Assembly (NCBI GenBank): GCA_037200005.1 | Contig: JBBCGY010000001.1 | Location: 42,416 to 106,415 of the forward strand | Origin: Alphaproteobacteria bacterium | GTDB taxonomy: Bacteria > Pseudomonadota > Alphaproteobacteria > UBA9219 > RFNS01 | Reading direction: 5' to 3' | Length of the DNA: 64,000 bases | Shown: one piece after another, positions 1 through 64,000 of the stretch | How the letters are laid out: each line of letters begins with the position of its first letter | Numbering within the stretch: the first letter of the stretch is position 1 | The notes under the pieces: generated by a model | What the model saw: only the letters and a program-made list of their open reading frames with translations | Database searches by the model: none | What the model was told of the DNA's origin: nothing | Made by a program: the position numbers and the translations under genes

Positions 1-8
1 TCACTTAA

Positions 9-38
9 CCGCGCACCGGCCTCCGATGCGCGGTTTTT
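9..38 (+). terminator. intrinsic terminator-like hairpin for a gene ending left of the window
   Basis: CCGCGCA (9-15) pairs with TGCGCGG (27-33) and is followed by T5 (34-38). Confidence 0.5.
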
Positions 39-59
39 CTATGCCGACTGATCGCCAAT

Positions 60-545
60 TTACGTTTTGAATGGATTATCGAAAACGAGACCGACCTTGC
101 CTGAGAGCGGCCAAATACCATGCTCAGAACCGAATCCTAATTCGAGGGAGAGTTCGCGCAAGGATTTAAAGATTAGAGAAAAGATGCTCCATATCTTACA
201 TGCGATAGAGACGACGTATTCTTTGACCCGCTCGATGAATTCGATAAGCGCATCTCTGGTTCGTCGTGCATAAGTTCTAAGAGAGGCCAACACGCTAGAG
301 GCCAAAGATTTTACATGCAGGAGAAATCGCTCGGCATGCCCTTTGGTCAATTCAACTCCTCTCGCTATTCTATCTGGCATGATGTCGCAATATTCTAGAA
401 AAGCAGAAAAAAGTTCACCTTCTTCCTTTGGAAATTCTCTAGTCGCATCGGTATCTTTGGCGATCCTTATGTCCTGTTTTAGACTCACGAGGATGGCATT
501 GACGGCTGCATCGTCAGCTTTTTCAGATAGTTCTAGAATAAGCAT
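60..545 (-). CDS. hypothetical protein (161 aa)
   Basis: Uninterrupted ORF in an AT-rich stretch with natural-looking helical, charged composition. No motif recognised. Confidence 0.5.
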   Translation of the reverse strand: MLILELSEKADDAAVNAILVSLKQDIRIAKDTDATREFPKEEGELFSAFLEYCDIMPDRIARGVELTKGHAERFLLHVKSLASSVLASLRTYARRTRDALIEFIERVKEYVVSIACKIWSIFSLIFKSLRELSLELGFGSEHGIWPLSGKVGLVFDNPFKT

Positions 546-745
546 GGGCTTGATCCTCCCCTATAGATTGCAAAGACTAAATTAAACACATCCATTCCTT
601 AGAATCCAAGCTTCTTCATACCGAACAACTGAAACATACACCGTTATGTGTCTGACCGATAAACCGTCAGCTACTGCTGCGCAGCATTTAAACGCACCCA
701 TCTCTTCAAAACAATTTCCCCCTCACCTCATAGAAAGGAAAGCAT

Positions 746-1006
746 ATGAAAACATCCATGTCCGAAATCATTGATCTTACCCTCACGCAAGCTATTGAGC
801 GTTACATGGAGATGGAGCCGGAGGCGGTTCACGATGCCATTGTCGCCGAATGGCCGGAACAACTGGCCGTCATTCTGGTGGAGTTCTTTTTCAAAACCAC
901 ATGCGGCAATTGCGACGGCTTGCCGGATTTTATCCAAATCCCAAGAGAGCAGAGCGACATTTATTACATCGTCCCGCTATGCGGCTGCGAATGGGGCGGC
1001 GAATAG
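746..1006 (+). CDS. hypothetical small Cys-containing protein (86 aa)
   Basis: ATG is preceded by AGAAAGGAAAGCAT. The same CATAGAAAGGAA upstream element precedes the next gene. It has CGNC...CGC cysteine pairs. Confidence 0.5.
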   Translation: MKTSMSEIIDLTLTQAIERYMEMEPEAVHDAIVAEWPEQLAVILVEFFFKTTCGNCDGLPDFIQIPREQSDIYYIVPLCGCEWGGE

Positions 1007-1091
1007 CGTCTTAACCATACTGAGGGCGTGCGCACGACTTCGCCAAAGATTTTAAGCCCCGATTATTCCAACCATAGAAAGGAACCCTATT

Positions 1092-1772
1092 ATGAAAGCC
1101 GGAAACACCCATACCACGCGCGAAAGCTGGCTGCGGTCGGCGACGAATGAATTACGCCCGTATTTCAGCAAGCTCGGCTACGAATTGCCGGAGAAGATTC
1201 GTTTTGCCATCGCGTTCACATCAACCGGCAAGCGCGGACACATGGCCGGAGAATGCTGGCATCCGGCGTCATCGGCAGACGGGCATTATGAAATCATCAT
1301 CCGCGCGGATATTGCCGATCCCGCAGAAGTCCTTGGCATTCTTGTGCACGAACTTGTGCATACGTTGTTGCCGCCCGAAGTGAAACACGGGAAAGAATTC
1401 AGAGCCATTGCGCTGCGCATCGGCCTTGAAGGCAAAATGCGCGAAACAACGCCCACGCCGATCTTGGCGGAGCGTTTAAACGCTATCGCCATCAATCTCG
1501 GCGCATTGCCTCACGCCAAACTTAATTTTTCCGAGAACGCCGATGCTCCCAAAAAACAAAAAACCCGCTGGCTGAAAGCTGAATGCGGCGCGGCTTGCGG
1601 TTATAGCGTTCAAATCACCGCTAAATGGGCGCGCGCCGGGCTTCCCATTTGTCCAATCGATACCGATCATGGCGCATTGATTTGCAATTTGCCGGATGAT
1701 GGCAAGGACGAAGAAATAACCATGGACAACAAATCGGACATGCAAACAAGCAAAGCAATTTTGCGTTCCTAA
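1092..1772 (+). CDS. SprT-like zinc metalloprotease domain protein
   Basis: HExxH motif (VHELVH) lies in an SprT-like context (ECWHP...YEIIIR). The C-terminus has a Cys-rich ribbon (CGAACG...CPIDTDHGALIC). A Shine-Dalgarno (SD) sequence GAAAGGAA is present. Confidence 0.7.
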   Translation: MKAGNTHTTRESWLRSATNELRPYFSKLGYELPEKIRFAIAFTSTGKRGHMAGECWHPASSADGHYEIIIRADIADPAEVLGILVHELVHTLLPPEVKHGKEFRAIALRIGLEGKMRETTPTPILAERLNAIAINLGALPHAKLNFSENADAPKKQKTRWLKAECGAACGYSVQITAKWARAGLPICPIDTDHGALICNLPDDGKDEEITMDNKSDMQTSKAILRS

Positions 1773-1823
1773 ATAACCGACATTGAGAAATTGATTTCGT
1801 CGCAGGCTCCGCAAGGTGTGGGT

Positions 1824-1872
1824 CGTGTGACGTTGTCACACGCCACCCCCTCTGTGTGACGCGTCACACAGA
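1824..1872. promoter_or_regulatory. two tandem palindromes sharing GTGTGAC/GTCACAC half-sites (candidate operator pair)
   Basis: CGTGTGAC-GTT-GTCACACG at 1824-1842 and TCTGTGTGAC-GC-GTCACACAGA at 1851-1872. Centres are about 28 bp apart. Confidence 0.4.
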
Positions 1873-1996
1873 GATAGCAGGGGCTTCGCCCCATGCACCC
1901 CCATATTCATTTCAGCGAGGATATTCACATGACTATTTCGCAAAAATCACGGTTATCAACCAAGTCCTTTCTCAGCATCCGCGAGAGAAAGACGGA

Positions 1997-2200
1997 ATGC
2001 AGTATCATTCCGTCAATATTGAGTCTCCAGTGTTGCCGACGCCGATCAATGCCGCGCTATTCCAGGACAAGGAGGATGACAGCAAGTTCAACCTCATATG
2101 GAACAGGCCGGAGCAGCAGGGACTCAAGGCCGAAGCCACCCTAAGCGTCGCGGGTCAGCCCCAATCCCGCCGCTTCTCCGGCCCGCGCGCAACGCCGTAG
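1997..2200 (+). CDS. possible small ORF (67 aa), hypothetical
   Basis: In-frame ATG inside ORF 1856..2200. It is bracketed by the twin palindromes upstream and a perfect hairpin 20 nt after its stop. The start and its reality are uncertain. Confidence 0.25.
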   Translation: MQYHSVNIESPVLPTPINAALFQDKEDDSKFNLIWNRPEQQGLKAEATLSVAGQPQSRRFSGPRATP

Positions 2201-2220
2201 GTAGTAACGGAGAGGACGAC

Positions 2221-2250
2221 ATCCCCGCAGGACGCTCGTCCTGCGGGGAT
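2221..2250 (+). terminator. perfect 14-bp-stem GC-rich hairpin (terminator-like, no U-tract)
   Basis: ATCCCCGCAGGACG-CT-CGTCCTGCGGGGAT. Confidence 0.35.
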
Positions 2251-2331
2251 TAATCGGAAAATATCGAACGAATGCCCTATGGCGCAATCCAGAGGCCGCC
2301 ATTATAATGCGCGGAAACTAAGGGATAGCAT

Positions 2332-3892
2332 ATGGCGCAAGCGAAAAAGGCAAAGAAACAGGGCGGCAATGGGGCTAATTTGGGGTTTGAAGCCCAGATG
2401 TTCCAAGCCGCCGACAAAATGCGCGGCAGCATGGATGCCAGCGAATATAAGCATGTCGCCCTGGGACTGATTTTCTTGAAATATATCTCCGACGCTTTTG
2501 AAGCCAGACATGCGACTGTCAAAGCGGACGGCGAGGACCCGGAAGACCGCGATTTTTATATCGCGGAAAATGTCTTCTGGGTTCCCAAAGAGGCCCGATG
2601 GAACCATCTACAAGCGAATGCCAAGCAACCGACCATCGGTAAATTGATTGATAATGCCATGCTGGCGATTGAGTCGGCGAATGCCTCTTTGAAGGGGGTT
2701 TTGCCAAAGGATTATGCCCGCCCAGCCCCTCAACAAACAAATGCTTGGCGAGCTGATCGACCTTATCAGCGGCATCGGGATGCATGAGGGCGCAGGCAAG
2801 AGCAAAGATATTCTTGGGCGCGTTTACGAATATTTCCTCGGTGGCTTTGCCGGAGCCGAAGGCAAGCGCGGCGGTGAATTTTATACGCCGCGTTCCGTAG
2901 TCATGCTGCTGGTTGAAATGCTGGAGCCTTATAAAGGCCGCATCTATGACCCTTGCTGCGGTTCGGGCGGCATGTTCGTTCAATCGGAGAAATTCGTGCT
3001 GGCGCATGGCGGGCGCATCGGCGACATCGCCATCTATGGCCAGGAAATGAATAACACCACATGGCGCTTGGCCAAAATGAATATGGCGGTGCGCGGCATT
3101 GACACGGATATTCGCTGGAACAATGAAGGCAGCTTCCATAAAGATGAATTCAAAGACTTGAAGGCCGATTATATCCTCGCCAATCCACCGTTCAACGTAT
3201 CGGATTGGGGAGCGGATCGCCTGCGCGAAGATGTGCGGTGGAAATACGGCTTGCCGCCTGCTGGCAATGCCAACTACGGCTGGCTACAGCATATCATCCA
3301 CCATTTAGCGCCGAATGGCGTTGCCGGCGTTGTGCTGGCCAATGGCAGCATGTCTTCCAATCAGTCCGGTGAAGGCGAAATCCGCAAGGCTATGATTGAA
3401 AAGGATTTGGTCGATTGCATGGTGGCCTTGCCAGGGCAGCTATTCTATTCAACCCAGATTCCGGCCTGCCTGTGGTTCTTGGCGCGGAACAAAAAAACAT
3501 CGCATCCGCGCAATCGCAGCGGCGAAGTCTTGTTCATTGATGCCCGGAAAATGGGTGTCATGATTGACCGCACCCGCCGTGAGTTAACGGAAGATGACGT
3601 TAAGAAGATCGGCGCTCTCTATCATGCCTGGCGCGGTGAAAAAGACGCCGGGAAATATGCCGACATTCCTGGTCTTTGCAAGGCGGCAAAGTTGGATGAA
3701 GTCTCCGGTCATGGCTTTGTCCTCACCCCTGGCCGCTATGTCGGCAGCGAAGCGGTGGAAGATGACGATGAACCGTTTGAGGTGAAATTTCCCCGACTGG
3801 TTGTTGAGTTGGAAAACCAGTTTGAAGAAAGCGATAAACTCACTGCCCAAATTCGGCGGAATCTGACTTTGTTGGGAGGGTCGCAAAAATGA
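2332..3892 (+). pseudogene. hsdM: type I restriction-modification methyltransferase subunit HsdM, frameshifted
   Basis: The HsdM N-terminal domain (ORF 2332..2787) and the methylase core (ORF 2714..3892) lie in different frames. Core motifs include [15 protein letters not shown] and NPPFN. Removing one C from the C4 run at 2726-2729 gives a continuous ...[19 protein letters not shown]... Confidence 0.85.
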
Positions 3893-4380
3893 CGCTCAAC
3901 CACAAATACATCAAACAGATATTGATTTCCTTGCGGGACAATCCAGCTCCCAGCATGGACAGTTATGATCTGGCAAAAATTTGTGGCGTTGATATGAACC
4001 ATATTGATGAATTGGCGTTTGGTAAGTTTGTGACCCAACTGCGCCTGCTAAAGGATATGGCATGCATAGACTGTCCCGTGGACAATCTCGGCTTTAGCCA
4101 GAACATCAATCGCCACTGGATAATTTGTCGCACCACCTATCGGCTCTCCAGCCAGGGGCACAGTTTTCTGGACACAGAAAACAAAAATACCCTGTTCAAT
4201 AAGGGAAAGGCGTTCTTCTTTTCAGCCTTTACGGAAGCTGGAAAGCGTTTTCTGATTCAGGCAATAACGGCAATTTTTATTGTTGTGCTGGCTACCGTTG
4301 CCGCAAACGCTGGTCTTTTCAAAATTTCGAGTTCGCATGGCCTAGCTAATCTCAAAAATCCAAAAGAGCGAGGGCTATGA
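3889..4380 (+). CDS. hypothetical protein, N-terminal wHTH-like (DUF2513-like) region plus C-terminal TM helix (163 aa)
   Basis: Its start overlaps the hsdM stop (ATGA) and its stop overlaps the hsdS start (ATGA). It has a hydrophobic segment [20 protein letters not shown]. The family call is inferred from the N-terminal pattern only. Confidence 0.55.
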
Positions 4381-5696
4381 TGTCTCTTTCGGAATGGCAA
4401 ATATTATCATTTAAAGAAGCTGGTGTTCAGTTGATTGATTGCGATCACAAAACACCCCCGGCATCTTCTTATGGGTATCCATATGTTACGATCCCTCAAA
4501 TCAAAAATGGGCGCATAGATGTGTCTGAAGCAAGGCGGATTACCGCAGAACATTTCAAAGAGTGGACAAGGAAGGCCAATCCAAAGCCCTTTGACGTTGT
4601 CTTATCTCGTAGATGCAACCCAGGAGAAACTGCCCATGTCCCTGCGGGGCTAGAGTTCGCTCTTGGACAAAATCTCGTTTTGTTGCGTGCAAATGGTGAA
4701 AAGGTATTTCCGCGATATTTACGATGGCTTACGCGGGGAGTGTTATGGTGGGAACAGATATCAAAGTTTATTAATGTGGGCGCCGTTTTCGATAGTTTGA
4801 GATGTGCGGACGTTCCAAATTTTCAATTTCCAATACCAGCACTGCATGAACAAAAAGCAATTGCTTCAATATTGACCGCACTGGACGATAAGATCGAACT
4901 GAACCGCCGGATGAATGCGAACCTGGAGGCGATGGCGCGGGCGGTGTTCAAAAGTTGGTTTGTCGATTTCGACCCCGTCCGCGCCAAAATGGCAGGCCGC
5001 CAACCCTTCGGTATGAGCGCGGCTACCGCTGCCTTGTTCCCCTCGCGCCTCGCCCCCTCCGAACTCGGCGATATTCCGGAGGGGTGGTCGGTCGATCAAA
5101 TCGGGAACGCGGTCACCGCCGTTGGCGGCAGCACCCCCAGCACCGAAAATCTAGAATATTGGACTGATGGGCAGTATGCCTGGGTAACGCCAAAAGACCT
5201 CTCTGCACTGAAATCGCCTGTTTTGTTCACAACGGAACGCAGGATAACAGATGCAGGAATCCGTGTTATCAGTTCCGGACTTCTGCCGTCGGGTACTGTT
5301 TTGATGTCTTCCCGTGCGCCAATCGGCTATATCGCAATCGCCGAAACGTCCGTTGCCATCAATCAAGGCTTCATAGCCATCGTTTGTGACAAAGAGCTTC
5401 CCAATTTATACGTCTGGCAATGGCTGCACGCCAATCTTGACATGATCAAAAGCCATGCAAACGGCTCAACCTTTCAGGAAATCAGCAAAGGCAGTTTCCG
5501 GCCTCTCCCCTGCATCATTCCATCAGCAAAGGTTCTCGAAAAATTTCAGGCAATCGTTTTGCCTATCTGGCAAAAACTCGTTGCGAATGAAAAAGAGTGT
5601 CTGGGGCTAGAAAAAACGCGCGACTACCTTCTTCCCAAACTAATCTCCGGCGACATCCGCATCCGCGACGCCGAGAAATTTATGGAGGCTGCATAA
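4377..5696 (+). CDS. hsdS: type I restriction-modification specificity subunit HsdS
   Basis: Two target-recognition halves are separated by the conserved central helix (LDDKIELNRRMNANLEAMARAVFKSWFVDFDP). The conserved C-terminal helix is LEKTRDYLLPKLISGDIRI. Confidence 0.85.
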   Translation: MMSLSEWQILSFKEAGVQLIDCDHKTPPASSYGYPYVTIPQIKNGRIDVSEARRITAEHFKEWTRKANPKPFDVVLSRRCNPGETAHVPAGLEFALGQNLVLLRANGEKVFPRYLRWLTRGVLWWEQISKFINVGAVFDSLRCADVPNFQFPIPALHEQKAIASILTALDDKIELNRRMNANLEAMARAVFKSWFVDFDPVRAKMAGRQPFGMSAATAALFPSRLAPSELGDIPEGWSVDQIGNAVTAVGGSTPSTENLEYWTDGQYAWVTPKDLSALKSPVLFTTERRITDAGIRVISSGLLPSGTVLMSSRAPIGYIAIAETSVAINQGFIAIVCDKELPNLYVWQWLHANLDMIKSHANGSTFQEISKGSFRPLPCIIPSAKVLEKFQAIVLPIWQKLVANEKECLGLEKTRDYLLPKLISGDIRIRDAEKFMEAA

Positions 5697-7150
5697 TGAA
5701 TCGCTGGGTAAATTCGTTCCAGAACCATCCTTTCCAAAAGCCATGGAAAGATATTGTGGAGCTTTCAGAAAAGATTGCTCTTCAAGATGAGACTGTCGCA
5801 ACTGACGTCCAAGAGCTTGCGCGTCTAAAAAAGGTTATAACCTATGTTGGCCAGTTAATAGGTGCAGCTGATCCGGAATTGATTCCATTAAGCATATGGA
5901 GTTCTTTTCAGGACCAGGCCACGCAGTGTGCAGATCAAATCAATCAGTACAACAGCAATAAGAACATTACTCACCTCAGCAACGCTAATAGCAATCTAGA
6001 TAATTTATTGACATATGTTCGCCCTTATGTGGTTTCTGCAGAGGGGGCGGCTCAGGCGGCAATGTCTGCGTTCATAGTGTATTCCGACACCATCAATACA
6101 CAGACCGATCTGATACAATCAAAAACCCAAGCCTCTGTTAACGGTACGCAGGCGAACAAAGAAAAGTCTGATGAAATATACAAAGAAATAGAGCAGTCAA
6201 AGCACAACATTCAACAATTGGAACAAAAATTTTTGATCGGCGATAGCAATGAGAAGAGCCTCCAGGAAAGAATGCAGATTCTTCTTGGGGAAGCCCAGGA
6301 GTGGAATAAAATAATTGGTGAGTTTCACAAACGGCTGACAAGCGGCAATGAACAAGAAAGCGCAATTTCGCTACAAATCGAAGAAGCAAAAAATAAAGCT
6401 ACTAAGGATAAGGAGGCTATAGAAAGTGCCCTTCAATTATCTGAAAATTTAATCAAAGACCTCAAAGAGTTTTATGAGCGAGTTTTTGGCAAAGAAGGCA
6501 GTGACGGAAACGTCATGGTCGGTCTAAAGCAAGAATTGGATAACCGCATTAAAGAGCTTGATAATTTTAAAATTAATCAAGGAACAGCCTACAATACCTT
6601 ATTTCAAAAAATTGAATCTCTACTGCCCGGAGCAACAAGCACTGGTCTTGCCAGTGCGTATAGAGAATTAAGAGACTCTTTTGCTGCGCCCATCAATATC
6701 TATACGCTAGTGTTTTGCTTCACCCTAGCAGTGATGTTTTTTGTTGGCTTGTGGGGTGTTGACTTCGGTGATGATGTGGGATTGAACAAGATGCTCGGCA
6801 GTCTCTATCACAAACTCCCACTTTTACTGCCCATCCTGTGGCTGGCAATTTTTGCTTCCAGACGAAGAAGCGAAAGTCAAAGGTTGCAACAAGAATATGC
6901 CCATAAAGAGGCGCTCGCAAAATCATTTCAAAGCTTCAAAAAACAAATTGATGCATTGCAGGAGAAGGACGAGGTCCTTACCAAGAAACTCCTGGATGCT
7001 ATGATCGGTGCCGTGTCCCATAATGCATCACAAACACTGGATGGAAAACATGGAGATAAAATTCCAACGCAAGAACTTCTAGAGGGAGTTATCAAGAAAT
7101 TTCCTGCGCAAAGCTTTTTTGAAAAATTAGTCGATAAAATCCTTAAATAG
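5696..7150 (+). CDS. coiled-coil protein with two C-proximal TM helices (484 aa), function unknown
   Basis: The ATG overlaps the hsdS stop (TAATG). About 340 aa are heptad-like and Q/E/K/N-rich. Then come TM segments (IYTLVFCFTLAVMFFVGLWGV; LPLLLPILWLAIFA), an RRRSESQRLQQEYAHKEALAKSF segment and a helical tail. Confidence 0.65.
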   Translation: MNRWVNSFQNHPFQKPWKDIVELSEKIALQDETVATDVQELARLKKVITYVGQLIGAADPELIPLSIWSSFQDQATQCADQINQYNSNKNITHLSNANSNLDNLLTYVRPYVVSAEGAAQAAMSAFIVYSDTINTQTDLIQSKTQASVNGTQANKEKSDEIYKEIEQSKHNIQQLEQKFLIGDSNEKSLQERMQILLGEAQEWNKIIGEFHKRLTSGNEQESAISLQIEEAKNKATKDKEAIESALQLSENLIKDLKEFYERVFGKEGSDGNVMVGLKQELDNRIKELDNFKINQGTAYNTLFQKIESLLPGATSTGLASAYRELRDSFAAPINIYTLVFCFTLAVMFFVGLWGVDFGDDVGLNKMLGSLYHKLPLLLPILWLAIFASRRRSESQRLQQEYAHKEALAKSFQSFKKQIDALQEKDEVLTKKLLDAMIGAVSHNASQTLDGKHGDKIPTQELLEGVIKKFPAQSFFEKLVDKILK

Positions 7151-7233
7151 GGAACAATGTGAATGGTCTGTTAGGGGCAAAAAACTCGTCACATCCAACT
7201 TATCAAGTACGTTCCTCGGAAAGAGCTACTCAC

Positions 7234-8319
7234 ATGACCTTTGACCGCAACACACCCTACAACGATCTTCCGCTTTTGCCACCGGCGCAGATCGACCTGG
7301 AAACAAAGCCTATTCTCAAAAAGGCGATCACGGCGAATATCGCGCTTGCCAAGCTGTTCGACGCGGGAAAGTTGATTCCCAATCAGGCGCTTCTGGTTCA
7401 GGCGATTGGGTTGCAGGAAGCCAAGCTGTCCAGTGAAATCGAGAATATCGTCACGACCAATGACGATCTTTACCGCGCTTTCGCGGATGAGGGCGTGCAT
7501 TCCAGCCCCGCAGCCAAAGAGGTTCTGTTTTACAAGGACGCGCTCTGGAAAGGCTATAACGCGATCAAACTGGAAAAGCGCCCGCTCTCCACGCGCCTTT
7601 TTGAAGATACGTTCCGCATTATCAAGCAATCCTCTGACGGCATCCGGCGTTTGCCGGGCACGAAATTATCGAACCCGGCAGGCGAGATTATCTACACGCC
7701 GCCCGAAGGCGAAAATCTTTTGCGTGACAAGCTCTCCAATCTCGAAAAATTTCTTTACGCCGAAGACGGGCTTGATCCTTTGATCAAAATGGCCGTCATG
7801 CACTATCAATTCGAGGCTATTCATCCCTTCACCGACGGCAATGGGCGCACGGGGCGCATTCTCAATCTTTTATATTTGATCGAGTGCGGGTTGCTGGAGA
7901 TTCCGGTTTTGTATCTATCCCGCTACATCATCGAACACAAAACGGATTATTATCTGGGACTGCGCGGCGTAACCGAGGGGCAAAATTGGGAATCGTGGAT
8001 TCTCTATATTCTCGATGCGATTGAAGTGACGGCGCAGATGACCAGAGATCGGATTCTTCGCATTCATTCTTTAATGGACAAGACGGCGGAGGCGGTCAAA
8101 GCCCAGGCTCCCAAAATCTATTCCAAAGACCTTATTGAGGTGATTTTCCGCCAACCCTACTGTAAAATTCGCTTTTTGGAGGAGGCAGGGATTGCCCAAA
8201 GGCAGACCGCCTCCACTTATCTCTCCAAATTAGAGGCTTTGGGTATTTTGGAGTCCGTAAAGGCTGGACGCGAGAAATATTATATTAATCCGGCATTCTT
8301 TAACCTTTTGGCAGAATGA
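7234..8319 (+). CDS. Fic family protein (AMPylase-type), class with N-terminal inhibitory helix
   Basis: Fic motif HPFTDGNGRTGR is present. SSEIEN fits the inhibitory [ST]xxxE[GN] motif. The N-terminus PYNDLPLLPP is typical of the Fic_N domain, and the tail is wHTH-like. An alternative GTG start exists at 7159. Confidence 0.85.
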   Translation: MTFDRNTPYNDLPLLPPAQIDLETKPILKKAITANIALAKLFDAGKLIPNQALLVQAIGLQEAKLSSEIENIVTTNDDLYRAFADEGVHSSPAAKEVLFYKDALWKGYNAIKLEKRPLSTRLFEDTFRIIKQSSDGIRRLPGTKLSNPAGEIIYTPPEGENLLRDKLSNLEKFLYAEDGLDPLIKMAVMHYQFEAIHPFTDGNGRTGRILNLLYLIECGLLEIPVLYLSRYIIEHKTDYYLGLRGVTEGQNWESWILYILDAIEVTAQMTRDRILRIHSLMDKTAEAVKAQAPKIYSKDLIEVIFRQPYCKIRFLEEAGIAQRQTASTYLSKLEALGILESVKAGREKYYINPAFFNLLAE

Positions 8320-8385
8320 CATGGTTATTTTCTGCATGTTTATGAAGTGCTTAGGTGATATGTTGTTTTGATCGACACATCGTTC

Positions 8386-8422
8386 CAACATGTCGAAAAA
8401 ATCAGAAAATTTCGACATGTTG
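8386..8422. promoter_or_regulatory. 13-bp perfect inverted repeat between fic and hsdR
   Basis: CAACATGTCGAAA (8386-8398) and TTTCGACATGTTG (8410-8422) have an A-rich 11-nt spacer. This may be an operator or a bidirectional hairpin. Confidence 0.3.
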
Positions 8423-8503
8423 AGGCTTGTGCCCTTGTTGGTTCTAAAATGCGCTTAACCGAGGCCAAACAGGCAACGGCATCGCAGTCCAAAGAGAAAA
8501 TCG

Positions 8504-11500
8504 ATGGTCGCTGACATTCAATACACCCAGCCGGAACCGAATTATGACGGATTCCGCGAAGCGCATGTTGAAGAAGCAACTTTCGATTGGCTCTCTGGGC
8601 TTGGCTGGACACTCGCGCATGGGCCGGATTTGGCACCGGAAGGCAAAGCCCCGGAGCGGGCCAGTTATGGCGACGTGCTGTTGTTGGGGCGGTTGAGGAC
8701 AGCCTTGGCCGCGATCAACCCGCAACTCCCCGCCGATGCGATTGACGACGTGGTGCGTAAGATTATCGCAGTCGAAATGCCGTCTTTGGTCGAAGAAAAC
8801 CGGCGCTTGCATAAACTGATGGTCGATGGCGTGGCTGTGCAATACATGCAGGCCGACGGCACGATCAAAAACGACATCGCGTGGCTGATCGACTGGGAAA
8901 ACAAAAAGAACGATTGGCTGGCCGTCAATCAATTCACGGTCATCGAAGAACGCAACAATCGCCGCCCCGACGTGGTGATGTTTATCAACGGTTTGCCCCT
9001 TGCCGTTATTGAATTGAAGAACGCGGGAGACGAAAACGCGACAATCGAAGGCGCGTTCCGCCAGACGCAAGCTTACAAGCAATTGATCCCTTCTCTGTTT
9101 CGCACGAACGGCATACTGATTATTTCCGACGGACTGAAAGCCCGCATCGGCAGCCTGACCGCAGATTATGAGCGTTTCATGCCATGGCGCACGGTGGATG
9201 GGGCCGGTGTCGCGGCCAAAGGAACGCCCGAATTACACACAATGATTCACGGCGTTTTTGAGCAAGGGCGTTTTCTGGAGTTATTGCGCCGGTTCACCGT
9301 GTTTCAAAGCAACGGCAAAGATATTTTCAAAATCGTAGCAGGATATCACCAGTTCCACGCCGTAAAGCTCGCCGTTGCCAGCACCATCGACGCAACGGCC
9401 AGTGAAGGAAATCGCAAAGTCGGCGTCATCTGGCATACGCAAGGATCGGGCAAAAGCCTGTTGATGGCATTTTATGCGGGCAGCGTGATTGCCAATCCTG
9501 CGATGGCCAATCCGACTCTGGTTGTGCTGACCGACCGGAATGATCTGGACGACCAGCTTTTTTAACACTTTCAGCCTATCTCGTGATCTTATCCGCCAGA
9601 CGCCCGCGCAAGCGGGAGATCGCGATGAATTGCGGAAGCTTCTGGCGGTATCATCTGGCGGCGTTATCTTTACGACCATTCAAAAATTTCTGCCCGCTGA
9701 TAGTGAAAAAACTTTCCCGCTGTTGACTGACCGCAAGAATGTCATCGTCATCGCCGATGAAGCGCACCGCAGCCAATATGGCTTCAAGGCCAAGTTGGAT
9801 AAAAAGTCGGGCGAATTAGCTTATGGTTTTGCGAAACACCTGCGCGATGCGCTGCCGAATGCGTCCTTCATTGGCTTTACAGGAACGCCTATTGAGAAAG
9901 CAGATGTCAATACGCCCGCCGTATTCGGCGATTATATTGATGTCTATGATATTCAACGCGCGGTCGAAGACGGCGCGACGGTGCCAATCTATTACGAAAG
10001 CCGCCTAGCCAAACTCCAGCTTGACGAAGAGGAAGTCAAAAATCTTGATGCTGAGGTCGAAGAACTGACCGAAGACGAAGAATCCAGCGAGCGCGAGCGT
10101 AAGAAAAGCAAATGGTCGCGCGTTGAAGCCCTGTGGGAGCCGAAACACGCTTGGCTCAAGTAGCCGCCGATATTGTTCAGCATTTTGAGAACCGTATCAG
10201 CGCCTTAGACGGCAAAGGCATGACCGTATGCATGAGTCGCCGTATTTGCGTGGCGCTCTATAACGAGATTATTAAATTACGGCCCGCATGGCATTCAGAC
10301 GATGACGCGCAAGGCGCTATCAAGATTGTGATGACGGGCAATATCGCCAACGATCCGCCTGAATGGTTGAAACATACGGGCAGCAAGGCGCGCCGTGATT
10401 TCCTGGCAAAGCGGGCGCGCGACGCTAAAGACCCGCTAAAACTTGTTATCGTTCGTGATATGTGGCTTACGGGCTTTGATGCGCCCTGCATGCACACGAT
10501 GTATGTCGATAAGCCGATGCATGGTCATGGCTTGATGCAGGCCATTGCCCGTGTAAATCGCGTATTCCGCGACAAGCCAGGCGGCTTGATCGTTGATTAT
10601 ATCGGGATTGCCCATAATCTGAAACAAGCTCTCTCTATTTATTCCCCCGGCGACCGCGAAGAAGTCGGCATTGACGAGCAGCAAGCCGTCGCAGAGATGA
10701 TGCGCCGCTATGAAATCGTCCGGGATATGTTTTATGGATTCGATTATATGCGCGCGCTGCACGGCACACCGGCTGAACGCTTAGTGCTGATGGCCGAGGC
10801 TCTGGAGTGGATTCTCGATTTGCAGCAACGTGAAGCTGCAAAAGAACAGACCGAACAAGCCAGGAAAGAGGTGCGCCGCAAATTCTCAGACGCCGTTGTT
10901 GGCTTATCGCGCGCCTATGCGCTGGCCGCAACCTCGCCAGAAGCGGGGAAAATTCGTGATGAAGTCGGTTTCTTCCAGGCTATTCGTGCAGCCCTGGCAA
11001 AAAATGAGCCGGGCAAAGGTAGCACACAGGCGGAAATCGATGTGGCCGTCCAACAAATGGTCAGTCGTGCCGTGGTGTCAACGGAGATTGTCGATATTCT
11101 GGCGGCGGCAGGCATTAGAACCCCGGATATATCCATCCTCTCAGATGAATTTCTGGCAGAAATTCAAGGCATGAAGAAGCGTAACCTTGCATTGGAAGCC
11201 TTACAGAAACTCATCAATGGAGAAATAAAATCCCGCATCAAATCGAACGTGGTGCAATCTAAGAAATTCAGCGAACGACTGGAAGCCGCCGTCCGGCGCT
11301 ATCATAACAACGCTATAACTGCCGCGCAGCTTTTGGAGGAGCTGATTGCCATCGCAAAGGATATTAAAGCTGACCGCGAACGAGGAGAAGAACAAGGACT
11401 TAGCGAAGAGGAAATCGCTTTTTATGATGCTCTGGCTGAAAATGAAAGCGCATTGCAGTTGTTGGGCGATGAGAAATTACGAGTGATTGCTACTGAACTG

Positions 11501-11680
11501 GTTGTCTCCGTTCGCAATAATGTGTCTGTTGACTGGATGCACCGCGATAGCGCCCGCGCCAAGTTGCGCATCGAAGTCAAAAAGATTCTCAAGAAATATG
11601 GCTATCCGCCAGATTTACAGGATGCAGCGGTGCAACTGGTGTTGCAGCAGGCCGAAGTTTTGGCCCCACTCTGGGCATAA
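8504..11680 (+). pseudogene. hsdR: type I restriction endonuclease subunit HsdR, two frameshifts
   Basis: Three consecutive ORFs (8504..9565, 9540..10163, 10133..11680) each carry bona fide HsdR sequence (DEAH box DEAHRSQYG, helicase C, C-terminal domain). An extra T in the T6 run at 9558-9563 gives DQLF*. A missing G near 10131-10136 makes expected ...[13 protein letters not shown] read EALWEPKH. Confidence 0.85.
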
Positions 11681-11772
11681 CAATCGCTGACGGCGATCTT
11701 TGGAATTCTATGTAAGAGGCTGCAACAGGTAAGGCCAGATTATGACCGAGAGGAACGAAGATTCTTAAACAA

Positions 11773-12903
11773 TCAAAGCGCCAGCCGGGGCCGGATTAGC
11801 GACAAAGGCCGGGCAGTGGAAAGCTGGAGGCCAACAGCTTCGTTTGGAACATTGGAAAAATCGGTAATAAGCGGCAGCATGGCGTTAGGGCCAAGGGCGC
11901 GTGGTGAGGCACCTAGTTCTTTAAGAGCGGAAACAATTTCCGGTTCATTTAGCGCATGAATGCGCATAAGGGGTTGCGTAGTGTCAGGAATCCATTTCCT
12001 GCGCGAGACTTCATCGCGGCCCGTCGAGATAAGTGCCGCGACCACGTCCTTGAGTTTGTCGCCTTTCGGCAGATTGCCGTTGCTGGTGATTTGAGCGCGG
12101 ACAATCGGCTCGCCCAGGAAGGTCGAAATGGCTTCCGTAAAACTGGCGGCGATTTTCTGATTGCCGTCCTCACTTTGCCAATTCGCCAGGAACACATTTG
12201 GCAAGCTGGAGTCTTTGCCGGGTTTCGCGGCGAAGTCCGCGAGCTGGATTGCAACTCGTGAGCGGCCCGTTTCAATGGGCGCATCGCCGATAAATTCCAG
12301 AACGGCGCTATCGTCCGGCGCTCCCATCGTCGCACCGAGTTTCTTGAAGATGCCGGTCATGGCCGCATTGCCGCCCGCATATTCGCCGACGCGGCCGCGC
12401 GAGACGAGGCCATAGGGCGAATAGCCTTGTTCGCGGCTGACGGATCGCCGGATTTTCTCGTAGATAAAATGCGAGCCAAGTCCAATGCCATTCGGGTATT
12501 CCGCGCTTTTTGTGCGATTACGGAATTCCTGGGATAGTTCCGGCGACACATAGGTATCTTCGCCATAGATAGCAGGATAATGGCGGAAATCCCGGCCATT
12601 GCGTTCCGTGAGAACGGTCGGAAACTCGATTGAGCCACCGGCGAGTTTGGGGCTGCAATTTTCCCACTCCACGATGGCGAAATAAGCCTGAATTTTATTT
12701 TTCTTGATGGCCTCGATAACTTTGCCGAATTTGGCGTTATCAGCGGACGCTCCATGCGTCACGGCTTCACTTTCGACGATTCTATAAAGAATCTCATCAA
12801 GCGCCATATGATGAACGACGTCCGTACCGTTCATGCGCACGATGCTGGCTTTGGCGTTTCCCGGCAGCAGACCGGGCATATTATCGAGCGCAACGGAAGA
12901 CAT
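11773..12903 (-). CDS. protein of unrecognised family (376 aa), paralog of 24000..25298
   Basis: Intact ORF with SD AAGGGGA. Its start lies 2 nt after the XRE gene stop. Long blocks are shared with the 432-aa paralog (HYPAIYGEDT, YPNG[IL]GLG, IAASFT..IST..G.PIVR.Q.TSNGNLP, MRIHAL..PEIV.ALK.LGA.PR.LGP). Confidence 0.7.
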   Translation of the reverse strand: MSSVALDNMPGLLPGNAKASIVRMNGTDVVHHMALDEILYRIVESEAVTHGASADNAKFGKVIEAIKKNKIQAYFAIVEWENCSPKLAGGSIEFPTVLTERNGRDFRHYPAIYGEDTYVSPELSQEFRNRTKSAEYPNGIGLGSHFIYEKIRRSVSREQGYSPYGLVSRGRVGEYAGGNAAMTGIFKKLGATMGAPDDSAVLEFIGDAPIETGRSRVAIQLADFAAKPGKDSSLPNVFLANWQSEDGNQKIAASFTEAISTFLGEPIVRAQITSNGNLPKGDKLKDVVAALISTGRDEVSRRKWIPDTTQPLMRIHALNEPEIVSALKELGASPRALGPNAMLPLITDFSNVPNEAVGLQLSTARPLSLIRPRLAL

Positions 12904-12905
12904 GA

Positions 12906-13556
12906 TTATATTTTCCCCTTGTCGTCGGGGATCGAAGCATTTTCCCAGAATGATTCAAATTGCTCGACATATCTTTCGGCCAAGGGCTTGGAGTGTATCG
13001 AAACGACTTCGACATTATGATCGCTGCGATGCACCGCCTGGGCGATATAGTCATTATAGACGTAATAGGGAATGAGGATTTTCGTCGTCTTATCCAGCCA
13101 GCGATATTCGCAATAGCTGGCGGAGAAATTATAGTCGCCATCCAGGATAAGAACGCGGGCGTCAAGATTCGGAAGCTTGCTCATTCTTTCCATATGCTCG
13201 GTCGCATAATCTTGCGCATAGGAAAGGGTCTTGCCGTCGCTGGAATTAAACTGGCGAATGCGTCCACCGTCTTTCAGCGTTTCGTATATATGATCGAGGA
13301 ATTGTCGGTATCCGGCTTTGCCCGAAAAAACCCTGACTTGGTTTCTCCGCATCCGAACGCCCTCGTCATCCAGGAATTCGACGCCGTGCCGGTCGAAAGC
13401 ATTGGTTATGCTGGCGATGGTCTTCTCATGCGGTTGTACCGTATCGGCCTCGATTTTGCTCACGGTCACGCGGGTAAGCCCGGCCTCCCTAGCCAAGTCT
13501 TCCGCTTTCCATTCCAGTAAGCTGCGCGCTGCGCGAATTTGACGCCCGGTAATCAT
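12906..13556 (-). CDS. XRE-family HTH regulator with uncharacterised C-terminal domain (216 aa)
   Basis: N-terminal HTH: GRQIRAARSLLEWKAEDLAREAGLTRVTVSKIE. It is the first gene of a two-gene minus-strand unit. Confidence 0.75.
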   Translation of the reverse strand: MITGRQIRAARSLLEWKAEDLAREAGLTRVTVSKIEADTVQPHEKTIASITNAFDRHGVEFLDDEGVRMRRNQVRVFSGKAGYRQFLDHIYETLKDGGRIRQFNSSDGKTLSYAQDYATEHMERMSKLPNLDARVLILDGDYNFSASYCEYRWLDKTTKILIPYYVYNDYIAQAVHRSDHNVEVVSIHSKPLAERYVEQFESFWENASIPDDKGKI

Positions 13557-13817
13557 AAAGTTAGCACTAGCATATGGTTTAGTTAAAAATAGATAACAAT
13601 CGAGATAACTAAAATTGGCAATAACATATTAATATTTGTAAAAACATGCCCTGTCAATTCAGAAACATTAGTTTCATGTAAAATTTACTGATACCATAAG
13701 TATATTCTTCTTGATTCCCAGTCGGCTTTGCATTTATGTTCCCAAATATTGGTAATGCCTAATGGTTGAAATTAGCTCGATTAAGCCATTTAAAGCGATT
13801 TTCAAGGGGAATTTCAG

Positions 13818-13991
13818 ATGACCAATTCATTTAACGCTTATGTCATGCGCCAGGGCGAACCGGCCATTACCGCCATCATCGAAAATTGGGAAAGGCTTGT
13901 CGGCTTGCGGGCCGAGGCCGAAACGCCGCTTGAGCAGCGCTGGGCGGCGATGATGCATGGTTATGAGCCACAGGCAATGGCAGTCGCATGA
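13818..13991 (+). CDS. small hypothetical protein (57 aa), first gene of a coupled four-gene operon
   Basis: ATG at 13818 follows AAGGGGA. Its stop overlaps the next start (ATGA). It falls below the ORF-track length cutoff. Confidence 0.45.
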   Translation: MTNSFNAYVMRQGEPAITAIIENWERLVGLRAEAETPLEQRWAAMMHGYEPQAMAVA

Positions 13992-14278
13992 GCCGGAAAG
14001 CCGAAAAACCTTTCAGCCCGGTTGACGAGATGCAGCTTTCTCAGCCGATGGGCAATCGAACCGCCGAACATTTCCGCGATGCCCTGGATGATTTGGAGCA
14101 TGAGGCGACCGCGCAGGACGCAAAAATAAAGCAATTGCGCCAAGCTATTCTGCAACGCGCACAAGAACTCGACACTACCGTTTGCCAATCCTGGCTGGAT
14201 TCAGAAATCGAAAAAGCGGACCACCTCGCGTTGGAAGCGCGGCTGGAAAAACTCATCAAGTTCCTATCGGAAAAATGA
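13988..14278 (+). CDS. small hypothetical helical protein (96 aa)
   Basis: ATGA overlaps at both ends. The composition looks coiled-coil-like. Confidence 0.55.
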   Translation: MSRKAEKPFSPVDEMQLSQPMGNRTAEHFRDALDDLEHEATAQDAKIKQLRQAILQRAQELDTTVCQSWLDSEIEKADHLALEARLEKLIKFLSEK

Positions 14279-14493
14279 TGATGGCGAATTTTCATGAACG
14301 CCCCATGACATATAAAAAGCTCGTCGCTCGTTACGGCCATGACATGGCTTTCGATTTACTCGTCACTATCGAGAGCCTTGCGAAGATTAAGCACGACATC
14401 ATCGAGATCAACGAAGAAATTCGTCTGCAACGCGCGCTGGAAGTTTTGGACGAGGCGGAATTCGGACAGGCAGATAAAGGCGGGGTCAAATGA
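14275..14493 (+). CDS. small hypothetical protein (72 aa)
   Basis: The start ATG at 14275 overlaps the previous stop, and its stop overlaps the next start (ATGA). Confidence 0.5.
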   Translation: MMMANFHERPMTYKKLVARYGHDMAFDLLVTIESLAKIKHDIIEINEEIRLQRALEVLDEAEFGQADKGGVK

Positions 14494-14738
14494 TTTCCGG
14501 TAATAACATACCCAATAAAAAGCTTGCGCCGCGTGAAATCGAAGTCATGACCTTAACGGCGCGTGGCAAGACGACCACCGAAATTGCAATGCTTCTCTCG
14601 ATTGCCGAGGATACAGTTAAGACTCACATCAAACGATCCTGCCAGAAATTGAACGCGGCCAATAAAACACACGCCGTTGCTCTCGTTATGGCTCGCGGCA
14701 TAATAGAATGTTCCTGTTGTCACCCGAAAGGGGGATAG
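14490..14738 (+). CDS. LuxR/GerE-type HTH protein, DNA-binding domain only (82 aa)
   Basis: REIEVMTLTARGKTTTEIAMLLSIAEDTVKTHIKRSCQKL matches the GerE HTH pattern. Confidence 0.8.
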   Translation: MISGNNIPNKKLAPREIEVMTLTARGKTTTEIAMLLSIAEDTVKTHIKRSCQKLNAANKTHAVALVMARGIIECSCCHPKGG

Positions 14739-14820
14739 AACTGCATTTTTATTTGCGCTACATAGTTGCGGCGCATTGGCGATGAAGTTAGAGTAAATTT
14801 TCGCGAAGGGGAGAACGGCG

Positions 14821-17800
14821 ATGGTGGCACCTGCGAAGAAATTTCACGAAGCGAACGGCGAACTCACCAATGAGGCAGGGGCAACGCGACCGCCGCTCTC
14901 GAGGAACAGCCTCTGGCGGACACTGCGCCCCGGGATCTCGGTGGGAGTAAGCCTCGCGGCAGTCGTCGCTTGCGAAAGCGGCGAACCCAACGCTTCAAAT
15001 GACAACATCGTTTCGATTTCCCAAGCGATAGGCTCTGCGACAATCTATAGCTTGCCTACCAATGTTTTGATGCCCAATGCCATCAATAATCAAAATCTCA
15101 TTGTGGGCCAGGGTCTGCCTTCGATCTATGATGCCAACACGGGAACATTTAGTAGCCTTGAAGTAAACCAGCCTTCGGGGGCGGTCACTTCCTATGCAAT
15201 TAGCAATGCCGGTCACGTTGTCGGCAATTCATTCAATGTTGGGCCGGTTTCCAATTCGGCGTTCATTTCACAGGGCGGACATTTGTCCGATCTATACGCC
15301 GGCAACAACAACGGGGTGACCAGCGTCGCTTACGGCGTCAACAATTATGGCCAAGTCGTCGGCACGATGCCGGTGACGGTCAACGATGCGAACAATAGTC
15401 CACATCCTTTCACGCATGCGTTCTCGTGGCAGGGCAGCGTTACAGACCTTACACCGAACTACTATGGAAATTCAGCCGCCTATGGCATCAACGATGCTGG
15501 GCAGATCGTGGGAACGATAGGAACTGCGGGGGTCAAGTGGCAGGGCGGATCGTCAAGCACGCTGCCGAGCGGCACCAGCACGCCCGCCATGATCAACAAT
15601 GTCGGTCAGATCGTCGGGACATATAGTTCAGGCGGTTCGTCGCACGCTTTCCTTGTGCAGAGCGGCACCCTGACCGATCTCGGAGCCATACAGGGAAGCA
15701 CACCTGTGAGGATCAACAACAAAGGACAAGTTACGGGCGGCTTCTACAACACGGGTGCCGGACAATATTACCCGAGCGTCTGGCAGAATGGCGTCGTGGT
15801 TACGATTCCCACTCTGTCGGGCATTCCCGCAGGCTGGTCTATCACGTCGATAAACGGCATCAATGACAGCGGAACCGTCGTAGGGCAAGGCACGCTTTCG
15901 GGTTCTTCACGGGGTTTTTACCTAACTTCGCCGCAGCTTCTGAACTACGCCATTGCCGGAAAGCCCTACGATCCGAAAGCGAATGGTGGTGAGGATTCGG
16001 CGTCAACCCCGACAGACGATCTATGTGGAACTCATGGCATGTGTGTGCCCAACGCGCAATTGCTGTCGGCCAGCTTGAATTTGAACGATACGCCGATTGG
16101 GTATCAGCCGCCCAAAGGGCCACCAGCCTATATCCGGCTTACATATAATCATCGTGACAGTGTCGCGCCCAGCAGCACTTCCTCGCATGTTGGGCCAAAC
16201 TGGACTCTGAATGTCATTTCTTACATTCAGGATGATCCGGCCAGCCCGGGCCAGAGCGTCACGCGCAACGTGGCGGGCGGCGGTATCGTCGACTACACTT
16301 TTGAGGCAGGGCAGTTCAATACCACCACGGGTGCATTCGGGCCGGAGAAGCAAACCGGGGCGATCTTGAAACGGACTCCCGCGACAGGGTTCAGCGCCAG
16401 TGCTTCCTATGAGCTTTCCTTTCCCGATGGGGCCAAGCAAATATTCTCCTACCCGGATGGAAGCTTCAATTATCCGCGCCGCGCATTCCTGACGGATATC
16501 GTTGATGCCTCAGGCCAGGGCCTGCATTTTGGCTACAATTATCTTCAAGGAACTTTCGGCGCGATCAATTGCACGCCGGGATGTCCGCAACTGCAATCAG
16601 TTTCTGATGCTAATTTCCGTGCAACAAACTTCGTCTACGGTGACGCATCTAATGTCTTGCGCGTGACGCGGATTAATGACCCGTTCGGGCGTCACGCCGA
16701 TTTAGCTTATGATGGCAGCGGACGGCTTTCGTCAATCACGGATGTGATCGGCATTCAATCGTCTTTCACCTATGACACCACCGACCCTACTTTCATCAAA
16801 AAGCTAACGACACCCTATGGCGATAGCAATTTCGTCTTTGGGCAAGATACGGCGACGGATCGTCGTTGGCTCACACTCTCCGATGCCGTGGGCAATACGG
16901 AAAAAGTGGAATACCGGGGCAGCAGCGCCAGCGGCATAGCGGCGTGCGACAAAAACACGAGCGATGCGTCGTGCAGTGTCTCGACCTCCGTGCCGACAGG
17001 CATGCCTAACGGCATCAATAACGCCGATCTCGACAAGCGCAACACCTTTGTCTGGAACAAATGGATGTATGCGAATGGCTATGGCAGCGATTACACGCAG
17101 GCGAATGTTACCCATTGGCTCAAGGACGGTGCGGGCAATCCCGTGGGGATTCCGGAAAGCGTCAAGCCGCTGTACGAATCCCGCATTTGGTATAATTATC
17201 CCGGCCAGAACGATCCTAGCACCCCAGGAACCCTGTCTGTGCCGAGGGCGACGGGCCGCGTGATCACCGATCCGCTTTACGGGCAAGCGCCGCAGAATCA
17301 GGTTTACCAAAGTCAATATAACAGCCTCGGCAAGCCCACCTTGACCGTCGATCCCTACAAGGTTTCAGGCAACAACAATGAAGGCCGAACTACACGCATG
17401 ACCTATGATGCCTCCGGCGTCGATCTTTTGACGGTGGAACAGAAAACCGGCAGCGGAACGCCGGGGACATGGGCGACGATTGCTTCCTACGTCTATACCG
17501 ATCCGACAGAACAGCCCACATCGATCCACAAACCGATCCGCTATACCGACGCGGCGGGGCAAACTTATAAATTCAAATACAATGGCGACGGCCAATTGAT
17601 CTATGCCGCCAATCCCTACAACGATACGACGTATAATGAATATCATCCGTCCGGCAAGCTCCTGCGGACGACCATGCCTGTGCCGAGCGTAAACTGGAAT
17701 ACCATCGATTATGGAACCGATATTAACGGCGCGCCGACGGGGGCGAGCAACAGCAGCGCCCTAAGGGACACCGCCATTACCTACGACTCCGCCGATCGTC

Positions 17801-20202
17801 CGTATGACGTGACCGACCGGATGGGTCTGGTGAAGCGTTTCGGCTACGACAATCTCGACCGGGTAACGCGGGTGGATTACGCCCCCGGCACGGCGGGCAC
17901 GACCTATGAGACGAACACCTATACCAACCTCGACCTGACATCGCACCGCGACCGGCTTGGCCGGGTTAGCACCGATGTTTACACGGCGAACCGGCAGCTG
18001 TGGCTGAGCTTCAATGCTTCGGGAACGCGGCGGGGCTTCACCTATTACCCGAACGGCGCGCTACAAGGCTACTACGACGAGAACGACCATCCTACAATCT
18101 ACGGCATCGACGGCCAGGGACGCGCCAACGCCGTCGTCTATCCCAATGGCAACCAGACGAATTACTACTACGATGATGGCGGGCGGATGCGCACCATTGT
18201 CGATCTCGACGGCTCGAACCAGCGCTGGCGGAACATTAAATATAACGTCGATAATAGCGTCCATATCCGCGACTATACCAACCCGGCAAATCCGTCCGAT
18301 CCCGTGGTTCTGGCGACGACAACCGCGACCTTCACCTACGATCCATGGTTCCCCGGACAAATGACTTCAATGGCCGATGCCAGCGGAACGACCAACTATA
18401 CATACAAAACCGTAGGCACCGTCGGCGCCTTACAACTCGCGACCGAAAATCCGCCGACGGTAAGCGGCGACGCGGATAAAATCACCTACACCTATGACCA
18501 GAAGGGACGGCTCGCCTCGCGCCAGATCGGTATCGGCACGGCGAGCGTGCTGCCGCAGGAAAGCTGGGTGCGCGACACCTATGGCCGCATTAACAGGCAC
18601 ATCATTCCCGACGGCAACCTGTTCTATTACGACTTCAACGGCGCGAGCAATCAGGTGACAATGCGCGCGTTTCGCAATCAGGCGCTGACGGAGATCGACC
18701 CGCTGAATACGCGCACGATGATGAGCTACGACACGGCGGCGAACGACTCGCGGCTGCTGACGATCAACAACCCGCCCTACGACAACAGCGCGCCCGGCGC
18801 GCGGGACTTCACCCTCAATTGGGGATCGTCGCCCGCCAATCCGTACGTTCCGGCGACGATCACCGACTCCGCTGGAGGCCCCGGCGGGGCGTGGGGACAG
18901 CGGGTGTGGACGATGGGCTATGACGCGCGCGACCGGCTGACCTCGGCGGTCGCCGCCGACCGCAGCTATTCGTTTACCCTGGACGCGCCGGGCAACGCGA
19001 CGAGCTTCACCAGCACGCACTATCCGAGCGGCGGGCTGTATAGCTTTAACTCGACCTACAACACGTCGAACCAGATGACGGTGGCGAACGGCAACGCGCT
19101 GATCTACGACCCCTACGGCAACCTCGTCACCCACACGAACTACCGCAGCTTCAAGTACGACGCCGAGAACCGCCTGATCGAGGTCGACTTCCCCGCCGCG
19201 CCCGCCGACAAGGTTGAGATGCAATATGACGGTCTTGGTCGCCGCACGCAGATCAAATCCACCATCGGCGGCGTCGTCACGACGCGGAACCTGCAATGGT
19301 GCGCCCAGACGACCTCGCCGCCGTTCCAGGGCGCGGCGGAAGAGATATGCGTCGAGCGCGACGCATCGGGCGGCATGCAGCGCATGGTCTATCCCGAGGG
19401 CGAATATCGCGCCAACGGCGGCCGGTACTTTTATGAACGCGACCAGACCGGCAACATCCGCGACGTGATGAAGATGGCGGCGGGATTGACGACCGCCGCG
19501 CGCGATAGCTCCTTCAACTACACGCCTTATGGCGGCGTCGACGGCAAAGACGGCACTGCCGAGCCGCTGCAGCAGTTCGCGGGACTGCTGTATGAGAAGA
19601 ACAGCAACCTGTTCCTCTCCCGCACCCGCGCCTATGCCCCATGGATCGGCAGATGGCTCCAGCGCGATCCGATTGGGCAGAATGGGGGGAGTAATGTTTA
19701 TGAGTATGCGGGGGCGAGTCCGATTAACAAGATTGATCCGAGCGGGTTGCAGGGGGTGCGACCTGGGTTAATAGAAACGATGCGACCTACAATAGGAGTG
19801 CCACCAGCAGCGGGGATCAACGAGGGGGCAGGAAATTACGCCGATTATCTTCAAGAAAATGGAGAAATGATGGGTGATCTAGCCACCCTTTATAGGGCCA
19901 CTAGCGCGGCGGTTGCCGGTGCGAGCAACCAATCAATGCGAGAGGATATTGAAAAAGCAAAAGTATGCACATCGTTTGGAAACAGCATGTCGGCGGATCA
20001 GCCGTTATGGTGCGGGCCTGGCGGATGCGCGGATAGCGTCAGGCAGCAGTGGCTGGATGCGACCGGCGGCTTAGTGTATCCACAAATCATCGAGTCTTTC
20101 AAAAAGAGGTTTGAACCGGCTCCCTCGCGGCTTGTGTCGACGCCGATGCGTGGCAATGACTTCGGTAATTCGGTTTTATTCCCTAATGTGGGCCCAGGTT
20201 AG
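14821..20202 (+). CDS. Rhs/YD-repeat polymorphic toxin with N-terminal HAF-type repeats and unrecognised C-terminal tip (1793 aa)
   Basis: Lipobox-like signal (SLAAVVAC). HAF-type repeats (HAFSW..., YGINDAGQIVGT, HAFLVQSGTLTDLG). Many YD repeats (YDGSGRL, YDASGVDL, YDNLDRV, YDQKGRL, YDAENRL, YDGLGRR). The core ends RWLQRDPIGQNGGSNVYEYAGASPINKIDPSGL and is followed by a 150-aa tip. Confidence 0.9.
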   Translation: MVAPAKKFHEANGELTNEAGATRPPLSRNSLWRTLRPGISVGVSLAAVVACESGEPNASNDNIVSISQAIGSATIYSLPTNVLMPNAINNQNLIVGQGLPSIYDANTGTFSSLEVNQPSGAVTSYAISNAGHVVGNSFNVGPVSNSAFISQGGHLSDLYAGNNNGVTSVAYGVNNYGQVVGTMPVTVNDANNSPHPFTHAFSWQGSVTDLTPNYYGNSAAYGINDAGQIVGTIGTAGVKWQGGSSSTLPSGTSTPAMINNVGQIVGTYSSGGSSHAFLVQSGTLTDLGAIQGSTPVRINNKGQVTGGFYNTGAGQYYPSVWQNGVVVTIPTLSGIPAGWSITSINGINDSGTVVGQGTLSGSSRGFYLTSPQLLNYAIAGKPYDPKANGGEDSASTPTDDLCGTHGMCVPNAQLLSASLNLNDTPIGYQPPKGPPAYIRLTYNHRDSVAPSSTSSHVGPNWTLNVISYIQDDPASPGQSVTRNVAGGGIVDYTFEAGQFNTTTGAFGPEKQTGAILKRTPATGFSASASYELSFPDGAKQIFSYPDGSFNYPRRAFLTDIVDASGQGLHFGYNYLQGTFGAINCTPGCPQLQSVSDANFRATNFVYGDASNVLRVTRINDPFGRHADLAYDGSGRLSSITDVIGIQSSFTYDTTDPTFIKKLTTPYGDSNFVFGQDTATDRRWLTLSDAVGNTEKVEYRGSSASGIAACDKNTSDASCSVSTSVPTGMPNGINNADLDKRNTFVWNKWMYANGYGSDYTQANVTHWLKDGAGNPVGIPESVKPLYESRIWYNYPGQNDPSTPGTLSVPRATGRVITDPLYGQAPQNQVYQSQYNSLGKPTLTVDPYKVSGNNNEGRTTRMTYDASGVDLLTVEQKTGSGTPGTWATIASYVYTDPTEQPTSIHKPIRYTDAAGQTYKFKYNGDGQLIYAANPYNDTTYNEYHPSGKLLRTTMPVPSVNWNTIDYGTDINGAPTGASNSSALRDTAITYDSADRPYDVTDRMGLVKRFGYDNLDRVTRVDYAPGTAGTTYETNTYTNLDLTSHRDRLGRVSTDVYTANRQLWLSFNASGTRRGFTYYPNGALQGYYDENDHPTIYGIDGQGRANAVVYPNGNQTNYYYDDGGRMRTIVDLDGSNQRWRNIKYNVDNSVHIRDYTNPANPSDPVVLATTTATFTYDPWFPGQMTSMADASGTTNYTYKTVGTVGALQLATENPPTVSGDADKITYTYDQKGRLASRQIGIGTASVLPQESWVRDTYGRINRHIIPDGNLFYYDFNGASNQVTMRAFRNQALTEIDPLNTRTMMSYDTAANDSRLLTINNPPYDNSAPGARDFTLNWGSSPANPYVPATITDSAGGPGGAWGQRVWTMGYDARDRLTSAVAADRSYSFTLDAPGNATSFTSTHYPSGGLYSFNSTYNTSNQMTVANGNALIYDPYGNLVTHTNYRSFKYDAENRLIEVDFPAAPADKVEMQYDGLGRRTQIKSTIGGVVTTRNLQWCAQTTSPPFQGAAEEICVERDASGGMQRMVYPEGEYRANGGRYFYERDQTGNIRDVMKMAAGLTTAARDSSFNYTPYGGVDGKDGTAEPLQQFAGLLYEKNSNLFLSRTRAYAPWIGRWLQRDPIGQNGGSNVYEYAGASPINKIDPSGLQGVRPGLIETMRPTIGVPPAAGINEGAGNYADYLQENGEMMGDLATLYRATSAAVAGASNQSMREDIEKAKVCTSFGNSMSADQPLWCGPGGCADSVRQQWLDATGGLVYPQIIESFKKRFEPAPSRLVSTPMRGNDFGNSVLFPNVGPG
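18991..19746 (+). repeat. direct repeat copy 1 (Rhs core 3' end)
   Basis: Near-identical to 21502..22257 at a constant offset of 2511 bp. There are 3 aa differences over about 250 codons. Confidence 0.9.
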
Positions 20203-20206
20203 TCCT

Positions 20207-21478
20207 ATGAAAAAGTTTACTCTATTGCTTGTCGCGCTTTGTAGTCTGACAATGTTACCGGCTCATGCCGCTGACCAAGACTCCAAACCACCCGTCATTG
20301 ATATTCCTGCCACGCGAAAAGAGGCGGAGTCTGGAGATGCTCGGGCTCAATATAATCTGGGCATAGCTTATCTCAACGGTTACGGGGTGAAGAAAAATAA
20401 AGATGAAGCTATTGAATGGATTTACAAAGCAGGGAAGAACAATGATGCCCTCGCAATATATTTCTTGGGCAGCGCATATCATGATGGCGACCTTTTGCCA
20501 CAAGACTACGCCAAGGCTATGAAGTGGTATCACAGGTCCGATGAATTATACGGCAGTCCCCTTGCGCAGAATATGCTTGGCGTGATGCACGAAAACGGTC
20601 AGGGGGCTCCACAGAATTATGAAGAAGCGGCTAGGTGGTATCGCAAAGCTGCCGAGAATATTTACGCACCGGCTCAATCCCATCTTGGATTCCTATACTA
20701 CGCTGGACGCGGCGTTCCTAAGGACGATCAAAAGGCTCTATATTGGCTTAAGAAAGCAGCCATACAAAACGATGCGCCAGCAAAGCTTATGCTAGGCATT
20801 ATGCACTATAAAGGCGAAGGAGTGGAAAAGAATTACGTTAAAGCTGTCAGCTATTTTCGCGAAGCCGCAGACGTCGGAATATCGATAGCTGAACGATATT
20901 TGGGAAATATGTATTACCACGGCGAAGGCGTTTCCAAGGATGAAGCCCAGGCTGTGTCTTGGTGGCGCAAAGCCGCCGAACAAGGGGATAGGGAGTCGGA
21001 AAAGATCATAGGTGGTATGTACTATTATGGCACAGGAGTGTCGAAGGATTTTTCCCAAGCCGTTTTATGGTGGCAAAAAGCTGCGGAAAAGGGTGATGTC
21101 GATGCTCAATGCAACTTGGCGAAAGCTTACTATCATGGAGAAGGTATAGGAAAAGATGAAACTCAAGCTGTGTTATGGTGGCGGAGGGCCGCGGCACAAG
21201 GACATGGAGAATCCCTCCTTTATTTAGGACAAGCGTATTTTAGTAGCATAGGCGTATCGCAAGATGATGTGCAGGCTTATATATGGCTAAGCTTGGCGGC
21301 TACAAGAAATCAGTCGTCAGCGGTTGCAACACTCACGGAACTCGAAAAGTCCATGACGCCGGAACAAATCGCTGAAGCCAGAAAACGCGTGGCAGAATGG
21401 AAACCCAAGCCTGAGCCAAAGCCTGCCCCAATAGGGCCAATACCCGAAATTCTAAAAGAAGTCCGTGAAGATTTATGA
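20207..21478 (+). CDS. secreted Sel1-like repeat protein (423 aa), candidate cognate immunity/partner of the Rhs tip
   Basis: Signal peptide MKKFTLLLVALCSLTMLPAHA. About 10 Sel1 repeats (AQYNLGIAYLNGYGVKKNKDEAIEWIYKA...). The start lies 5 nt after the Rhs stop. Confidence 0.8.
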   Translation: MKKFTLLLVALCSLTMLPAHAADQDSKPPVIDIPATRKEAESGDARAQYNLGIAYLNGYGVKKNKDEAIEWIYKAGKNNDALAIYFLGSAYHDGDLLPQDYAKAMKWYHRSDELYGSPLAQNMLGVMHENGQGAPQNYEEAARWYRKAAENIYAPAQSHLGFLYYAGRGVPKDDQKALYWLKKAAIQNDAPAKLMLGIMHYKGEGVEKNYVKAVSYFREAADVGISIAERYLGNMYYHGEGVSKDEAQAVSWWRKAAEQGDRESEKIIGGMYYYGTGVSKDFSQAVLWWQKAAEKGDVDAQCNLAKAYYHGEGIGKDETQAVLWWRRAAAQGHGESLLYLGQAYFSSIGVSQDDVQAYIWLSLAATRNQSSAVATLTELEKSMTPEQIAEARKRVAEWKPKPEPKPAPIGPIPEILKEVREDL

Positions 21479-22668
21479 TCTCGACTTCGAGGATGCATTT
21501 GGGCAATGCGACGAGCTTCACCAGCACGCACTATCCGAGCGGCGGGCTGTATAGCTTTAACTCGACCTACAACACGTCGAACCAGATGACGGTGGCGAAC
21601 GGCAACGCGCTGATCTACGACCCCTACGGCAACCTCGTCACCCACACGAACTACCGCAGCTTCAAGTACGACGCCGAGAATCGCCTGATCGAGGTCGACT
21701 TCCCCGCCGCGCCCGCCGACAAGGTTGAGATGCAATATGACGGTCTTGGCCGCCGCACGCAGATCAAATCCACCATCGGGGGCGTCGTCACGACGCGGAA
21801 TCTGCAATGGTGCGCCCAGACGACCTCGCCGCCGTTCCAGGGCGCGGCGGAAGAGATATGCGTCGAGCGCGACGCATCGGGCGGCATGCAGCGCATGGTC
21901 TATCCCGAGGGCGAATATCGCGCCAACGGCGACCGGTACTTTTATGAACGCGACCAGACCGGCAACATCCGCGACGTGATGAAGATGGCGGCGGGATTGA
22001 CGACCGCCGCGCGCGACAGCTCCTTCAACTACACGCCTTATGGCGGCGTCGACGGCAGAGACGGCACCGCCGAGCCGCTGCAGCAGTTCGCGGGACTGCT
22101 GTATGAGAAGAACAGCAACCTGTTCCTCTCCCGCACCCGCGCCTACGCCCCATGGATCGGCAGATGGCTCCAGCGCGATCCGATTGGGCAGAATGGCGGC
22201 GCGAATGTTTATGAATATGCGGGGGCGAGTCCGATTAACAAGATTGATCCGAGCGGGCTTCAAAGCATCCAGAATGCGGATGACTGGATAAAACAGAGAA
22301 ATGCCCCTGCTCAGCCGTCAAATAGTATTTGGAGTGAGATCCTAGATAAAATCAGAGAACCTGTGTCTAGAAATGAAGCCATTAGTGAGATTACAAATTT
22401 CCGTCAATCTGGAGAGGCCCAAACTGAAGCACAGATAGCTAGAATGCTCATGGGTTTACCCGTCGAACCTGATTTTTCTGTTGCTATAGGAGGGGCTGAA
22501 GGTGAGCAAGATCTTGGCAGAGCGATTATGTCGGTAGCGCGCGAGATTTTGCGCCGCCCTGCGGAGCAGTCGTGCCCAATAGTTCAGAGAAAAGTCTTCG
22601 GTCAATCCTTGCCACCAAGTGATTTTGGTGACAAGAATCTCCCACTGCCATCTATATTAACCCTTTAA
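21475..22668 (+). CDS. orphan Rhs C-terminal cassette (Rhs core fragment plus alternative toxin tip, 397 aa)
   Basis: The ATG overlaps the Sel1 stop (ATGA). Residues from GNATSF to DPSGL duplicate the main Rhs. They are followed by a different, AT-rich 135-aa tip. Confidence 0.8.
   Translation: MISTSRMHLGNATSFTSTHYPSGGLYSFNSTYNTSNQMTVANGNALIYDPYGNLVTHTNYRSFKYDAENRLIEVDFPAAPADKVEMQYDGLGRRTQIKSTIGGVVTTRNLQWCAQTTSPPFQGAAEEICVERDASGGMQRMVYPEGEYRANGDRYFYERDQTGNIRDVMKMAAGLTTAARDSSFNYTPYGGVDGRDGTAEPLQQFAGLLYEKNSNLFLSRTRAYAPWIGRWLQRDPIGQNGGANVYEYAGASPINKIDPSGLQSIQNADDWIKQRNAPAQPSNSIWSEILDKIREPVSRNEAISEITNFRQSGEAQTEAQIARMLMGLPVEPDFSVAIGGAEGEQDLGRAIMSVAREILRRPAEQSCPIVQRKVFGQSLPPSDFGDKNLPLPSILTL
21502..22257 (+). 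repeat. direct repeat copy 2 (orphan Rhs core fragment)
   Basis: See copy 1. Homology starts at GGCAA(C/T)GCGACGAGCTTCACC and decays right after the codons for DPSG. Confidence 0.9.
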
Positions 22669-22700
22669 AGAATATGAGTGGAATTGAGGGAGTTAATGCA

Positions 22701-23489
22701 ATGAAGAAGATAATTATTATTACGGCATTTGCTTTGATGGTCGCATCAGTTCAAGCTTATGCTGCCGTCCAGGATGAAAAAGCCGACAGTTTGTTAGGGC
22801 ATCGCCTGTCCGAACAATTACGGAAAACAGAAGCGCAGACAACTCTTGCTGCGGGAAAAGAGCTATTTAAAACAGGCGAAGGTCTTTCTAAGGATAATGT
22901 CGATGCAGTAAAGCTATTTCGCGTAGCTGCCAATCTTGGCTCGATGGAGGCACAAACAATTCTCGGCGCTGCATACCTTAGTGGCGATGGAGTGCAAAAA
23001 GATATTCCTGAAGCTTTAAAATGGATACAAAAATCTGCCGCCCAAGGAGACGCCAAGGCTCAACATTTATTGGGTGTATTGTATCATGAAGGATCAGACG
23101 TAAAAAAAGACAATGTGAAATCGTTAAAATGGATACGGAAAGCAGCGGAGCAAGGTTTGCCATCGGCACAATTTAGTCTTGGCACTATGCTTTCTAAAGG
23201 ATATGGAACACACCGAGATGAAACTTCAGCGATGGAATGGTTTCATAAATCCGCAAACCAAGGCTATGCTAAGGCCCAAATTATGCTCGGAATTGCATAT
23301 CACCTAGGTAAAGATATATCTAAAGACGATATTCTAGCTGATCAATGGCTGATATTGGCCGGGGAAAAAGAGGCACGTGATGATTTGGAAAAATCCATGA
23401 CCCCCGAACAAATCGCCGAAGCTATAAACCGCGCGGCGGAATGGAAGCCGAAACCACCAACCAAGCCCGATCCTGAATCCAAACCGTAG
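22701..23489 (+). CDS. secreted Sel1-like repeat protein (262 aa), candidate partner of the orphan tip
   Basis: SD GAGGGA. Signal peptide MKKIIIITAFALMVASVQAYA. Sel1 repeats are present. The C-terminal LEKSMTPEQIAEA...AEWKPKP tail is shared with 20207..21478. Confidence 0.8.
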   Translation: MKKIIIITAFALMVASVQAYAAVQDEKADSLLGHRLSEQLRKTEAQTTLAAGKELFKTGEGLSKDNVDAVKLFRVAANLGSMEAQTILGAAYLSGDGVQKDIPEALKWIQKSAAQGDAKAQHLLGVLYHEGSDVKKDNVKSLKWIRKAAEQGLPSAQFSLGTMLSKGYGTHRDETSAMEWFHKSANQGYAKAQIMLGIAYHLGKDISKDDILADQWLILAGEKEARDDLEKSMTPEQIAEAINRAAEWKPKPPTKPDPESKP

Positions 23490-23513
23490 CGTCTAATTTC
23501 AAGGCAAGAAGCG

Positions 23514-23882
23514 ATGAAATTTATCCGATTTTATGTCGTTGCATCTCTTGTTCTTGGAGTTTTGCAGATTGCTGACGGCATCGTTCTTGTTTCGTATGGC
23601 ACAATAGCAATTAGTAATATTTTCTCTTTGCTCGAAGCTATATGGGTTGTTGTCTCGATGATAGCGCTTTGGTTTTTCATAAAAAGCAAATTTCCAATAT
23701 TCATTCCGACGACATATATTTTATACAATGTTGCTGGCTGGGGATACGGGGCCTATTTGTTTTCACAATTGCAAAATTCTGACCAAATAATCGACGTTCC
23801 TCTTTGGTTTAAAATTGCGGGTATTTGTTTTGGCATCTATTTTGCCTGCGTAAATTTCATATTGTATAAACGAAAACTGTGA
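23514..23882 (+). CDS. small integral membrane protein (122 aa, about 4 TM)
   Basis: Four hydrophobic segments in a very AT-rich gene. The start lies 24 nt after the preceding stop. Confidence 0.6.
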   Translation: MKFIRFYVVASLVLGVLQIADGIVLVSYGTIAISNIFSLLEAIWVVVSMIALWFFIKSKFPIFIPTTYILYNVAGWGYGAYLFSQLQNSDQIIDVPLWFKIAGICFGIYFACVNFILYKRKL

Positions 23883-23999
23883 ATCATCTTCCAGCAAGCT
23901 GGGTAGCGCACTGACTTTGGCGATGAAACTAAATTGATTGATTGCCCCATGCTGGCATTAAATTGTATATTCTGAGGTACATTTTAGGGCGGCATATTT

Positions 24000-25298
24000 A
24001 TGAATCAGGCATTTAACTCCGATCCCTATAAGCGCCTGCCCGGCGGCATCCGGGCGGCGGTTTTGCCGATGCAGGGGGCCGACCTTGTGCATCAAGCCAC
24101 GCTCGGCGCGGCGCTTGAGCATATCATCGGTCATGAGGCTGCGGTTCATGAAGCGGCTTTCCAAAGCCAGCATTTTCACAAGATTTTGAAGGCAAGCGAG
24201 AAAGGCGAAATCAACGTCCTTTTTCTTATGGCCGCGATGCATACATGTTTGCCGAAATTGGCGGGCGCGGCGATTGAACTTCCGACCGTCATTACGAAAT
24301 GGCAAGGCAACGAGTTTAAGCACTATCCCGCCATCTATGGCGAAGATACATGCGTTCTGCCGGAATTCTCCAAAACCTTCCGCGAAAAGACGGCGGGCGC
24401 GCTTTATCCTAATGGCCTGGGCCTTGGCACATGGTTCGCCAAAGAACGGATCGAAGGATCGGTATCGGGCCGCTCTGGGTTCGCGCCTCTCGGCATGGTG
24501 TCCCAAGGCCGTGTTTGTGAATATTCCGGGCATAACGGGCCGATGATTGGACTCTTGAACAAATTCGGTGCAACGACTGCGCCGGACGCGAGCGCAGTCC
24601 TCGAACTCGACGGCCTCACTCCCACGATGAAAAGCCGCTGGCAAGTGCCGGTCGATACTGAAGCCTTGGCCGATCAGAACGGCAAGCCCCTCGACAATAT
24701 TTTCGTAACGAGATGGTCAGGCGAAAGCGGCAAGCAACAAATCGCCGCAAGCTTTACGAAAACCATCTCCACCTTTACCGGCGATCCTATTGTGCGCGTT
24801 CAGCTAACGAGCAACGGCAATCTTCCGAATGGCGATATGCTGCAAAATGTACTATCTTCACTGCTGGCTGCCGGTCACGACGAAATCCGCGAGCGGAAAT
24901 GGGCCATAGCAGGCGAATTAAAAAGTGTTGCTAGCAACCGAAGCCCGATCATCCCGCTCCTTGCTTCCCGGCAGCAGCAAATGGCTGCGCTTCTGTCCGC
25001 AGGGCGAGATGAAATTCTATCCCGGCGTATCGGCATGGATGATTTAAGCCATATTTTCGGCGGCGCGGTTCCGACAATGCGGATTCATGCGCTCAGGAAG
25101 CCGGAAATAGTCGCGGCCTTGAAAGACTTAGGTGCACAACCCCGTATTCTCGGCCCCCACGTCATGCTGCCCGCGATTATGGACTTCGCCAATATGCCGC
25201 AGGAGGCGCTTAATTTCGATCTGCCCCCGGCGAGGCCGCTGAATACGGTCAATCATAGAGGCGCAACCAGCACGCCGCTTTTCTCTCTGGCGGCATAA
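24000..25298 (+). CDS. protein of unrecognised family (432 aa), paralog of 11773..12903
   Basis: Collinear similarity to the 376-aa protein over its whole length. It has an extra ~50-aa segment that duplicates the LL[AS]AG[HR]DEI..R motif. Confidence 0.7.
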   Translation: MNQAFNSDPYKRLPGGIRAAVLPMQGADLVHQATLGAALEHIIGHEAAVHEAAFQSQHFHKILKASEKGEINVLFLMAAMHTCLPKLAGAAIELPTVITKWQGNEFKHYPAIYGEDTCVLPEFSKTFREKTAGALYPNGLGLGTWFAKERIEGSVSGRSGFAPLGMVSQGRVCEYSGHNGPMIGLLNKFGATTAPDASAVLELDGLTPTMKSRWQVPVDTEALADQNGKPLDNIFVTRWSGESGKQQIAASFTKTISTFTGDPIVRVQLTSNGNLPNGDMLQNVLSSLLAAGHDEIRERKWAIAGELKSVASNRSPIIPLLASRQQQMAALLSAGRDEILSRRIGMDDLSHIFGGAVPTMRIHALRKPEIVAALKDLGAQPRILGPHVMLPAIMDFANMPQEALNFDLPPARPLNTVNHRGATSTPLFSLAA

Positions 25299-25524
25299 CC
25301 ACCTCTTGATCTAAATTCCAACAATAGATCGACTTTCCGCGAGGGCGCGGAAAGCGGTTCCCGCCGCCGTTCTGCCGCGTAAAGAACGCGGCGCGGTGGC
25401 TCGCTACGCGCTGCGCCGACAAGAGCGGCTTACGCTTTCGCGCCCCCAAGCGGGCGCATTTGCTTACCGGCATGAGTGAGCGCGGCCAGCACCACTCTCT
25501 ATTTCCAACCGCCTTTTTCTAACC

Positions 25525-25551
25525 CCCTCTTTCGCCGAAAGAGGGTTTTTT
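25525..25551 (+). terminator. rho-independent terminator
   Basis: CCCTCTTTCG / CGAAAGAGGG stem followed by T6. It lies 34 nt upstream of the xis-like start. Confidence 0.7.
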
Positions 25552-25584
25552 CATTTCAACCACAGCATAACAAGGGAGGAAGAT

Positions 25585-25776
25585 ATGAGCCAGGAAGCAT
25601 ATCGCGTGAAAGAATTCTGCAACCGCTACGCCATTTCAAAAGCCAGCTTCTACCGGGAAACAGCGGCGAAGCGGCTGCATATCCTAAAACGTGGCCGTAC
25701 AACGCTCGTTGCCCGCACCGAAGCCGAACGCTGGTTTGAAAGCCTTGGCCAAGGCCAGCCGCAGCAATCAGCCTGA
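25585..25776 (+). CDS. excisionase/AlpA-like small HTH DNA-binding protein (63 aa)
   Basis: SD AGGGAGGA. The pattern YRVKEFCNRYAISKASFYR...RWF resembles MerR-superfamily excisionases. It lies immediately upstream of the integrase. Confidence 0.65.
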   Translation: MSQEAYRVKEFCNRYAISKASFYRETAAKRLHILKRGRTTLVARTEAERWFESLGQGQPQQSA

Positions 25777-25843
25777 TCGCATTCAATATCCCGAATATTT
25801 CCAAAGCCATTTTTCGTCAATCTTATTCTCATGGAGGCATGTC

Positions 25844-27031
25844 ATGCGCCATACGGGACATATTCGCCAGCGTTCAGAAGGGAGTTTCGAGCTTCGCTAT
25901 AGCATCGGCACCGATCCGGTCACGGGAAAATGGAAAGTCAAAACCGTCACCGTTAAGGGAACGCGCAAAGCTGCCGAGAAAGAATTGCGCCGCATACTCG
26001 ATGCAATCGATGACAATGATTATGTCGAACCCAATAAAATCACTACCCGTGATTTTTTGACACAATGGCTTGAAACAATGCGTTCCCAGATAACCCCCAA
26101 ATCCTATGAAAGCTACGCTGAAATAGTCGATAACTTCCTTATCCCAACTCTTGGCGGTCATATTCTGGCGAAACTTGCTCCGGCTGTTATCCAAAAAGCC
26201 TACAATGGATGGGAAGCTGGTGGCCGCAGGGATAAAAAGGCGGGCGGGCTGGCGGCGCGTTCCCGTCTCTATATCCACCGCATCCTTAAATCGGCACTCA
26301 AACATGCCGTGCAAATACAGCTAATCGCCCGCAATCCCGCCGACGCGGTTAAAGCGCCGCGCGTCAAGAAAGCCGCCATAACTACATTGACCGTGGATCA
26401 ATCGGCGGCGCTGCTCGATGCCCTGTCCGGCAAGCCGCTTTATTGGCCTGTGTTGCTTGCCCTAACAACGGGCATGCGCCGGGGTGAAATTCTGGCGCTT
26501 CGCTGGAAGAATATCGACTTTGAAAAGAAAACTGTTCGCGTCGTCGAAAGTCTAGAGCAAACCAACACAGGCATTCGCTTCAAGGCTCCGAAAACGGAAC
26601 GGAGTCGTGCCGTCATGTTGCCGGATTATGCCGTTGAAGAACTGCGGAGACTGAAAAAAGAACAGGAGAAAAAATTGTCGGAATCAGGAATCGGCCAAAC
26701 CACTGAAACGCTGGTTTGCGGTCGCTATGACGGCGAACCGCTATGGCCTACCTCACTTACGCATGAATTCGTGAAGGCCATGAAGAAACTGCCGAAACTG
26801 CCGCGCGCCAGATTCCATGATTTGCGCCATTCCCATGCCACGCAACTCCTGACAGCAGGAATCCATCCCAAAATCGCGCAAGAACGGCTGGGACATACCA
26901 CGATTACGACAACCCTAGACCTCTATTCCCATGCGACGGACACCATGCAAGACGAGGCTGCATCAAAGCTCGACAATGCCTTCCGTTCTGCTATAAAGGC
27001 CCGTTCCGACCAAGCGCCACGACTAGGATAA
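25844..27031 (+). CDS. int: tyrosine recombinase / phage-type integrase (395 aa)
   Basis: ATG follows GGAGG. Catalytic signature: RRGEILALRW, HDLRHSHAT, LGHTTITTTLDLYSH. Confidence 0.9.
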   Translation: MRHTGHIRQRSEGSFELRYSIGTDPVTGKWKVKTVTVKGTRKAAEKELRRILDAIDDNDYVEPNKITTRDFLTQWLETMRSQITPKSYESYAEIVDNFLIPTLGGHILAKLAPAVIQKAYNGWEAGGRRDKKAGGLAARSRLYIHRILKSALKHAVQIQLIARNPADAVKAPRVKKAAITTLTVDQSAALLDALSGKPLYWPVLLALTTGMRRGEILALRWKNIDFEKKTVRVVESLEQTNTGIRFKAPKTERSRAVMLPDYAVEELRRLKKEQEKKLSESGIGQTTETLVCGRYDGEPLWPTSLTHEFVKAMKKLPKLPRARFHDLRHSHATQLLTAGIHPKIAQERLGHTTITTTLDLYSHATDTMQDEAASKLDNAFRSAIKARSDQAPRLG

Positions 27032-27036
27032 ATTGG

Positions 27037-27059
27037 TTCTGTAGCAATTTCTGTAGCAA
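27037..27059 (+). repeat. tandem 11-nt direct repeat TTCTGTAGCAA x2 (possible integrase arm-type site)
   Basis: Copies at 27037-27047 and 27049-27059, between the int stop and the tRNA. Confidence 0.35.
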
Positions 27060-27111
27060 AATCGATTTTGCTTCCGGTAGGAATACTCTAAGTGTATGTT
27101 TTTGCTGATGT

Positions 27112-27187
27112 GACCTTGTAGCTCAGCCGGTAGAGCATCTGACTTTTAATCAGGGGGTCGCGGGTTCGAACCCCGCCGAGGTCACCA
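27112..27187 (+). tRNA. tRNA-Lys (anticodon UUU), CCA encoded
   Basis: Manual cloverleaf. Acceptor GACCTTG/CGAGGTC, D arm GCTC-AGCCGGTA-GAGC, anticodon loop CTTTTAA, T arm GCGGG-TTCGAAC-CCCGC, discriminator A, CCA. Confidence 0.9.
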
Positions 27188-27220
27188 GCTATAAACGGAC
27201 TTTTAAGTCCGTTTATAGCT
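27187..27220 (+). terminator. perfect 34-nt palindrome immediately after the tRNA
   Basis: AGCTATAAACGGACTT-TT-AAGTCCGTTTATAGCT. There is no U-tract. Confidence 0.45.
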
Positions 27221-27268
27221 GGTTATGAAGTTGGGTTCGAACCCGCGACAAAATAACAGTCGGGTTCA

Positions 27269-27291
27269 CTTCCTGCCCAAGAGGCAGGAAG
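27269..27291 (-). terminator. hairpin downstream of the REC-EAL gene
   Basis: CTTCCTGCC-CAAGA-GGCAGGAAG, 70 nt beyond the minus-strand stop at 27361. Confidence 0.35.
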
Positions 27292-27360
27292 CCACGCGGC
27301 AAAAAATCCAATAAAACACTTCGCGTACAACCCCGCCACAGCGCCGCCATACACGAGGCT

Positions 27361-28557
27361 CTAACCCCGCCCATAACCCGCGCAGAATTCGACGAGCGAT
27401 TCCAAATTCATCGGCCTGGCGATAAAATATCCCTGAGCGAGATCGCATCCCATGCCCTTCACGGTCTCCCAGTCTTTCTCAGTTTCGATTCCTTCCGCGA
27501 CGCATTGGATCTCCAGCTGATGCGCCATCTCAATGCTGGATTTTACGATGATGCCCAATGCGTTGTTGTCGGCGCAGTCTCTGATGAAGGACTGGTCGAT
27601 TTTCAGTTCTCTGAAATCGATGCGCATCATCTGCTGGATATTGGAAAATCCCGTGCCGTAATCGTCGATGGAAAGCGGAAAGCCGTGCATCCTCAGCCTG
27701 GCCAGATTTTCCAGGGAATGCGCGACATTCAGCATGGCCGCGGACTCGGTGATCTCGAACATGACGAGATTCGGATTGATGCCCGCATCGCGCACGACCC
27801 GCAGGATTTTATCCGCGAGATCGGGATTGTCCAGGAGACTGGGGGATAGATTGACGGAGACGGAAAGCGGATGGCCGTTGTCGTGCAGAAGCCGGCAAGC
27901 GGCGATGGATTTTTCCATAATGAGGTAGGTCAGCTTCTCGATATTATCGCTTTTCTCGAGCGGCTCGATGAAGGCGTAGGGGGAGATGACGCCATGTTCG
28001 GGGTGAATCCACCGGGCGAGCGCCTCCGCGCCATGCACGATGCCGGTCTTAAACCCGACCTTGGGCTGATAGAAAGGCTCGAACTGCTTCTGCTCTATGC
28101 CGTTCAGAATATCCTCGATGGTAAAATCAGGCGTCGCCGCCTGCCTGGACGTCCTGGACTGGAGGGCGCGATGCCGTGAAATAAAGGCTTCGATATGCAA
28201 CGGCGAAAGAGGCTTCTGTATCGCTCCCAGCAGCCTGACATTATAGGCGGCGGCCATTTTCTTCACCGTCCCGATGAGGGCGCCGTCGTGCGAGCTTATG
28301 ATGACGACGGAAACGTCCGGATGATTCTTCCCCAAATGGCGGAGAAATTCCATGCCGTCCATTCCGGGCATATTGAGATCGCAAAGAACGATATCGATCG
28401 AATTTCCGTCCTGGCGCCGGAGTATCTCCAGCGCCATTTTGCCGTCGGATGCTTCCAATACCGGCTTGGAGCTATGCGGGCGCAGCATATTCGCCGTCGT
28501 CAGCCGCAAGAAATCGTCATCGTCCAGCACCAGGAAATTCAACTCATCTTTGCTCAT
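27361..28557 (-). CDS. response regulator receiver + EAL domain c-di-GMP phosphodiesterase
   Basis: REC motif (DIVLCDLNMPGMDG). EAL motifs (GAEALARW, DDYGTG, KIDQSF). Confidence 0.85.
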   Translation of the reverse strand: MSKDELNFLVLDDDDFLRLTTANMLRPHSSKPVLEASDGKMALEILRRQDGNSIDIVLCDLNMPGMDGMEFLRHLGKNHPDVSVVIISSHDGALIGTVKKMAAAYNVRLLGAIQKPLSPLHIEAFISRHRALQSRTSRQAATPDFTIEDILNGIEQKQFEPFYQPKVGFKTGIVHGAEALARWIHPEHGVISPYAFIEPLEKSDNIEKLTYLIMEKSIAACRLLHDNGHPLSVSVNLSPSLLDNPDLADKILRVVRDAGINPNLVMFEITESAAMLNVAHSLENLARLRMHGFPLSIDDYGTGFSNIQQMMRIDFRELKIDQSFIRDCADNNALGIIVKSSIEMAHQLEIQCVAEGIETEKDWETVKGMGCDLAQGYFIARPMNLESLVEFCAGYGRG

Positions 28558-29338
28558 GGGCCGCCTTCCTATGCATCACGGTCGGACAGTTGGTATAGTA
28601 ATATTCGAGCTTCTCGGGAGAAAAATTCTTGGCGACGAAGCCCTTGGCGCCGAGATTCTTAGCGGTCAGGACATTATCCTTCACGCTGTCGCTGCTGATA
28701 ATAATAACATAAGCGCTGGGGTCGAAGCTAAGAATCTCGGATAACGCTTCCATGCCCGAGCCTCCAGGCAGATGAATATCGAGAAAAAGTATGTCGGGGA
28801 GCATACTTAAGTATGTTTCCACGAGGCCGTCGATGCCGCCCACTTCGACGACATGTATTTTGGGATGGAAAACCCTGGCGATCAGCGACCTGACGAACAT
28901 ATCGTCCTCGACCACCATGACGATGTCGCGCGCCCTTTCCATTCTCGCCGTGAGCAAAGGAGGCGTGTCCGATTTTTCCTTCATGGCGTCCTGAAGCCGA
29001 AGCTGGAGCCTGGGCAGCCCTCCCATGGCGGCGGGCATCGCCTCGACGGAACAGCTATATTGCGGCATTGTCTTTTCAATATCCGAGCACAGGCCGTCAG
29101 GATCCGTTTGCGGCCCCATATTGACGAGCGCCAGAATCTCCCGGCCGGCGCATACGAAAATAACCCCATCGATGCCGCGAAAGTACTCGCGCAACTTCCA
29201 TGCTATATGGGGCGCGTTATGCGTGGTCTTCCCTGTCAGGGAGACGGCGACGAATTGCCACGCGTTTATATCTTTTTTGACTTTGGCGGCGAATTGTAAG
29301 AGCTTCGCATGATCATAGGAAGGCAGAAACTCCATCAT
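28544..29338 (-). CDS. response regulator with C-terminal REC domain and uncharacterised N-terminal domain (264 aa)
   Basis: The C-terminal half carries REC motifs (VVEDD..., DILFLDIHLPGGSG, KGFVAK). The N-terminal ~130 aa are unrecognised. Confidence 0.7.
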   Translation of the reverse strand: MMEFLPSYDHAKLLQFAAKVKKDINAWQFVAVSLTGKTTHNAPHIAWKLREYFRGIDGVIFVCAGREILALVNMGPQTDPDGLCSDIEKTMPQYSCSVEAMPAAMGGLPRLQLRLQDAMKEKSDTPPLLTARMERARDIVMVVEDDMFVRSLIARVFHPKIHVVEVGGIDGLVETYLSMLPDILFLDIHLPGGSGMEALSEILSFDPSAYVIIISSDSVKDNVLTAKNLGAKGFVAKNFSPEKLEYYYTNCPTVMHRKAAHEQR

Positions 29339-29346
29339 CTTCTCCC

Positions 29347-31860
29347 ATGCCGCATAAGGTGGCCTTATGCATAAGGAATGAAACCGTGGCCGAGCCGTAT
29401 AATGAACAATTTTTGACTAAACTCCACCTGTTTGTCAAAGCCGCAAGCGTAGCCATTATTCTGGGCGGCTGCGCCTCTATTGCCGGGTGGCAATTCGATA
29501 TTGCCGCGCTGCGGAGCCTCGGGCCGGGCTTCACGGCGATGAATCCCGGCTCGACGGCGATCGGCTTTTTGCTGACGGGCTGGGCGCTATGGGGCCGGCA
29601 GGCGGGAGTGCCTCACCGTCTAAAATATCAGGCTCATATATGCGCTTTCGGCATTCTGGCGATCGCTATCTGCTGGATCGTCGTCCGATGGCTCGGCTGC
29701 GATTGCGGCATGGACCAGATGCTGTATCGGGATAAGCTTCACATGGAAGCTCTGCTCACCGGCCGTCCCAACCGCATGGCGCCGAACACGGCGGCGACGT
29801 TTCTTCTTGCCGGGCTTGCGCTGCTGTTTCTCGACGTCAAATACCGCCGCATACGCATATGGCCGGCGCAGTTTCTCGCCGTAGGCGTCATATTAAGCTC
29901 CCTGCTGACACTTATCGGCTATTTATACAACTCGATCTCCTTGATCGGCTTCAAGAATTTTACGCCCATGGCGCCCAATACGGCCACCTTGTTCCTGCTG
30001 ACGGGCGGCGCGATTCTATGCCTGCGTCCCAAACGCGGCCTGATGGCCATTATAAGCGGCGCAGGCGCGGGCGGCATGCAAGCGCGCCGCCTGCTGCCTT
30101 TGATCGTCGCGATCCCCGCCAGCGTCGGCTTGATAGAAGAACACGCCCAGTCGGCGGGCCTGCTGGATCAAGCCCTCCTGCTGCCGGTTTTCGCGCTGAC
30201 CAATATCGTCGCCCTTGCGGCATTGATCTGGTGGGGCTCGGCTTCCGTAGGAAAATTGGATCGCCAGAGGCGGCACGCCGAGGAGGATCTGCAAAAAGAA
30301 AAAGCCGCTTCCGACAAAGCCAATCAGGCCAAATCCGAATTCCTGGCCAATATGTCGCATGAGCTGAGAACGCCGCTCAACAGCATCATCGGCCTGAACC
30401 GGATGCTTTACGAAGATAAAACCCTCGATGCCGAGCATAAGGAAATGGTCGGCATTTCCTTCCGGGCGGCCACCAATCTGCTGAACATCGTCAATGATAT
30501 TCTCGATTTATCGAAGATCGAGGCCGGAGCCCTGGAACTCGAAAAGATCATCTTCTCGCCGGAAGAAGTGGCCAACAACATCATGGAGGTATTCCTTCCT
30601 CTATGCAGTCAGAAGGGCCTGGCGCTGACGTGCGATTTCGCCACCGGCACCGCGCCTTATCTCGTCGGCGATCCGCTCCGGCTGGGGCGCATCATGCTCA
30701 ACCTGGTCAGCAATGCCGTCAAATACACCGAGAAGGGATCGATCAAGATCGATATCTCGTTTTCTCCCGCCGGTCCGGATTACCTGACGATGGATTGCGG
30801 CGTCACGGACACGGGTATCGGGATACCGGCGGACAGGCTGGACCGCATCTTCGACAAATTCATGCAGGCGGATTCTTCCATCACGCGCAAATATGGCGGC
30901 ACCGGGCTTGGCCTGAATATCGCCCAGCATTTGACCGCGCAGATGGGAGGGCAGATGGGCGTGGAGAGCGCCGAAGGCGTAGGGTCGCGTTTTTGGTTCA
31001 GAATTCCGTTCCCGACTTCGGAAATCAGGCCCATGCTCGATAAAAGAATCTTCCAGGGCCAGCATCCGGACAGGCTGCCCGAAGAACGGCGGAAAAGAAT
31101 GGAGGATATCAGCATTCTGGTCGGGGAGGACCATCTGCTGAATCAGGAATATGTGACAAGGCTTCTGGCCAGAATGGGCCTCGGCAACCATCATATCGTG
31201 GACAGCGGGAAAATGATCCTGGAGGCCCTGGACCGGAAATCATACGATCTCATCCTGATGGATTGCCACATGCCCCTCCTGAGCGGATATGAGGCGACGA
31301 AGGCGATCCGGCTCAAGGAAAAAGAAACCGAGAACCATGTTCCCATCATCGCCATGACGGCGGACGCCATGCCCGGAACGCGGGAACGGTGCCTGATCTC
31401 GGGCATGGATGATTATATCAGCAAGCCGATCAATCCCGACGAACTGCGTCATATCATGAGCCGGTGGGTGACGTTCGCGGACGATGATAGCGCGGACGGC
31501 CCCCATGAAGCCGCGGCGGCGCTCGGCGGCGCATTCGGTCTTCCCACCTTGATGGCTTTCGCGAAAAGCGACGACGATCTGCGGCGGCTGCAGGAAGTGT
31601 TCGTGCGGCAGTCGGAGCACACCCTCGAAGGCTTGCGCAATAATCGCAGCGACGGAGAGAATGCGGCATGGGTCGAAGCGGCGCATAAATTAATGGGAAG
31701 CGCGACGGCGGCAAAGGCGGAAAAACTAAGGGCCGCGTGCGAACGGGCGCAAGAAATGGCAAACGCCGCCGCCATTCAGCGCCAGGCGATCTTCGATGAG
31801 ATTTGCGCGGCCTATGACGAAGTCAAGAAAATCCTTCTGGAAGAAAAATGGCATGGCTGA
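29347..31860 (+). CDS. hybrid sensor histidine kinase (multi-TM sensor, HisKA, HATPase, REC, HPt)
   Basis: H-box SHELRTPLNSIIG. N/G boxes NLVSNAVKYT, DTGIGIP, GGTGLGLNI. REC motif DLILMDCHMP. HPt motif AHKLMGSA. The true start is probably downstream of 29347, which lies only 8 nt from the divergent gene. Confidence 0.85.
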   Translation: MPHKVALCIRNETVAEPYNEQFLTKLHLFVKAASVAIILGGCASIAGWQFDIAALRSLGPGFTAMNPGSTAIGFLLTGWALWGRQAGVPHRLKYQAHICAFGILAIAICWIVVRWLGCDCGMDQMLYRDKLHMEALLTGRPNRMAPNTAATFLLAGLALLFLDVKYRRIRIWPAQFLAVGVILSSLLTLIGYLYNSISLIGFKNFTPMAPNTATLFLLTGGAILCLRPKRGLMAIISGAGAGGMQARRLLPLIVAIPASVGLIEEHAQSAGLLDQALLLPVFALTNIVALAALIWWGSASVGKLDRQRRHAEEDLQKEKAASDKANQAKSEFLANMSHELRTPLNSIIGLNRMLYEDKTLDAEHKEMVGISFRAATNLLNIVNDILDLSKIEAGALELEKIIFSPEEVANNIMEVFLPLCSQKGLALTCDFATGTAPYLVGDPLRLGRIMLNLVSNAVKYTEKGSIKIDISFSPAGPDYLTMDCGVTDTGIGIPADRLDRIFDKFMQADSSITRKYGGTGLGLNIAQHLTAQMGGQMGVESAEGVGSRFWFRIPFPTSEIRPMLDKRIFQGQHPDRLPEERRKRMEDISILVGEDHLLNQEYVTRLLARMGLGNHHIVDSGKMILEALDRKSYDLILMDCHMPLLSGYEATKAIRLKEKETENHVPIIAMTADAMPGTRERCLISGMDDYISKPINPDELRHIMSRWVTFADDDSADGPHEAAAALGGAFGLPTLMAFAKSDDDLRRLQEVFVRQSEHTLEGLRNNRSDGENAAWVEAAHKLMGSATAAKAEKLRAACERAQEMANAAAIQRQAIFDEICAAYDEVKKILLEEKWHG

Positions 31861-31961
31861 TGACGGCCCGCGGAAAGTCGCGGCCGGGCGCATCGCCGTC
31901 TTGAATTCTTCACAATTCCATGCGTCAATGATGGCATCATTTTTTTCAGACGGGGTGCGTC

Positions 31962-32405
31962 ATGATGCGTCATTTATTCTTGGGACTTGGCCTTATGCTG
32001 CTCTCGGACTGCGCGGCGGCCGATACGATGGCTGAGGGGATGGCCAATGGGATGGAAAGCCCATCCTGGCAGGGAGCGATAGCGGCGCATGCGGATGTGT
32101 CCGATTTCGCCGTCGCCATAGACGAAAATTCATGGCGGGAATTATGGCAGCGGATCGGACAGCCCGCCCCTTCTCCCTTGCCGGAAGGCCAAATGGCGGT
32201 CGCGGTTTTCCTGGGACAGAAGCGAAGCGGGGGCTATAAAGCCGAAATCGTCGGGGTGCAGGAGCATGAGAGCAACCTGACCGTTTCTTACCGCGAGCAT
32301 CGCCCCCGCCTCGGCGCCATGGTGACGCAGGTGATCACGTCGCCCTATGCGGTGACGCTTCTGCCGCTCACGACACTGCCGGTCAAATTCGAAAAGGCCG
32401 ATTAG
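31962..32405 (+). CDS. secreted PrcB-like family protein (147 aa)
   Basis: Signal-like N-terminus. The AVFLGQKRSGGYKAEIVGV segment resembles the PrcB C-terminal domain. Assignment is from memory of the family pattern. Confidence 0.5.
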   Translation: MMRHLFLGLGLMLLSDCAAADTMAEGMANGMESPSWQGAIAAHADVSDFAVAIDENSWRELWQRIGQPAPSPLPEGQMAVAVFLGQKRSGGYKAEIVGVQEHESNLTVSYREHRPRLGAMVTQVITSPYAVTLLPLTTLPVKFEKAD

Positions 32406-33733
32406 CCGGCAGCGGCAGGGGCCTCAGGGGCTTCTTTCCGCGCCATGATCGCCGTGAAGAATCCGTCCGTGCCGTGCTGGGCCGGGGTCAGACGCATGAC
32501 ATCCCCTTCGCACGGCGGCGGCGCCGAGGCGACTTCGCGCCAGACCTCGCTATAGGGCATAAGCGTGAAATCCTCATGCGCGGCGAGAAATGTTTCCACC
32601 TGCTGCTGATTTTCTTCCGCGAGTAATGAGCATGTCGCATAAATCAGCCGCCCGCCCGGCTTGACCAGCCGCGCGGCGCTGGCGAGAATCCGCGCCTGAA
32701 GCGGCAGAAGCTCGGCAAGTCCTGGGCCTAGCTTTTTCCAGCGCGCGTCGGGATTGCGCCGCCAGGTGCCCGTGCCGGAACAGGGCGCGTCGGCCAGCAC
32801 GCGGTCGAACGCGCCTTTCTGCCGCTTGACCCAAGGATCGGATTCCGCCGCCAGAGTCCGGGTTTCGATATTATGCAGCCCGGCGCGGCGGAACCGTTCT
32901 GTCGCCCGTTCCAGGCGCTTGCCGAGAACGTCGCAGGCCGAGACGCGCCCCTTATTCGCCATCGCCGCCGCCATGGCCAGGGTTTTGCCGCCCGCTCCGG
33001 CGCAGAAATCGGCGACGCGCATGCCCGGACGGGCGTCGGCCAGCAGCGCGGCGAGCTGCGAGCCTTCATCCTGAATCTCCACCCTGCCTTCCTTGAAGGC
33101 CGCGAGCGTCGGCAGCGCGGCGCGCGCGCCGAGCCGCAGCCCGTAAGGCGCATAGCGGCTTGGCTTGGCCGAAAGCCCGGCTTCCGCAAGCTCGCGGATA
33201 ACGTCGTCGCGGTTTGCCTTGACCTGATTGACCCGCAGGTCGAACGGCGCGGGCGCGCATAGCGCCTCGAGCTCTTCTTCGCATCGCGCGCCGAACTGCG
33301 CCTCGAACAGCGGCCATAAATCTTCGGGACATTCCACGCGGACATGGACGGGCATGCGGGGATGCAGAAGGTCATGCCCCTTGAGCTTGCCGAGAAATTT
33401 TTCCTCCTCCATGCCGAGCATGTCGGGCGCGAATCGCGCGCCGGAAAAATAGGCGGCGGTCGGCGCTTCCTTCTCGTCCAGCACCAATCGCAGATACGCA
33501 ATCGTCAGCAGGCGCGGCGACGGCGAAGCCCCGTAATGCCCGCACCACCAGGAAAGCCGCGCCCTGTGGCGCAGGATGCCGTAAGCGGTCTCCGCGACCG
33601 AGGTGCGGTCTTTCGCGCCGATATAGCGATGGCCGCGGAAATACGCGGATATCAGCGCGTCGGCGGGCCGCGCCTCCTGCTCGATCATGCCGAGAATATC
33701 GATGACGGCTTGCAGCCGCGCGGCGGGGCTCAT
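32402..33733 (-). CDS. rsmB: RsmB/Sun-family 16S rRNA m5C methyltransferase
   Basis: FCAGAGGKT SAM-binding site, DAPCSGTGTWRRNPD, YATCS. Confidence 0.8.
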   Translation of the reverse strand: MSPAARLQAVIDILGMIEQEARPADALISAYFRGHRYIGAKDRTSVAETAYGILRHRARLSWWCGHYGASPSPRLLTIAYLRLVLDEKEAPTAAYFSGARFAPDMLGMEEEKFLGKLKGHDLLHPRMPVHVRVECPEDLWPLFEAQFGARCEEELEALCAPAPFDLRVNQVKANRDDVIRELAEAGLSAKPSRYAPYGLRLGARAALPTLAAFKEGRVEIQDEGSQLAALLADARPGMRVADFCAGAGGKTLAMAAAMANKGRVSACDVLGKRLERATERFRRAGLHNIETRTLAAESDPWVKRQKGAFDRVLADAPCSGTGTWRRNPDARWKKLGPGLAELLPLQARILASAARLVKPGGRLIYATCSLLAEENQQQVETFLAAHEDFTLMPYSEVWREVASAPPPCEGDVMRLTPAQHGTDGFFTAIMARKEAPEAPAAAG

Positions 33734-34959
33734 GGCTCACCTATAAGACGCCGCGCCTCGGCCAGGCAAGCATCGCGCTCCGCCTTGAAACCGCCCGCGA
33801 TCCACCAATCCTCGATCTCGCGCATCATGACGCCGAGGCGCGGCGACGACGCAAGACCAAGCTTCAAGAAATCCTCGCCGGTCAGAGGAAAGCGCGGCGC
33901 GTTCCACGCAGCGGCAGCCGCCAGCAATTCCGGCAATAGGGGCGGCAGGCCGTCCGCTGCCGCCTGCAGCAGCAGCCGCGCCTTGCCGTAAGGTGCGCCG
34001 TAACGGTACAGCGCCTTGTTAAACGCCTTGCGGTCGGGCGCGGCGGCGCGCGCCGGATCGAGCAGATCGAGAATATCGCGCATCTCGCGGTTCGGCAGGC
34101 GCAGCGCGGCATGCAGCACCGGCTCGAGCTGCCTGTCCTCGCGCAGCAGCGCCGCGAAACGCAGTGCGAAACCGGCATCGGGCGCAAGGGACAGCAAGCG
34201 CCCCAGCCGCTCAAGATCGAGATCGAGCGGCAGGACTTCCGCCAGCACGCCGTGTTTTTTCATCAAGGCGAGCGCGGACGCGGGATCGGGCGCGAGCAAC
34301 AATTTCCGCCATTCCTGCGTGATCCGTTCGCGCGAAAGCTGGACCATGCCGCCCGCAGCTTCGGCGCAGGCGGCAAGCGCCGCCTCATCGGCTTTGGCGC
34401 GCCCGTACCAGGCATGAAAGCGGAAGAACCTTAAAATCCGCAGATAATCCTCGGCGATTCTTTCCTCGGCACGGCCGATGAACCGCACGCGCCCGGCGCG
34501 CAAATCCTCCAGCCCGCAATGATAGTCATAAACGCGGCCCTCGGAATCGGCATAAAGCGCGTTCATCGTAAAATCGCGCCGCGCCGCGTCTTCGGCCCAT
34601 TCGTCGGTATAGGCGACTTCGGCATGGCGGCCGTCGGTTTCCACGTCGCGGCGCAGGCTGGTGATCTCGTAGCCCCTGCCCTTGACCACCGCCGTGACGG
34701 TGCCGTGCGCGAAGCCGGTGCGGACCACCTTGATCCCCGCCTGCAGCAAAAGCGCCTCGGCGATTTCGGGCGGACGGTTTACGGCGAGATCGACCTCCCC
34801 CACCAGCCTGCCCAGAAACATATCCCGCACCGCGCCGCCGACGGCCCGCGCCTCGGCTCCCGCCGCCGCGAAGATGGTGAAAATCGCGCGCAGGCTTTTA
34901 TCGCGCAGCCATGGTTGCTGCGCGGCGTCGATGGCCGTCGCGGGTTGTCCTGTATTCAT
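33730..34959 (-). CDS. cca: CCA tRNA nucleotidyltransferase / poly(A) polymerase family
   Basis: GGAVRD head motif, RRDFTMNA. ATGA coupling with rsmB. Confidence 0.8.
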   Translation of the reverse strand: MNTGQPATAIDAAQQPWLRDKSLRAIFTIFAAAGAEARAVGGAVRDMFLGRLVGEVDLAVNRPPEIAEALLLQAGIKVVRTGFAHGTVTAVVKGRGYEITSLRRDVETDGRHAEVAYTDEWAEDAARRDFTMNALYADSEGRVYDYHCGLEDLRAGRVRFIGRAEERIAEDYLRILRFFRFHAWYGRAKADEAALAACAEAAGGMVQLSRERITQEWRKLLLAPDPASALALMKKHGVLAEVLPLDLDLERLGRLLSLAPDAGFALRFAALLREDRQLEPVLHAALRLPNREMRDILDLLDPARAAAPDRKAFNKALYRYGAPYGKARLLLQAAADGLPPLLPELLAAAAAWNAPRFPLTGEDFLKLGLASSPRLGVMMREIEDWWIAGGFKAERDACLAEARRLIGEP

Positions 34960-35007
34960 GTGACGAGGGTTATAGAACAGATTGCGCGGCGGGGGAACTT
35001 CCGAAAA

Positions 35008-35658
35008 TTACATGGTTCCGAACATGCGGTCCCCGGCATCGCCGATGCCGGGAACGATATAGGCGTTCTCGTTGAGCCGGTCGTCGAGGGCGGCGCAATA
35101 GACCCTGATCGCGGGATGCTTGGCGAAAAAGGCGCGCAGGCCTTCCGGCGCGGCGATCAAGGCCATGACGCGGATTTTTTCCGGCGCGATGCCCTGCTTG
35201 AGGACGAGATCGCAGGCATGAATCAGCGAGTTGCCGGTCGCCAGCATCGGGTCGACGACGAAAAACATCTGCCCCCTGTCCTTGGGCAGACGCACCAGAT
35301 ATTCGACGGGCATTTTGGTGTCGTGGTCGCGATACACGCCGATATGCCCCACCTGAGCGGTCGGCATCAGGTCGAGCAGGCTTTCCGCCATGACGAGGCC
35401 GGCGCGCAGCACCGGCACGATGCAGGGTGGCGGCCCGGCCAGCGCCGGCGCCATCATCTCGGCGAGCGGCGTTTTGATGGGACGCTTGGTGGTCTCGAGG
35501 CCGCGCGTCACTTCATAGCCGACCAAAAGCGAGATTTCGCGCAATAAGGTGCGGAAGCCGTAAGCCTCGCGCGACACTTCGCGCATCTGCGTCAGTTTAT
35601 GCTGGATAAGGGGATGATCGACGATGAAGAAATTGGGGTACTCGCTGACCTTTTGCAT
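35008..35658 (-). CDS. upp: uracil phosphoribosyltransferase
   Basis: The N-terminus HPLIQHKLTQMR and the PRPP loop VVDPMLATGNS are present. The tail is YIVPGIGDAGDRMFGT. Start taken at the ATG at 35658. Confidence 0.9.
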   Translation of the reverse strand: MQKVSEYPNFFIVDHPLIQHKLTQMREVSREAYGFRTLLREISLLVGYEVTRGLETTKRPIKTPLAEMMAPALAGPPPCIVPVLRAGLVMAESLLDLMPTAQVGHIGVYRDHDTKMPVEYLVRLPKDRGQMFFVVDPMLATGNSLIHACDLVLKQGIAPEKIRVMALIAAPEGLRAFFAKHPAIRVYCAALDDRLNENAYIVPGIGDAGDRMFGTM

Positions 35659-35663
35659 CGCTT

Positions 35664-36284
35664 CTATTCCCCAAAGACCCAATCGACCGGTATATAGACA
35701 TTCGCGGATAGAATCTCGGTGCCTGGATTAAGATAGGTCAGCCCGGCATTCGATATATGCCCGAAGGAAGCGGCGATCCGCATATCGTTATCGAAGCGCC
35801 AGCCCACCTCCATGGTGGAGCGGAACTCGACGAAAGAGCCAAGCCTCTTGCCGTTGCCGCGGTAATAAACGCCGACGACCTCGTTGGGAGCTATGAAGAA
35901 ATTCCTGCCGAAAGGAAAAATATCGAACATGAAGCCGCCATAGCCGTACAGCGCCCCCGAACTGGTGCCCTCGATTCCGGTCATGGGACGAATCTGAAAA
36001 TATTTATCCCAGCTCTTGAAACTATCCGACACGATCGGCAGCAGCGACGTGCCCCAGCGATATTCGGCGCGGAAATCCACCGCCTGATGGCGGGGATTAT
36101 TCTGGTCGACGTCATAATAGCCAACGCTGAAGCCCAGAAGATCGGGCTGCTTCCACCACAGCAAATTCCTGTCCTCGGCGGACGCGTCCTGCGACCGCAC
36201 ATAGGTCAAGGGCGGCTCGGCAGCGTGGGCCAGGCCGGCGATCAGGCATGAAAGAACGAGCGCGGCGCAGAACTTCATGGGCAT
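35664..36284 (-). CDS. PagL-like acyloxyacyl hydrolase / lipid A deacylase family outer-membrane protein
   Basis: Signal peptide MPMKFCAALVLSCLIAGLAHA. HISNAG catalytic-type motif. Beta-barrel-like alternation. SD GAAGG. Confidence 0.65.
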   Translation of the reverse strand: MPMKFCAALVLSCLIAGLAHAAEPPLTYVRSQDASAEDRNLLWWKQPDLLGFSVGYYDVDQNNPRHQAVDFRAEYRWGTSLLPIVSDSFKSWDKYFQIRPMTGIEGTSSGALYGYGGFMFDIFPFGRNFFIAPNEVVGVYYRGNGKRLGSFVEFRSTMEVGWRFDNDMRIAASFGHISNAGLTYLNPGTEILSANVYIPVDWVFGE

Positions 36285-36351
36285 GGGAGAACCTTCGGAA
36301 AGAGCGATCTTCGGAGACGGAGCCGGATTCTGCGCAGAGGCGGGAATTTTA

Positions 36352-39054
36352 TCAAGGACGTTTTGCTTGCCGCCCCGGCGAGGCGAGGGATTTCGTGACG
36401 ATTTCATAGCTATTGGTCGAAAGGCCCCTGACCGCCTGCAATTCCTTAAGCGCCGCCTGCATCAATTTCTGCCGCGCGGGATCGAAGCTCCGCCAGCGGT
36501 CGAACGCCCCGGCAAGCCGGGCGGCCATCTGCGGATTGAGCTTATCGACCTTGCTGATTTCCTCCACCAGCAAACGATAGCCCGCGCCCGACGCCGCGTG
36601 AAAGGCGAACAGATTGCCGGCAAAGCCGCCGATCAGCGAACGCAGCTTGTTGGGATTGGCGCGGTCGAAGTCCGGATGTTTCAATAGTTCCCTAACCCGC
36701 CGCACCGTATCGCCGCGCCCTGCCGACGCTTGCACCGCGAACCATTTATTAATGACGAGCTCGTCCTCGCGCCAGCGGGCATAGAAATCCATCAGCGCGC
36801 GGATTCTGAGCTTGTCGCCGCTTTGCACGAGCACGCCGAGCGCGGCGGCCTGATCGGTCATGTTGGGCGACTGCCGCACTTGCGCCGCCGCCGCGGCCAA
36901 AGCCTTCCCATCGCCGCTCAGTCCCAGATAGCCAAGGCACAGGTTTTTCAAGGCGCGCGCGCCCATCGCCTTGCCGTCCACCCCATAGGGATCGGGCGCG
37001 AGATCGCGCCAGCGCGCCCAGAACAAATCGCGATGCTCGCGGGCGATCGCGCGGCGCAAGGCATCGCGCGCCTTCTGCACGGCGGCCGGATCGACGGTCT
37101 TGCCCGCCGCCGCGAGCAACAGCGCGATTTCATGCTCGCCGGGTATTTGCAAAAGCAGCGCGGCGAAGGCCGGATCGAGCGTCTTGTCGGCCAGAACCGC
37201 GCCCAGCGCCGCGATGAATTTTTCCGGCATCGCCGGTTTGCGCCCGGCCTTGAAAGCGGCGACGAGGCGCAGCAATATGCGGTTGAACAATGTCTGTCCG
37301 GCATCGAAACGGCTGAAGGAATCTGTATCGTGCGCCAGCAGAAAAAGCAGTTCCGATTCCCGCCAGGCGTAATCAACCCGCACCGGCGCCGAGAAATTCC
37401 GCAACAGAGAGGGGATCGGCTCGGATTCGATATTCTTGAACGTGAAATTCTCGACCGGCTTGCGCAGCTGCAAAATCTCGGTGCCGATAAGATCGCGCCC
37501 GCTTTTATCCAGAAGGCCGATAGCGAAAGGAATATGCAGCGGGCGCTTCTTCGGCTGCCCCGGCGTCGGCGGGCAGGATTGCCTGACCTGCAGGGCATAA
37601 GTCTGTTTCTTCTTGTTATAGCGCGACGTCACCTTGAGCAGCGGCGTGCCCGCCTGGCTGTACCACAGCTTGAATTGATCGAGATCGACGCGGTTGGCAT
37701 CGCTCATCGCGGCGACGAAATCGTCGCAGGTCGCGGCGCTGCCGTCATGCCGCTTGACATAGAGCTTCATCCCGCGCTGCCAGCCGGTTTCGCCGAGCAT
37801 GAGATGGAGCATATGGCATAATTCCGCGCCCTTCTGGTAAATCGTCGACGTATAGAAATTGTCGATGGTGAGATAGCTTTCGGGACGGACGGGGTGCGCG
37901 TTCGGCCCGGAATCTTCGGCGAATTGCTGAATTCGCAGCCCGCGCACTTCACGTACCCGCTCGACGGCGGGCGAATTCATCGCCTCGACGAATTGCCGCT
38001 CGCGGAATACCGTCAGCCCTTCTTTCAAACTCAGCTGAAACCAGTCGCGGCAGGTGATGCGGTTGCCGGTCCAGTTATGGAAATATTCATGGCCGACGAC
38101 GCGCTCGACGAAGGAAATATCGCCGTCGGTCGCGGTTTCCGGGCGCGCCAGCACGCAATCGGAATTAAAGATATTGAGTCCCTTATTCTCCATCGCGCCC
38201 ATATTGAAGAAGCGCGTGGCGACGATCATGAACCGGTCGAGATCGTATTCGAGGCCGTAGGCCTCTTCGTCCCAGCGCATCGAATTCTTGAGCGCGCGCA
38301 GCGCGATGGCCGTCTGGCTTCCGTTGCCCGGCTCGACATAGATTTCGAGCAGCACCTTGCGCCCGGATTGGGTGACGAATTTGTCCGGCACGCGGTCAAG
38401 CTTGCCCGCGACCATGGCGAACAGATAACAGGGTTTCGGAAACGGGTCTTCCCACGACACCCAATGCCTTCCACGGAGCCGTCCGCCGGCAATCCTGCCC
38501 TTGCCGATGAGATTGCCGTTCGAGAGCAGCACCGGATATCGCGCCGCGTCCGCTTCGATCCGCACGCGAAACCGCGCCAGCACGTCGGGCCGGTCGGGAT
38601 AATAGGTGATGCGGCGAAATCCTTCGGCCTCGCATTGGGTGCAAAGCATGTCGCCGGACTGATAAAAACCGGACAGCGCGGTATTTTTATGCGGCTCGTG
38701 CGTGCTGACGATCTCGAGCGTAAAGGGCTTGCCGCCATCCGGCACGAGCTTTTTCAGGACGATAAGATGCTCCGGCGTGACCTCATATTCCGCCGCCGCG
38801 AGCTTGCGGCCATCGAGGCGGACTTCCTTCAAATCCTGCGCTTCGCCGTTCAGGGTCAGCGCGCCGCCCGCGGACGCGGCGGGATTGCGCTTCATGCGCA
38901 GCGTCGCGTGGACCCGCGTATGATCGTCATGAATTTGCACATCGAGCGCCGTATCCGTAACCAGAAACGGCGGGGGCGAATAATCGGCCCGCAGCACGGG
39001 CATGGGCTTGGGCGGCGTGGGCGCGTCATAGGGGAATTTAGAAAATTTAGACAC
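36352..39054 (-). CDS. pepN: aminopeptidase N
   Basis: GAMEN exopeptidase motif (GAMENKGLN) and HEYFHNWTGNRITCRDWFQLSLKEG (HExxH+E). Length 900 aa. Confidence 0.95.
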   Translation of the reverse strand: MSKFSKFPYDAPTPPKPMPVLRADYSPPPFLVTDTALDVQIHDDHTRVHATLRMKRNPAASAGGALTLNGEAQDLKEVRLDGRKLAAAEYEVTPEHLIVLKKLVPDGGKPFTLEIVSTHEPHKNTALSGFYQSGDMLCTQCEAEGFRRITYYPDRPDVLARFRVRIEADAARYPVLLSNGNLIGKGRIAGGRLRGRHWVSWEDPFPKPCYLFAMVAGKLDRVPDKFVTQSGRKVLLEIYVEPGNGSQTAIALRALKNSMRWDEEAYGLEYDLDRFMIVATRFFNMGAMENKGLNIFNSDCVLARPETATDGDISFVERVVGHEYFHNWTGNRITCRDWFQLSLKEGLTVFRERQFVEAMNSPAVERVREVRGLRIQQFAEDSGPNAHPVRPESYLTIDNFYTSTIYQKGAELCHMLHLMLGETGWQRGMKLYVKRHDGSAATCDDFVAAMSDANRVDLDQFKLWYSQAGTPLLKVTSRYNKKKQTYALQVRQSCPPTPGQPKKRPLHIPFAIGLLDKSGRDLIGTEILQLRKPVENFTFKNIESEPIPSLLRNFSAPVRVDYAWRESELLFLLAHDTDSFSRFDAGQTLFNRILLRLVAAFKAGRKPAMPEKFIAALGAVLADKTLDPAFAALLLQIPGEHEIALLLAAAGKTVDPAAVQKARDALRRAIAREHRDLFWARWRDLAPDPYGVDGKAMGARALKNLCLGYLGLSGDGKALAAAAAQVRQSPNMTDQAAALGVLVQSGDKLRIRALMDFYARWREDELVINKWFAVQASAGRGDTVRRVRELLKHPDFDRANPNKLRSLIGGFAGNLFAFHAASGAGYRLLVEEISKVDKLNPQMAARLAGAFDRWRSFDPARQKLMQAALKELQAVRGLSTNSYEIVTKSLASPGRQAKRP

Positions 39055-39133
39055 GGGCTGATCTCCGACGGAACCATATAGACATCAGAGAAGCTTGCGG
39101 CAAAAGTCAATCGGACTCAAGCGCCGTCCGGCA

Positions 39134-39805
39134 TTAGGCCTCCAGCGCGGTCTTCTGGAACGTACGGCGCAGCATCGTCTGGTCTATATTATAGCGCTGT
39201 TCCGCATCATAGCCGAGCACGGGCATATTGCCCGGCGTCGCCCCTTCGCGCGGCTTCAGCGCGCCGAGATAAAGGAAACCGACCTGCCCAAGAATCATGT
39301 TCCGCATCACGAAAGGCAGATAGCCCGGACGGGGCCAGCCGTCGGCGATGCCGCGCGGCTTGTCGTAATCGGGATAGCCGAAAATCTCCGCGCCGCGCAT
39401 GGTGCGAAAACCGCCCGCGCCGCCGCCCGTCTTGCCGCCGGTCTCTCCGCCGCTTTTTTCGCCGGAATTTTTCTTTTCACCGTCGTCATTGGCGGCAAAG
39501 CCGCCGCGCCAGTCGTCATGCAGCAAATCCTGCAGCGTTTTCGAAGTATCCGGCAATTCGCGCAGGAACCGCCTGTAGACCATCGCGTAATTATGCCGGT
39601 AAAGATCGCCATGCTCCCGGTCGCGCTGCGTTTTCAGCCAAAGCGCTTTCAGCTCTGACCGGTAGTACCGGAAAAAGTCGGCCTCTTTTTCCCTGTCATG
39701 CTCGGCGAGGGTATATTGGATGACGCCCATCTGGTCATAGACGATGTCGCTCCATTCCCACCAGAAACGCATGGGGATCTTTTTTTGCGGTACGAGTAGA
39801 GTCAT
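39134..39805 (-). CDS. hypothetical protein with central Gly-rich linker (223 aa)
   Basis: Intact ORF. It has a GEKSGGETGGKTGGGAGG low-complexity segment between W/Y-rich halves. No family recognised. Confidence 0.55.
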   Translation of the reverse strand: MTLLVPQKKIPMRFWWEWSDIVYDQMGVIQYTLAEHDREKEADFFRYYRSELKALWLKTQRDREHGDLYRHNYAMVYRRFLRELPDTSKTLQDLLHDDWRGGFAANDDGEKKNSGEKSGGETGGKTGGGAGGFRTMRGAEIFGYPDYDKPRGIADGWPRPGYLPFVMRNMILGQVGFLYLGALKPREGATPGNMPVLGYDAEQRYNIDQTMLRRTFQKTALEA

Positions 39806-39915
39806 GGCCGGATTATTGCTCCTTCCCGTTGCAAAAGTAAATTCCTGTTTTTAGGCAAGTCATGAGTATATATCTTGTATGAACCGGTCTTGCGTTAACT
39901 ATAATAAACTCCGCC

Positions 39916-41109
39916 ATGAATGATCCTGCCGCCGATTCTCGCCCCTTGCTCCTTTATCTCGTCACCGAGGATTGGGCCTTTATGTCCCATCGGCTTCCGG
40001 TGGCGCGGGGGGCCGAAGAAGCCGGGATGCGCGTCGGCGTCATGACGCGCGTCGGACGGCATGGCGGGGACATTCAGGCGCTCGGCTATGATTTATATCC
40101 CCTTCAATGGGTCAGGCGCAGCCTTAACCCGCTCAGGATTCTGCGCGATCTTACGCAGATTATCGCGCTATATCGCCGCCTTCGCCCGCGCATCGCGCAG
40201 CATGTGGCCCTCAAGGCCGTTCTCATAGGAGGCCTCGCGGCGCGGTTCGCCGATATCCCGGCGCAAATCGCCGCGATCAACGGCGTGGGTTTCGTCTTTA
40301 CCGATCCGGGGCTGAAGGCGCGCCTCATGCGCCTCGCTTTCGTGCCCATGCTGCGTTTTGTCCTGCGCCGCGAGCATGTCATGGCATGGTTCCAGAATGC
40401 GGACGACCGCGATTTATTCATCAGGCTCGGCATCGTCGTGCCGGAACAAACCGTCATCCTGCGCGGCGCGGGCGTCGATACCGATATATTGCAGCCGGCG
40501 CCGGAAGCGGCCGGCCCCATCACATGCGCTTATGCCGGACGGATGCTGCGCTCGAAAGGCGTGGACGCGCTGGTCGAGGCCGTGCGGCGATGCAGGGCCG
40601 AAGGCATGGATCTTCGCCTTCTTCTGGCCGGATCGGCCGACGACAATCCGACCAGTTTCTCGCAGCAACAGCTCGAAGCCTGGAATCGCATGGAAGGGAT
40701 CGAGCATCTTGGCCACATTTCGGACATCGGCGATCTGTGGAGACGGGCGCATATCGCCGTCCTGCCCTGCCGCGTGCGCGAGGGAATGCCGAAAACCCTG
40801 CTCGACGCGGCGGCATGCGGGCGGCCCATCGTGGCCAGCGACCTCGAAGGCGTGCGGGAAGTCGCGCGGCACGGGCATAACGCCATCCTCGTTCCGCCTG
40901 GCGATACGAATGCGCTCGCGGCGGCGCTCGCGGCGCTGACGAAAGACGCGGCGCGGCGGCAAAATATGGGGCGCGAAAGCCGCGCCATGGTCATGGGAGA
41001 AATGTCGGCAGCCGCCATTCAGGCAGGCGCGGCGGCGATTTACCGCCGGATCATAGCGTCTTCCCGATCAGCGCCGGATTCCCTTCGGCGTCGCGGGCCC
41101 GCATCGTGA
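39916..41109 (+). CDS. glycosyltransferase family 4 (GT-B)
   Basis: C-terminal REGMPKTLLDAAACGRPIVASD motif and overall GT4 pattern. Confidence 0.75.
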   Translation: MNDPAADSRPLLLYLVTEDWAFMSHRLPVARGAEEAGMRVGVMTRVGRHGGDIQALGYDLYPLQWVRRSLNPLRILRDLTQIIALYRRLRPRIAQHVALKAVLIGGLAARFADIPAQIAAINGVGFVFTDPGLKARLMRLAFVPMLRFVLRREHVMAWFQNADDRDLFIRLGIVVPEQTVILRGAGVDTDILQPAPEAAGPITCAYAGRMLRSKGVDALVEAVRRCRAEGMDLRLLLAGSADDNPTSFSQQQLEAWNRMEGIEHLGHISDIGDLWRRAHIAVLPCRVREGMPKTLLDAAACGRPIVASDLEGVREVARHGHNAILVPPGDTNALAAALAALTKDAARRQNMGRESRAMVMGEMSAAAIQAGAAAIYRRIIASSRSAPDSLRRRGPAS

Positions 41110-41803
41110 ACGTGCCGCGCGCGCAAAGCCGCCGCGCGCCGGTCAGAAAATTTTCGGCGGTCATGGCGACCGAAACCGTGACGTCGCTTCCGGAAACGGC
41201 CGTGGGATGAGCGACCAGATCGATCAATTCGCCCTGATAAGAGGGCAAATGGAAGTCGATCTCCCCTGACGCGATCATGATCATGGACTGACGGCAAAAG
41301 CGCGACGCCGCCACGAAGGCGGCCTTGCCCATCAACCCGAGCGCCGCGCCATGATCGAGTTCGCCATGATGATCGGTGGAGTCGGGAAAGATCATTTCCA
41401 TCATATGCGCCGCGTGAGGCGGCAAGGGCCGGTCGTCGCCGGGCGCCGCGCGGATCGGCTCCTTGCCGTCCACCGCCACGAGAACGAAGCTGCCGCGCGC
41501 GCAAAGCTTGCGCGTTCCCGCGATCAGGTCTTCGGCATAGAGTTCGACTCCGGCGGCGAGCGATGTGTTGCCGACTCGCTCGATGCTGCCGGCAAGTTCG
41601 ACAAGCTGACCCTGGCGCGCCGGAGCGAGGAAATCGATCTGAGCCGCGGAGGCCGTGACGAAATTGCGCCGCGCATAGCGGCTCCCGGTCAGGAAGGCCG
41701 TCTTATCCATCAGTGCCAGCGCCGTGCCGCCGTAAAGCGTGCCGTGATGATTGGCCTGCTTCGGCACGACGAGTTCGACGATCTTGGTGACGGCGAGAGG
41801 CAT
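41051..41803 (-). CDS. acyl-CoA thioesterase, tandem hotdog domains
   Basis: Two repeats of the hotdog pattern (ANHHGTLYGG...; TDHHGELDHG...). Confidence 0.75.
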   Translation of the reverse strand: MPLAVTKIVELVVPKQANHHGTLYGGTALALMDKTAFLTGSRYARRNFVTASAAQIDFLAPARQGQLVELAGSIERVGNTSLAAGVELYAEDLIAGTRKLCARGSFVLVAVDGKEPIRAAPGDDRPLPPHAAHMMEMIFPDSTDHHGELDHGAALGLMGKAAFVAASRFCRQSMIMIASGEIDFHLPSYQGELIDLVAHPTAVSGSDVTVSVAMTAENFLTGARRLCARGTFTMRARDAEGNPALIGKTL

Positions 41804-41806
41804 GCT

Positions 41807-42673
41807 TTATCCTGCGCGGGATTTCGGGAACATGAAAGCGAGCGGCAGCGCCAAAGTCTGCATGATGAGAATCAGCACCCGGAAGCTCAGAGCGTAAAGC
41901 GCCGCCACGCCCTTAGCGTCGCCCCACAGCATCAGCGAGAAAACCCAGCCCCATTCGGCGAGGCCGAGATTGCCCGGCGTCAGCGGGACCAGCACCGTCA
42001 AAGTGGCGAACGGCAGGGCGTAGGCGATATGGGCGGGCGCAAGCGCCAGATTGAACGCCATCGCTCCCAAGAGCAGACGCAGCGTCATGAACAGGATGCG
42101 CAGGAACGACCACATCAAGGCTTCGGGAAAGACCAGGCGCGGAAAAATTTTAACGCCTGCCGCGCCGCCCAGCACAGCGACCCCAAGCCCGCATATCAGC
42201 CAGGCCGGGAAGCTGATATCCATCCATAGCTGCAGCAGGCTGCCGGGCATGAACGCCATGACGATGAACAATTCCCCCAGCTGGTCGACCATCGCATTCT
42301 TGAAACCACGCTTCCAGTTGCGCTCTCCGCCGCCATGCGTCGCCAGCGCGCGTCCGGCGATCAACGCCACGGTCGAGGGCAGGATTTGCGCGAGCCAGCT
42401 TTGCCAGACGAAATGCCGCCAGTAATAACCGGTGGCGTGCGGCGCATGATGATCGAGGGCGCGGTCGAGAAACGCCCATTTGCGCGCGCCCGTCCACAGC
42501 ATCAGGAATGTCAGCGCGACGACCCCGATCAAGGCCTGAATATTGATATTCTCGAGAAGCTGCCGCCGGTCGTCGCCGGTCAACGCCGTCTGCCGCACGA
42601 GATAAATGCAAAGCCCCAGGCCGAGCGCGAGGCCCGCCGCGGCCTGAAGAGCCAGAGGAATACGTTTTTTCAT
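41807..42673 (-). CDS. flippase-like / UPF0104 (lysyl-PG synthase TM region-like) membrane protein (288 aa)
   Basis: Polytopic membrane protein. The ATG at 42673 overlaps the upstream GT4 stop (ATGA). The longer ORF-track start was rejected. Confidence 0.5.
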   Translation of the reverse strand: MKKRIPLALQAAAGLALGLGLCIYLVRQTALTGDDRRQLLENINIQALIGVVALTFLMLWTGARKWAFLDRALDHHAPHATGYYWRHFVWQSWLAQILPSTVALIAGRALATHGGGERNWKRGFKNAMVDQLGELFIVMAFMPGSLLQLWMDISFPAWLICGLGVAVLGGAAGVKIFPRLVFPEALMWSFLRILFMTLRLLLGAMAFNLALAPAHIAYALPFATLTVLVPLTPGNLGLAEWGWVFSLMLWGDAKGVAALYALSFRVLILIMQTLALPLAFMFPKSRAG

Positions 42674-43824
42674 GGGATCAGCCCGCGAAAAATCGCCGCG
42701 TAATTCTCGACGGCGTCCGGCCACGACCAGTTGGACAATGCGAAGGCTGCCAGCTCGGCGCGCCGCGTCTCCAGTTTTTCCGGATCGGCCAGAACAGCCT
42801 TGATTCTTTCCGCCCAGCGCGCCGCCGTCGCCTCGGGATCGGCGGAATCGACGGTTTCCGTAAACAATATCTCCGGCAGGCGCGCGTCGGCTCCCGCGAT
42901 CTCGGCGCCGCAAAGAATCGGAAGACCGCAGGCGGCGGCTTCCTGAACCACCAGCGGAAAGCCCTCGCCGCTGCTGGGCAAAACCAGAAGATCGGCGGCC
43001 TGATAAAGTTCGGCGACGCCCGCGCCATTGCGATCCCGCACCGCCATGCAATTGCGCAATCCCCACAGCGCGGGATCGAGCGGGCCGCGCCCGGCGAACA
43101 TCCAGTCATATTCCGGCAGCGAAGCCGCGAGGCGCTTCAGCGCCGGCAATCCCTTTTTCTCGACGAAGCGCCCCACGAACAGCATGGCGGGCTGTTCGTC
43201 CAGGCCGAATTTCTGCCGCAGCACATGGCGCCGGTCGGACGTGACCGGCTTGAAAACGCTGGTCAGCACGCCGTTGGGAATTAATTGCGGCGCGTGCTTC
43301 CATTTGCCGATCAGGCCGGAGAAATAATCCTGCACCTGCGCGGCGATGAACACCGTCTGGTCGGCATGCTGGAGCATCTTCGCGGCGATCCAGCGATTCC
43401 CGTGACGCATAAGGTCGCGCAGCAGGCGGTTTTGATAAGGCACCGCGCCGATATGCTGGGTAATCACCACCGGCCTTTTAAAGACTTTCGCGAACAGATA
43501 CGCGGCGATATTGCCGGAATAAAGCGTATCATGCAGCCACAGCGCGTCATGCTCGCGCACCGCTCTCGCCAGCTTCATCAGCGCCCGCGGCGACCAGACC
43601 GGCATCGGCACGCCGTATTTCCGCTCGATGATGTTGGTGCCTCCCATCGGCAGATAGGTCACGCCCGGCAGCTCGACCACCGGATCGCAGGCCGTTGCCG
43701 CCCAGGTGAAATCGATGCCCGGCGCGACCTGGCGCATCGTCAGCAGCAATTGCCGCGCGACCAGCTCAATCCCGCCGCCATGAGCGGGGTAATAATGCGT
43801 GACGACCAGAACCTTCATAACCAC
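42670..43824 (-). CDS. glycosyltransferase family 4
   Basis: N-terminus KVLVVTHYYPAHGGGIE. The E-x7-E motif EGFPLVVQEAAACGLPI is present. Confidence 0.8.
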   Translation of the reverse strand: MVMKVLVVTHYYPAHGGGIELVARQLLLTMRQVAPGIDFTWAATACDPVVELPGVTYLPMGGTNIIERKYGVPMPVWSPRALMKLARAVREHDALWLHDTLYSGNIAAYLFAKVFKRPVVITQHIGAVPYQNRLLRDLMRHGNRWIAAKMLQHADQTVFIAAQVQDYFSGLIGKWKHAPQLIPNGVLTSVFKPVTSDRRHVLRQKFGLDEQPAMLFVGRFVEKKGLPALKRLAASLPEYDWMFAGRGPLDPALWGLRNCMAVRDRNGAGVAELYQAADLLVLPSSGEGFPLVVQEAAACGLPILCGAEIAGADARLPEILFTETVDSADPEATAARWAERIKAVLADPEKLETRRAELAAFALSNWSWPDAVENYAAIFRGLIP

Positions 43825-44849
43825 CGCACCTGCCCGGCAGCCTGCTGCTGCAGATCCAGCACCGCCATCGCATCCGCCGCGTCGATGCCTTGCGGCTTGG
43901 CGCCGGACGTCATGGCATCGGAGAAACGGCGGAACACTTCGTCATTGCCGTAATCTAGGCGTCCGCGAAGATAGGCGATGCCGTTCGGAACATATTGCGC
44001 CATATGCCAGGCGCAGGCGCGCAGACTCGTCCCCACGATCTGCGGCAGTTCATGCGCGCCGTCCTGCGGCAGGCGGATATAGAAATCGCGGAAGATATCG
44101 ACGATGCCCAGCGCCTTCTCGCCGCCGACGGTGAGCGTCCATTCGCTCAGCGGGCTGACAAAGTTGCAGCCTATCGTCACCGGAATATCGCGCTCGCCCT
44201 GATAGACGAGGCGGATTTCGTCCGGAGTATTGTCCTTCCCCTTCCGCCACGCCACCGCGTCGCGCAGCCGCATGCCGCCCGCGAGCCGCCGCAGCAGATA
44301 GAAGAAATGCGGACTTTCGTCATAAAACAGTCCAAGCGGCAATTGCTGATACCATACCGGCAGGCGGCGGCGCGGATTGCCGAGTTGCTGCGCCGCGATC
44401 CATTTCACCGCGCCCAGCCGCCCAGCCGCGATATCGCGCTCCAGCCGGGCGAAAGCGCGGGAGAACTGAAAATTATGCACGACCGCCAGAATCTTTCCCG
44501 AATCCGCCGAGGCTTTAAGCATGGCCCTGCCTTCGTCCCCGCTCATGGCGAAAGGCTTTTCGGTCAGCACATGCTTGCCCATGCCGAGCGCCTCGCGCGC
44601 AAGCTCCGCATGCGCAAAGGGCGGCGCGGCGATCGTCATTGCTTCGATTTCATCGCGCCACGGCGCATCGGCCAGGCTCATGCCGGCCGCGTGATAGGGA
44701 ATGCCGAACCGCTCGGCGACCATTTTAGCTTTGTCGGCATGCCGGTCGATGACTCCGGCAAGCTCGAGGCCGCCGCAGCGCATGATCGAGGGAATGTGCC
44801 GCGCCTGCGCGACCCAGCCCAGGCCGATGACGGCAACCTTACGCGCCAT
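43815..44849 (-). CDS. Gfo/Idh/MocA family oxidoreductase
   Basis: N-terminal Rossmann motif VAVIGLGWVAQARHIP and family-typical length. Confidence 0.75.
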   Translation of the reverse strand: MARKVAVIGLGWVAQARHIPSIMRCGGLELAGVIDRHADKAKMVAERFGIPYHAAGMSLADAPWRDEIEAMTIAAPPFAHAELAREALGMGKHVLTEKPFAMSGDEGRAMLKASADSGKILAVVHNFQFSRAFARLERDIAAGRLGAVKWIAAQQLGNPRRRLPVWYQQLPLGLFYDESPHFFYLLRRLAGGMRLRDAVAWRKGKDNTPDEIRLVYQGERDIPVTIGCNFVSPLSEWTLTVGGEKALGIVDIFRDFYIRLPQDGAHELPQIVGTSLRACAWHMAQYVPNGIAYLRGRLDYGNDEVFRRFSDAMTSGAKPQGIDAADAMAVLDLQQQAAGQVRWL

Positions 44850-45975
44850 GGCGGGACGATCGCTTGGAAGTCAGGAACAGCACCATGTAACCCATCACGG
44901 CGGCAAGGAACGATCCGGTCATAATGGCAAGCCGCGTCCTATCGATCAAGGCTCCATCCTGAAAGCTGAGGCTGCCGATGAACAGGGCCATAGTGAAGCC
45001 GACGCCGCCCAGAATGCTCATGCCATAGACCTGCGCCCAGCCGGCATGCGGCGGCAGGCGCGAGATTCCCGATTTCACCGCCACCGCGATCGCGGAGAAA
45101 ATGCCGATCTGCTTGCCGAGAAACATGCCCAGCACGATGCCCCAGAAGACCGGATGATCGAGGGATTCAATCGTCATGCCTTTCAGCGTCACCCCCGCAT
45201 TGGCGAAGGCGAACACCGGAAGAATGGCGAAAGCCACCCATGCATGCAGCGCCGACAATACCTTCTTGCCGCTGGCGCGCGGCAGCGCGAAAGCCAGAAT
45301 CACGCCCGCGATGGTGGCGTGGATGCCGCTGTGATGCACGCAGTACCATAGCGGCACGCTCAGCAGCAGATACGGCCAAGCCCTGTCGATTTTCAGGCGG
45401 CGCAGTCCCCACATGGCGCCGACGATGGCAAGCGCATTGCCGACATACAGCGCGTCGAGCTGCCCGGCGTAAAATAATCCGATGATGAGGATCGAGCCGA
45501 GATCGTCCACGATGGCGAGCGTCAGCATGAAGACGCGCAGGCTGGGGGGCAGGCGCTTGGCCAGCAGTGCCATGATTCCCACGGCGAAAGCGATATCGGT
45601 CGCCGCCGGGACCGCCCAGCCGCGATAAAACTCCGGATGGCCTGCTACACAGATGAAATAGACGATGGCGGGTGCCACCATGCCGCCGAGCGCAGCGATG
45701 ATCGGCAGGCTGGCGCGCCGCCAATCGGAAAGCGAGCCGTGGGAACCCATTTCGCGTTTGATTTCCAGCCCGACGACCAGATAAAAAACCGGGATCAGCG
45801 CGTCGTTGATCCAGCCGGCATAATGGATGCCGAGAAACTCGACGCGCCAGAAAGCGTGATAGAAATCGGCCAGCGGCGTATTGGCCAAAATCAGCCCCGC
45901 CGATCCCGCCAGCAGCAGCACGATCCCGGACGCGGCTTCGTCGCGCAGAATTTTATGCAGCCATGATTTGGGCAC
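44839..45975 (-). CDS. nhaA: Na+/H+ antiporter NhaA
   Basis: LAIVDDLGSILIIGLFY (the DD motif) and a polytopic membrane profile. The GTG start at 45975 lies 5 nt after AGGAG. The ORF-track N-terminal extension was rejected. Confidence 0.85.
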   Translation of the reverse strand: MPKSWLHKILRDEAASGIVLLLAGSAGLILANTPLADFYHAFWRVEFLGIHYAGWINDALIPVFYLVVGLEIKREMGSHGSLSDWRRASLPIIAALGGMVAPAIVYFICVAGHPEFYRGWAVPAATDIAFAVGIMALLAKRLPPSLRVFMLTLAIVDDLGSILIIGLFYAGQLDALYVGNALAIVGAMWGLRRLKIDRAWPYLLLSVPLWYCVHHSGIHATIAGVILAFALPRASGKKVLSALHAWVAFAILPVFAFANAGVTLKGMTIESLDHPVFWGIVLGMFLGKQIGIFSAIAVAVKSGISRLPPHAGWAQVYGMSILGGVGFTMALFIGSLSFQDGALIDRTRLAIMTGSFLAAVMGYMVLFLTSKRSSRHGA

Positions 45976-46024
45976 GGAAACTCCTGGAAACAACGGATGG
46001 ATTCGCGAGGATGGAATTATAGAA

Positions 46025-46639
46025 TCAGTCAGCGCGCAAACGATAGCCGAAACGCACCTTCGCCGTCGCGTTTTCGGAACATTGCCCGGCGGCGGTGCCG
46101 ATGATCGCGGTCGGGTTGGGCGGCAAAGCGGTGATTGGGGCGTCATTGATCGAAGCCGCGGCAAGTCCGCGGGAAATTTCGCCCGGTGCTGTCGCTTTCA
46201 AGACCAGCGCGGCGCAGGCGGCAGGCGGCAGATTCAGGTAATCGACGGTGTATTGGAACGCTTCGGGCGCATCGCATCCCGCCGCGCCGGTTCCCGCCAC
46301 CGTTCCGCGCGTTACCGTCACCGCCGTGCCCCAGGGGCTGGAGATGTTATTCGCCTGCAGCATTTCGCGCGGGATGAGGGGCGGATTGATCGCCGTCAGC
46401 GTCGCCGTCAAATCGCCGGTCGCGGCGATGCAGGGCCGCTCCTGGTAATAAGTGCGGATATTCTTGTTGATAACGAGGAGTTGCTCGCCGGTCTGCTGAA
46501 GTTTTACCGAATCGCGCGTGCTGACGATCACCAGCCATACGCCGCCGAGAATTACGCCCGCGACCCCGAACACGATGGCAAGCTCGATGAGCGTCACCCC
46601 GGCGCAGAACTTTCTGGCTCTTAATCGATGCTGTTTCAT
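46025..46639 (-). CDS. type IV(b) pilin-like protein, paralog 3 of 3 (204 aa)
   Basis: Class III signal: MKQHRLRARKFCAG/VTLIELAIVFGVAG. Conserved NLPxxxC and C-terminal C...F.Y.L blocks are shared with the two upstream pilins. ATGA coupling. Confidence 0.75.
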   Translation of the reverse strand: MKQHRLRARKFCAGVTLIELAIVFGVAGVILGGVWLVIVSTRDSVKLQQTGEQLLVINKNIRTYYQERPCIAATGDLTATLTAINPPLIPREMLQANNISSPWGTAVTVTRGTVAGTGAAGCDAPEAFQYTVDYLNLPPAACAALVLKATAPGEISRGLAAASINDAPITALPPNPTAIIGTAAGQCSENATAKVRFGYRLRAD

Positions 46640-47304
46640 GACGGATTCAGCCTGAAGGCAAAATAAAGACGGTTGGCATTGGCGCTGGTGCAACTGGCGG
46701 CGAGCCAGGTAGGCGTAGGCGGCATAGGAGTGGCAATCGCGCCGGGAATGGCGGCGTCTCCCGTATCGACGCCGATACCGACCAAACCGACCTGATCCAT
46801 GACCCCCAACAATTTAGTGCCCAGATCGATGCATGCGGCTTGCGGCAGATTGCGCAGCATAATCGTAATGCCATAGCGGGGATTCACGTTGCCGAAGGCA
46901 TTGGCGACGGGGGAAGCGGACACGCAAATCGTACCGTCGCCGCAAATCGATCCCGCGCCGTCGGAACTCCAGGGATGGGCGAAATAGCAGGGCGCTCCCA
47001 GACCGCAAGTCTTCGGATCGGCATCGGGCGTCAATTTGGTTTCGGCGGGAAATACATCTTTCCTCGCGACCCTTTGCGTGAAAAGAATATAGTCCTCATC
47101 CGGCAAGATCGCCGCATTCGTATAAGCGTCGCGGACATTTTCCACGATCTGCTGCAATTGATCGACGGCGCGGTTGATGTTGTGATGATGGGCCACGGCG
47201 CGCGCGCCGAGCCATATGGCGCCCGCCAGCATGCCCGCCACGCCCAGCACGATCGCAAGCTCGATAAGGTTGAACCCGCGCTGTCGATGCGGCATGCGGC
47301 GCAT
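46636..47304 (-). CDS. type IV(b) pilin-like protein, paralog 2 of 3 (222 aa)
   Basis: MRRMPHRQRG/FNLIELAIVLGVAG prepilin N-terminus. Confidence 0.75.
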   Translation of the reverse strand: MRRMPHRQRGFNLIELAIVLGVAGMLAGAIWLGARAVAHHHNINRAVDQLQQIVENVRDAYTNAAILPDEDYILFTQRVARKDVFPAETKLTPDADPKTCGLGAPCYFAHPWSSDGAGSICGDGTICVSASPVANAFGNVNPRYGITIMLRNLPQAACIDLGTKLLGVMDQVGLVGIGVDTGDAAIPGAIATPMPPTPTWLAASCTSANANRLYFAFRLNPS

Positions 47305-47325
47305 TGTCCGTTCTCCATTCCCTGA

Positions 47326-48003
47326 TTACCGCAGCATAAACGCCCATTCCAGCGTCACCAGACCGCCCGCCGCCGCATTCTGGCATTCCGTGACCGCCTG
47401 CGTCGGATTAACCGGCAGGCTGGTCCCATTCGCCCACACCGTTCCCGCCGCCGTATAGGCCGTCCCGGCAGGGCCGCCGAATAGAACCGCCCGCAGCATC
47501 ATTTTCTGATCCGGCGCGGAGATGCGCGACGCGAGCGCGATACAAACGTCAACCGGCAAATTGGCATAACGCACGCCAAAACTTGTTTCGCCCGGCGCGG
47601 CGGCGGCGGCCGTATTCAGATCCTTGTCCATCGGCTCGACGACAACCGCTCCCCAATCATTGGCGGGCGGAGTGCCGGGCACGCCGCCGATCATGTCGCT
47701 CGGAAAAGCGCCCTGGCAGCTCAATTTGGCCGTCAAATCCGCAGGATTGCAGCCGCCAATCGGGCTGTTGTCATGATAAATTCCCCGCTGGCTGGTATAA
47801 ATGCCGCGCACATTGGCGACAATTTCGAACAGCTGTTCGCCCGCCTTGTTGATGGAAGTGGAGCGGCTCACCCGGCCCGCCGCGAACATAATCCCGGCGA
47901 CGACCATTCCAGCGACGCCCAGCACGATGGCGGCCTCGACCAAAGAGAAGCCGGAGAATGAGCGGCCCCGCCTTCTGTTTTTTTCTCTCCGGCTAAAATC
48001 CAC
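47326..48003 (-). CDS. type IV(b) pilin-like protein, paralog 1 of 3 (225 aa)
   Basis: GRSFSG/FSLVEAAIVLGVAG prepilin N-terminus. GTG start overlaps the pilR-like stop by 11 nt. Confidence 0.7.
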   Translation of the reverse strand: MDFSRREKNRRRGRSFSGFSLVEAAIVLGVAGMVVAGIMFAAGRVSRSTSINKAGEQLFEIVANVRGIYTSQRGIYHDNSPIGGCNPADLTAKLSCQGAFPSDMIGGVPGTPPANDWGAVVVEPMDKDLNTAAAAAPGETSFGVRYANLPVDVCIALASRISAPDQKMMLRAVLFGGPAGTAYTAAGTVWANGTSLPVNPTQAVTECQNAAAGGLVTLEWAFMLR

Positions 48004-49084
48004 TGCCGCCGCCCTTGCTCGAGTCGCTGATGACCACGGTGATATGCAGGATCGAGCTCATGGCGAAGGCGATGACGGTGCCGACCACGGCGAGGCCGAT
48101 ATTCCGCACCACCACCGACTGCGCCTTAAGCTCGTCGATCTGCTCCCTGATCCATTCCTGGGTCACTTCCTCGATCACCGAGCCGATATCGCCGCGCTCG
48201 GAGAGAATTTCCATGTCGAGCGCGACCTGCGGATCGGGGAAACCGTAATTGCCCTGGCGCAGCGCCTCGCCGAGATTCTTGCCCTGCAGCACCGCTTCGA
48301 CTGCCGACGCGATCCGCTCCTTGATCCAGGGATTGCCCTGCTGTTCCAGGATTTCCAGCGCGCGGCGCAGCGGCACCTGCGCGCCCATGAGCGCCGAAAG
48401 GCCGAGCATGAAGCCGCTGCCCTGCCAGATGCGGAACCACGACCAGGGCGGATATTTATCGAACTTCGCCCGCGTCTTGCCCCTCCAGAACGGCATCGTG
48501 ACCGAAGTGATGACGGCGAGCGTGCCGATCGACAAAAGAATGGCGATGCCCCATTTCATGATGAAATCCGACACGTCGGCGAGCGGCCCGATCGATTCCA
48601 GCACCGCTTTCGGCGCGTTCTTGCGCATATTCTGGATCAGGTTGACGCCGAACATCCACAAGACGCCAGAAATCAGGATGATCATGAAGGCGGGATAGGT
48701 GATCGCCTGCATGACGGCGGTGCGCATTTCCTTGGCGCTCTCGCCCATCATCATGATGGAACGCAGCGACTTCGCCACGGTGCCCGATTCTTCCCCGGCG
48801 CGGAGCATGTATAATTCCGCCGACGGCACCCATCCGGCCATCGCCTGCGAAAGCGAATCTCCCGCCCGGTCGCGCTGCAGCCATTCGCGCAGCGCCATCG
48901 CCGCGGGGCGATTCGGGTATTTGCCCATCTCGCTGGAATTGTACCAAAGCCGCTCCAAGGCGCGCGACAGCGCCTCGTTCATCGCCAGCATGCCCTGAAG
49001 CTTGCGATAGACGCGAAAGCGCATCTTCGTGTTGCTGCGGAATTTCCACATGGCGTAGGAGCGTGAGAACTCTGCGCTATTCAT
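47993..49084 (-). CDS. pilR: GspF/PilC-family pilus platform protein (R64 PilR-like)
   Basis: GspF-like repeats (LSQAMAGWVPSAELYMLRAGEESG; LGEALRQGNYGFPDPQVALDMEILSERG) with three TM segments. The start at 49084 (ATGA coupling) or 49090 is ambiguous. Confidence 0.75.
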   Translation of the reverse strand: MNSAEFSRSYAMWKFRSNTKMRFRVYRKLQGMLAMNEALSRALERLWYNSSEMGKYPNRPAAMALREWLQRDRAGDSLSQAMAGWVPSAELYMLRAGEESGTVAKSLRSIMMMGESAKEMRTAVMQAITYPAFMIILISGVLWMFGVNLIQNMRKNAPKAVLESIGPLADVSDFIMKWGIAILLSIGTLAVITSVTMPFWRGKTRAKFDKYPPWSWFRIWQGSGFMLGLSALMGAQVPLRRALEILEQQGNPWIKERIASAVEAVLQGKNLGEALRQGNYGFPDPQVALDMEILSERGDIGSVIEEVTQEWIREQIDELKAQSVVVRNIGLAVVGTVIAFAMSSILHITVVISDSSKGGGSGF

Positions 49085-51009
49085 CGCCATACACCGAGGC
49101 GCTGCTCGACTTCGGCGATCTCGCGTTCGCGGGCGAGCGGCCCGACCTCGACTTCGGCGTCGGCGGGAGAAACTTCGCCGCGGCGGATTTTTTCGAGAGC
49201 GTGCCAGGCCATCGTGATGCCATTCAGCCCATGGGGCGAAAGCCAGTATTCCTCGGCCTCGATGATCTTGCCCTCCTGGAGCAGATTCATCAGCTTGATA
49301 TCGGTTTCCGCTACCTCGGCGCAAACTGTGCGCCCGCTGCGCCCCTTGAAGCATTTCGGGCAGCCGTCGGGATTGGCGACGTAAATCTGGCTCATGTCAG
49401 GCTCCTCGATCCGGTCGAGGGCGGGCTGTCCCGGATCGGCCTTCATGCGGCGCGCGATCATCAGCGCGAGGCCGGTCCGCACCCGGCGCGCGAGGTCTTC
49501 GTAATCCGGCCCGAACTGCTTGGGCGCTTCCTTGATCGGAACGCGGCAAGAGGGGCACAGGCCCTTGAGCAGCCTTTGGCAGAACATGCCGCACAGCAGA
49601 TGCGGATCATAAATCAGATAAGGCTCGATGCCGAGATCGAGCAGGCGGCGCGGCACGGCGATCGCCGAATAGACGTGCAGCGTCGTGTAAATCTGCCGCC
49701 CGGAAAGCGCCAGGCGGAAGGCGAATTTGGCGGTCTGGATGTCGCGGATTTCGCCGAGCATGACGATGTCGGGATCGAGGCGCAGGGCGCTGCGCATCAC
49801 TTCCGAAAAGCTTTTCTCGCGCTGCTCTTCCTTGACTGACGCGGACACGCCGATCTGGCTCGCGCCCATCACGCCGCCTTCCGGCGGGTCTTCGATCAGA
49901 TAGCATTTGCGGTCGAAATTGGTTTCCACCATGCGCCGGTTGAGCATCACGCGCAGCGTCGTGGTCTTGCCTTGGTTCACCGGGCCGGAAAATATCCGCA
50001 TGCCGCCGGGCAGGCTGCGCAGGAAGCGCACCGTCTTGAGCTGTTCCTGGGAAAAGCCGATCGAATCGACATCCGCCATGGCGAAATTCTCGCCGAACAG
50101 ATGCGCCGAGTCATATTGCAGGCGCATATTGAGATAGCGCCCCCCGTCCGACAGCGGCACCCACTGGCAGCGCATCGACGGCACGCCGATCGGAAGCTGG
50201 ACGGATTCCTGACCGCCGGTTCCGGCCAGCATCGCCGCCTGCGGCTCGAGCCAGTTGGCGGTCGCGCCCGACTGGCCGATCGAATGCGAATAGACGGCGG
50301 ACAGAACCTGCTCGCCTTCGCGCTGAGTCCAGGTTTCCCACAGGCGCAGCGCGCCATCGACGCGGAACTCCACCTTGGCGCGGCCGCCCGCCGCCTCGAT
50401 GTGAATGTCGTTGGCGCCCATGTCGGCGGCCTGCTGGATCATCTCGACGATCTTGCGCCTGACGGCATTGTCGTCGAGGCGAACCATCGCCGCCTGGCGC
50501 TCGGCATAGGCATAGGCCTGCTGCACGATATTCGGGGTGACGTAATGCGGCTCGTCGACTTTATAGCCTTGCCGCCGCGCCTGCAGCGCCACCGAAGTGA
50601 CGAGCGGCGAATTGCGGTGCGCGGCGCTGACCAGCCACATGCCGTTATCGAACAGCGCGCAGAAATTGCGCGACTCGGCAGTGATTTTGAGCGTGCTGCC
50701 CTCGACGGTCAGCACCAGGCCGGTGAATTTCAGCGCCCCGGACAGCGCCATCGAGCGCTCGTCAACGATCTTGATCTGCTGCTGCGCCGCAATGGCGGTT
50801 TTGGCCGCGTTATCCGCGCCCGAGGACGCCGCCTTGCCCTGCGCGGACGGCGCTTGATCGGGGGATGGCGGGGCTTCCGGCGGAGGGGACGGCGGCGCAA
50901 CGGCTCCCTTGGCCGGCGCGGTCAGCTCTCCGGACTTCGGCGCTGGTTTCGACGCCTCCGGTGCCTTATTGATAAGTTTGCGGGTGCGGTCGGCGAGATC
51001 GGACAGCAT
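49081..51009 (-). CDS. pilQ: GspE/PilB-family secretion ATPase (R64 PilQ-like) with Pro/Ala-rich N-terminal extension
   Basis: Walker A GPVNQGKT, Walker B/Asp box DIVMLGEIRD, His box TTLHV. Tetracysteine CPSC...CPKC. Confidence 0.85.
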   Translation of the reverse strand: MLSDLADRTRKLINKAPEASKPAPKSGELTAPAKGAVAPPSPPPEAPPSPDQAPSAQGKAASSGADNAAKTAIAAQQQIKIVDERSMALSGALKFTGLVLTVEGSTLKITAESRNFCALFDNGMWLVSAAHRNSPLVTSVALQARRQGYKVDEPHYVTPNIVQQAYAYAERQAAMVRLDDNAVRRKIVEMIQQAADMGANDIHIEAAGGRAKVEFRVDGALRLWETWTQREGEQVLSAVYSHSIGQSGATANWLEPQAAMLAGTGGQESVQLPIGVPSMRCQWVPLSDGGRYLNMRLQYDSAHLFGENFAMADVDSIGFSQEQLKTVRFLRSLPGGMRIFSGPVNQGKTTTLRVMLNRRMVETNFDRKCYLIEDPPEGGVMGASQIGVSASVKEEQREKSFSEVMRSALRLDPDIVMLGEIRDIQTAKFAFRLALSGRQIYTTLHVYSAIAVPRRLLDLGIEPYLIYDPHLLCGMFCQRLLKGLCPSCRVPIKEAPKQFGPDYEDLARRVRTGLALMIARRMKADPGQPALDRIEEPDMSQIYVANPDGCPKCFKGRSGRTVCAEVAETDIKLMNLLQEGKIIEAEEYWLSPHGLNGITMAWHALEKIRRGEVSPADAEVEVGPLAREREIAEVEQRLGVWR

Positions 51010-51015
51010 AATATC

Positions 51016-51855
51016 TCACGGCGCCCCGCGCCCATGGCTTAAAGCGCCGGCATTGTCGATGCGAAGGCTGTGCTCGTTTTTATCGCCCGGAGATTTAAGT
51101 TGAACCGTCGTGGCGTCGATGAGCTGGACTTCGGTGCCATCGGCGAGCTTGTCGCCGGCGCGCACATTGATCGTCTTGCCGTCCTGCGCAGAATCCAGAT
51201 CGGCGCTGTATCTTCCGCCGGCGCCGACGATCTTGTGCACTTCATAATCCGCGGGCGAAACGGCCGATGGCGTCCGGCGCGGCGCGGAAGCCGAGGCAAG
51301 CTCGGTCACCGGCACGGCCAGAGAGGCCTTTTGCATTCCCCTGGGCATTTTCGTGACGCCGGAGGGCAGCATGGCGCCGACTTCGCTCGCCATGTCGTCC
51401 CCGCCCTCGCGCTTGGCGCGAGCTTTTTCGAGATCATGCATTTTCTGCTCGAGTTCCAGCAGAAGATCGAGGCGCGCCAGCGCTGCGCGCGCCTGATTCA
51501 TGTCTTCGAGGCTGAGATCGATTTTTCCCGTCTCGAGCTTTTTCATCACGCTTTTAACCTGATCGGGAATTTCCTTGTCTTCGCCGGTCCCATCAGTCGC
51601 ACTAGCCGAAGCGGCTTTGGTTTCCTCGGTCGTCCCTACTCCCGGGCCGCCGGGAGGATGGGCGAGATTGATTCCGCCGCCGGGCTGTCCCGCCTGCGCG
51701 GGGATCGATGGCGCGGCCGATGATGCGGCGCCCGTCATGGCAGCGGTATGGGCGACGGCGAGATCGGTTACGGTCGTTTGGGCAAAAGCCATGGAAGACG
51801 CGGCGCCGAGGGCCAGCACAAAGGCCGGAAACCAAGATCTAAAGGCAATTCTCAT
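51016..51855 (-). CDS. pilP: PilP-like type IVb pilus biogenesis protein
   Basis: SD AGGAG. Signal peptide MRIAFRSWFPAFVLALGAASSMAFA. The C-terminal block YEVHKIVGAGGRYSADL...VRAGDKLADGTEVQLIDATTVQL fits the PilP family pattern. Confidence 0.6.
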   Translation of the reverse strand: MRIAFRSWFPAFVLALGAASSMAFAQTTVTDLAVAHTAAMTGAASSAAPSIPAQAGQPGGGINLAHPPGGPGVGTTEETKAASASATDGTGEDKEIPDQVKSVMKKLETGKIDLSLEDMNQARAALARLDLLLELEQKMHDLEKARAKREGGDDMASEVGAMLPSGVTKMPRGMQKASLAVPVTELASASAPRRTPSAVSPADYEVHKIVGAGGRYSADLDSAQDGKTINVRAGDKLADGTEVQLIDATTVQLKSPGDKNEHSLRIDNAGALSHGRGAP

Positions 51856-52129
51856 CCTACACTCCTTCGACCAGCCAGGGATCGTCCGATCGGTCAAACT
51901 TCTGATAAAGCCCCCAGGATCGGAGGCCCCATACCTAATCTGGGAAGTCGGTTCATCATCGGCGAATAGGGTTAAGTTCCCGTAAACATAGGCTTTATGA
52001 ACCTCGTGCCATTAACGAATGGTTATCGCCCTGCGGCAAGGCGTCAGTTTTGAAATCGGGCATGGAGGGGGATTGGCCTTCATGTCGGCCTAGACGCGGC
52101 GCGGCGCGGCGGCAGGGCGACAAAAAGCG

Positions 52130-53386
52130 TTATTTTCTGTTTTCGTAGATCACGCCGCTGATCTGCCAGCTTCCGCTCTGCGAGACGATGCTGTTGATGA
52201 TAACGCCGGGAACGCCGCCGAAATATTGCGGCAATTCGCCTGGTAAATCGGTAACCTTCAGCGTGAATCCGCGCTTGATCCAGGGCGTAGGCGGCGGATT
52301 CCAGTCTTCCGGCCGCACATTTTCCGGTTTCGGCGGCGGCGGATCGTCAGGCAGGCGCGAAATCGTGCCGTTCCAGTTCTGCGCCAGATAGCGTTTGGTG
52401 ATTTCCGCCGGATCGATCAAATCCTGGGGGCCGCGATTTTTCAGGCCCTCGATCGGCACGCCGCGCGAAGCGTTCGACCCCGATGGATCGATGGAGGCAT
52501 CGGCAAGGGGCTGAGTGTAGCCGACGATGCGGGTCCATGACAGCGACAGGCCGCCCTTCGCGCAACTTAATGTGCTAAGATTCCATCCCAGCCTCGCCTG
52601 CGGCACCTTGTCCAGCGCGACGCGGCACGCCTCTATCAATTCCAGAGGATGAGGCTCATCCTCCCAGAACCGCTTCGGCGGCGGATACGCGATCTGAATC
52701 GGACCGCCGAGACCCGCCGCTTTCATTTCGATCGCACGCTTCTGGGCCTCGATCCTGATCAATTCCCTTTGCGCTTCCTGCGCTTTTTCTTCCTGGTATT
52801 GGTAATACCAGAATCCCGCGATACCCAATACGACGACGAGCGCCGTGACGGCCACGCCGATAAGGATCGCGCGCGGTATCTTGACCGGCTGCAAGGGGCA
52901 GTCGCCGCGATTTTGCAGCACGAAGGGAAGCGCGACCGTTTCCGAAGCGGGAATCGACCATGCTTCAGGAGCATAGATGCGCTGCAGGCCGCCAAGCGTG
53001 ACTTCCTGGATAAGACGGTCGCGGGCGCTGGCGTCATCGAGATATATCTGGTCACCGTCCGGCGCGATCAAATCGTCGCGCACCACGATGACCACGATGC
53101 CTTCGCTTAACTTGAAGGCGCCCGCCCATGAACCCGGCAGCCGGTTGGCAAGCGACGCGGCCAAGGTCGCCATGCCGAGCTTGTGGCCGGATTGCTGAAG
53201 CCCCAGACCGAACTGGGCGACGCGGCCGCCCTTGACGCCGGGACGCACCGCAAAAAAGTCGGCGTGCTGGCCCGGCTGGCGCGCCGCCTCTTTAGCCGCT
53301 TGCGCGACACGGCCGCTCGGCGAAGGCTGCCAATAGAGGCCGACCGCGTATTTGCGCCGTCCGACTGTCGCGACGCCAGATCCCAT
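52130..53386 (-). CDS. pilO: PilO-like (PilO2-type) type IVb pilus biogenesis protein
   Basis: The N-terminus YAVGLYWQP... and a single mid-protein TM (ILIGVAVTALVVVLGIAGFWYY). Its position lies between the secretin and PilP. Confidence 0.6.
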   Translation of the reverse strand: MGSGVATVGRRKYAVGLYWQPSPSGRVAQAAKEAARQPGQHADFFAVRPGVKGGRVAQFGLGLQQSGHKLGMATLAASLANRLPGSWAGAFKLSEGIVVIVVRDDLIAPDGDQIYLDDASARDRLIQEVTLGGLQRIYAPEAWSIPASETVALPFVLQNRGDCPLQPVKIPRAILIGVAVTALVVVLGIAGFWYYQYQEEKAQEAQRELIRIEAQKRAIEMKAAGLGGPIQIAYPPPKRFWEDEPHPLELIEACRVALDKVPQARLGWNLSTLSCAKGGLSLSWTRIVGYTQPLADASIDPSGSNASRGVPIEGLKNRGPQDLIDPAEITKRYLAQNWNGTISRLPDDPPPPKPENVRPEDWNPPPTPWIKRGFTLKVTDLPGELPQYFGGVPGVIINSIVSQSGSWQISGVIYENRK

Positions 53387-53388
53387 TA

Positions 53389-53651
53389 GGGTCCAACCTT
53401 AATTAGAATGGGGTTTCGCGCAGGCGAAAAAGCCGCCCGGCTACGAAAAGACAGAAGCAGGTATCGGCGACTACCTGCGAGGTCTTTGAGAACGCCGGTC
53501 GGCTTTTTCGCCGCGCCCCTTGGGTATGCAAAAGAAGGCCGATCTGCGTTGTCGGCTTCGCTCGCCGTAGATTGACTACGGCTTCGCTCGCCTCCTAGCA
53601 TCTCAGCCTTCTTTTGCATACGAAACTCCCATTCTAATTAAGGTTGGACCC
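53389..53651. mobile_element. MITE-like non-autonomous element (263 bp) with TA target duplication
   Basis: The terminal inverted repeats (TIRs) GGGTCCAACCTTAATTAGAATGGG / CCCATTCTAATTAAGGTTGGACCC match over 26 nt counting the flanking TA, and over 32/33 with one gap. TA flanks the element at 53387-88 and 53652-53. Nested internal IRs: 53423-35/53500-12 and 53524-39/53606-21. There is no coding capacity. Confidence 0.75.
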
Positions 53652-55219
53652 TAGGGCTGCTCCGCCGAGGGAACGTCCAGCTCCTGCGGCGTAATGGCGA
53701 TAAGGAGAAGCTGTTTCGTCTTGGAATTGCCGATGCCGCCGCCGAGGAGATAATTATAGGGATTGATGGTTCCCGAGGCCGCTTGGCTGGTTTGATCCTG
53801 GCCGTAACCGGCAAGCACGAGCGTGGAACCGCTGCGCAGCAGGGATTGCTGCACGAAAACCCGGCTCGTGGTTTCCGGCAGCTGCACGCTGCTGGTCCCG
53901 GAGGTGAAGGCGGTGATTCGGACCAGATCGATCAGGTTCAGCGAATATTGCATGAGCACGCGTCCGTCGGCCAGCAGGCGCGGCGTCAGCTGGATCGAAA
54001 AACCTTCGCGCAGCGTGCCGGGCGTCAGCGTCGTGGTCGTCGTGCCGCTGGTTCCGGTCGTCGTCGTGGAGGACGAAGCCAGATAGGCGATATCGCGTCC
54101 GACCCGGCGCGTAATGGTGCGCCCGTTCAGCGTCGTCATCGGGAATTGCGCGACCCGCACATTATGCGAGATCTTCGATATCGCCCGCAGAACCGAGTCC
54201 GCCGACACATTGGCGTTGTCGATGATGCCGATGGTCAGATTGCTGAAATCCGCCACGTTGGTCGCGAAAGCGGGCGCGGCGACGCCGGCGAAGGTGAAGG
54301 GCTTGATGGTCTTCAGCGCCGCCGTGAGCTGGTTGTTGAAATCGTCCTCGTTATCGATCTCGGCGGTGTAAATTTCGACATTGATGGCAAGCTGGCGGAC
54401 AAGCCGCTTGTTTTCCTCGGCGACATAATGCGCTATGCTCTTCATGATTTCAGGCGTCGTCGTCACGGTGATGGTGCCGACCGCGGGCGAAATCACCGCC
54501 GTGCCGGTGCCGCCGAGAATGGAATTCACGGTATTGCCGATCTCGGCCCACATATCGATATCGGCCTTCATTTCGATTTCTTGCTTCAGGCTGTTCGAGC
54601 CGGCTTCCGTGGGGATGGAATCCTCAAATTTGCCCTTGCCGGCCATGACCTCGACCAGAAATACGCGCGTCTCGTAACGGCTGAAAAGAATCGCGCTGCC
54701 GTCATAGCGCCAGTCGACGCCGAACCGCGAACTGGCGTGATCCAGAAGCCCGGAAAGCGGCCCCTCATAAGCGACGCTCATCGTATCGCCGGCATCGGCC
54801 ACGGGAGCGCCCGCGCCGCGGGCGACGACGGGCACTGCCGCGGAAGCGGAAGGGCCGGCCGGAACGCCGGGTCCCAGACGGACCGGAATGCCGGTTTGGC
54901 TGGAAAGCGTCGAGGCGATATCGCCCAGCGACTGCGGCGTGCGCGCGACGAACGTCACGCCCTTCGCCGTCTCATATTTTTCGGGAAGCGGCAGCCCTCT
55001 ATGCAAGCGCACCGCCTGGCTTCCCACCCAAAGCCGGTCGGTCACGACGAGCGGATTGCTTTTGAAGGGAGGCAGGGGCTGCTGGGCGCGGACGAGATTT
55101 TGTTCGACTTGCTGCGCCTTCTGTTCGATTTCCTCGCGTACCGCGCCCGTATCACAAGCGGCGACGGCACAAACAACCGCTACTAAGAACAGGTTCCGCA
55201 GTTTCATCATTCTTTCCAT
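53651..55219 (-). CDS. pilN: type IVb pilus secretin lipoprotein (R64 PilN family)
   Basis: Lipoprotein signal LVAVVCAVAAC. The C-terminal region is secretin-like (LVLAGYGQDQ...). Its position is in pil synteny. Confidence 0.7.
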   Translation of the reverse strand: MERMMKLRNLFLVAVVCAVAACDTGAVREEIEQKAQQVEQNLVRAQQPLPPFKSNPLVVTDRLWVGSQAVRLHRGLPLPEKYETAKGVTFVARTPQSLGDIASTLSSQTGIPVRLGPGVPAGPSASAAVPVVARGAGAPVADAGDTMSVAYEGPLSGLLDHASSRFGVDWRYDGSAILFSRYETRVFLVEVMAGKGKFEDSIPTEAGSNSLKQEIEMKADIDMWAEIGNTVNSILGGTGTAVISPAVGTITVTTTPEIMKSIAHYVAEENKRLVRQLAINVEIYTAEIDNEDDFNNQLTAALKTIKPFTFAGVAAPAFATNVADFSNLTIGIIDNANVSADSVLRAISKISHNVRVAQFPMTTLNGRTITRRVGRDIAYLASSSTTTTGTSGTTTTTLTPGTLREGFSIQLTPRLLADGRVLMQYSLNLIDLVRITAFTSGTSSVQLPETTSRVFVQQSLLRSGSTLVLAGYGQDQTSQAASGTINPYNYLLGGGIGNSKTKQLLLIAITPQELDVPSAEQP

Positions 55220-55270
55220 CCAAGGCTAATTGAGGCGCGAACCTTATGACTTAATTGTTAACATTGGCTT

Positions 55271-56713
55271 TCATTCTCCGCCGCTGTTGCCGCGCGTTTC
55301 GATCACCAGAATTCTCTGCCCCGCGGTCGGATTATCATGCAAGCGCCCGAAAGGCTGCGGCTTGGCGTCGACAAAACCGCTAAGCAGATTGCGCACGGCG
55401 TCTTCGAACGAGCCGGAGAAATTCACGCTGGCCTGAATCGGATAGTCATATTCGGTCGCCCATACCAGTTCGACATTGGCGCGCTCGCTCCACTTTTTGA
55501 TGACGGCGCGCAGCTGATCACCCGGTTCGGCTTTCCACGCTTCCGCCGGAGCGGCTTGCGTCGCAGGCGTGAGGGGACTCGGTGTCACGACGGAGCCCGT
55601 TACCGGCGGCGCATCGGACGGCGGCGCGGCGGTAATAGGCTGAACCGCATCCACCGCATCTTTCGCGGGAGGCACGGAAGCCGGCGCGGGCTCAACCGGC
55701 GGCAAGGGTGGCGGGGCATCGGCGGCAAGCGCGGGCGCGGCGGCCGCGGCAATCATCGAATCATCCACGACCGGCGGCAGCGCGGCAGCCGTAGCCGGCG
55801 TTTCCAGCGGCGGCAGAGGCACCATCATGGCCTCGGGGGGAGCACCCGCCACAGGCGCGGGCATATCGGAGCCGGCCGGCGTTGCGGCAGCGGCCGCCGA
55901 AGGAACAGGCGGCGCCTCGGTGGGCAACTCGGCTACCGGCAAAGGCGCGGGAACTTCCAGCGGAGCGGCGGACGCTGCATGCACCCCTGTTTTACCGCCC
56001 AGACCCGCGCGGGCAATTTTGACGATTTTACCCTCTTCCTGGGCCGACAGCCCCGCGCCCGTCAGAGCATCATTCAGCACCGTCCGCCAAGGCTTGCCGC
56101 CCTGCCAGTCGACCGACGTGGAATTGTCTATTCCCTGCTCCAGCGCAAAACCGTAATCCGGCGGCAAAATCTGTTTGAGCGCGACCGTAAGCGGAATCTT
56201 CTTGCCAAATCCCACAATGGCCGGCCCTTGGTCAACCGGAAGAGGAGGCGGGACATCGGCGGCAAGCGTGGGCGCCAATTCCGGCGGCGGGACGGATAGC
56301 GGCGCAGACGGCTCTATCGGCGACGGCTCTATCGGCGGCAAGGGCACCGGAGAAGCAACGGCAGCCATAGGCTCAAGCGGCAATGGCTCCATCGGCGCCA
56401 AGGCTTGCGGCGACGATGCCACAGGAGAGGCGGCCGCCGGGGGGCTTACTTCCGGCAATTGCATGGGAGCGGGCAAAGCGGCCTGATCGGCAGGCGCTGG
56501 CGCAAGCGGAACTGCCGGCACATCCTCGACAGGAGCGGGAACGGGCGCGGGTGCAAGCGGAACCGCGGCAGGAGCCTCTTCAAGCGGCGTGACCCACTGA
56601 AACCCGGCCTGGGCGGTGCCGCACATAAGCGTAACGCCGATGATGCCTAATGCGAGACTGAGCAAGAGACGATGTTGTCGGGCAAACCAGGCCATGAGCG
56701 AACACTTCCGCAT
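55271..56713 (-). CDS. PilL-like protein: signal peptide, long Pro/Ala-rich regions, two TcpQ-like domains (480 aa)
   Basis: Signal: MAWFARQHRLLLSLALGIIGVTLMCGTAQA. The C-terminal block WKAEPGDQLRAVIKKWSERANVELVWATEYDYPI resembles the TcpQ/PilL C-terminus. A second similar block is VALKQILPPDYGFALEQG. Confidence 0.5.
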   Translation of the reverse strand: MRKCSLMAWFARQHRLLLSLALGIIGVTLMCGTAQAGFQWVTPLEEAPAAVPLAPAPVPAPVEDVPAVPLAPAPADQAALPAPMQLPEVSPPAAASPVASSPQALAPMEPLPLEPMAAVASPVPLPPIEPSPIEPSAPLSVPPPELAPTLAADVPPPLPVDQGPAIVGFGKKIPLTVALKQILPPDYGFALEQGIDNSTSVDWQGGKPWRTVLNDALTGAGLSAQEEGKIVKIARAGLGGKTGVHAASAAPLEVPAPLPVAELPTEAPPVPSAAAAATPAGSDMPAPVAGAPPEAMMVPLPPLETPATAAALPPVVDDSMIAAAAAPALAADAPPPLPPVEPAPASVPPAKDAVDAVQPITAAPPSDAPPVTGSVVTPSPLTPATQAAPAEAWKAEPGDQLRAVIKKWSERANVELVWATEYDYPIQASVNFSGSFEDAVRNLLSGFVDAKPQPFGRLHDNPTAGQRILVIETRGNSGGE

Positions 56714-56762
56714 AGGAGGGATAAAACCGATTCGTGATTCATACTACGTTATAGTCAGTCCG

Positions 56763-56962
56763 CTTGAAAACCCGAAAAAACTCCGTCGCGCCTACCCCGT
56801 CATTAAGGAGGAAACCCATCGCGAGCGCGACATAGATTTTTCGGATTTTTAGGCGGACGTCATCCACATCACTTGAAAACCCAAAAAATATTCTGTCGCA
56901 TCCGCATGGCTTTACTGCTTGGGGGAGAACGATGGCGACGGAATATTTTTTGGGTTTTCAAG
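56763..56962. repeat. three copies of a 27-28-nt motif CTTGAAAACCC[GA]AAAAA..T.C.GTCGC (two direct, one inverted)
   Basis: Copy A at 56763-56789, copy B at 56872-56899, copy C (inverted) at 56935-56962. B and C match 27/28 and are separated by 35 nt. Confidence 0.8.
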
Positions 56963-57115
56963 CCAAGTAACTATAGGAAATAGCCGGAAAAGCGCCATGA
57001 GAAAACAACAATTTTCGACTTTTCCCCAGAAGCAGGCGTGACATGGGTGCAACGGACGGTGAACAACAAAGATTAACGGATAGATAAGCGGGAAACAAAC
57101 CGCTCGATAGCGGCT

Positions 57116-57427
57116 TTATGAAGCGGTTTCGTCGCTCTCTTCCTGCGCCCGGGCATCTGCGGCGCCATAATCGGTCATGCGCCGCCGCAAAAGACGGATT
57201 GTTGCCGGACGCTCTTGGCCAAGAACCCAGCAGCGCAGGGCGCGCAGCGCCGACTCGAAGCTCAAGCCGCGCTGCTCGACGGCCCAGAAGATCAAAATCG
57301 TGATGACGGTCAGCGTCAAGGTCCAAAGCTGGATATACATCAAGCAGGCCAGAACCACGAAAAAAAGCCGCGCGTCAAAGATAAAGAAGCGGGCGATTTT
57401 CTGACTATTGCGCCAATGATCATCCAT
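57116..57427 (-). CDS. icmT: IcmT/TraK family small membrane protein (T4BSS)
   Basis: HWRNSQKIARFFIFDARLFFVVL followed by a second TM fits the IcmT/TraK pattern. It lies directly after the dotB-like gene. Confidence 0.65.
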   Translation of the reverse strand: MDDHWRNSQKIARFFIFDARLFFVVLACLMYIQLWTLTLTVITILIFWAVEQRGLSFESALRALRCWVLGQERPATIRLLRRRMTDYGAADARAQEESDETAS

Positions 57428-57513
57428 AATTCAGACTCCAGATGTCGGTGATCGGAAAGGGCAACGCGCGCCCTATCCGCCGGTTTCGGATAACTGGCAA
57501 CCGGTATTCGACT

Positions 57514-58743
57514 TTATACGTCCGTCGTTACGGTATCGTTAACGGCTTGCGTCGCCAAAGGCTCGAAATTCTGGTCTTCCCGTTCGTCGCCGGAGAAGCC
57601 CTTGGTAAGCAGCAGATACCAGCGGCGATCGATCAGCCCCGCCTTGAACGCCGATGTCGCCGATTGTTCCATGGTCTTGCCGTAGCGCACGAGCAAACGC
57701 TGGGCCTCGCTGGTCCAGCGCTCGATCGGCATATCAAGCAGAATTTCGCGGACATTCTCGTCAAAGATCATGAATTCGCGCAATCCCATGCGGCCGCCGC
57801 CGACTTTAGGCACGAGCGCCTGCGTGACGATCATGCGCAGCGTTTCCATCAGGGCGAAAGCGCGCTCGGAACGCTCGGAGGGCTCAAACACGCTGACCAT
57901 GCGTCGAATGGTGGCCGCCACCCCGGTCGTATGGGCCGTGGAATAGACCGCGTGGCCGGTTTGCCCTGCCTCAATGGAGGCCGAGACCGTTTCGCGATCG
58001 CGCGATTCGCCGACCAGGATAATGTTGGGCTTGCGGCGCAGCGCGTTGCGCACCCCGGCCGCGAAATTAGGCAAATGCTTTGGGATTTCCGATTGCGAAA
58101 CCAGCGACCGCTCGCCGACGATCGAATCGTACACATATTCGATCGGGGCTTCATAGGTCAGCATCTTGCCGCAGCCCTGAGCCCGCTCGATCAGCATCCG
58201 GTTGCCCGCGGCAAGCAATGTCGATTTGCCGCTGCCGGTCGGTCCCGTCACCAGGATCAGCCCCTGGCGCGGCGCCCAATTATCGATGATTTTTTCCTCG
58301 ATCCCCAGTTCGTGCATCGTCGGGGGAAGATTGGGCAGCGACCGCATGGTGATCTGCACCCCGTCCCGCCCTCTGCTCAGCATGGCCGTGATGTTGACGC
58401 GAAAACGGTAACGCGTGTTGCGATCGGGCCTAACCTCGTAGGACAAATCGAGATCGACGCCCGACGCAAGCTTGGCGATAGCGTCCTGGCCGTAAATTTT
58501 GGCCAGGACATTGGCCATATCCGCCGAATCGATCGATCGCCTGGTTATCGGAAACAGGACGCCGTCGACTTCGATATAAACCGGGCGGTCGGTTTGAATG
58601 CTGACGTCGGTGGTGCGCCGCTCGACGCACCACATCAGCAGGCCGTCGACATGCTCTTCGCGAATGCGCAAAGGCTCATCGGTCCAGGTTCCAAGCTCTT
58701 CGCTTTTGCGCCTGGCATCCGCTAGCGTAGCGTCGACTGCCAC
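57514..58743 (-). CDS. dotB: DotB/TraJ-type (PilT-like) T4BSS ATPase
   Basis: Walker A GPTGSGKST, Walker B ILVGESRD, TAHT His box. Synteny dotD-dotC-dotB. GTG start overlaps dotC by 22 nt. Confidence 0.8.
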   Translation of the reverse strand: MAVDATLADARRKSEELGTWTDEPLRIREEHVDGLLMWCVERRTTDVSIQTDRPVYIEVDGVLFPITRRSIDSADMANVLAKIYGQDAIAKLASGVDLDLSYEVRPDRNTRYRFRVNITAMLSRGRDGVQITMRSLPNLPPTMHELGIEEKIIDNWAPRQGLILVTGPTGSGKSTLLAAGNRMLIERAQGCGKMLTYEAPIEYVYDSIVGERSLVSQSEIPKHLPNFAAGVRNALRRKPNIILVGESRDRETVSASIEAGQTGHAVYSTAHTTGVAATIRRMVSVFEPSERSERAFALMETLRMIVTQALVPKVGGGRMGLREFMIFDENVREILLDMPIERWTSEAQRLLVRYGKTMEQSATSAFKAGLIDRRWYLLLTKGFSGDEREDQNFEPLATQAVNDTVTTDV

Positions 58744-59549
58744 TGTTCGCTCCGCGGAATAAGCGTGGATTGGCCGGTGATGGTAACGCCCCGGTCGCCG
58801 ATGCGCATTTCGGCGCCTCCGCCCGTGATGCCGCGATCCTCGTGAATCGCGAAGGGCGGAGAAATCATCCCCTGCGCCAGCAATTCACGGTAATGCACCA
58901 TGCCGACGAAATCGCTCGTCATGCGATCGAGATCGGCCTCGAAAGTATCGTCCGCCTGAATCACGCCGGCGTCCCACCCTTCCTTGACCCATTTGCGCCA
59001 ATCGGCGCGCTCTTCCTTGGTCTTGGGCACCAGGAGGCCCGGCGGCGGCTCCACTTTGCCCCAATCGCGCTCCAGATACAGGCGCCAGTCGCGCGAGGCC
59101 GTGACGATGCGGGCGATGCGATTGATGCGGATAATCCGGTCGGCAACGGCAGCCTTTTGACCGCCGCCGGTCACGATCACGGCGCGCTGGGCGTCCGAGA
59201 CGATCGGCGGCTCGATCAAAAGCCCCGAAGGAGCGTTAATGAGCAGCCTTTTGAAATCGAAAGTTTTGCTGAGGGTCGCTTCCTGTTCGGCAAGACGGCG
59301 CTGGATTTCAAAAGTGCGGTGGGCAAGGCCGCCGCGAGCGCCGTATGAAAGGGCCGCTTCGCGCAGCGCGTCATGACGGATTTGAAGCCCCATATTCTCG
59401 CTGGGCTTGGCGTTGACGCCTTCCGTCTGTTCCTGCAGCTGCCACAGATCGGGAGGCGGTTCGAGCGGCCCGACTGGCGTGCTGTCGGCCCACGCCGGCA
59501 TTGCCGCCAACAACAGCAGTCCGATCACGATAGCGGAAAGCCTGCGCAT
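58722..59549 (-). CDS. dotC: DotC/TraI family T4BSS outer-membrane-complex protein
   Basis: Signal peptide MRRLSAIVIGLLLLAAMPAWA. Its size and position between the DotD-like and DotB-like genes fit. The ATG lies 1 nt after the dotD stop. Confidence 0.6.
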   Translation of the reverse strand: MRRLSAIVIGLLLLAAMPAWADSTPVGPLEPPPDLWQLQEQTEGVNAKPSENMGLQIRHDALREAALSYGARGGLAHRTFEIQRRLAEQEATLSKTFDFKRLLINAPSGLLIEPPIVSDAQRAVIVTGGGQKAAVADRIIRINRIARIVTASRDWRLYLERDWGKVEPPPGLLVPKTKEERADWRKWVKEGWDAGVIQADDTFEADLDRMTSDFVGMVHYRELLAQGMISPPFAIHEDRGITGGGAEMRIGDRGVTITGQSTLIPRSEQWQSTLR

Positions 59550-59550
59550 T

Positions 59551-60072
59551 TCAGATTTTACCGTCGGTTGGAGCATAACGCAATTGCACCGCGCCGGCCT
59601 TGGCATCGACCGCGACATCGGCCCGGTTGCCCAGCTGCAGCCCGATATCGCGCAAGATATCGATCAGCGGCCGCTCGTAAACATCGACCGCGACCGTAAG
59701 GGGGACGGGCGTAGGCATACCCGCCGTCCGATAGGCGTAACCGGCCTTGGCCGCCAGAGTCTGCACCAACTGCTCCGCCGGTCCGTTCCAGGTTATGGTC
59801 ACGGGCTGCGAGAGGGCGTGCGGCGCGCCCATGAAATCTTCCATCGGCGGCAGCGGATTGCGATATTGCTCGATCCCAGCGACGGTATTGAGCGCTTTAG
59901 CCGCCTTTTCCGAAGCCTGGGCAATACGAAAAGCAACCGGATCGTTTTCAGCGACGAGAGGAGACACCGTTGGATTCGGCTCCTGACATGCCGCGAGCGG
60001 CATCAGCAGGATGAGAAATAAAGCGCCCGTGAAAGCGCCGGCGCAAGTAAGTGTAAATTTGGGCATGAACAT
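59551..60072 (-). CDS. dotD: DotD/TraH family T4BSS lipoprotein
   Basis: Lipobox LMPLAAC. The C-terminal block ITWNGPAEQLVQTLAAKAGYAY...VAVDVYERPLIDILRDIGLQLG resembles a secretin N0 domain. SD AGGGA. Confidence 0.65.
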   Translation of the reverse strand: MFMPKFTLTCAGAFTGALFLILLMPLAACQEPNPTVSPLVAENDPVAFRIAQASEKAAKALNTVAGIEQYRNPLPPMEDFMGAPHALSQPVTITWNGPAEQLVQTLAAKAGYAYRTAGMPTPVPLTVAVDVYERPLIDILRDIGLQLGNRADVAVDAKAGAVQLRYAPTDGKI

Positions 60073-60153
60073 CGATCCCTGTCGATATCGGAAGTCAAGG
60101 GGCGATTCTGTTTTAAGCACAAGCACAGCCAAAAACCAAGCCCTAAACCGACA

Positions 60154-60214
60154 TAGAGCGCGATCATTCCTCAGTGAAGTGTGTCTGCGCGTCCATGGGG
60201 ATGATCGCGCTCTA
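60154..60214. promoter_or_regulatory. 14-bp perfect inverted repeat between orf99 and dotD
   Basis: TAGAGCGCGATCAT (60154-60167) and ATGATCGCGCTCTA (60201-60214). Confidence 0.3.
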
Positions 60215-60217
60215 GCT

Positions 60218-60517
60218 CTAAGTCCTGAAGCGCATGAAGAACATCGCGTAGCCGAACAGCGCTCCGGCAAGAAGCAGAAGCAGAAGGCCGTTGAGCCACA
60301 CGCCGTTAATAAGAAAATAAAGCCCGAGCGCCGCGATCACGGCGGACGCTATGCCGTAAATCACCGTCGCATTCGGCATGGCGCCCTGCTTGGGCGGCGG
60401 GCTGGCCGGCCCCGACGGCACATAGGGAGAAACCGTCTGCCCGTTTCCCGGGGCCTGCAACGATTTGCCGCCGCCTATGGCGGGAACGGCGGGCGGCTTC
60501 TCTGAATCACGGGCCAT
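60218..60517 (-). CDS. small 2-TM membrane protein (99 aa), T4BSS-associated hypothetical
   Basis: Pro-rich N-terminus followed by two hydrophobic helices. Located in the operon. Confidence 0.5.
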   Translation of the reverse strand: MARDSEKPPAVPAIGGGKSLQAPGNGQTVSPYVPSGPASPPPKQGAMPNATVIYGIASAVIAALGLYFLINGVWLNGLLLLLLAGALFGYAMFFMRFRT

Positions 60518-60549
60518 GGATCACCTCTTCCCCGCATTGCCGATGATCG

Positions 60550-61536
60550 TCATGGCGACAGATCCGACAGGATGGTGGCGACCTTGTCAGGCTTCCCGAG
60601 CACGACTTTGATCTTGCCGTCCTTGCCGCGATAAACAATGTAGGGCGTCGCGGAAATTTTCCATTCCTTGGTCATCTCCATGGTCGCCCGCACCGCCGTA
60701 ATATCGGCGGTGGGCGGCACGCCGGCAAGAGCGTTGGCATCGCCATCCACGAACTGGCTCCAAGCCTTGAAAGGCTCGGCCACGCGCAGGAATATTGCAG
60801 ACTGGCGCTCGTCTTCGCTGTCAGGCGCGCCGATGGGCAGTAATTTGACGCGCAGCTCTCCCTTGTCGACATGATCCTTGAGTTCTTTCCATGTCGCCTT
60901 GCAGAAGGGGCAATGGGGCTCGACCAGCATTACCACGAGCGGCTTGTCGCCTTGGCCCATGGTCACGCCCACCGCTCCCTGGAAATCCTGATAGAGTCGC
61001 TCGCCGGGCGACAGGGACACGAGTTCCGGCGGTCCACTTTTCGACGCAGGCTGCGGGTCACTGCCGCCACCGCCGCCCACCTTTTGAATTTCTTCCTGTT
61101 TTTCTGCCGCCGAAGTCAGCAGCGCCTTGATCTGGGGTATCTGCATGCCGACCGTATTCATTTGCTCGGCGGTAATATTGGTGCCCTCGGCCGAGAACAT
61201 CGCGCCGAAAAGCAATGACTGGCGATCGGGAGCGATATAGAAAAACTGAAGCTGCCCGTCTTTCTGCAGCATGAAGCCGGGCATGCCGGAACGCTCGCCC
61301 ATATAATAAAGCTCGGCGCCTTGCTGCAGCATCGTACGCAACACCGGTATCCTCTTGATATCCACATCGGTCGCAGGCATCTGCTGCGCCTTGGCGATCT
61401 CCGCCGGATCGGCCTTGAGCAGGGCGCCCACCGGTATTTGCGAGGATTTCTGGGCCGCCGCTGGAAACGCAAAAAGCGCAACCGCCAGAGTCAAAGGAAA
61501 AAGCCGCTTTGTCAGGGATTTCATCGTCATGGTCAT
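60550..61536 (-). CDS. periplasmic thioredoxin-fold thiol:disulfide isomerase (DsbC/TrbB-like)
   Basis: Signal peptide. CPFC active site inside a thioredoxin-like C-terminal half. Conjugation-operon context. Confidence 0.7.
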   Translation of the reverse strand: MTMTMKSLTKRLFPLTLAVALFAFPAAAQKSSQIPVGALLKADPAEIAKAQQMPATDVDIKRIPVLRTMLQQGAELYYMGERSGMPGFMLQKDGQLQFFYIAPDRQSLLFGAMFSAEGTNITAEQMNTVGMQIPQIKALLTSAAEKQEEIQKVGGGGGSDPQPASKSGPPELVSLSPGERLYQDFQGAVGVTMGQGDKPLVVMLVEPHCPFCKATWKELKDHVDKGELRVKLLPIGAPDSEDERQSAIFLRVAEPFKAWSQFVDGDANALAGVPPTADITAVRATMEMTKEWKISATPYIVYRGKDGKIKVVLGKPDKVATILSDLSP

Positions 61537-62021
61537 TCGTCCACCTTGGCTATTTTAACGTTCCGATTCTCGGCTCCCGCCGCTGATTTCGGCGGCGGAT
61601 TTGCGGCGTATAACTCGTGCGCCACCAGCCCCTTATGCTCCATCACATCGATGACTTTGCCAGCATATCGCCCGCCGCGCCAGGGGGTAGCGGAATGATA
61701 ACGCGCGATACCGCCGCGCAAATAACCCGCTTCATCGATTTTCTGCCGCAGAATCCAGGCGGAAACATAAACATTGACGCAGCCGTTATCGCGCACCCAT
61801 TGCCGCGCGGTGCCGCCATCCACGCCCCACAGCCGCGCCAATTGCGGCATCCATACCGTGTTGACTTGCATCGGGCCTAAATCGTAGCTGCCATTGGTAT
61901 TATGGACTTCCTGGCCCACGCGGCCGCCCTCGACATGCATCATGGCAATCATCACCGCCGGCGGTACATGATAGGTTTGAGCGGCGAGCAGCAGGCATGC
62001 TGCGATCATTTGCGAAGTCAT
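61533..62021 (-). CDS. lytic transglycosylase (SLT domain; VirB1 / R64 PilT-like)
   Basis: MHVEGG catalytic Glu context, GPMQVN, YN/YH motif region. ATGA coupling to the next gene. Confidence 0.75.
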   Translation of the reverse strand: MTSQMIAACLLLAAQTYHVPPAVMIAMMHVEGGRVGQEVHNTNGSYDLGPMQVNTVWMPQLARLWGVDGGTARQWVRDNGCVNVYVSAWILRQKIDEAGYLRGGIARYHSATPWRGGRYAGKVIDVMEHKGLVAHELYAANPPPKSAAGAENRNVKIAKVDE

Positions 62022-62025
62022 GGCG

Positions 62026-62907
62026 TTAGCTCCATCCTTCTTCTTCCAGCTTGGCGGCAGACGGCACCTCTAGATAAGTGCCCAGCGTCGCAAGCAGCGC
62101 CATGCGCTGGTTGAATTCTTGCCATACTTGGGCCATCGGCACAACATTGCCGTGCTTGGCGAAATAGGCCGCGCGATCATCAGGATTCATGTAAAGCAGC
62201 CGGTCCGCCTCGGCATAATGGCTATCGGCATAAATCTGCCCCGCGGATTTCAGAACCGCCCAGCACAGCAGCCGCCATTGCTCCGGGCTGGCCCCGGCCG
62301 GCGCCAGCGAACGCGTAATCTGATCGGCGGTTTTGACGAGCCGCTCCGCCACCTCGGCAAGCAAACCGTGCTCGCCGCGCCCGAAAGAATATTGCGAGAT
62401 GGCGCCAACCACGGGCACCAGCGTCTCCAGCATTTTGGCGCGAAAAGTCGCCACTTGATTGGGGACAGGCTCGATGCCGCCGGTCACAAGGTTCTTGAAT
62501 TTTTCCGGCAGCGCGCCAATGACCGCGAGAATCGGCTCGGCCGCGCCCGCATCAAGCATATGTCCCGTTGCCCGGTAATTGGCCGCGACCAATTGACAGG
62601 CGGCGCCGATAGCGCCCCAGCGCAGAGCGGCGGGGGCGGCCGCGCCCTCCATTTTATCCGCCATCTGGCGCGCTAAATTGGCGGCATTTTCGATCAGAAG
62701 CGGAAATGCCTCAAAATTCGCTTTACGGGTTGCGCCGGCGCCGGCCGCGTTGCGGTCTTGCTGGCCGGCTTCCAGCAACGCCGTCAATAAGGGCGTTCCG
62801 ACAAGACGCAGCGCCGCCGCCAGCGTTTGCATGCGCTGACCGGCGTCAATTTCGCTCTGTGCTCCCGCACTATCCATGAATAAAATCCAACCGGCATCGC
62901 CAGCCAT
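62026..62907 (-). CDS. hypothetical protein (293 aa), T4BSS-associated
   Basis: Intact Ala-rich helical ORF, co-directional and 4 nt from the next gene. No motif recognised. Confidence 0.5.
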   Translation of the reverse strand: MAGDAGWILFMDSAGAQSEIDAGQRMQTLAAALRLVGTPLLTALLEAGQQDRNAAGAGATRKANFEAFPLLIENAANLARQMADKMEGAAAPAALRWGAIGAACQLVAANYRATGHMLDAGAAEPILAVIGALPEKFKNLVTGGIEPVPNQVATFRAKMLETLVPVVGAISQYSFGRGEHGLLAEVAERLVKTADQITRSLAPAGASPEQWRLLCWAVLKSAGQIYADSHYAEADRLLYMNPDDRAAYFAKHGNVVPMAQVWQEFNQRMALLATLGTYLEVPSAAKLEEEGWS

Positions 62908-62996
62908 CCTGGGATGAACACGCCATAGCTTTCACGAAAACGGTTAACACTTGCCTTATGCCATGACAAGAAGTCATTAAGAAAACTAAAAGCGCC

Positions 62997-63971
62997 TTAC
63001 ATGCCCTTGGATTTCGACGCGGGGCCGGGGACGGTATATTTCACCCGCCGCGGGCCGGACTCGTTTTCGACCTTGATCGGACTGGCGACGCCCTCCGTAA
63101 AGTCCTTGCTGATACTGTCAACGCCGATGACAAACTGATTGAAAGTCGCCCGATAGGTTTCGTCCCGCTGTTCGGCTATGCTTTTAAGCTGGTTGCATTG
63201 CGCCAAAACGGCGGTTTTGACTGAGTCGGGACCGGTATCGGCCTCGAAGCTGTGATTGTTTTTGCAAAAAACAATATCGCGGTAATGCTGCAAGAGGGCT
63301 TGGCTCACATATGTTCTCGGATCGGGAGTGCCATCGCCGTCGATATCTTCACCCACCACCGCGTTACCGTTGCTGTCATAAGCCTGGAATATCTTCTGGT
63401 CATAGCCCGACTTGACCATATTATAGCCGATACGGATGCCATTCTCGCCGATGGAATTGGCTTTCATCAGCGGGTCGCCGACGGCGAGCTTCGTGCCGTC
63501 GGCAAGCTTGCCGTCGGGATCGGGAGCGGTGCGCCGCGCAATTTCATCGTAACAGGTGCGAATAAGCGTGCTGACCTTATCGAGCGTGCTGAAATTCTTC
63601 ATGATCACATGCACATTTTTCGGATCCATCGCCCTATCGCCGGTGATCGTATTCGGCTGGATCGCTTGAAGCTCGATATTTTGGCAAAAACGCACGGCCG
63701 ACACATACAGTTTCTGCTTGTCCGTCATGGAGTCCCACGCGCCCTTGGCCGAACCGGTCCACTTCGTGCAGGGAGAGTTGGGAATGGTGCTATCATAAGC
63801 ATCGGGACTATCGAGGCAGGTCATCTGCTCCGCGCTCGGCTGAACCATAACCAAATTGGCGAGAATGGTCGAAGGCTTGACGAAAGCGTGGGCAAAAGCA
63901 GGGTCCTCGAAGCAGGGATTGGCGGCGCTTCCCATGGCATTCCACCACTTCATGCCGAAATCGCCCTTCAA
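62997..63971 (-). CDS. hypothetical Cys-containing protein; 5' end may lie beyond the window
   Basis: The reading frame stays open from 63971 to the window edge. The listed start is TTG and the first ATG is at 63953. No motif recognised. Confidence 0.45.
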   Translation of the reverse strand: MKGDFGMKWWNAMGSAANPCFEDPAFAHAFVKPSTILANLVMVQPSAEQMTCLDSPDAYDSTIPNSPCTKWTGSAKGAWDSMTDKQKLYVSAVRFCQNIELQAIQPNTITGDRAMDPKNVHVIMKNFSTLDKVSTLIRTCYDEIARRTAPDPDGKLADGTKLAVGDPLMKANSIGENGIRIGYNMVKSGYDQKIFQAYDSNGNAVVGEDIDGDGTPDPRTYVSQALLQHYRDIVFCKNNHSFEADTGPDSVKTAVLAQCNQLKSIAEQRDETYRATFNQFVIGVDSISKDFTEGVASPIKVENESGPRRVKYTVPGPASKSKGM

Positions 63972-64000
63972 AAACTGTCCGTTCTTGCATAGCCTCTGCA

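Follow-up and report, generated by a model that had tools for sequence, protein, structure and literature searches.

Among the described systems closest to the locus studied here are the bacterial teneurin-like proteins (TLPs; Raoelijaona et al. 2026, PMC13018210; PDB 9pt5/9ifo), Sec-dependent toxins in which a YD-repeat shell is combined with a beta-propeller. TLPs are defined by an FN-plug, an NHL propeller and a YD shell, in that order; they carry a polymorphic tip of about 15 kDa, an R/D/D aspartyl protease motif and an immunity gene directly downstream, and they have no dedicated delivery machine encoded nearby. Gram-negative TLPs are predicted Sec/SPII lipoproteins, one TLP tip is toxic only if targeted to the periplasm, and in a solved TLP a tip cysteine is disulfide-linked to the plug within the shell; how Sec-exported Rhs/YD toxins leave a diderm producer and enter their targets is stated to be an open question (PMC13018210). 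An earlier catalogue (Zhang et al. 2012, PMC3482391, Table 1) describes signal-peptide, 'T2SS/Sec-dependent' Rhs toxins, whose sole trafficking signature is the signal peptide and which join RHS and beta-propeller repeats to a C-terminal toxin that is variable and has an immunity gene alongside.

T6SS-associated Rhs proteins share with the locus studied here the general plan of a YD shell, a DPxGL core, a polymorphic tip, a downstream immunity gene and orphan tip/immunity cassettes, and are distinguished by an N-terminus of the PAAR, prePAAR, DUF6531 or VgrG-linking type. The Gram-positive WapA is Sec-dependent; unlike WapA, the protein described here needs an extra outer-membrane step, because its host has two membranes; nothing in the window (by which we mean the whole 64-kb stretch of DNA that was analysed) points to a way out through the outer membrane. 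In the TcB-TcC cocoons of Tc toxins (PDB 4o9x, 4igl), a YD cocoon surrounds an autoproteolytically released C-terminal toxin; these cocoons require a TcA translocator and act on insect targets, whereas our window contains no TcA-like gene, and the immunity-type cassettes of the locus point to bacterial targets.

The rhs gene (14821..20202, on the forward strand, as are all genes of the locus given below) is a single open reading frame of 1793 aa, and is confirmed as real and intact. Its N-terminus is fixed by a well-placed Shine-Dalgarno sequence (AAGGGGAG, 7 nt 5' of the ATG, graded good) together with an in-frame TAA upstream of the ATG at 14794-14796. The product comprises, in order, a Sec-type signal, a HAF-repeat domain, a plug and YD shell, an Rhs core and a tip of 150 aa. 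The GenBank model of the gene starts 154 codons too late and so lacks both the signal peptide and the first HAF repeats, for which reason such proteins may be undercounted in genome surveys. The original prediction had been made of a lipobox-like signal (SLAAVVAC), N-terminal HAF-family repeats with no PAAR/VgrG-type delivery domain, a complete YD shell closing at the canonical junction, and a window lacking PAAR, VgrG, Hcp and T6SS genes; the analysis described in the following paragraphs bears this out in all parts, with lipidation supported as a pattern match.

The predicted export signal occupies residues 1-50 (14821..14973, which includes the codon of Cys51 at 14971-14973) and was recognised from sequence reading, hydrophobicity and the lipobox pattern: an Arg-rich n-region of 36 aa is followed by hydrophobic GISVGVSLAAVVA (11-residue Kyte-Doolittle mean up to 2.48) and then by Cys51, so that the signal ends in lipobox-like VVA/C. 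VGVSLAAVVAC (residues 41-51) fits a PROSITE-type lipobox pattern (PS51257-like), and VVAC at the signal end satisfies the rule [LVI][ASTVI][GAS]C. The PROSITE rule places the cysteine at about residues 15-35 of the precursor, however; Cys51 lies too far in, beyond this usual position, and the n-region is unusually long. The closest relatives lack the lipobox: P0122, the ORF upstream of P0123, and P0124 have AxA-type signal-peptidase-I sites, and their true N-termini are canonical signal peptides that sit at the same place, directly ahead of the first HAF repeat. A Tat signal was rejected, as SRNSLWR lacks a twin arginine. The signal and the lipobox pattern suggest a protein that is exported by Sec and possibly lipid-anchored.

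The HAF-repeat domain (about residues 74-369; 15040..15927) was identified with TIGR02913, an AF2 model and Foldseek. The TIGR02913 match (E=4e-15, 55.4 bits) lies well above the curated cutoff of 22.65, the consensus repeat of about 40 aa is seen seven times in alignment A2, and the N-terminal region has more than 1000 HAF/DUF3466 homologues. With a pLDDT of 84.9 and 28 strands, the AF2 model predicts a beta-propeller of about seven blades, and the 50 Foldseek matches listed (E from 3e-7 to 5e-4) include strictosidine synthase, TolB and PknD/Pizza propellers of the NHL type. Members of the family are otherwise extracellular or PEP-CTERM proteins: stand-alone HAF/DUF3466 proteins (TIGR02913, about 350 aa) have 30-40% identity with the N-terminal 300 residues and resemble the modelled repeat propeller, and they are often PEP-CTERM anchored, ending in PEP-CTERM or other surface-protein domains. 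In the Rhs protein, by contrast, the propeller is joined to an Rhs shell and a PEP-CTERM signal is missing.

A linker with conserved Cys402 and Cys408, an N-terminal plug and the YD-repeat shell follow (15928..19518), as identified by RHS_repeat (PF05593, E=3e-24), YD_repeat (TIGR01643, E=1.3e-22), comparison with relatives and a profile search of the PDB; the plug bears the motifs SLNLNDTPIGY... and VGPNWTLN..SYIQDDP. The Rhs-associated core (residues 1567-1643; 19519..19749; TIGR03696, E=2.5e-18) ends in DPSGL. R1603, D1616 and D1639 of the core, whose positions were confirmed, are invariant in alignment A1 and are putative aspartyl autoprotease residues, with DPSGL as the putative cleavage motif; their spacing matches that of R2103/D2116/D2140 in BiTLP (PMC13018210). 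Closely spaced cysteine pairs occur at 402/408, 584/588, 709/718, 1494/1510 and 1731/1736, which we take to fit an exported, disulfide-bonded protein. The PDB profile search matched Rhs shells, and T6SS-associated Rhs proteins (7q97, 8h8a, Tse5 8cp6, Tre23 7pq5, Tse15 8uy4) are the closest solved shells by sequence: the profile is much closer to them (best 7q97, 1e-49) than to the TLP (2.5e-20), and matches the Tc cocoons at 1e-15 to 1e-10.

The similarity to T6SS-associated Rhs proteins does not extend to the N-terminus, where the Sec-type signal and HAF propeller take the place of a PAAR/prePAAR/DUF6531/VgrG-linking region. No PAAR or DUF6531 domain was detected in the Rhs protein at E<=0.01 over its full length or at E<=10 over residues 1-450; a cryptic PAAR domain, which the original prediction had named, together with a T6SS cluster and cognate adaptor elsewhere, as grounds for abandoning it, is thus not found at this permissive threshold, and residues 74-369 model as a propeller. 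A Pfam scan of roughly 60 ORFs in the 64-kb window gave no PAAR, VgrG, Hcp or other T6SS gene, and no Eag-type (DUF1795) chaperone was found in the Rhs protein or in the window. The N-terminal PAAR, prePAAR or VgrG-binding domain of T6SS Rhs effectors is thus not detected, and within 64 kb the gene is not linked to T6SS core genes or to genes for VgrG, Hcp or an Eag chaperone. The order that defines TLPs is also absent, as the sole propeller, a HAF-type one, comes before the plug, and Pfam detects no NHL or teneurin-specific domain in the protein; the TLP traits that are present are a predicted signal with a lipobox pattern, the 150-aa tip and an immunity candidate directly downstream, here a Sel1-repeat protein. 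Proteins of this kind are already known (Zhang et al. 2012, PMC3482391; TLPs, PMC13018210); what is new in detail is that the head is of the HAF type, that the tip is an orphan and that it is paired with a Sel1 immunity candidate. The catalogue in PMC3482391 does not list the HAF head, Sel1-type immunity or the family of the first tip.

The architecture is not unique, the protein being one member of a clade of Rhs proteins with signal peptides. A search of genome contigs with the shell gave nothing for a single-sequence query and gave matches for a query made from alignment A1. Metagenome relatives (34-36% identity) have the same layout of signal, HAF domain and Rhs shell with other tips, to which no family could be assigned. 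P0122-P0124 align over 81-90% of the length (signal, HAF domain, plug and shell) and diverge right after DPxG[L/T], and their tips have no match in Pfam. From about residue 375-400 on, the protein is conserved with both P0122-P0124 and L007-L013. In a sister clade (L007, L009-L011 and L013) the same shell carries heads made of a signal, TPR and a Peptidase_C39-like module; no remnant of a TPR-type upstream gene is present in the 64-kb window. P0152 is an independent fusion of HAF, DUF6531 and Rhs. Small immunity-like genes lie downstream of rhs in relatives as well, among them an Imm26 gene about 1.1 kb downstream in L003, past a gene of 325 aa. Some relatives have immunity candidates of cytoplasmic type (DUF7945 in L004 and a 90-aa protein in L001), so the clade is not restricted to envelope targets.

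The C-terminal tip (tip 1; residues 1644-1793; 19750..20202, stop codon included), a toxin candidate, follows DPSGL directly. It had been predicted to match no known toxin domain, to contain three cysteines and to be marked off by an abrupt drop in G+C, and to act, with a signal-bearing partner encoded downstream, outside the cytoplasm; the first two of these statements are upheld and the third is modified. A match to a known toxin family, the other ground that had been named for abandoning the prediction, was not found. Tip 1 has no family in Pfam at E<=10 or in NCBIfam at E<=1, nothing among PDB sequences at E<=10 and no relative in metagenome contigs, and an exhaustive phmmer search of 1.84 billion representative proteins returned only tip 1 itself, besides a mucin-like protein (P0162, E=5e-4) that was rejected as a spurious low-complexity match. 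A word-indexed protein search also found nothing, a weak null because it missed the gene's own product too. The sequence is acidic (pI 4.9), rich in Gly, Pro, Ala and Ser and low-complexity-like, and has no histidine; its single-sequence AF2 model (pLDDT 35) is uninformative. No catalytic motif could be recognised, including nuclease, deaminase and ART motifs. The three cysteines are Cys1716, Cys1731 and Cys1736. A thioredoxin-like reading of WCGPGGC was rejected, the spacing being CxxxxC rather than CxxC and no beta-strand context preceding it, as was a Cys-His peptidase tip of the NlpC/P60 or Tae-like kind, histidine being absent. The drop in G+C after DPSGL is real and proves to be stepwise rather than abrupt: GC3 is 0.72 for the whole shell and 0.83 for the final ~260 codons of the shell, taken from the copy in the orphan described below, falling to 0.53 in tip 1 and 0.44 in the first Sel1 gene, and the tip and Sel1 cassettes are compositionally foreign.

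The gene downstream, Sel1a (20207..21478; 423 aa), encodes nine Sel1 repeats (PF08238, E=1e-85, 279.6 bits, 9 stretches) and is the candidate immunity gene for tip 1. Its real start is 20207, 5 nt 3' of the rhs stop, and a signal peptide, MKKFTLLLVALCSLTMLPAHA/AD, can be read at the N-terminus of its product, as predicted. For extracytoplasmic action of the tip the cysteines are weak evidence, and the signal-bearing Sel1 partners are the better argument. Beyond Sel1a lies an orphan rhs fragment (21475..22263; TIGR03696, E=2.9e-20) that comprises the last ~260 codons of the shell with the core: by blastn, 21501-22257 and 18990-19746 are 98.0% identical over 758 bp, and the identity stops exactly at the DPSGL junction. 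This is the sole large repeat within the 64-kb window. The fragment leads into an orphan tip of 134 aa (tip 2; 22264..22668), which shows no similarity to tip 1 by blastp, no meaningful match in Pfam, NCBIfam or PDB sequences and no relative in metagenome contigs. Tip 2 is followed by Sel1b (22674..23489; PF08238, E=1.7e-40, 136.4 bits, 4 stretches), the candidate immunity gene for this second tip. The likely start of Sel1b is 22701 (MKKIIIITAFALMVASVQA), preceded by the Shine-Dalgarno sequence GAGGGAG, and GenBank annotates a form of 262 aa; Sel1b and Sel1a are 30-42% identical and have their 3' end in common. The set of orphan rhs fragment, tip 2 and Sel1b (21475-23489) was not mentioned in the original prediction.

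Each of the two unrelated tips is thus followed by its own Sel1 gene, 5 nt after the stop (n=2 pairs, in tandem), and Sel1a and Sel1b are candidate periplasmic immunity proteins. Phospholipase D is one toxin that is neutralised by Sel1-repeat immunity, and is unrelated to tips 1 and 2. A further precedent is Sel1E, which counters VgrG4 of K. pneumoniae (PMC7108748): Sel1E and PA5087 (PDB 5jkp, cited there as a homologue) are Sel1 solenoids encoded directly downstream of the toxin, with specific protection, and Sel1-repeat immunity genes of T6SS effectors sometimes occur in arrays. The DUF2345 region of VgrG4, the toxin countered by Sel1E, is likewise unrelated to either tip.

We hypothesize, with somewhat better than even confidence, that the locus encodes a T6SS-independent, Sec-exported and possibly lipid-anchored Rhs polymorphic toxin, with an envelope-acting tip that is blocked by periplasmic Sel1 proteins. 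In the mechanism that we infer, the N-terminal signal would take the precursor across the inner membrane, and the mature protein would begin at Cys51, where it may be anchored by lipid. Displayed at the surface, the HAF propeller would serve as an outward head for attachment or target binding, filling the slot that is held by PAAR/VgrG-binding domains in T6SS Rhs proteins and by the TPR and peptidase-C39-like module in the sister clade. The YD shell would enclose the 150-aa tip, which the R1603/D1616/D1639 core would release by autoproteolysis after DPSGL to act as a toxin in the envelope or periplasm of a neighbouring bacterium, and Sel1a would protect the producer and its kin by binding the tip directly. 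The orphan set of shell end, tip 2 and Sel1b may represent an earlier or alternative cassette, to be swapped through homologous recombination over the 758-bp repeat.

Other explanations appear less probable. That the protein serves chiefly in surface adhesion or cell-cell recognition, or as a toxin against eukaryotic hosts or grazers (teneurin- or Tc-like), with the Sel1 proteins as co-secreted partners, is unlikely: the autoprotease residues and the DPSGL motif are intact, the layout of main gene and orphan is classic, a distinct Sel1 gene just past each distinct tip is the signature of toxin/immunity cassettes, and relatives have small downstream immunity-like genes, including Imm26. Some observations nevertheless accord with it, in that metazoan proteins with a beta-propeller and a YD shell are adhesion receptors and a bacterial social role has been discussed (PMC13018210), host-associated bacteria often have Sel1-repeat proteins (PMC3482391), and the tip is without an enzymatic signature in Pfam and NCBIfam. 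Alternatively, a tip with zero homologues among 1.84e9 representatives, a low-complexity-like composition and a poor AF2 model, near an hsdR in three ORFs, might be a decayed, non-functional remnant, with the locus a relic on a degenerating island and the absence of homologues a sign of junk sequence. We consider this quite unlikely, because the frame stays open for 150 codons past DPSGL and closes 5 nt short of a Sel1 gene that is intact and signal-bearing, the 1793-codon ORF is unbroken, as are both Sel1 genes, the repeat, at 98% identity, suggests recent cassette exchange, and known relatives of Rhs tips are commonly few or absent, as is true in Pfam of the tips of P0122-P0124.

Most characterised Rhs tips are enzymes that act in the cytoplasm, and with cytoplasmic-type immunity candidates among relatives in the clade, tip 1 might also work inside the cytoplasm of the target, on nucleic acids for instance, in which case the periplasmic Sel1 proteins would be protective only while the toxin is exported, or would have no part in immunity; this is improbable in view of the signal peptides on both Sel1 proteins, the lack of a cytoplasmic immunity candidate behind either tip, and a tip with no histidine and no nuclease, deaminase or ART motif. 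Very improbable is a T6SS cargo, loaded via an N-terminal adaptor that escaped recognition or by a chaperone whose gene lies elsewhere, with the hydrophobic stretch as a prePAAR-like or transmembrane helix: although the nearest solved shells are T6SS-associated (7q97, Tse5, Tre23, Tse15) and the gene scan covered 64 kb of a contig of at least 1.83 Mb, neither protein nor window matches PAAR, DUF6531, VgrG, Hcp or DUF1795, residues 74-369 form a predicted propeller of an otherwise extracellular or PEP-CTERM family, relatives bear textbook cleavable signal peptides, and T6SS loading takes place in the cytoplasm, with substrates that have no Sec signals.

If the preferred reading of an exported toxin with Sel1 immunity is right, with toxicity of the tip confined to the periplasm and blocked by Sel1a, the pair would be a new envelope-targeting toxin/immunity pair and would extend the Sel1-repeat immunity class beyond T6SS effectors. 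The locus and its clade provide a compact comparative handle on Rhs export, with one shell and interchangeable heads (the HAF propeller, or TPR with a peptidase-C39-like module); tips and immunity cassettes are interchangeable too, the immunity candidates being periplasmic here and cytoplasmic in relatives. A bolder and less probable extension is that HAF-propeller Rhs proteins constitute a distinct T6SS-independent, contact-dependent platform of diderms, in which an exchangeable head (HAF, or TPR with C39) on a surface (lipo)protein docks neighbours, and that the tip founds a new family of non-enzymatic or novel-fold periplasmic toxins countered by Sel1 solenoids.

The rhs locus lies within an island-like region rich in defence genes, beside an integrase and tRNA-Lys; no tRNA-Lys-derived direct repeat marking the far end of the island was found in the 64-kb window, and a promoter and terminator scan of 13.4-25.5 kb gave counts equal to those of shuffled sequence. 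Since the nearby hsdR is split in three ORFs, some genes of the region are broken or mis-assembled. A functional tie to the secretin and ATPase genes at 46-57 kb was rejected, as these form an R64-type thin-pilus and IncI/Dot-like conjugation cluster (with PilS, PilO, TcpQ, DotD and TraI) and not a T2SS. Past Sel1b, an ORF of very low GC (23514..23882; 0.36) has no family match in Pfam or NCBIfam and encodes, judging from the hydrophobic segments of its translation, a small multi-pass membrane protein; it is possibly a further orphan immunity gene.

The rhs gene occupies a single uninterrupted open frame of 1793 codons (14821-20202, +), and its N-terminus can be considered fixed because an in-frame TAA (25 nt upstream) and a Shine-Dalgarno sequence (AAGGGGAG, 7 nt ahead) both precede the ATG. 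The GenBank product, MEJ0061671.1, begins 154 codons later, with the Leu of codon 155 taken as the initiating Met (affected stretch 14821-15282), and so lacks the signal peptide and the initial HAF repeats; in the protein collection the full 1793-aa product is represented solely by an unnamed gene call, P0163, and alignment with relatives shows this long form to be the real one. The layout agrees with the original prediction, an Rhs toxin with a YD shell and HAF repeats: profile matches place HAF repeats in the N-terminal region (TIGR02913, NCBIfam, 4e-15), YD repeats (NCBIfam, 1e-22) and RHS repeats (Pfam, 3e-24) in the shell, and an Rhs-associated core at residues 1567-1643 (NCBIfam). The canonical shell-tip junction it had named is also in place, reading ...DPIGQNGGSNVYEYAGASPINKIDPSGL, with core residues R1603, D1616 and D1639 invariant across the aligned relatives. 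All descriptive statements of that prediction were correct, and its reading as a whole was essentially right.

The Rhs precursor starts with a polar stretch (residues 1-36, including Arg28, Arg33 and Arg36), followed by a hydrophobic segment (residues 38-50, GISVGVSLAAVVA; 11-residue Kyte-Doolittle mean up to 2.48) and, directly after it, Cys51; the lipobox-like signal proposed for this end thus holds as a pattern match ending in that cysteine. The bond that signal peptidase I would cleave (AVVA↓C) is also the one expected for signal peptidase II (VVA↓C), so export via this signal is likely with either enzyme. Lipidation at Cys51 is uncertain: the cysteine lies deeper into the precursor than a lipobox cysteine usually does, and the three closest relatives carry ordinary AxA-type signals without a lipobox (cleavage at ...SSGHA↓EQ in P0122, ...CWA↓AE in P0124 and ...PNVQA↓AA in a 76-aa ORF ahead of the frameshifted P0123), both of which count against it. 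Cysteines of the mature protein occur in close pairs (402/408, 584/588, 709/718, 1494/1510 and 1731/1736), a pattern in keeping with an exported protein that contains disulfide bonds.

The head (residues 52-400) was modelled from an alignment of 76 HAF protein sequences (mean pLDDT 84.9, pTM 0.84) and contains 28 beta-strands, with helices only at its end. Among the 50 matches listed in a Foldseek search of the PDB, all were beta-propellers (E 3e-7 to 5e-4), including the PknD sensor domain and designed 'Pizza' derivatives, strictosidine synthase, TolB and acylaminoacyl peptidase. The model makes the head a propeller, of about seven blades because the 28 strands come with a repeat of ~42 residues. 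It has over 1000 homologues, which are free-standing 'HAF family extracellular repeat' proteins of ~350 aa and in many cases of PEP-CTERM type; the searched literature has practically nothing on HAF repeats. The anticipated lack of PAAR/VgrG-type delivery domains was upheld, a Pfam search at E<=10 finding neither a cryptic PAAR nor any other T6SS-loading domain in the N-terminal region, and the expectation of no T6SS gene in the 64-kb window held across the about 60 ORFs scanned.

Besides its own product, a full-length search recovered P0122, P0123 and P0124 (34-36% identity over 81-90% of the length), which have the same layout of signal, HAF repeats, conserved Cys-containing linker, plug, shell and core; the alignment defines the plug motifs SLNLNDTPVGY... 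and VGPKWTLN..SYIQDDP. P0123 is truncated N-terminally by a frameshift (L001, 9774-10004 / 10001-14692), and the 76-aa ORF ahead of it holds the signal peptide and first HAF repeat. After the core, these three proteins carry unrelated tips, none of them with a Pfam match. Their loci resemble mobile elements (integrase, resolvase, AbiE, and Imm26 and DUF4259 cassettes), with varying downstream genes: L003 has a Sel1-like protein with a membrane anchor, L001 and L004 small proteins of cytoplasmic type. Scanning species-representative genomes with a profile located the plug and shell in seven loci (L007-L013), all from MAGs (Accumulibacter, Reyranella, Rhodospirillales, Burkholderiales, Bryobacteraceae, Terriglobales and Polyangiaceae). 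L008 corresponds to P0124, with a HAF-type head, and L012 shows no more than the beginning of a TPR-type head; in the other five the head consists of a signal peptide, TPR and papain-fold Peptidase_C39-like domains (Pfam E 6e-3 to 6e-9) with no HAF repeats (L007 8960-10100, L009 3067-4500, L010 8924-10200, L011 4034-5200, L013 8834-10200). The hosts of this sister clade are Beta- and Alphaproteobacteria and Acidobacteriota.

Because HAF and TPR plus Peptidase_C39-like heads occur on the same shell, the N-terminal head of signal-peptide Rhs proteins is, as judged from these comparisons, a swappable module, as the tip is. In L001, L003 and L004 the HAF-type Rhs gene is immediately preceded by a small signal-bearing ORF (9051-9725, 1856-2389 and 1758-2360, respectively) that matches the TPR head over its initial ~80 residues (E 1e-4 to 1e-10), and this homology suggests that the HAF module displaced an older head, leaving a stump upstream; the window has no such stump. 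P0152 joins HAF repeats to DUF6531 and Rhs on an unrelated shell, which shows that the HAF-Rhs fusion arose more than once. A PEP-CTERM surface protein gene adjoins the Rhs gene upstream in L007 (about 8280-8930) and L009 (2011-3066); together with the PEP-CTERM habit of HAF proteins, these neighbours may link the sister Rhs proteins to exosortase-type surface biology.

Tip 1 (residues 1644-1793; pI 4.9) is rich in Gly, Ala, Pro and Ser, has no histidine, and contains Cys1716, Cys1731 and Cys1736. It had been described as matching no recognised toxin domain, and searches of Pfam (E<=10), NCBIfam (E<=1), PDB sequences (E<=10) and 241 million metagenome records were indeed empty, while exhaustive HMMER over 1.84 billion representative proteins returned its own product only, plus a mucin-like match dismissed as spurious. 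Since none of these gave a relative, tip 1 is by homology search an orphan in the strict sense. (A word-indexed protein search missed tip 1 despite the identical own product in the collection, so short-query nulls there are untrustworthy.) An AF2 model without an alignment reached pLDDT 35, too low to read a fold from. The tip cysteines had been taken as a hint of action outside the cytoplasm; all three are present, but as an argument they are weaker than the paired signal-bearing Sel1 proteins, because in a solved Bacillus TLP (bacterial teneurin-like protein) a cysteine of the tip forms a disulfide with one of the plug within the shell (PMC13018210). By analogy, and speculatively, the unpaired Cys1716 could bond Cys402/408 of the plug linker.

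The signal-bearing Sel1 partner expected downstream is Sel1a (423 aa), which begins 5 nt past the rhs stop and has a signal peptide (MKKFTLLLVALCSLTMLPAHA↓AD) and nine Sel1 repeats. Its stop codon is overlapped by the ATG of a 397-aa orphan ORF (21475-22668), which comprises the last ~260 residues of the Rhs shell and core and then a different, 134-aa tip 2. The sole large repeat within the window lies here: 21501-22257 is 98.0% identical to 18990-19746, identity stopping at the codons for DPSGL, beyond which the tips have nothing in common. Tip 2 has no match in Pfam, NCBIfam, the PDB or the metagenome scan. Directly after it comes Sel1b, with a signal peptide and a likely start at 22701 behind the Shine-Dalgarno sequence GAGGGAG; Sel1a and Sel1b are 30-42% identical and have a common C-terminal tail. 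The predicted G+C fall past the junction is evident in GC3, from 0.72 in the whole shell (0.83 in its final ~260 codons, those duplicated in the orphan) to 0.53 in tip 1, 0.44 in Sel1a, 0.40 in tip 2 and 0.36 in Sel1b. In its sequence the locus is a textbook arrangement of main rhs and orphan cassette, with putatively imported tip and candidate immunity modules, and the 758-bp repeat could be the substrate for their exchange. Downstream of Sel1b, a 122-aa multi-pass membrane protein (23514-23882, +; G+C 0.36) could be a leftover immunity gene from a lost cassette.

Taken jointly, a Sec-exported Rhs toxin, an envelope-acting tip and neutralisation by periplasmic Sel1a form the mechanism that we infer, with moderate confidence, to be the most likely. 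Sec export of the precursor is proposed because signal, extracellular-type head and cysteine pairing all agree; the protein would be cut at Cys51, possibly with lipidation, and then either stay on display outside the cell or be released there, the propeller serving as binding head. Tip 1 would be enclosed in the shell, cleaved after L1643 by the R/D/D site, and act in the target envelope, where periplasmic Sel1a would neutralise it in kin. The envelope target is best argued from the fact that each of two unrelated tips has its own signal-bearing Sel1 protein, without a cytoplasmic immunity candidate.

The shell profile is nearer to T6SS-type Rhs (7q97, 1e-49) than to TLPs (2.5e-20) or Tc toxins (1e-15). 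The protein lacks the T6SS-effector hallmarks looked for, a PAAR domain and genetic linkage to T6SS genes within the 64-kb window. A 2012 catalogue lists Rhs toxins that combine a signal peptide with beta-propeller repeats (PMC3482391, Table 1), and TLPs (2026), Sec/SPII-predicted in Gram-negatives, combine an FN-plug, NHL propeller, YD shell and ~15-kDa tip with an immunity gene downstream and no delivery machine, one TLP tip being toxic in the periplasm only (PMC13018210). By analogy, the window protein would work like the TLPs, although it has no NHL domain and its propeller, of HAF type, stands ahead of the plug, so that its domain order is not that of TLPs. Among T6SS effectors, Sel1E/VgrG4 is a precedent for immunity by a Sel1-repeat protein (PMC7108748), and we found no example paired with Rhs. 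What is new is that an Rhs shell bears a HAF head, that heads show evidence of exchange inside the clade, and that two orphan tips are each paired with a predicted periplasmic Sel1 protein.

Upstream of rhs lies a type I restriction-modification system, whose hsdM-hsdS-hsdR operon contains an inserted Fic/SoFic gene (7159-8319) and a 517-aa unknown protein (5597-7150). hsdR (8504-11680, +) is broken into three overlapping ORFs (HSDR_N and the start of SWI2_SNF2; the rest of SWI2_SNF2; domain 3 and the C-terminal domain), which indicates two apparent frameshifts, reflecting either a pseudogene or MAG assembly errors. Then follow an HTH regulator and an 82-aa stand-alone LuxR/GerE HTH protein (E=1e-17), 83 nt upstream of the rhs start, whose own start overlaps a 103-aa ORF (the pair at 14182-14738, +); this 82-aa protein is possibly a local regulator or a split larger one. 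Downstream of the cassettes come the small low-GC membrane protein, a 432-aa unknown, a tyrosine integrase (25691-27031) and, with the integrase on its 5' side, tRNA-Lys(UUU) (27112-27187; together 25691-27187, +). Given the restriction-modification genes upstream and the integrase and tRNA-Lys downstream, the rhs locus therefore lies within a mobile, defence-rich island with its far end outside the window; apart from the tRNA-Lys gene itself, the window contains no repeat of that tRNA of 13-mer length or more. The 432-aa protein (24000-25298, +) has a 376-aa paralogue (11773-12903, -; 44% identical over ~400 residues), neither with a Pfam or NCBIfam match; the two flank the HTH/LuxR/rhs/Sel1 block in inverted orientation and are possible border markers of a mobile module. 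Between 27 and 46 kb, most genes have housekeeping or envelope-related roles (two-component regulators, rsmB, a poly(A) polymerase-family nucleotidyltransferase, pepN, glycosyltransferases and a Na+/H+ antiporter). The 46-64 kb part contains an R64/IncI-like thin-pilus and Dot-like transfer cluster (46025-60270, -), with PilS pilin, T2SSF platform, T2SSE ATPase, PilO, secretin and TcpQ/PilL-like proteins, then T4SS_TraI and DotD homologues; the cluster is a type IVB conjugation-like module, probably belonging to an integrative conjugative element.

What the first reader, a model, noticed from the sequence alone, without database searches (positions are those of the whole stretch)
18991..22668. 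756-bp near-identical direct repeat sets up an orphan Rhs tip/immunity cassette poised for toxin switching
Positions 18991-19746 and 21502-22257 are near-identical at a constant offset of 2511 bp, with only 3 amino-acid changes across about 250 codons. Similarity starts abruptly (GGCAAYGCGACGAGC) and ends at the DPSG codons. After that the orphan continues into a different AT-rich 135-aa tip (QSIQNADDWIKQRN...). Homologous recombination between the repeats would delete tip 1 plus its Sel1 gene and fuse tip 2 onto the full-length Rhs. The orphan also has its own ATG overlapping the upstream Sel1 stop (ATGA). It may therefore be translated as a 397-aa fragment without recombination.
Basis: seen in the sequence. 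Interest (0 to 1): 0.5.

Follow-up and report, generated by a model that had tools for sequence, protein, structure and literature searches.

The report
Spare Rhs toxin tip with immunity gene
A large bacterial Rhs toxin gene is followed by a spare, truncated copy of its last 756 bases carrying a different toxin tip and its own protective gene, which is the well-known "orphan Rhs module" layout and so is real but ordinary.

Summary
Positions 18991-19746 and 21502-22257 match at a constant offset of 2511 bp, with 16 mismatches in 756 (97.9%), no indels and 3 amino-acid changes. Copy 1 is the 3' end of the core of a 1793-aa Rhs gene (14821-20202). Copy 2 makes up most of a 397-aa downstream fragment (21475-22668). 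Both copies end at the PxxxxDPxGL motif and continue into unrelated, lower-GC tips. Each tip is followed by a signal-peptide Sel1-repeat gene, the likely immunity gene. Both copies are in frame and 2511 = 3 x 837, so recombination between them would give an in-frame 1778-aa chimera and delete tip 1 plus Sel1-1. This is the orphan Rhs-CT/immunity layout shown experimentally in Salmonella (522 bp, 95% identical). The differences between copies are mostly synonymous (dN/dS 0.11), which fits acquisition of a tip module from a diverged relative. Local peculiarities are a Sec/lipoprotein-type Rhs with HAF repeats and no T6SS genes nearby, paralogous periplasmic Sel1 immunity candidates, tips with no detected homologues, and an orphan ATG overlapping the upstream stop codon. 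Switching and orphan translation are inferred, not shown. I rate it a new member of a known kind, of low to moderate interest.

The parts
14821..20202 (+). Full-length Rhs gene (1793 aa). It has a predicted signal peptide with a lipobox (..LAAVVA|C), HAF repeats, an RHS/YD-repeat shell, an Rhs_assc_core domain ending in PINKIDPSGL (aa 1634-1643), and tip 1.
   Evidence: ORF. Pfam RHS_repeat 3e-24. NCBIfam YD_repeat 1.3e-22, Rhs_assc_core 2.5e-18 at aa 1567-1643, HAF_rpt 4.2e-15. A GGGGAG Shine-Dalgarno sequence lies 8 nt before the ATG. The signal peptide and lipobox were read by eye from the sequence. The gene is 100% identical to public protein P0001 from an Alphaproteobacteria MAG.
18991..19746 (+). 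Repeat copy 1: the last 252 codons of the Rhs core, up to DPSG.
   Evidence: GC3 is 0.83.
19747..20202 (+). Tip 1: 151-aa variable C-terminal domain (LQGVRPGLIETM...), the predicted toxin.
   Evidence: Diverges from the orphan right after DPSG. GC3 is 0.53. No Pfam, NCBIfam, PDB or plasmid match. The AF2 model has pLDDT 35.
20207..21478 (+). Sel1-1: 423-aa Sel1-repeat protein with a signal peptide (MKKFTLLLVALCSLTMLPAHA|A), the candidate immunity protein for tip 1.
   Evidence: Pfam Sel1 9.8e-86 over 9 repeats. The start lies 4 nt after the Rhs stop. GC3 is 0.44.
18991..21501 (+). The 2511-bp unit (repeat, tip 1, Sel1-1 and a 27-nt junction) that recombination between the two copies would remove.
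   Evidence: Offset is 2511 = 3 x 837, and both copies are in frame 0. The longest perfect tracts are 173, 130 and 84 bp.
21475..22668 (+). Orphan Rhs fragment ORF (397 aa): a 9-aa unique leader (MISTSRMHL), 252 core codons, and tip 2.
   Evidence: ORF. Rhs_assc_core 2.9e-20 at aa 186-262. The ATG overlaps the Sel1-1 TGA. The same ORF is called in the public record as a 397-aa protein (P0042).
21502..22257 (+). Repeat copy 2.
22258..22668 (+). Tip 2: 135-aa variable C-terminal domain (LQSIQNADDWIKQRN...), the predicted alternative toxin.
   Evidence: No similarity to tip 1. GC3 is 0.39. An exhaustive phmmer search of 1.84 billion representatives found only itself plus two repeat-protein hits that I judge spurious. 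No PDB or plasmid match. The AF2 model has pLDDT 48.
22701..23489 (+). Sel1-2: Sel1-repeat protein with a signal peptide (MKKIIIITAFALMVASVQAYA|A), the candidate immunity protein for tip 2. The ORF could also start at 22674.
   Evidence: Pfam Sel1 1.7e-40. A GAGGGAG Shine-Dalgarno sequence lies before the ATG at 22701. It is 35-42% identical to Sel1-1 and shares its C-terminal tail. GC3 is 0.36.
23514..23882 (+). 122-aa hydrophobic, multi-pass membrane protein. It may belong to the tip 2 module, or be a left-over immunity gene.
   Evidence: ORF. It starts 24 nt after Sel1-2. Its GC3 of 0.36 matches tip 2 and Sel1-2. There is no family match above threshold. Assigning it to the module is inference.

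Best explanation
This is a Rhs polymorphic-toxin locus with one orphan toxin-tip/immunity module.

**Main gene.** It encodes a Sec-exported, probably lipid-anchored Rhs protein with HAF repeats. Its shell ends at the self-cleavage motif PxxxxDPxGL and carries toxin tip 1. Sel1-1 is the periplasmic immunity protein for tip 1.

**Orphan module.** Downstream lie the last 252 core codons, an unrelated tip 2, and its own periplasmic Sel1 immunity gene.

**Likely origin.** The arrangement most likely arose when a [core 3' end - tip 1 - Sel1-1] cassette from a relative about 7% diverged at synonymous sites recombined into the core. This could have been a single crossover of a 2.5-kb circle, or homologous recombination on the left with an illegitimate join on the right. 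Either route pushes the former tip 2 module downstream ('C-terminal displacement').

**Likely function now.**
- The whole array is probably one operon, so Sel1-2 is made and protects against relatives armed with tip 2.
- RecA-type recombination between the two 98%-identical copies can produce an in-frame 1778-aa Rhs carrying tip 2. The cost is loss of tip 1 and Sel1-1.

**Shown versus inferred.** Shown: the repeat, the frames, the domain content, the composition shifts, and the synonymous bias. Inferred: toxicity of the tips, the immunity role and periplasmic location of the Sel1 proteins, co-transcription, and actual recombination.
For: - Repeat geometry and frame.
- Rhs identity of both ORFs, and the position of the Rhs_assc_core domain directly before the point of divergence.
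- Tips are unrelated to each other.
- GC3 steps at the motif (0.83 in the repeat; 0.53/0.44 for tip 1/Sel1-1; 0.39/0.36 for tip 2/Sel1-2). This suggests two modules of separate origin.
- About 12 of the 16 differences are synonymous (dN/dS 0.11, binomial p 1.5e-5). The copies therefore diverged while being read in this frame under purifying selection.
- Intergenic gaps are only 4 to 32 nt. No convincing + strand terminator occurs before 25525.
- Perfect-identity tracts of 173 and 130 bp are available for homologous recombination.
- Experimental precedent. In Salmonella, rhs-main and rhs-orphan share 522 bp at 95% identity and recombine to arm the orphan toxin (PMC3967940). Orphan modules have been described as reservoirs of toxin and immunity diversity (PMC3150448).
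- A Sel1-repeat protein has been shown to act as an immunity protein (Sel1E against VgrG4, PMC7108748).
- RHS toxins with Sec signal peptides are a recognised class (PMC3482391).
Against: - No second strain or recombinant form could be found. The locus has no close relative in the species-representative genomes or in JGI metagenomes.
- None of the ten related signal-peptide Rhs loci (32-46% identical where matched) that I examined carries a core fragment in the DNA held downstream, which reached 10 kb where the contig allowed. Orphans are therefore not a regular feature of this clade.
- Neither tip has a recognisable toxin domain or a usable structure model.
- The two candidate immunity proteins are paralogues although the tips are unrelated. 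That is unusual for cognate pairs.
- A simple deletion removes Sel1-1 and would make recombinants sensitive to their siblings (the argument made in PMC3967940).
Confidence: 0.78

Rival explanations
1. The orphan is an evolutionary scar plus an immunity reservoir. The repeat is only a by-product of acquiring the tip 1 cassette. The orphan is kept because Sel1-2 protects against neighbours armed with tip 2. Recombination-based switching is rare and not what selection maintains. This overlaps with the best explanation and differs only in what is being selected.
For: The deletion would remove Sel1-1 (geometry), so plain recombinants are disadvantaged, as argued in PMC3967940 and PMC3150448. Sel1-2 has a good Shine-Dalgarno sequence of its own. 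No related locus carries an orphan.
Against: The tip 2 reading frame is intact over 135 AT-rich codons. The core fragment is 98% identical with no indels and few amino-acid changes. A pure scar would be expected to decay. In CDI systems the same question, why toxin fragments are retained, led to the reservoir and switching model (PMC3150448).
Confidence: 0.35
2. The orphan is translated on its own as a 397-aa cytoplasmic protein. Ribosomes terminating at the Sel1-1 TGA would re-initiate at the overlapping ATG (ATGA). The product would act inside the producer, for example as an addiction or TA-like module as proposed for internally expressed Rhs-CTs in Salmonella.
For: An in-frame ATG overlaps the upstream stop. 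The orphan retains the whole Rhs_assc_core domain that carries the cleavage motif. The synonymous bias is compatible with selection on a translated orphan. Internal expression of main and orphan Rhs-CTs was shown in Salmonella (PMC7043789).
Against: No clear Shine-Dalgarno sequence precedes the ATG; only GAAG-type purine runs occur there. The region has no special RNA structure (z = -0.26). The candidate antidote Sel1-2 carries a signal peptide, so it would not meet a cytoplasmic toxin. The synonymous bias is equally well explained by divergence before the cassette arrived. That gene callers predict the ORF (P0042) is not evidence of translation.
Confidence: 0.2
3. Assembly artefact. Two strain variants of one locus (tip 1 and tip 2) in the metagenome were strung together in tandem by the assembler.
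For: The source is a MAG. hsdR in the same window is broken by frameshifts, one at a T6 run, so the assembly may contain errors.
Against: The junction holds 27 nt of unique sequence that continues in frame from the Sel1-1 stop into the core fragment. Assemblers do not invent such sequence. The flanks downstream of the two modules differ, unlike the two arms of a bubble. The copies differ at 16 positions, so they are distinguishable. The contig is 1.83 Mb, which suggests (inference) long reads that would span 756 bp. The layout is a common natural one.
Confidence: 0.05

Closest known systems
Salmonella Typhimurium rhs-main / rhs-CT-orphan locus (STM0291/STM0292) (PMC3967940, PMC7043789)
   Same: A full-length rhs gene with its immunity gene, followed in the same orientation by a core fragment with a different tip and its own immunity gene. 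The direct repeat ends at the PxxxxDPxGL motif (522 bp at 95% there; 756 bp at 97.9% here). Recombination fuses the orphan tip to the delivery part and deletes the main immunity gene.
   Different: The Salmonella Rhs is a T6SS (SPI-6) effector, and its immunity proteins act in the cytoplasm. Here the Rhs has a signal peptide/lipobox and HAF repeats. No T6SS gene is in the surrounding island. The immunity candidates are exported Sel1-repeat proteins. The orphan has an ATG that overlaps the upstream stop. Nothing has been tested experimentally here.
Orphan cdiA-CT/cdiI arrays of contact-dependent inhibition systems and Rhs loci of Dickeya/E. coli (PMC3150448)
   Same: Arrays of displaced toxin tips, each with an immunity gene. 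Homology to the main gene stops at a short conserved motif (VENN or DPxGL). The arrays are co-transcribed with the main genes. They have been proposed as a reservoir of immunity and of exchangeable toxins.
   Different: A different delivery protein family for CDI. Most of those orphans lack start codons. Arrays there can hold up to eleven modules, whereas there is one here.
Sec/T2SS-type RHS polymorphic toxins in the Zhang et al. 2012 classification (PMC3482391)
   Same: A signal peptide followed by RHS repeats and a variable C-terminal toxin, with no T6SS, T5SS or T7SS targeting domain.
   Different: That class is defined by computation only. I did not find the HAF-repeat N-terminal region or Sel1 immunity candidates described together with Rhs (a search for 'HAF repeat' plus 'Rhs' gave 0 papers).
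Sel1-repeat immunity protein Sel1E of Klebsiella pneumoniae VgrG4 (PMC7108748)
   Same: A Sel1-repeat protein encoded directly downstream of a toxin, within a set of paralogous sel1 genes, of which one specifically neutralises the toxin.
   Different: The toxin there is a T6SS VgrG C-terminal domain, not an Rhs tip. That paper reports no lipoprotein signal sequence in Sel1E and inconclusive localisation predictions, whereas both Sel1 proteins here have signal peptides.

Membership tests
Rhs / YD-repeat polymorphic toxin | Multiple RHS/YD repeats forming the shell | tested here: met
   PF05593 3e-24. TIGR01643 1.3e-22.
Rhs / YD-repeat polymorphic toxin | Rhs-associated core domain ending in PxxxxDPxGL, directly before the variable tip | tested here: met
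   TIGR03696 at aa 1567-1643 of the main gene (2.5e-18) and aa 186-262 of the orphan (2.9e-20). The sequence is P-INKI-DPSGL in both. Divergence begins at that point.
Rhs / YD-repeat polymorphic toxin | The C-terminal tip is a toxin neutralised by the product of the next gene | not testable with these tools
   The tips have no family, PDB or plasmid matches and no usable models. Only position and composition support the assignment.
Orphan Rhs-CT/immunity module | A truncated rhs fragment lacking the N-terminal delivery part, downstream of the main immunity gene on the same strand | tested here: met
   ORF 21475-22668 aligns only to aa 1391-1647 of the main Rhs and starts at the Sel1-1 stop.
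Orphan Rhs-CT/immunity module | Near-identity with the main gene's core up to DPxGL, then an unrelated tip followed by its own immunity gene | tested here: met
   97.9% over 756 nt. Tips unrelated. Sel1-2 follows the tip.
Orphan Rhs-CT/immunity module | No translation initiation signals of its own (usual but not universal) | tested here: not met
   An in-frame ATG at 21475 overlaps the upstream TGA. The Shine-Dalgarno sequence is weak or absent. Whether the ATG is used is untested.
Orphan Rhs-CT/immunity module | Recombination with the main gene produces a functional chimera | not testable with these tools
   Geometry allows an in-frame 1778-aa chimera. No variant locus was found in the public collections.
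T6SS-delivered Rhs effector | A PAAR or pre-PAAR N-terminus, or neighbouring vgrG, Eag chaperone or T6SS genes | tested here: not met
   The Rhs has no such domains. The flanking ORFs I scanned, which were not all ORFs of the window, gave type I R-M, Fic, HTH, LuxR and integrase hits, or no hit, and no T6SS family. Only 64 kb of the genome was visible, so a T6SS elsewhere is not excluded.
Sec-dependent RHS toxins (signal-peptide Rhs) | An N-terminal signal peptide ahead of the RHS repeats | tested here: inconclusive
   A hydrophobic stretch plus a VVAC lipobox was read by eye. Relatives P0002 and P0004, and the loci L005, L007, L008 and L011, also start with signal-peptide-like sequences. No signal-peptide predictor was available. 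The public annotation starts the gene 154 codons later.
Sel1-repeat immunity proteins | Sel1 repeats in a gene directly downstream of the toxin, with specific neutralisation | tested here: inconclusive
   Repeats and position are met. Neutralisation cannot be tested here. The precedent is PMC7108748.

The most novel reading that the evidence does not exclude
The locus may represent a T6SS-independent delivery route. In this reading, a lipid-anchored surface Rhs with HAF repeats releases toxins that act in the periplasm of neighbouring cells, which is why the immunity proteins are exported Sel1 proteins. The orphan would not be silent. It would be made by stop/start coupling (ATGA) as a cytoplasmic pro-toxin fragment that is harmless inside the producer because its target is periplasmic. 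That would keep tip 2 under selection without any recombination.
Probability: 0.1. Interest if true: 0.55.

Novelty: new member of a known kind. Interest (0 to 1): 0.25.

Why it matters
The value is mainly in annotation and ecology. The locus shows that the main-plus-orphan logic of Rhs loci, known mostly from T6SS-linked Rhs in enterobacteria, also occurs in a signal-peptide, HAF-repeat Rhs. That gene sits on a tRNA-Lys-adjacent island of an uncultured alphaproteobacterium. The locus also supplies two candidate toxin domains with no detectable relatives, and paired periplasmic Sel1 immunity candidates that could be tested. It does not change how Rhs systems are understood.

Tried and rejected
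1. **Word-index protein searches with each tip alone** found nothing. The tip 1 search missed P0001, which contains tip 1 exactly. I therefore treat these negatives as unreliable.
2. **Exhaustive phmmer search with tip 2** returned the orphan itself and two long Gram-positive-type surface repeat proteins (E 1.5e-19 and 6e-4). Each hit comes from 4-8 weak matches of about 60 residues added together. I regard them as spurious.
3. **Single-sequence AlphaFold2 of both tips** gave pLDDT 35 and 48. I did not run fold searches because the models are meaningless.
4. **PDB sequence searches and plasmid tblastn with both tips** gave no matches.
5. **Searches for strain variants or the recombinant form** failed. 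The genome and metagenome scans with the orphan gave no close relative. P0001 could not be located on a contig.
6. **Comparative check for orphans in related loci** covered L001-L003 and L005-L011. None has a downstream core fragment.
7. **Search for a tRNA-Lys direct repeat to delimit the island** found none in the window.
8. **RNA fold around the orphan start** was no better than shuffled sequence.
9. **The long antisense ORFs over both repeat copies** (18430-19296 and 21310-22263, minus strand) were dismissed (my inference) as open frames typical of GC-rich coding DNA. They are duplicated simply because the repeat is.

Full report
**Observation.** A fixed-offset comparison confirms that 18991-19746 and 21502-22257 are collinear at an offset of 2511 bp. 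There are 16 mismatches in 756 nt (97.9%) and no indels. Matching drops to background immediately outside both ends. The repeat finder found the same pair independently. tblastn of the large ORF against the window finds only these two copies. The 16 differences cause three amino-acid changes: G>D, K>R and S>A. The left edge is abrupt. The right edge is the GGG codon of DPSG. The next two residues (L, Q) are the same in both proteins but are encoded differently.

**Anatomy.** The ORF at 14821-20202 (1793 aa) has RHS/YD repeats, HAF repeats near the N-terminus, and an Rhs_assc_core domain at aa 1567-1643 that ends in P-INKI-DPSGL.
- It has a good ribosome-binding site (GGGGAG).
- Its N-terminus reads as a signal peptide with a lipobox..SLAAVVA|C (read by eye, since no predictor was available).
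- After DPSGL comes a 151-aa tip with no family, PDB or plasmid match.
- Four nucleotides after the stop begins a 423-aa Sel1-repeat protein with a signal peptide (20207-21478).
- Its TGA overlaps the ATG of a 397-aa ORF (21475-22668). That ORF consists of 9 unique residues, the 252 repeated core codons including the full Rhs_assc_core domain, and a 135-aa tip unrelated to tip 1.
- A second Sel1-repeat protein with a signal peptide follows. Its likely start is 22701, behind GAGGGAG.
- Next comes a 122-aa hydrophobic protein (23514-23882).

**Composition.** GC3 is 0.83 in both repeat copies. It is 0.53 and 0.44 in tip 1 and Sel1-1. It is 0.39, 0.36 and 0.36 in tip 2, Sel1-2 and the membrane protein. 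The core and the two tip modules therefore have different compositional histories. This is the classical Rhs picture of a GC-rich core with AT-rich tips.

**Setting.** The locus lies in the left 27 kb of the window, which has GC 0.52 against 0.61 to the right. This stretch carries:
- type I restriction-modification genes (hsdM, hsdS, and a fragmented hsdR);
- a SoFic-type Fic protein;
- an HTH regulator;
- a small LuxR/GerE regulator directly upstream of the Rhs gene;
- a tyrosine integrase next to tRNA-Lys.

No PAAR, VgrG or other T6SS family was hit among the ORFs I scanned. The main Rhs is 100% identical to a public protein from an 'Alphaproteobacteria bacterium' MAG on a 1.83-Mb contig. 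The orphan is present in the public collections as a 397-aa protein.

**Mechanics of recombination.** Both copies are in frame 0 of their ORFs, and 2511 = 3 x 837. A crossover anywhere in the repeat gives an in-frame 1778-aa Rhs carrying tip 2. It removes a 2511-bp unit containing tip 1 and Sel1-1. Perfect-identity tracts of 173, 130 and 84 bp are available. [quoted passage not shown] That study also stresses that the deletion removes the main immunity gene. There, the chimeras arose after a duplication of the locus. The same cost applies here and tempers the description 'poised for switching'.

**Origin.** About 11.7 of the 16 differences are synonymous and 4.3 are non-synonymous (dS 0.070, dN 0.0075, dN/dS 0.11). 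The binomial p against neutral expectation is 1.5e-5. The two copies therefore diverged while being translated in this frame under purifying selection. The simplest reading is that the [core end - tip 1 - Sel1-1] cassette came from a related lineage's functional Rhs gene and recombined into the resident core. That would displace the tip 2 module downstream. The abrupt left edge and the 27-nt unique joint at 21475-21501 would mark the end of the incoming or retained fragment. Continued selection on a translated orphan would give the same bias. Without an outgroup the two readings cannot be separated.

**Expression.** No convincing + strand intrinsic terminator occurs between the Rhs start and 25525, and promoter-like hits are at chance level. 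The genes are 4-32 nt apart or overlap. Co-transcription is therefore likely but not shown. The orphan ATG lacks a clear Shine-Dalgarno sequence and the region has no special RNA structure. Translation, if it occurs, would depend on termination-reinitiation at the ATGA. Internal expression of Rhs tips is documented in Salmonella (PMC7043789). Here, though, the candidate antidote is exported, which argues against a cytoplasmic toxin-antitoxin role.

**Immunity candidates.** A Sel1-repeat protein has been shown to be an immunity protein in Klebsiella (Sel1E, PMC7108748). Here each Sel1 gene is the only gene between a tip and the next module, so position supports the assignment. Their signal peptides imply toxins that act in the periplasm or cell envelope (inference). 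One oddity is that Sel1-1 and Sel1-2 are paralogues. They are 35-42% identical and share the tail LEKSMTPEQIAEA..AEWKPKP, although the tips show no similarity to each other.

**Relatives.** The nearest full-length homologues are 34-36% identical over 81-90% of the protein (P0002-P0004). Seven species-representative genome loci are 32-46% identical over the matched parts. They come from MAGs of Accumulibacter, Rhodospirillales, Bryobacteraceae, Reyranella, Burkholderiales, Polyangiaceae and Terriglobales.
- The full-length ones I could inspect start with signal-peptide-like sequences. This places the family in the Sec-type RHS toxins of Zhang et al. (PMC3482391).
- One of them, seen on two contigs (L001/L002), also sits beside an integrase. 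L003 is followed by Imm26 and DUF4259 genes.
- None has a downstream core fragment.
- No close relative of this locus, and hence no alternative-tip strain or recombinant, was found.

**Limits.** Neither tip has an identifiable fold or family. Tip 2 has no credible homologue among 1.84 billion representative proteins. Tip 1 could not be searched exhaustively, and the word-index search is shown to be unreliable for it. Read-level support for the assembly cannot be checked. The unique in-frame junction, the differing downstream flanks and the contig length argue against an artefact. The fragmented hsdR, with one break at a T6 run, shows that the assembly or the genome carries frameshifts.

**Verdict.** It is a standard orphan Rhs tip/immunity module next to its main gene. 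The local peculiarities are the Sec/lipoprotein-type HAF-Rhs, the exported paralogous Sel1 immunity candidates, the tips with no detected relatives, and the start codon overlapping the upstream stop. I class it as a new member of a known kind, with an interest score of about 0.25.

Noticed in passing
window 8504-11680 (+): The type I restriction subunit hsdR is split into three overlapping ORFs (8504-9565, 9540-10163, 10133-11680) that match consecutive parts of the HsdR model. The first break is at a T6 run (9556-9562). This is either a pseudogene or phase-variable gene, or indel errors in the MAG assembly.
   Followed up: partly
window 14821-15285 (+): The public annotation (P0001, 1639 aa) starts the Rhs gene 154 codons downstream of the ATG at 14821. 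That cuts off the predicted signal peptide/lipobox and the first HAF repeats. The upstream ATG has a GGGGAG Shine-Dalgarno sequence 8 nt before it.
   Followed up: partly
window 1-27200: The left 27 kb looks like a genomic island. Its GC is 0.52 against 0.61 to the right. It carries SprT-like, type I R-M, SoFic, HTH, LuxR, Rhs-locus and tyrosine-integrase (25691-27031) genes next to tRNA-Lys (27112-27187). The integrase lies on the 5' side of the tRNA, and no direct repeat of the tRNA was found in the window, so the far island boundary is not defined.
   Followed up: partly
window 20207-21478 and 22701-23489: The two candidate immunity proteins are paralogues, 35-42% identical, with a shared C-terminal tail LEKSMTPEQIAEA..AEWKPKP. 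The toxin tips they follow show no similarity to each other. That is unusual for cognate toxin/immunity pairs and remains unexplained.
   Followed up: partly
window 23514-23882 (+): A 122-aa very hydrophobic ORF starts 24 nt after Sel1-2. Its GC3 (0.36) is as low as that of tip 2 and Sel1-2. It has no family match above threshold. It might be a second immunity factor or the remnant of a lost third module.
   Followed up: no
window 13988-14738 (+): A chain of small overlapping ORFs lies directly upstream of the Rhs gene and ends in an 82-aa LuxR/GerE-type HTH protein (14490-14738, PF00196 1.3e-17). It may be a dedicated regulator of the locus.
   Followed up: no
tool behaviour: The word-index homology search with tip 1 returned nothing, although the database holds P0001, which contains tip 1 exactly. 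Negative results from that tool for short queries should not be trusted.
   Followed up: yes
P0043, P0044: The tip 2 phmmer hits to 829- and 914-aa surface proteins, which are made of about 100-aa tandem repeats, owe their low E-values to 4-8 weak repeat matches added together (around IPDFSITI against EPDFSVAI). I judge these to be artefacts of repeat summation.
   Followed up: partly
L003 7342-9415; L007 and L011: Related signal-peptide Rhs loci show other forms of diversification. L003 has a 325-aa ORF followed by Imm26 and DUF4259 genes downstream. L007 and L011 each carry a second very long ORF of about 1700-1900 aa in the same locus. Of these, only the L011 one showed any similarity to an Rhs core, and that was weak.
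   Followed up: no

Follow-up and report, generated by a model that had tools for sequence, protein, structure and literature searches.

A run of Dot/Icm-type secretion genes that continues into a type IVb pilus operon raises the question of whether it is part of a mobile element that still conjugates DNA or an inherited machine of its bacterium. We analysed the window, a stretch of 64,000 nucleotides of alphaproteobacterial DNA, together with the 8 kb past position 64000, which is about 72 kb of 1.83 Mb in the source genome. The explanation that we lean towards is a Dot/Icm-type effector system that has been domesticated, does not conjugate and has a cognate pilus for adhesion; the array would be one of its loci, set on the chromosome, and the system an old trait of a lineage of uncultured alphaproteobacteria.

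The array lies at about 800-821 kb on a 1,828,711-bp contig of the metagenome-assembled genome (MAG) GCA_037975565.1, flanked by the housekeeping genes pepN, upp, cca, rsmB and nhaA. GC3 is 0.71 in the T4BSS genes and 0.74 in the pil genes, compared with 0.77 in housekeeping genes and 0.54 in a tRNA-Lys island (1-27 kb). Contig size, flanks and host-like GC3 place the array on the chromosome, and both this location and the host-like composition had been proposed in the first-pass annotation. Read on the minus strand from 64000 to 46025, profile matches give hypA, hypB, SLT, a CPFC Dsb isomerase, a 2-TM peptide (sm99), dotD-dotC-dotB-icmT, and then pilL, pilN, pilO, pilP, pilQ, pilR, three type IVb prepilins and nhaA (Table 1). 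The likely GTG of nhaA follows the last pilin stop (46025) by about 49 nt, the gap that had been read earlier. Profiles also reproduced the earlier family assignments of the T4BSS and pilus genes, the order dotD-dotC-dotB-icmT and the R64 order pilL-N-O-P-Q-R-S, with the exception of PilP, which has no profile match and is named from its position and conservation in 23 loci.

Table 1. Features of the array, listed in minus-strand order from the window edge.
Feature	Coordinates	Strand	Evidence
hypA, C-terminal 333 of 517 aa	62997..64000	-	frame open to window edge; secreted, Cys-rich
hypB, 293 aa	62026..62907	-	uncharacterised family, cytoplasmic, all-helical
Lytic transglycosylase (SLT/TrbN-like)	61533..62021	-	TrbN 2.2e-24, IagB 1.5e-10
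Periplasmic thiol:disulfide isomerase (DsbC/DsbG/TrbB-like)	60550..61536	-	Thioredoxin_2 6e-06, DsbG 1.9e-25
sm99, 99 aa, two C-terminal TM segments	60218..60517	-	sequence
DotD/TraH lipoprotein, 173 aa	59551..60072	-	PF16816 7e-27; NF033882 81.6 bits (cut-off 140); lipobox LAAC
DotC/TraI lipoprotein	58722..59549	-	PF16932 (T4SS_TraI) 3e-72; 143 bits to L. pneumophila DotC (6x62)
DotB hexameric ATPase	57514..58743	-	TIGR02524 405 bits (cut-off 463); 358 bits to L. pneumophila DotB (PDB 6geb)
IcmT/TraK, 103 aa	57116..57427	-	PF28014 on gene in source contig; aligns with IcmT_2 of relatives L002 and L005; 37% identical to pBIND01 IcmT
icmT-pilL spacer, 402 nt	56714..57115	.	probable pil promoter region
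PilL-like lipoprotein	55271..56713	-	Pro/Ala-rich linkers, C-terminal TcpQ domain, PF10671 2e-15
PilN type IVb secretin	53651..55207	-	TIGR02520 239.7 bits (cut-off 287.65); Secretin
PilO	52130..53386	-	PF06864 4e-25, full length
PilP-position periplasmic protein	51016..51855	-	signal peptide; same position in 23 loci
PilQ assembly ATPase	49081..51009	-	T2SSE 5e-53; 28% identical to IncI PilQ
PilR platform protein, 365 aa	47993..49090	-	T2SSF 1.8e-25; start at 49090 overlaps pilQ stop
Three paralogous type IVb prepilins	47326-48003, 46636-47304, 46025-46639	-	leaders and profiles

The ATPase gene scores 405 bits with the DotB model, against 229 with TraJ and 225 with PilT; the models named for DotB, DotD and PilN are the best-scoring ones, yet all three matches lie under the NCBIfam curated equivalog cut-offs. 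In sequence, DotB is nearest to Legionella DotB, with 47.6% identity to the L. adelaidensis protein, 36% to that of an alphaproteobacterial MPF-I plasmid and 29.6% to IncI TraJ. It also groups with Legionella and not with the plasmid ATPases in a neighbour-joining tree without support values, built on one Legionella and three plasmid sequences. The label "IncI-type" in the first-pass annotation is therefore not supported. DotC has 1874 homologs, the best of them 60-80% identical and all from MAGs. For icmT, an ORF at 56958-57326 was rejected in favour of the gene in Table 1, based on the IcmT_2 alignment and PF28014. The bounds of dotD and dotC and the start of pilR were likewise revised to those in Table 1.

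The order dotD-dotC-dotB is common to the array and to Dot/Icm region I of Legionella and Coxiella, and in L. adelaidensis dotDCB is likewise chromosomal with housekeeping flanks. The relatives of the source genome resemble these genera further in that DotL, DotM, DotN and DotA are spread over several loci with no relaxase seen. The DotC of the array is 37% identical to its Legionella counterpart. The array differs from Legionella in that icmT follows dotB instead of lying in region II, in its alphaproteobacterial host as opposed to Legionellales, and in the attached type IVb pilus operon, SLT, Dsb isomerase, hypB and hypA arrays. In IncI1 (R64-type) plasmids, traH-traI-traJ-traK correspond to DotD-C-B-IcmT, the pil genes keep the same order, and the system likewise includes an SLT (PilT); that of R64 includes a DsbC-like protein, TrbB. 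The pil and tra genes had been taken as separate in R64, but in the IncI plasmid pil lies directly upstream of rci-traEFG-traHIJK. Because pil thus adjoins traH-K, the dot-pil linkage is common to IncI and the array and the order alone is permuted, pil being upstream of tra in the former and downstream of dot in the latter. Unlike the array, IncI1 systems are set on a plasmid and have pilM, the pilU peptidase, the pilV shufflon and rci, none of which was found at the array, and IncI proteins are only 26-31% identical to those described here. The alphaproteobacterial MPF-I plasmid pBIND01 of Beijerinckia indica has DotD-DotC-DotB-IcmT and then an SLT, components that it shares with the array (SLT 39%, DotC 39.5% and DotB only 36% identical), but in pBIND01 a T4CP and a MOBF relaxase adjoin the block and there is no pil operon.

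At least 59 species-level MAGs have the secretion-gene block, with DotC at 53-76% identity; their public labels are Alphaproteobacteria, Micavibrio, Bdellovibrionales or Rhodospirillaceae. The order hypA-family, hypB, SLT, (Dsb), sm99, DotD, DotC, DotB, IcmT is nearly universal in these relatives, and PilL-N-O-P-Q-R-pilins are joined downstream in about 30 loci, so that the array looks like an inherited lineage trait and not a mobile plasmid piece. In a variant with no pil operon alongside, which is nested inside pil-linked forms in the neighbour-joining DotB tree, the block is followed by oppA-truB-ruvCAB-ybgC-tolQRA. Protein distances of dot and pil genes co-vary (rho 0.27-0.67) and those of DotB follow the distances of two neighbours, TruB (rho 0.82, p=0.004, n=7) and RuvB (rho 0.94, p=0.015, n=5). 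DotC distances showed no correlation with flanking housekeeping genes. Across most species DotB identity runs at 71-88%, a conservation equal to that of RuvB. Relatives also encode DotA and a DotG-DotF-DotE/TraQ-DotN-DotO-DotM-DotL block, in which the DotF call is questionable, the DotL scores 427 bits to 6sz9 and the DotN lies above the NCBIfam cut-off; this block adjoins dotDCB or lies 135 kb off on the same 823-kb contig. The loci examined yielded no IcmS, IcmW, IcmQ, IcmR or IcmX.

Marine Micavibrionales MAGs have received pT4SSi calls by TXSScan, that is, calls of a type I T4SS without a relaxase (Needham et al. 2022, PMC9418006), and these probably represent the system described here, within the same broad lineage. 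The array had been expected to be unusual in an alphaproteobacterial background, but the trait is common within the lineage, and pT4SSi is already listed in that work. The calls are only listed there; the searchable literature has no description of the linked pilus operon, accessory genes, synteny and 59-species spread. Cultured M. aeruginosavorus ARL-13 was reported without any T4SS (PMC3189940), and the trait is therefore not universal in that group.

The pilus assembly operon is complete-looking, with PilL, PilN, PilO, PilP, PilQ, PilR and three pilins, and the spacer before it is probably its promoter region. Three copies of TTTTTYGGGTTTTCAAG, against 0.18 expected, lie within 56763-56962 (the outer two recorded as direct, the copy at 56946-56962 as inverted), and the motif has no conserved counterpart in relatives. 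In the 29 relatives measured, 212-1447 nt separate the dotB stop from the pilL start; icmT lies within this span, and a non-coding spacer could fit after it. PilN is 26-27% identical to IncI PilN and BfpB. The prepilin leaders end in G|FSLVE, G|FNLIE and G|VTLIE, following the pattern G|(F/V)xL(I/V)E, and the profiles matched are Bundlin on the first (1.5e-05), PilS on the third (3.4e-05) and N_methyl on the second and third. An ORF at 53386-53619 lacks conservation and is probably no gene. As already noted in the first-pass annotation, a prepilin peptidase, a relaxase and DotA/L/M/O are missing from the 64-kb window, as is DotN, so pilus maturation would rely on a peptidase gene elsewhere.

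Among the upstream genes, hypA closes a tandem array of five paralogs (locus L072) that stretches about 8 kb past the window; they are 501-557 aa long and 31-71% identical, and all carry a Sec signal. By hhalign, the probability of homology is 98.5% for the families c7, c18 and c19, which lie upstream of hypB in nearly all relatives. No match to hypA was found in Pfam, NCBIfam, PDB or plasmids, and its AF2 model is poor. The model of hypB is a helical repeat with pLDDT 90.5; this family, which comprises 247 representative clusters among 1.84 billion proteins, was found in 38 loci, always directly upstream of SLT, and has no informative match in Pfam, PDB or plasmids. Neither protein matched the TraE, TraF or TraG profiles. 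The SLT is 39% identical to the one following icmT on pBIND01 and 24% to IncI PilT, and the Dsb isomerase has a signal peptide and an HCPFC sequence (CPFC motif). The small protein sm99 is kept in most loci covering that position; its profile match to Legionella IcmV is weak (E=0.002 in a 37-sequence set), and the link is suggestive only.

It is very unlikely that the array is the edge of a large ICE or an integrated MPF-I (IncI-like) plasmid, still conjugating DNA and using the thin pilus for mating as in R64. MPF-I dotD-C-B-icmT genes are overwhelmingly on conjugative plasmids (3213 of the 3727 plasmid matches to DotC are typed conjugative), pil is linked to traH-K in IncI plasmids too, the GC3 of the T4BSS genes is slightly under that of the core, and the flanks vary among the close relatives L002, L003 and L004. 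However, no relaxase, integrase, T4CP or repeat was found within the array or the 8 kb beyond, which hold the hypA paralogs, one unrelated ORF and nothing else, and the sole integrase (25691-27031) is part of a separate low-GC island with 19 kb of core genes before the array. The block is kept in 59 species, the other dot/icm genes of relatives are spread over distinct sites of the chromosome, as much as 135 kb apart, DotB does not group with plasmid ATPases, and hypA and hypB have no homologs among 72,556 plasmids. The "edge of a large ICE" thus gave way to the other option of the first-pass annotation, an old, domesticated chromosomal copy, which agrees with the evidence.

A possible but doubtful alternative is that pilus and T4BSS are functionally independent neighbours, the pilus serving alone in adhesion, aggregation or predation and the adjacency stemming from shared IncI-like ancestry. 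The spacer with its own repeated motif would fit this, as would the roughly nine relatives that have dotDCB-icmT but no adjacent pil operon (in one of them, L058, pilQ-pilR lie elsewhere in the locus) and the Legionella Dot/Icm, which works without such a pilus. Yet the linkage is retained in about 30 species-level genomes although the flanks are extensively rearranged, dot-pil distance correlations match the dot-dot correlation in strength, and the homologous IncI pilus serves the same T4BSS as a dedicated accessory. Least probable of all is a decaying relic, in which dotDCB-icmT would be remnants of a system since lost and at most the pilus would still work. No more than four core T4BSS genes can be seen in the source genome, with peptidase and DotA/L/M/O absent from the window, but every gene is full length against its homologs, DotB is as conserved as RuvB, and the remaining components are present in relatives.

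In the domesticated effector system that we favour, the secretion module would consist of two outer-membrane lipoproteins (DotD and DotC), the DotB ATPase and IcmT, with the SLT, the DsbC/G-like isomerase, the 2-TM peptide, the helical hypB and the secreted Cys-rich hypA paralogs as putative helpers, and the lytic transglycosylase would breach peptidoglycan. DotG, DotF, DotE, DotN, DotO, DotM, DotL and DotA are expected elsewhere on the same chromosome, as in relatives, and the source genome presumably lacks a relaxase altogether. The pilus would attach the cell to its target, either a prey bacterium or a eukaryotic host, and the relaxase-less T4BSS would then translocate proteins into it, as in Legionella and Coxiella, with no DNA conjugation; this coupling of pilus and T4BSS is predicted from their linkage alone. 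On this reading the dot-pil neighbourhood descends from an IncI-like ancestor, and the array is an intermediate form, in which Legionella-like machine proteins still stand with a thin pilus.

On the evidence of its sequence and that of its relatives, the array is best read as a domesticated, lineage-wide Dot/Icm-type T4BSS with a cognate type IVb pilus. Profile searches reproduced every gene call that the first-pass annotation had made on the minus strand between 64000 and 46025, and our results correct some gene boundaries, which are listed below with the other features discussed here. The gene order dotD-dotC-dotB-icmT is present, DotD/TraH and DotC/T4SS_TraI being outer-membrane lipoproteins, the latter with 143 bits to L. 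pneumophila DotC. The DotB-like ATPase (T2SSE) has as its top NCBIfam model the Dot/Icm DotB TIGR02524, with 404.9 bits and thus below the curated cut-off of 463.3, and scores 358 bits to the DotB structure 6geb, while the TraJ model TIGR02525 gives 229 bits (cut-off 368) and the PilT family 225. An SLT/TrbN-like transglycosylase and a Thioredoxin_2/DsbG-like protein with a CPFC motif complete this part of the array. An overlapping ORF at 56958-57326 was considered for IcmT and dropped as lying in the wrong frame.

Coordinates of features in the window and in related loci (handles beginning with L), with strand where recorded
Feature	Position	Strand	Remarks
hypA array	window 62997-64000, continuing at 1067-9025 of L072, the window's own locus on the source contig (window-equivalent 62997-70955)	-	five tandem paralogs
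DotD	start 60072	-	PF16816, 7e-27; lipobox LAAC; corrects first-pass annotation
DotC	58722-59549	-	PF16932, 3e-72; corrects first-pass annotation
IcmT/TraK, 103 aa	57116-57427	-	PF28014 IcmT_2 on the source record's own gene there
Repeats in icmT-pilL spacer	56763-56962		17-nt motif, three copies
PilR	start 49090	-	start overlaps pilQ stop; corrects first-pass annotation
GT4 glycosyltransferase	42670-43824		about 2 kb downstream of pil operon
Two-component cluster	27361-31860		adjoins island
Low-GC island	1-27187		GC about 0.50
tRNA-Lys	27112-27187		end of island
Tyrosine integrase	25691-27031		in island
Rhs and Sel1 genes	14821-23489		in island
Rhs fragment	21475-22668		second set
Sel1 protein	22674-23489		second set
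hsdR	8504-11680		three ORFs
GT4 after dotL, L065	12577-13626		GT4-conflict domain
GT4 after dotL, L066	12460-13494		GT4-conflict domain
765-aa protein, L062	3780-6077		in hypA position

The pilus genes follow as an operon in which the R64-type core PilL, PilN, PilO, PilQ and PilR is present in the IncI order pilL-N-O-P-Q-R-S, pilM excepted. PilL carries a TcpQ domain, PilO matches PF06864, PilQ is the T2SSE assembly ATPase and PilR the T2SSF platform, and the PilN secretin has TIGR02520 as its top match (239.7 bits, below the cut-off of 287.65). PilP is assigned only from its position, signal peptide and conservation and should be regarded as putative. The leaders of the three paralogous prepilins are long and basic and terminate in G|FSLVE, G|FNLIE and G|VTLIE, which places G at -1 and E at +5; matches above the cut-offs were obtained among them to PilS (24.3 bits against 22) and to Bundlin (25.8 bits against 22.3). 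PilN, PilQ and PilR are 26-28% identical to the IncI proteins, and PilN is as far from BfpB as from IncI PilN. Searches of the window by tblastn with IncI PilU (prepilin peptidase) and PilM gave no match, and the sole match to rci was the island integrase region at 26.3 kb, with none at the pil locus. An ORF at 53386-53619, which has no homologs, is probably not a gene. The spacer between icmT and pilL holds three copies of the motif TTTTTYGGGTTTTCAAG, two direct and one inverted, against 0.18 expected, and the inverted copy gives a perfect palindrome pair of 21 bp, spaced about 70 nt apart; as the motif was not found in the matching spacer of relatives, we make no regulatory claim for it.

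The secretion proteins were compared with those of Legionella and of conjugative plasmids. DotB is 47.6% identical to that of L. adelaidensis, 35.8% to that of the MPF-I/MOBF plasmid pBIND01, 33.5% to that of a Roseomonas plasmid and 29.6% to IncI TraJ, so that together with its TIGR02525 score it falls short of a TraJ equivalog, and its NCBIfam and PDB scores are consistent with this ranking; the corresponding identities for DotC are 37%, 39.5%, 41% and 31% (IncI TraI). The IncI reference used here was an IncI-gamma/K1 plasmid standing in for R64 (AP005147). It runs from pilI through pilM-N-O-P-Q-R-S to pilT (SLT), pilU (peptidase), the shufflon region and rci, and then directly into traE-F-G-H-I-J-K, and because pil and traE-K are adjacent there, the premise of the first-pass annotation that these blocks are separate in R64 is wrong. 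A dot-pil neighbourhood is therefore common to the IncI plasmid and the window. The window differs in having a permuted order, with dot first and then pil, in its chromosomal position and Legionella-like DotB, and in possessing clade-specific accessory genes while being without pilM, pilU, pilV and rci. The alphaproteobacterial MPF-I plasmid pBIND01, on the other hand, has DotD-C-B-IcmT, a hypothetical protein and SLT, after which come a T4CP and a MOBF relaxase, and it lacks a pil operon.

The array is not peculiar to this genome. The protein collection contains 1874 homologs of DotC, of which the best 120 share 61-100% identity with the window's protein, itself one of them, the others lying at 61-81%; in these 120 the source names, where given, are all metagenome or MAG labels, and the JGI label is DotC. 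Scanning a single genome for each GTDB species yielded 59 loci whose DotC is 53-76% identical, all from MAGs, titled Alphaproteobacteria, Micavibrio (which NCBI places under Bdellovibrionales), Bdellovibrionales, Rhodospirillaceae, Rhodospirillales, Rickettsiales, Pseudomonadota or uncultured proteobacterium, one of them on a 1.64-Mb record titled 'chromosome: 1'. According to the tblastn table and an ORF-cluster map, the series formed by the secreted Cys-rich hypA family (1-6 copies), the helical protein hypB, SLT, (Dsb), the 2-TM peptide sm99, DotD, DotC, DotB and IcmT is nearly universal in these loci. In about 30 of them the conserved dot block leads into PilL-N-O-P-Q-R-pilins, as it does in the window, while in about nine it is followed not by pil but by oppA-like, truB, ruvC, ruvA, ruvB, ybgC, tolQ, tolR and tolA, clearly a second, core-chromosomal context. 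A neighbour-joining tree of DotB recovered the MAG sequences as one clade, with the window's DotB sister to Legionella DotB, and because forms without adjacent pil nest within pil-linked forms, pil linkage looks ancestral in the clade. In two loci of the former kind (L033 and L044, at about 11.9-13.6 kb) icmT is followed by a pentapeptide-repeat protein of 427-534 aa that looks effector-like.

Genes for further parts of the machine were found in relatives. Their second locus begins with DotG (TrbI domain), a weak DotF-like protein and a TraQ/DotE-like protein, and continues with DotN, which at 120 bits exceeds the NCBIfam cut-off of 100, a protein of 993 aa at the position of DotO that has only a marginal VirB4-family match (E=0.0025, far under the cut-off), DotM, which has a DotM_C domain and scores 96 bits to 6sz9_B, a protein of 157-173 aa and finally DotL, with 427 bits to L. 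pneumophila DotL. This dotG-to-dotL locus adjoins the dotDCB locus in the relative L065 and lies 135 kb from it on the same 823-kb contig in another, and a third (L053) encodes a 1072-aa DotA homolog near dotD. Within the window, tblastn with the relatives' proteins gave no match for DotL, DotM, DotN, DotO or DotA. A GT4 glycosyltransferase gene directly follows dotL in L065 and L066, with a Wzy_C protein also following in L065, and the window has a similar gene; a link of surface glycosylation to the T4BSS is possible.

An exact-sequence look-up matched the window to contig JBBCBH010010965.1 (MAG GCA_037975565.1), 1,828,711 bp long, with the locus at about 800-821 kb, and the third pilin is directly followed by nhaA, a Gfo/Idh/MocA oxidoreductase, glycosyltransferases, a thioesterase, pepN, pagL, upp, the CCA-adding enzyme and rsmB. 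IncI1/R64 is characterised by a plasmid replicon with a NikB relaxase and oriT. The array has these housekeeping flanks and no megablast match for its 18 kb among 72,556 plasmids, and a tblastn search with one MOBF relaxase gave no match in the window, the 8 kb beyond or more than 60 related loci; the Pfam tables of about a dozen related loci likewise held no relaxase domain. The suggestion that the array could be one edge of a large ICE found no support, as neither side showed an integrase, att repeats or a relaxase and composition is host-like, GC3 being 0.71 in dot genes, 0.74 in pil genes, 0.77 in neighbouring core genes and 0.54 in the island. Nor did the stretch of about 8 kb past 64000, with which the analysis covers about 72 kb of the contig, contain a relaxase, a coupling protein, an integrase or any additional dot gene. 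The integrase-bearing island is a separate entity, with 19 kb of core genes lying between it and the array. As for evidence of descent, pairwise distances of dot and pil proteins co-vary (Mantel rho 0.27-0.67) and DotB distances follow those of two proteins encoded next to it, TruB (rho 0.82, p=0.004, n=7) and RuvB (rho 0.94, p=0.015, n=5), while DotC distances showed no correlation with flanking housekeeping genes; taken together, the correlations lend modest support to vertical inheritance.

On the island are genes for a type I R-M system, with an hsdR apparently broken into three ORFs, together with a Fic/SoFic protein, an SprT-like protein and an Rhs toxin with Sel1 proteins. In the last of these, a 1793-aa Rhs-repeat protein and a 455-aa Sel1-repeat protein are followed by a second set, made up of an Rhs fragment and another Sel1 protein, and the whole resembles an Rhs toxin locus that includes an orphan toxin/immunity module. 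The two-component cluster next to the island consists of two response regulators, the first with an EAL domain, and a hybrid histidine kinase that has an Hpt domain.

At its other end, the window truncates the first hypothetical gene (hypA). Past 64000 the hypA paralogs, of 501-557 aa and 31-71% identity, each have a Sec signal and many conserved cysteines, with one more ORF upstream of the five, and the gene for the DsbC/G-like isomerase neighbours the array. Nearly every related locus has 1-6 genes of the hypA-homologous families c7, c18 and c19 immediately upstream of hypB. Neither hypA nor hypB had a tblastn match among the 72,556 plasmids or a sequence match in Pfam, NCBIfam or PDB. The AF2 model of hypB is a helical repeat (pLDDT 90.5) for which a fold search gave no informative structural neighbour, and that of hypA (pLDDT 36) was too poor for such a search. 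Profile comparisons of hypA with IcmX and TraW, and of hypB with TraE, TraF, TraG, IcmW and IcmV, gave nothing significant. In one relative (L062) the hypA position is occupied by a 765-aa protein with a C-terminal T6SS VgrG3-like peptidoglycan-hydrolase domain (PF21277, 1.5e-19) and an N-terminus weakly similar to the hypA superfamily (hhalign 83%), which hints at antibacterial cargo there.

For a domesticated T4BSS of this kind, the most likely use would be contact-dependent protein delivery and not conjugation. A functional coupling of pilus and secretion system is an inference here, as are the kind of target cell, be it a prey bacterium or a protist, and whatever part the hypA array plays. 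A more ambitious combined reading, which we consider rather unlikely, would have the lineage keep an evolutionary intermediate between IncI-type conjugation and Legionella-type effector translocators, with pilus, T4BSS and hypA array forming one contact-dependent apparatus for attack on, or attachment to, prey bacteria or protists. Under that same doubtful proposal, the adjacent Dsb isomerase would service a variable, disulfide-rich hypA array, and the paralogs would be target-specificity or effector modules, the role that the PilV shufflon has in R64.

Dot/Icm has been viewed as characteristic of Legionellales, together with a small number of other intracellular Gammaproteobacteria, a 2024 review describing the T4BSS as restricted to Legionellales, Piscirickettsia and some Francisellaceae (PMC11338181), and the genome paper on M. 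aeruginosavorus ARL-13 reported no type IV secretion system (PMC3189940). Needham et al. (2022) gave pT4SSi calls in seven marine Micavibrionales genomes and did not describe them (PMC9418006). Since our search of the literature on Micavibrio or Micavibrionales with Dot/Icm or T4SS found no further report, the system appears to have been known previously as a survey hit only, its architecture, pilus linkage and breadth undescribed. The present results point to a close relative of Dot/Icm that is conserved on the chromosome across a widespread lineage of uncultured alphaproteobacteria with small genomes, of which some members bear the label Micavibrio in public records, and that still has an IncI-like thin pilus. 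In this setting hypA, hypB and sm99 are uncharacterised T4BSS-linked families and candidates for new machine parts or substrates. The finding bears on the origin of effector-translocating T4BSS from conjugation systems, as well as on the lifestyle of these organisms, whether predation on bacteria or association with protists.
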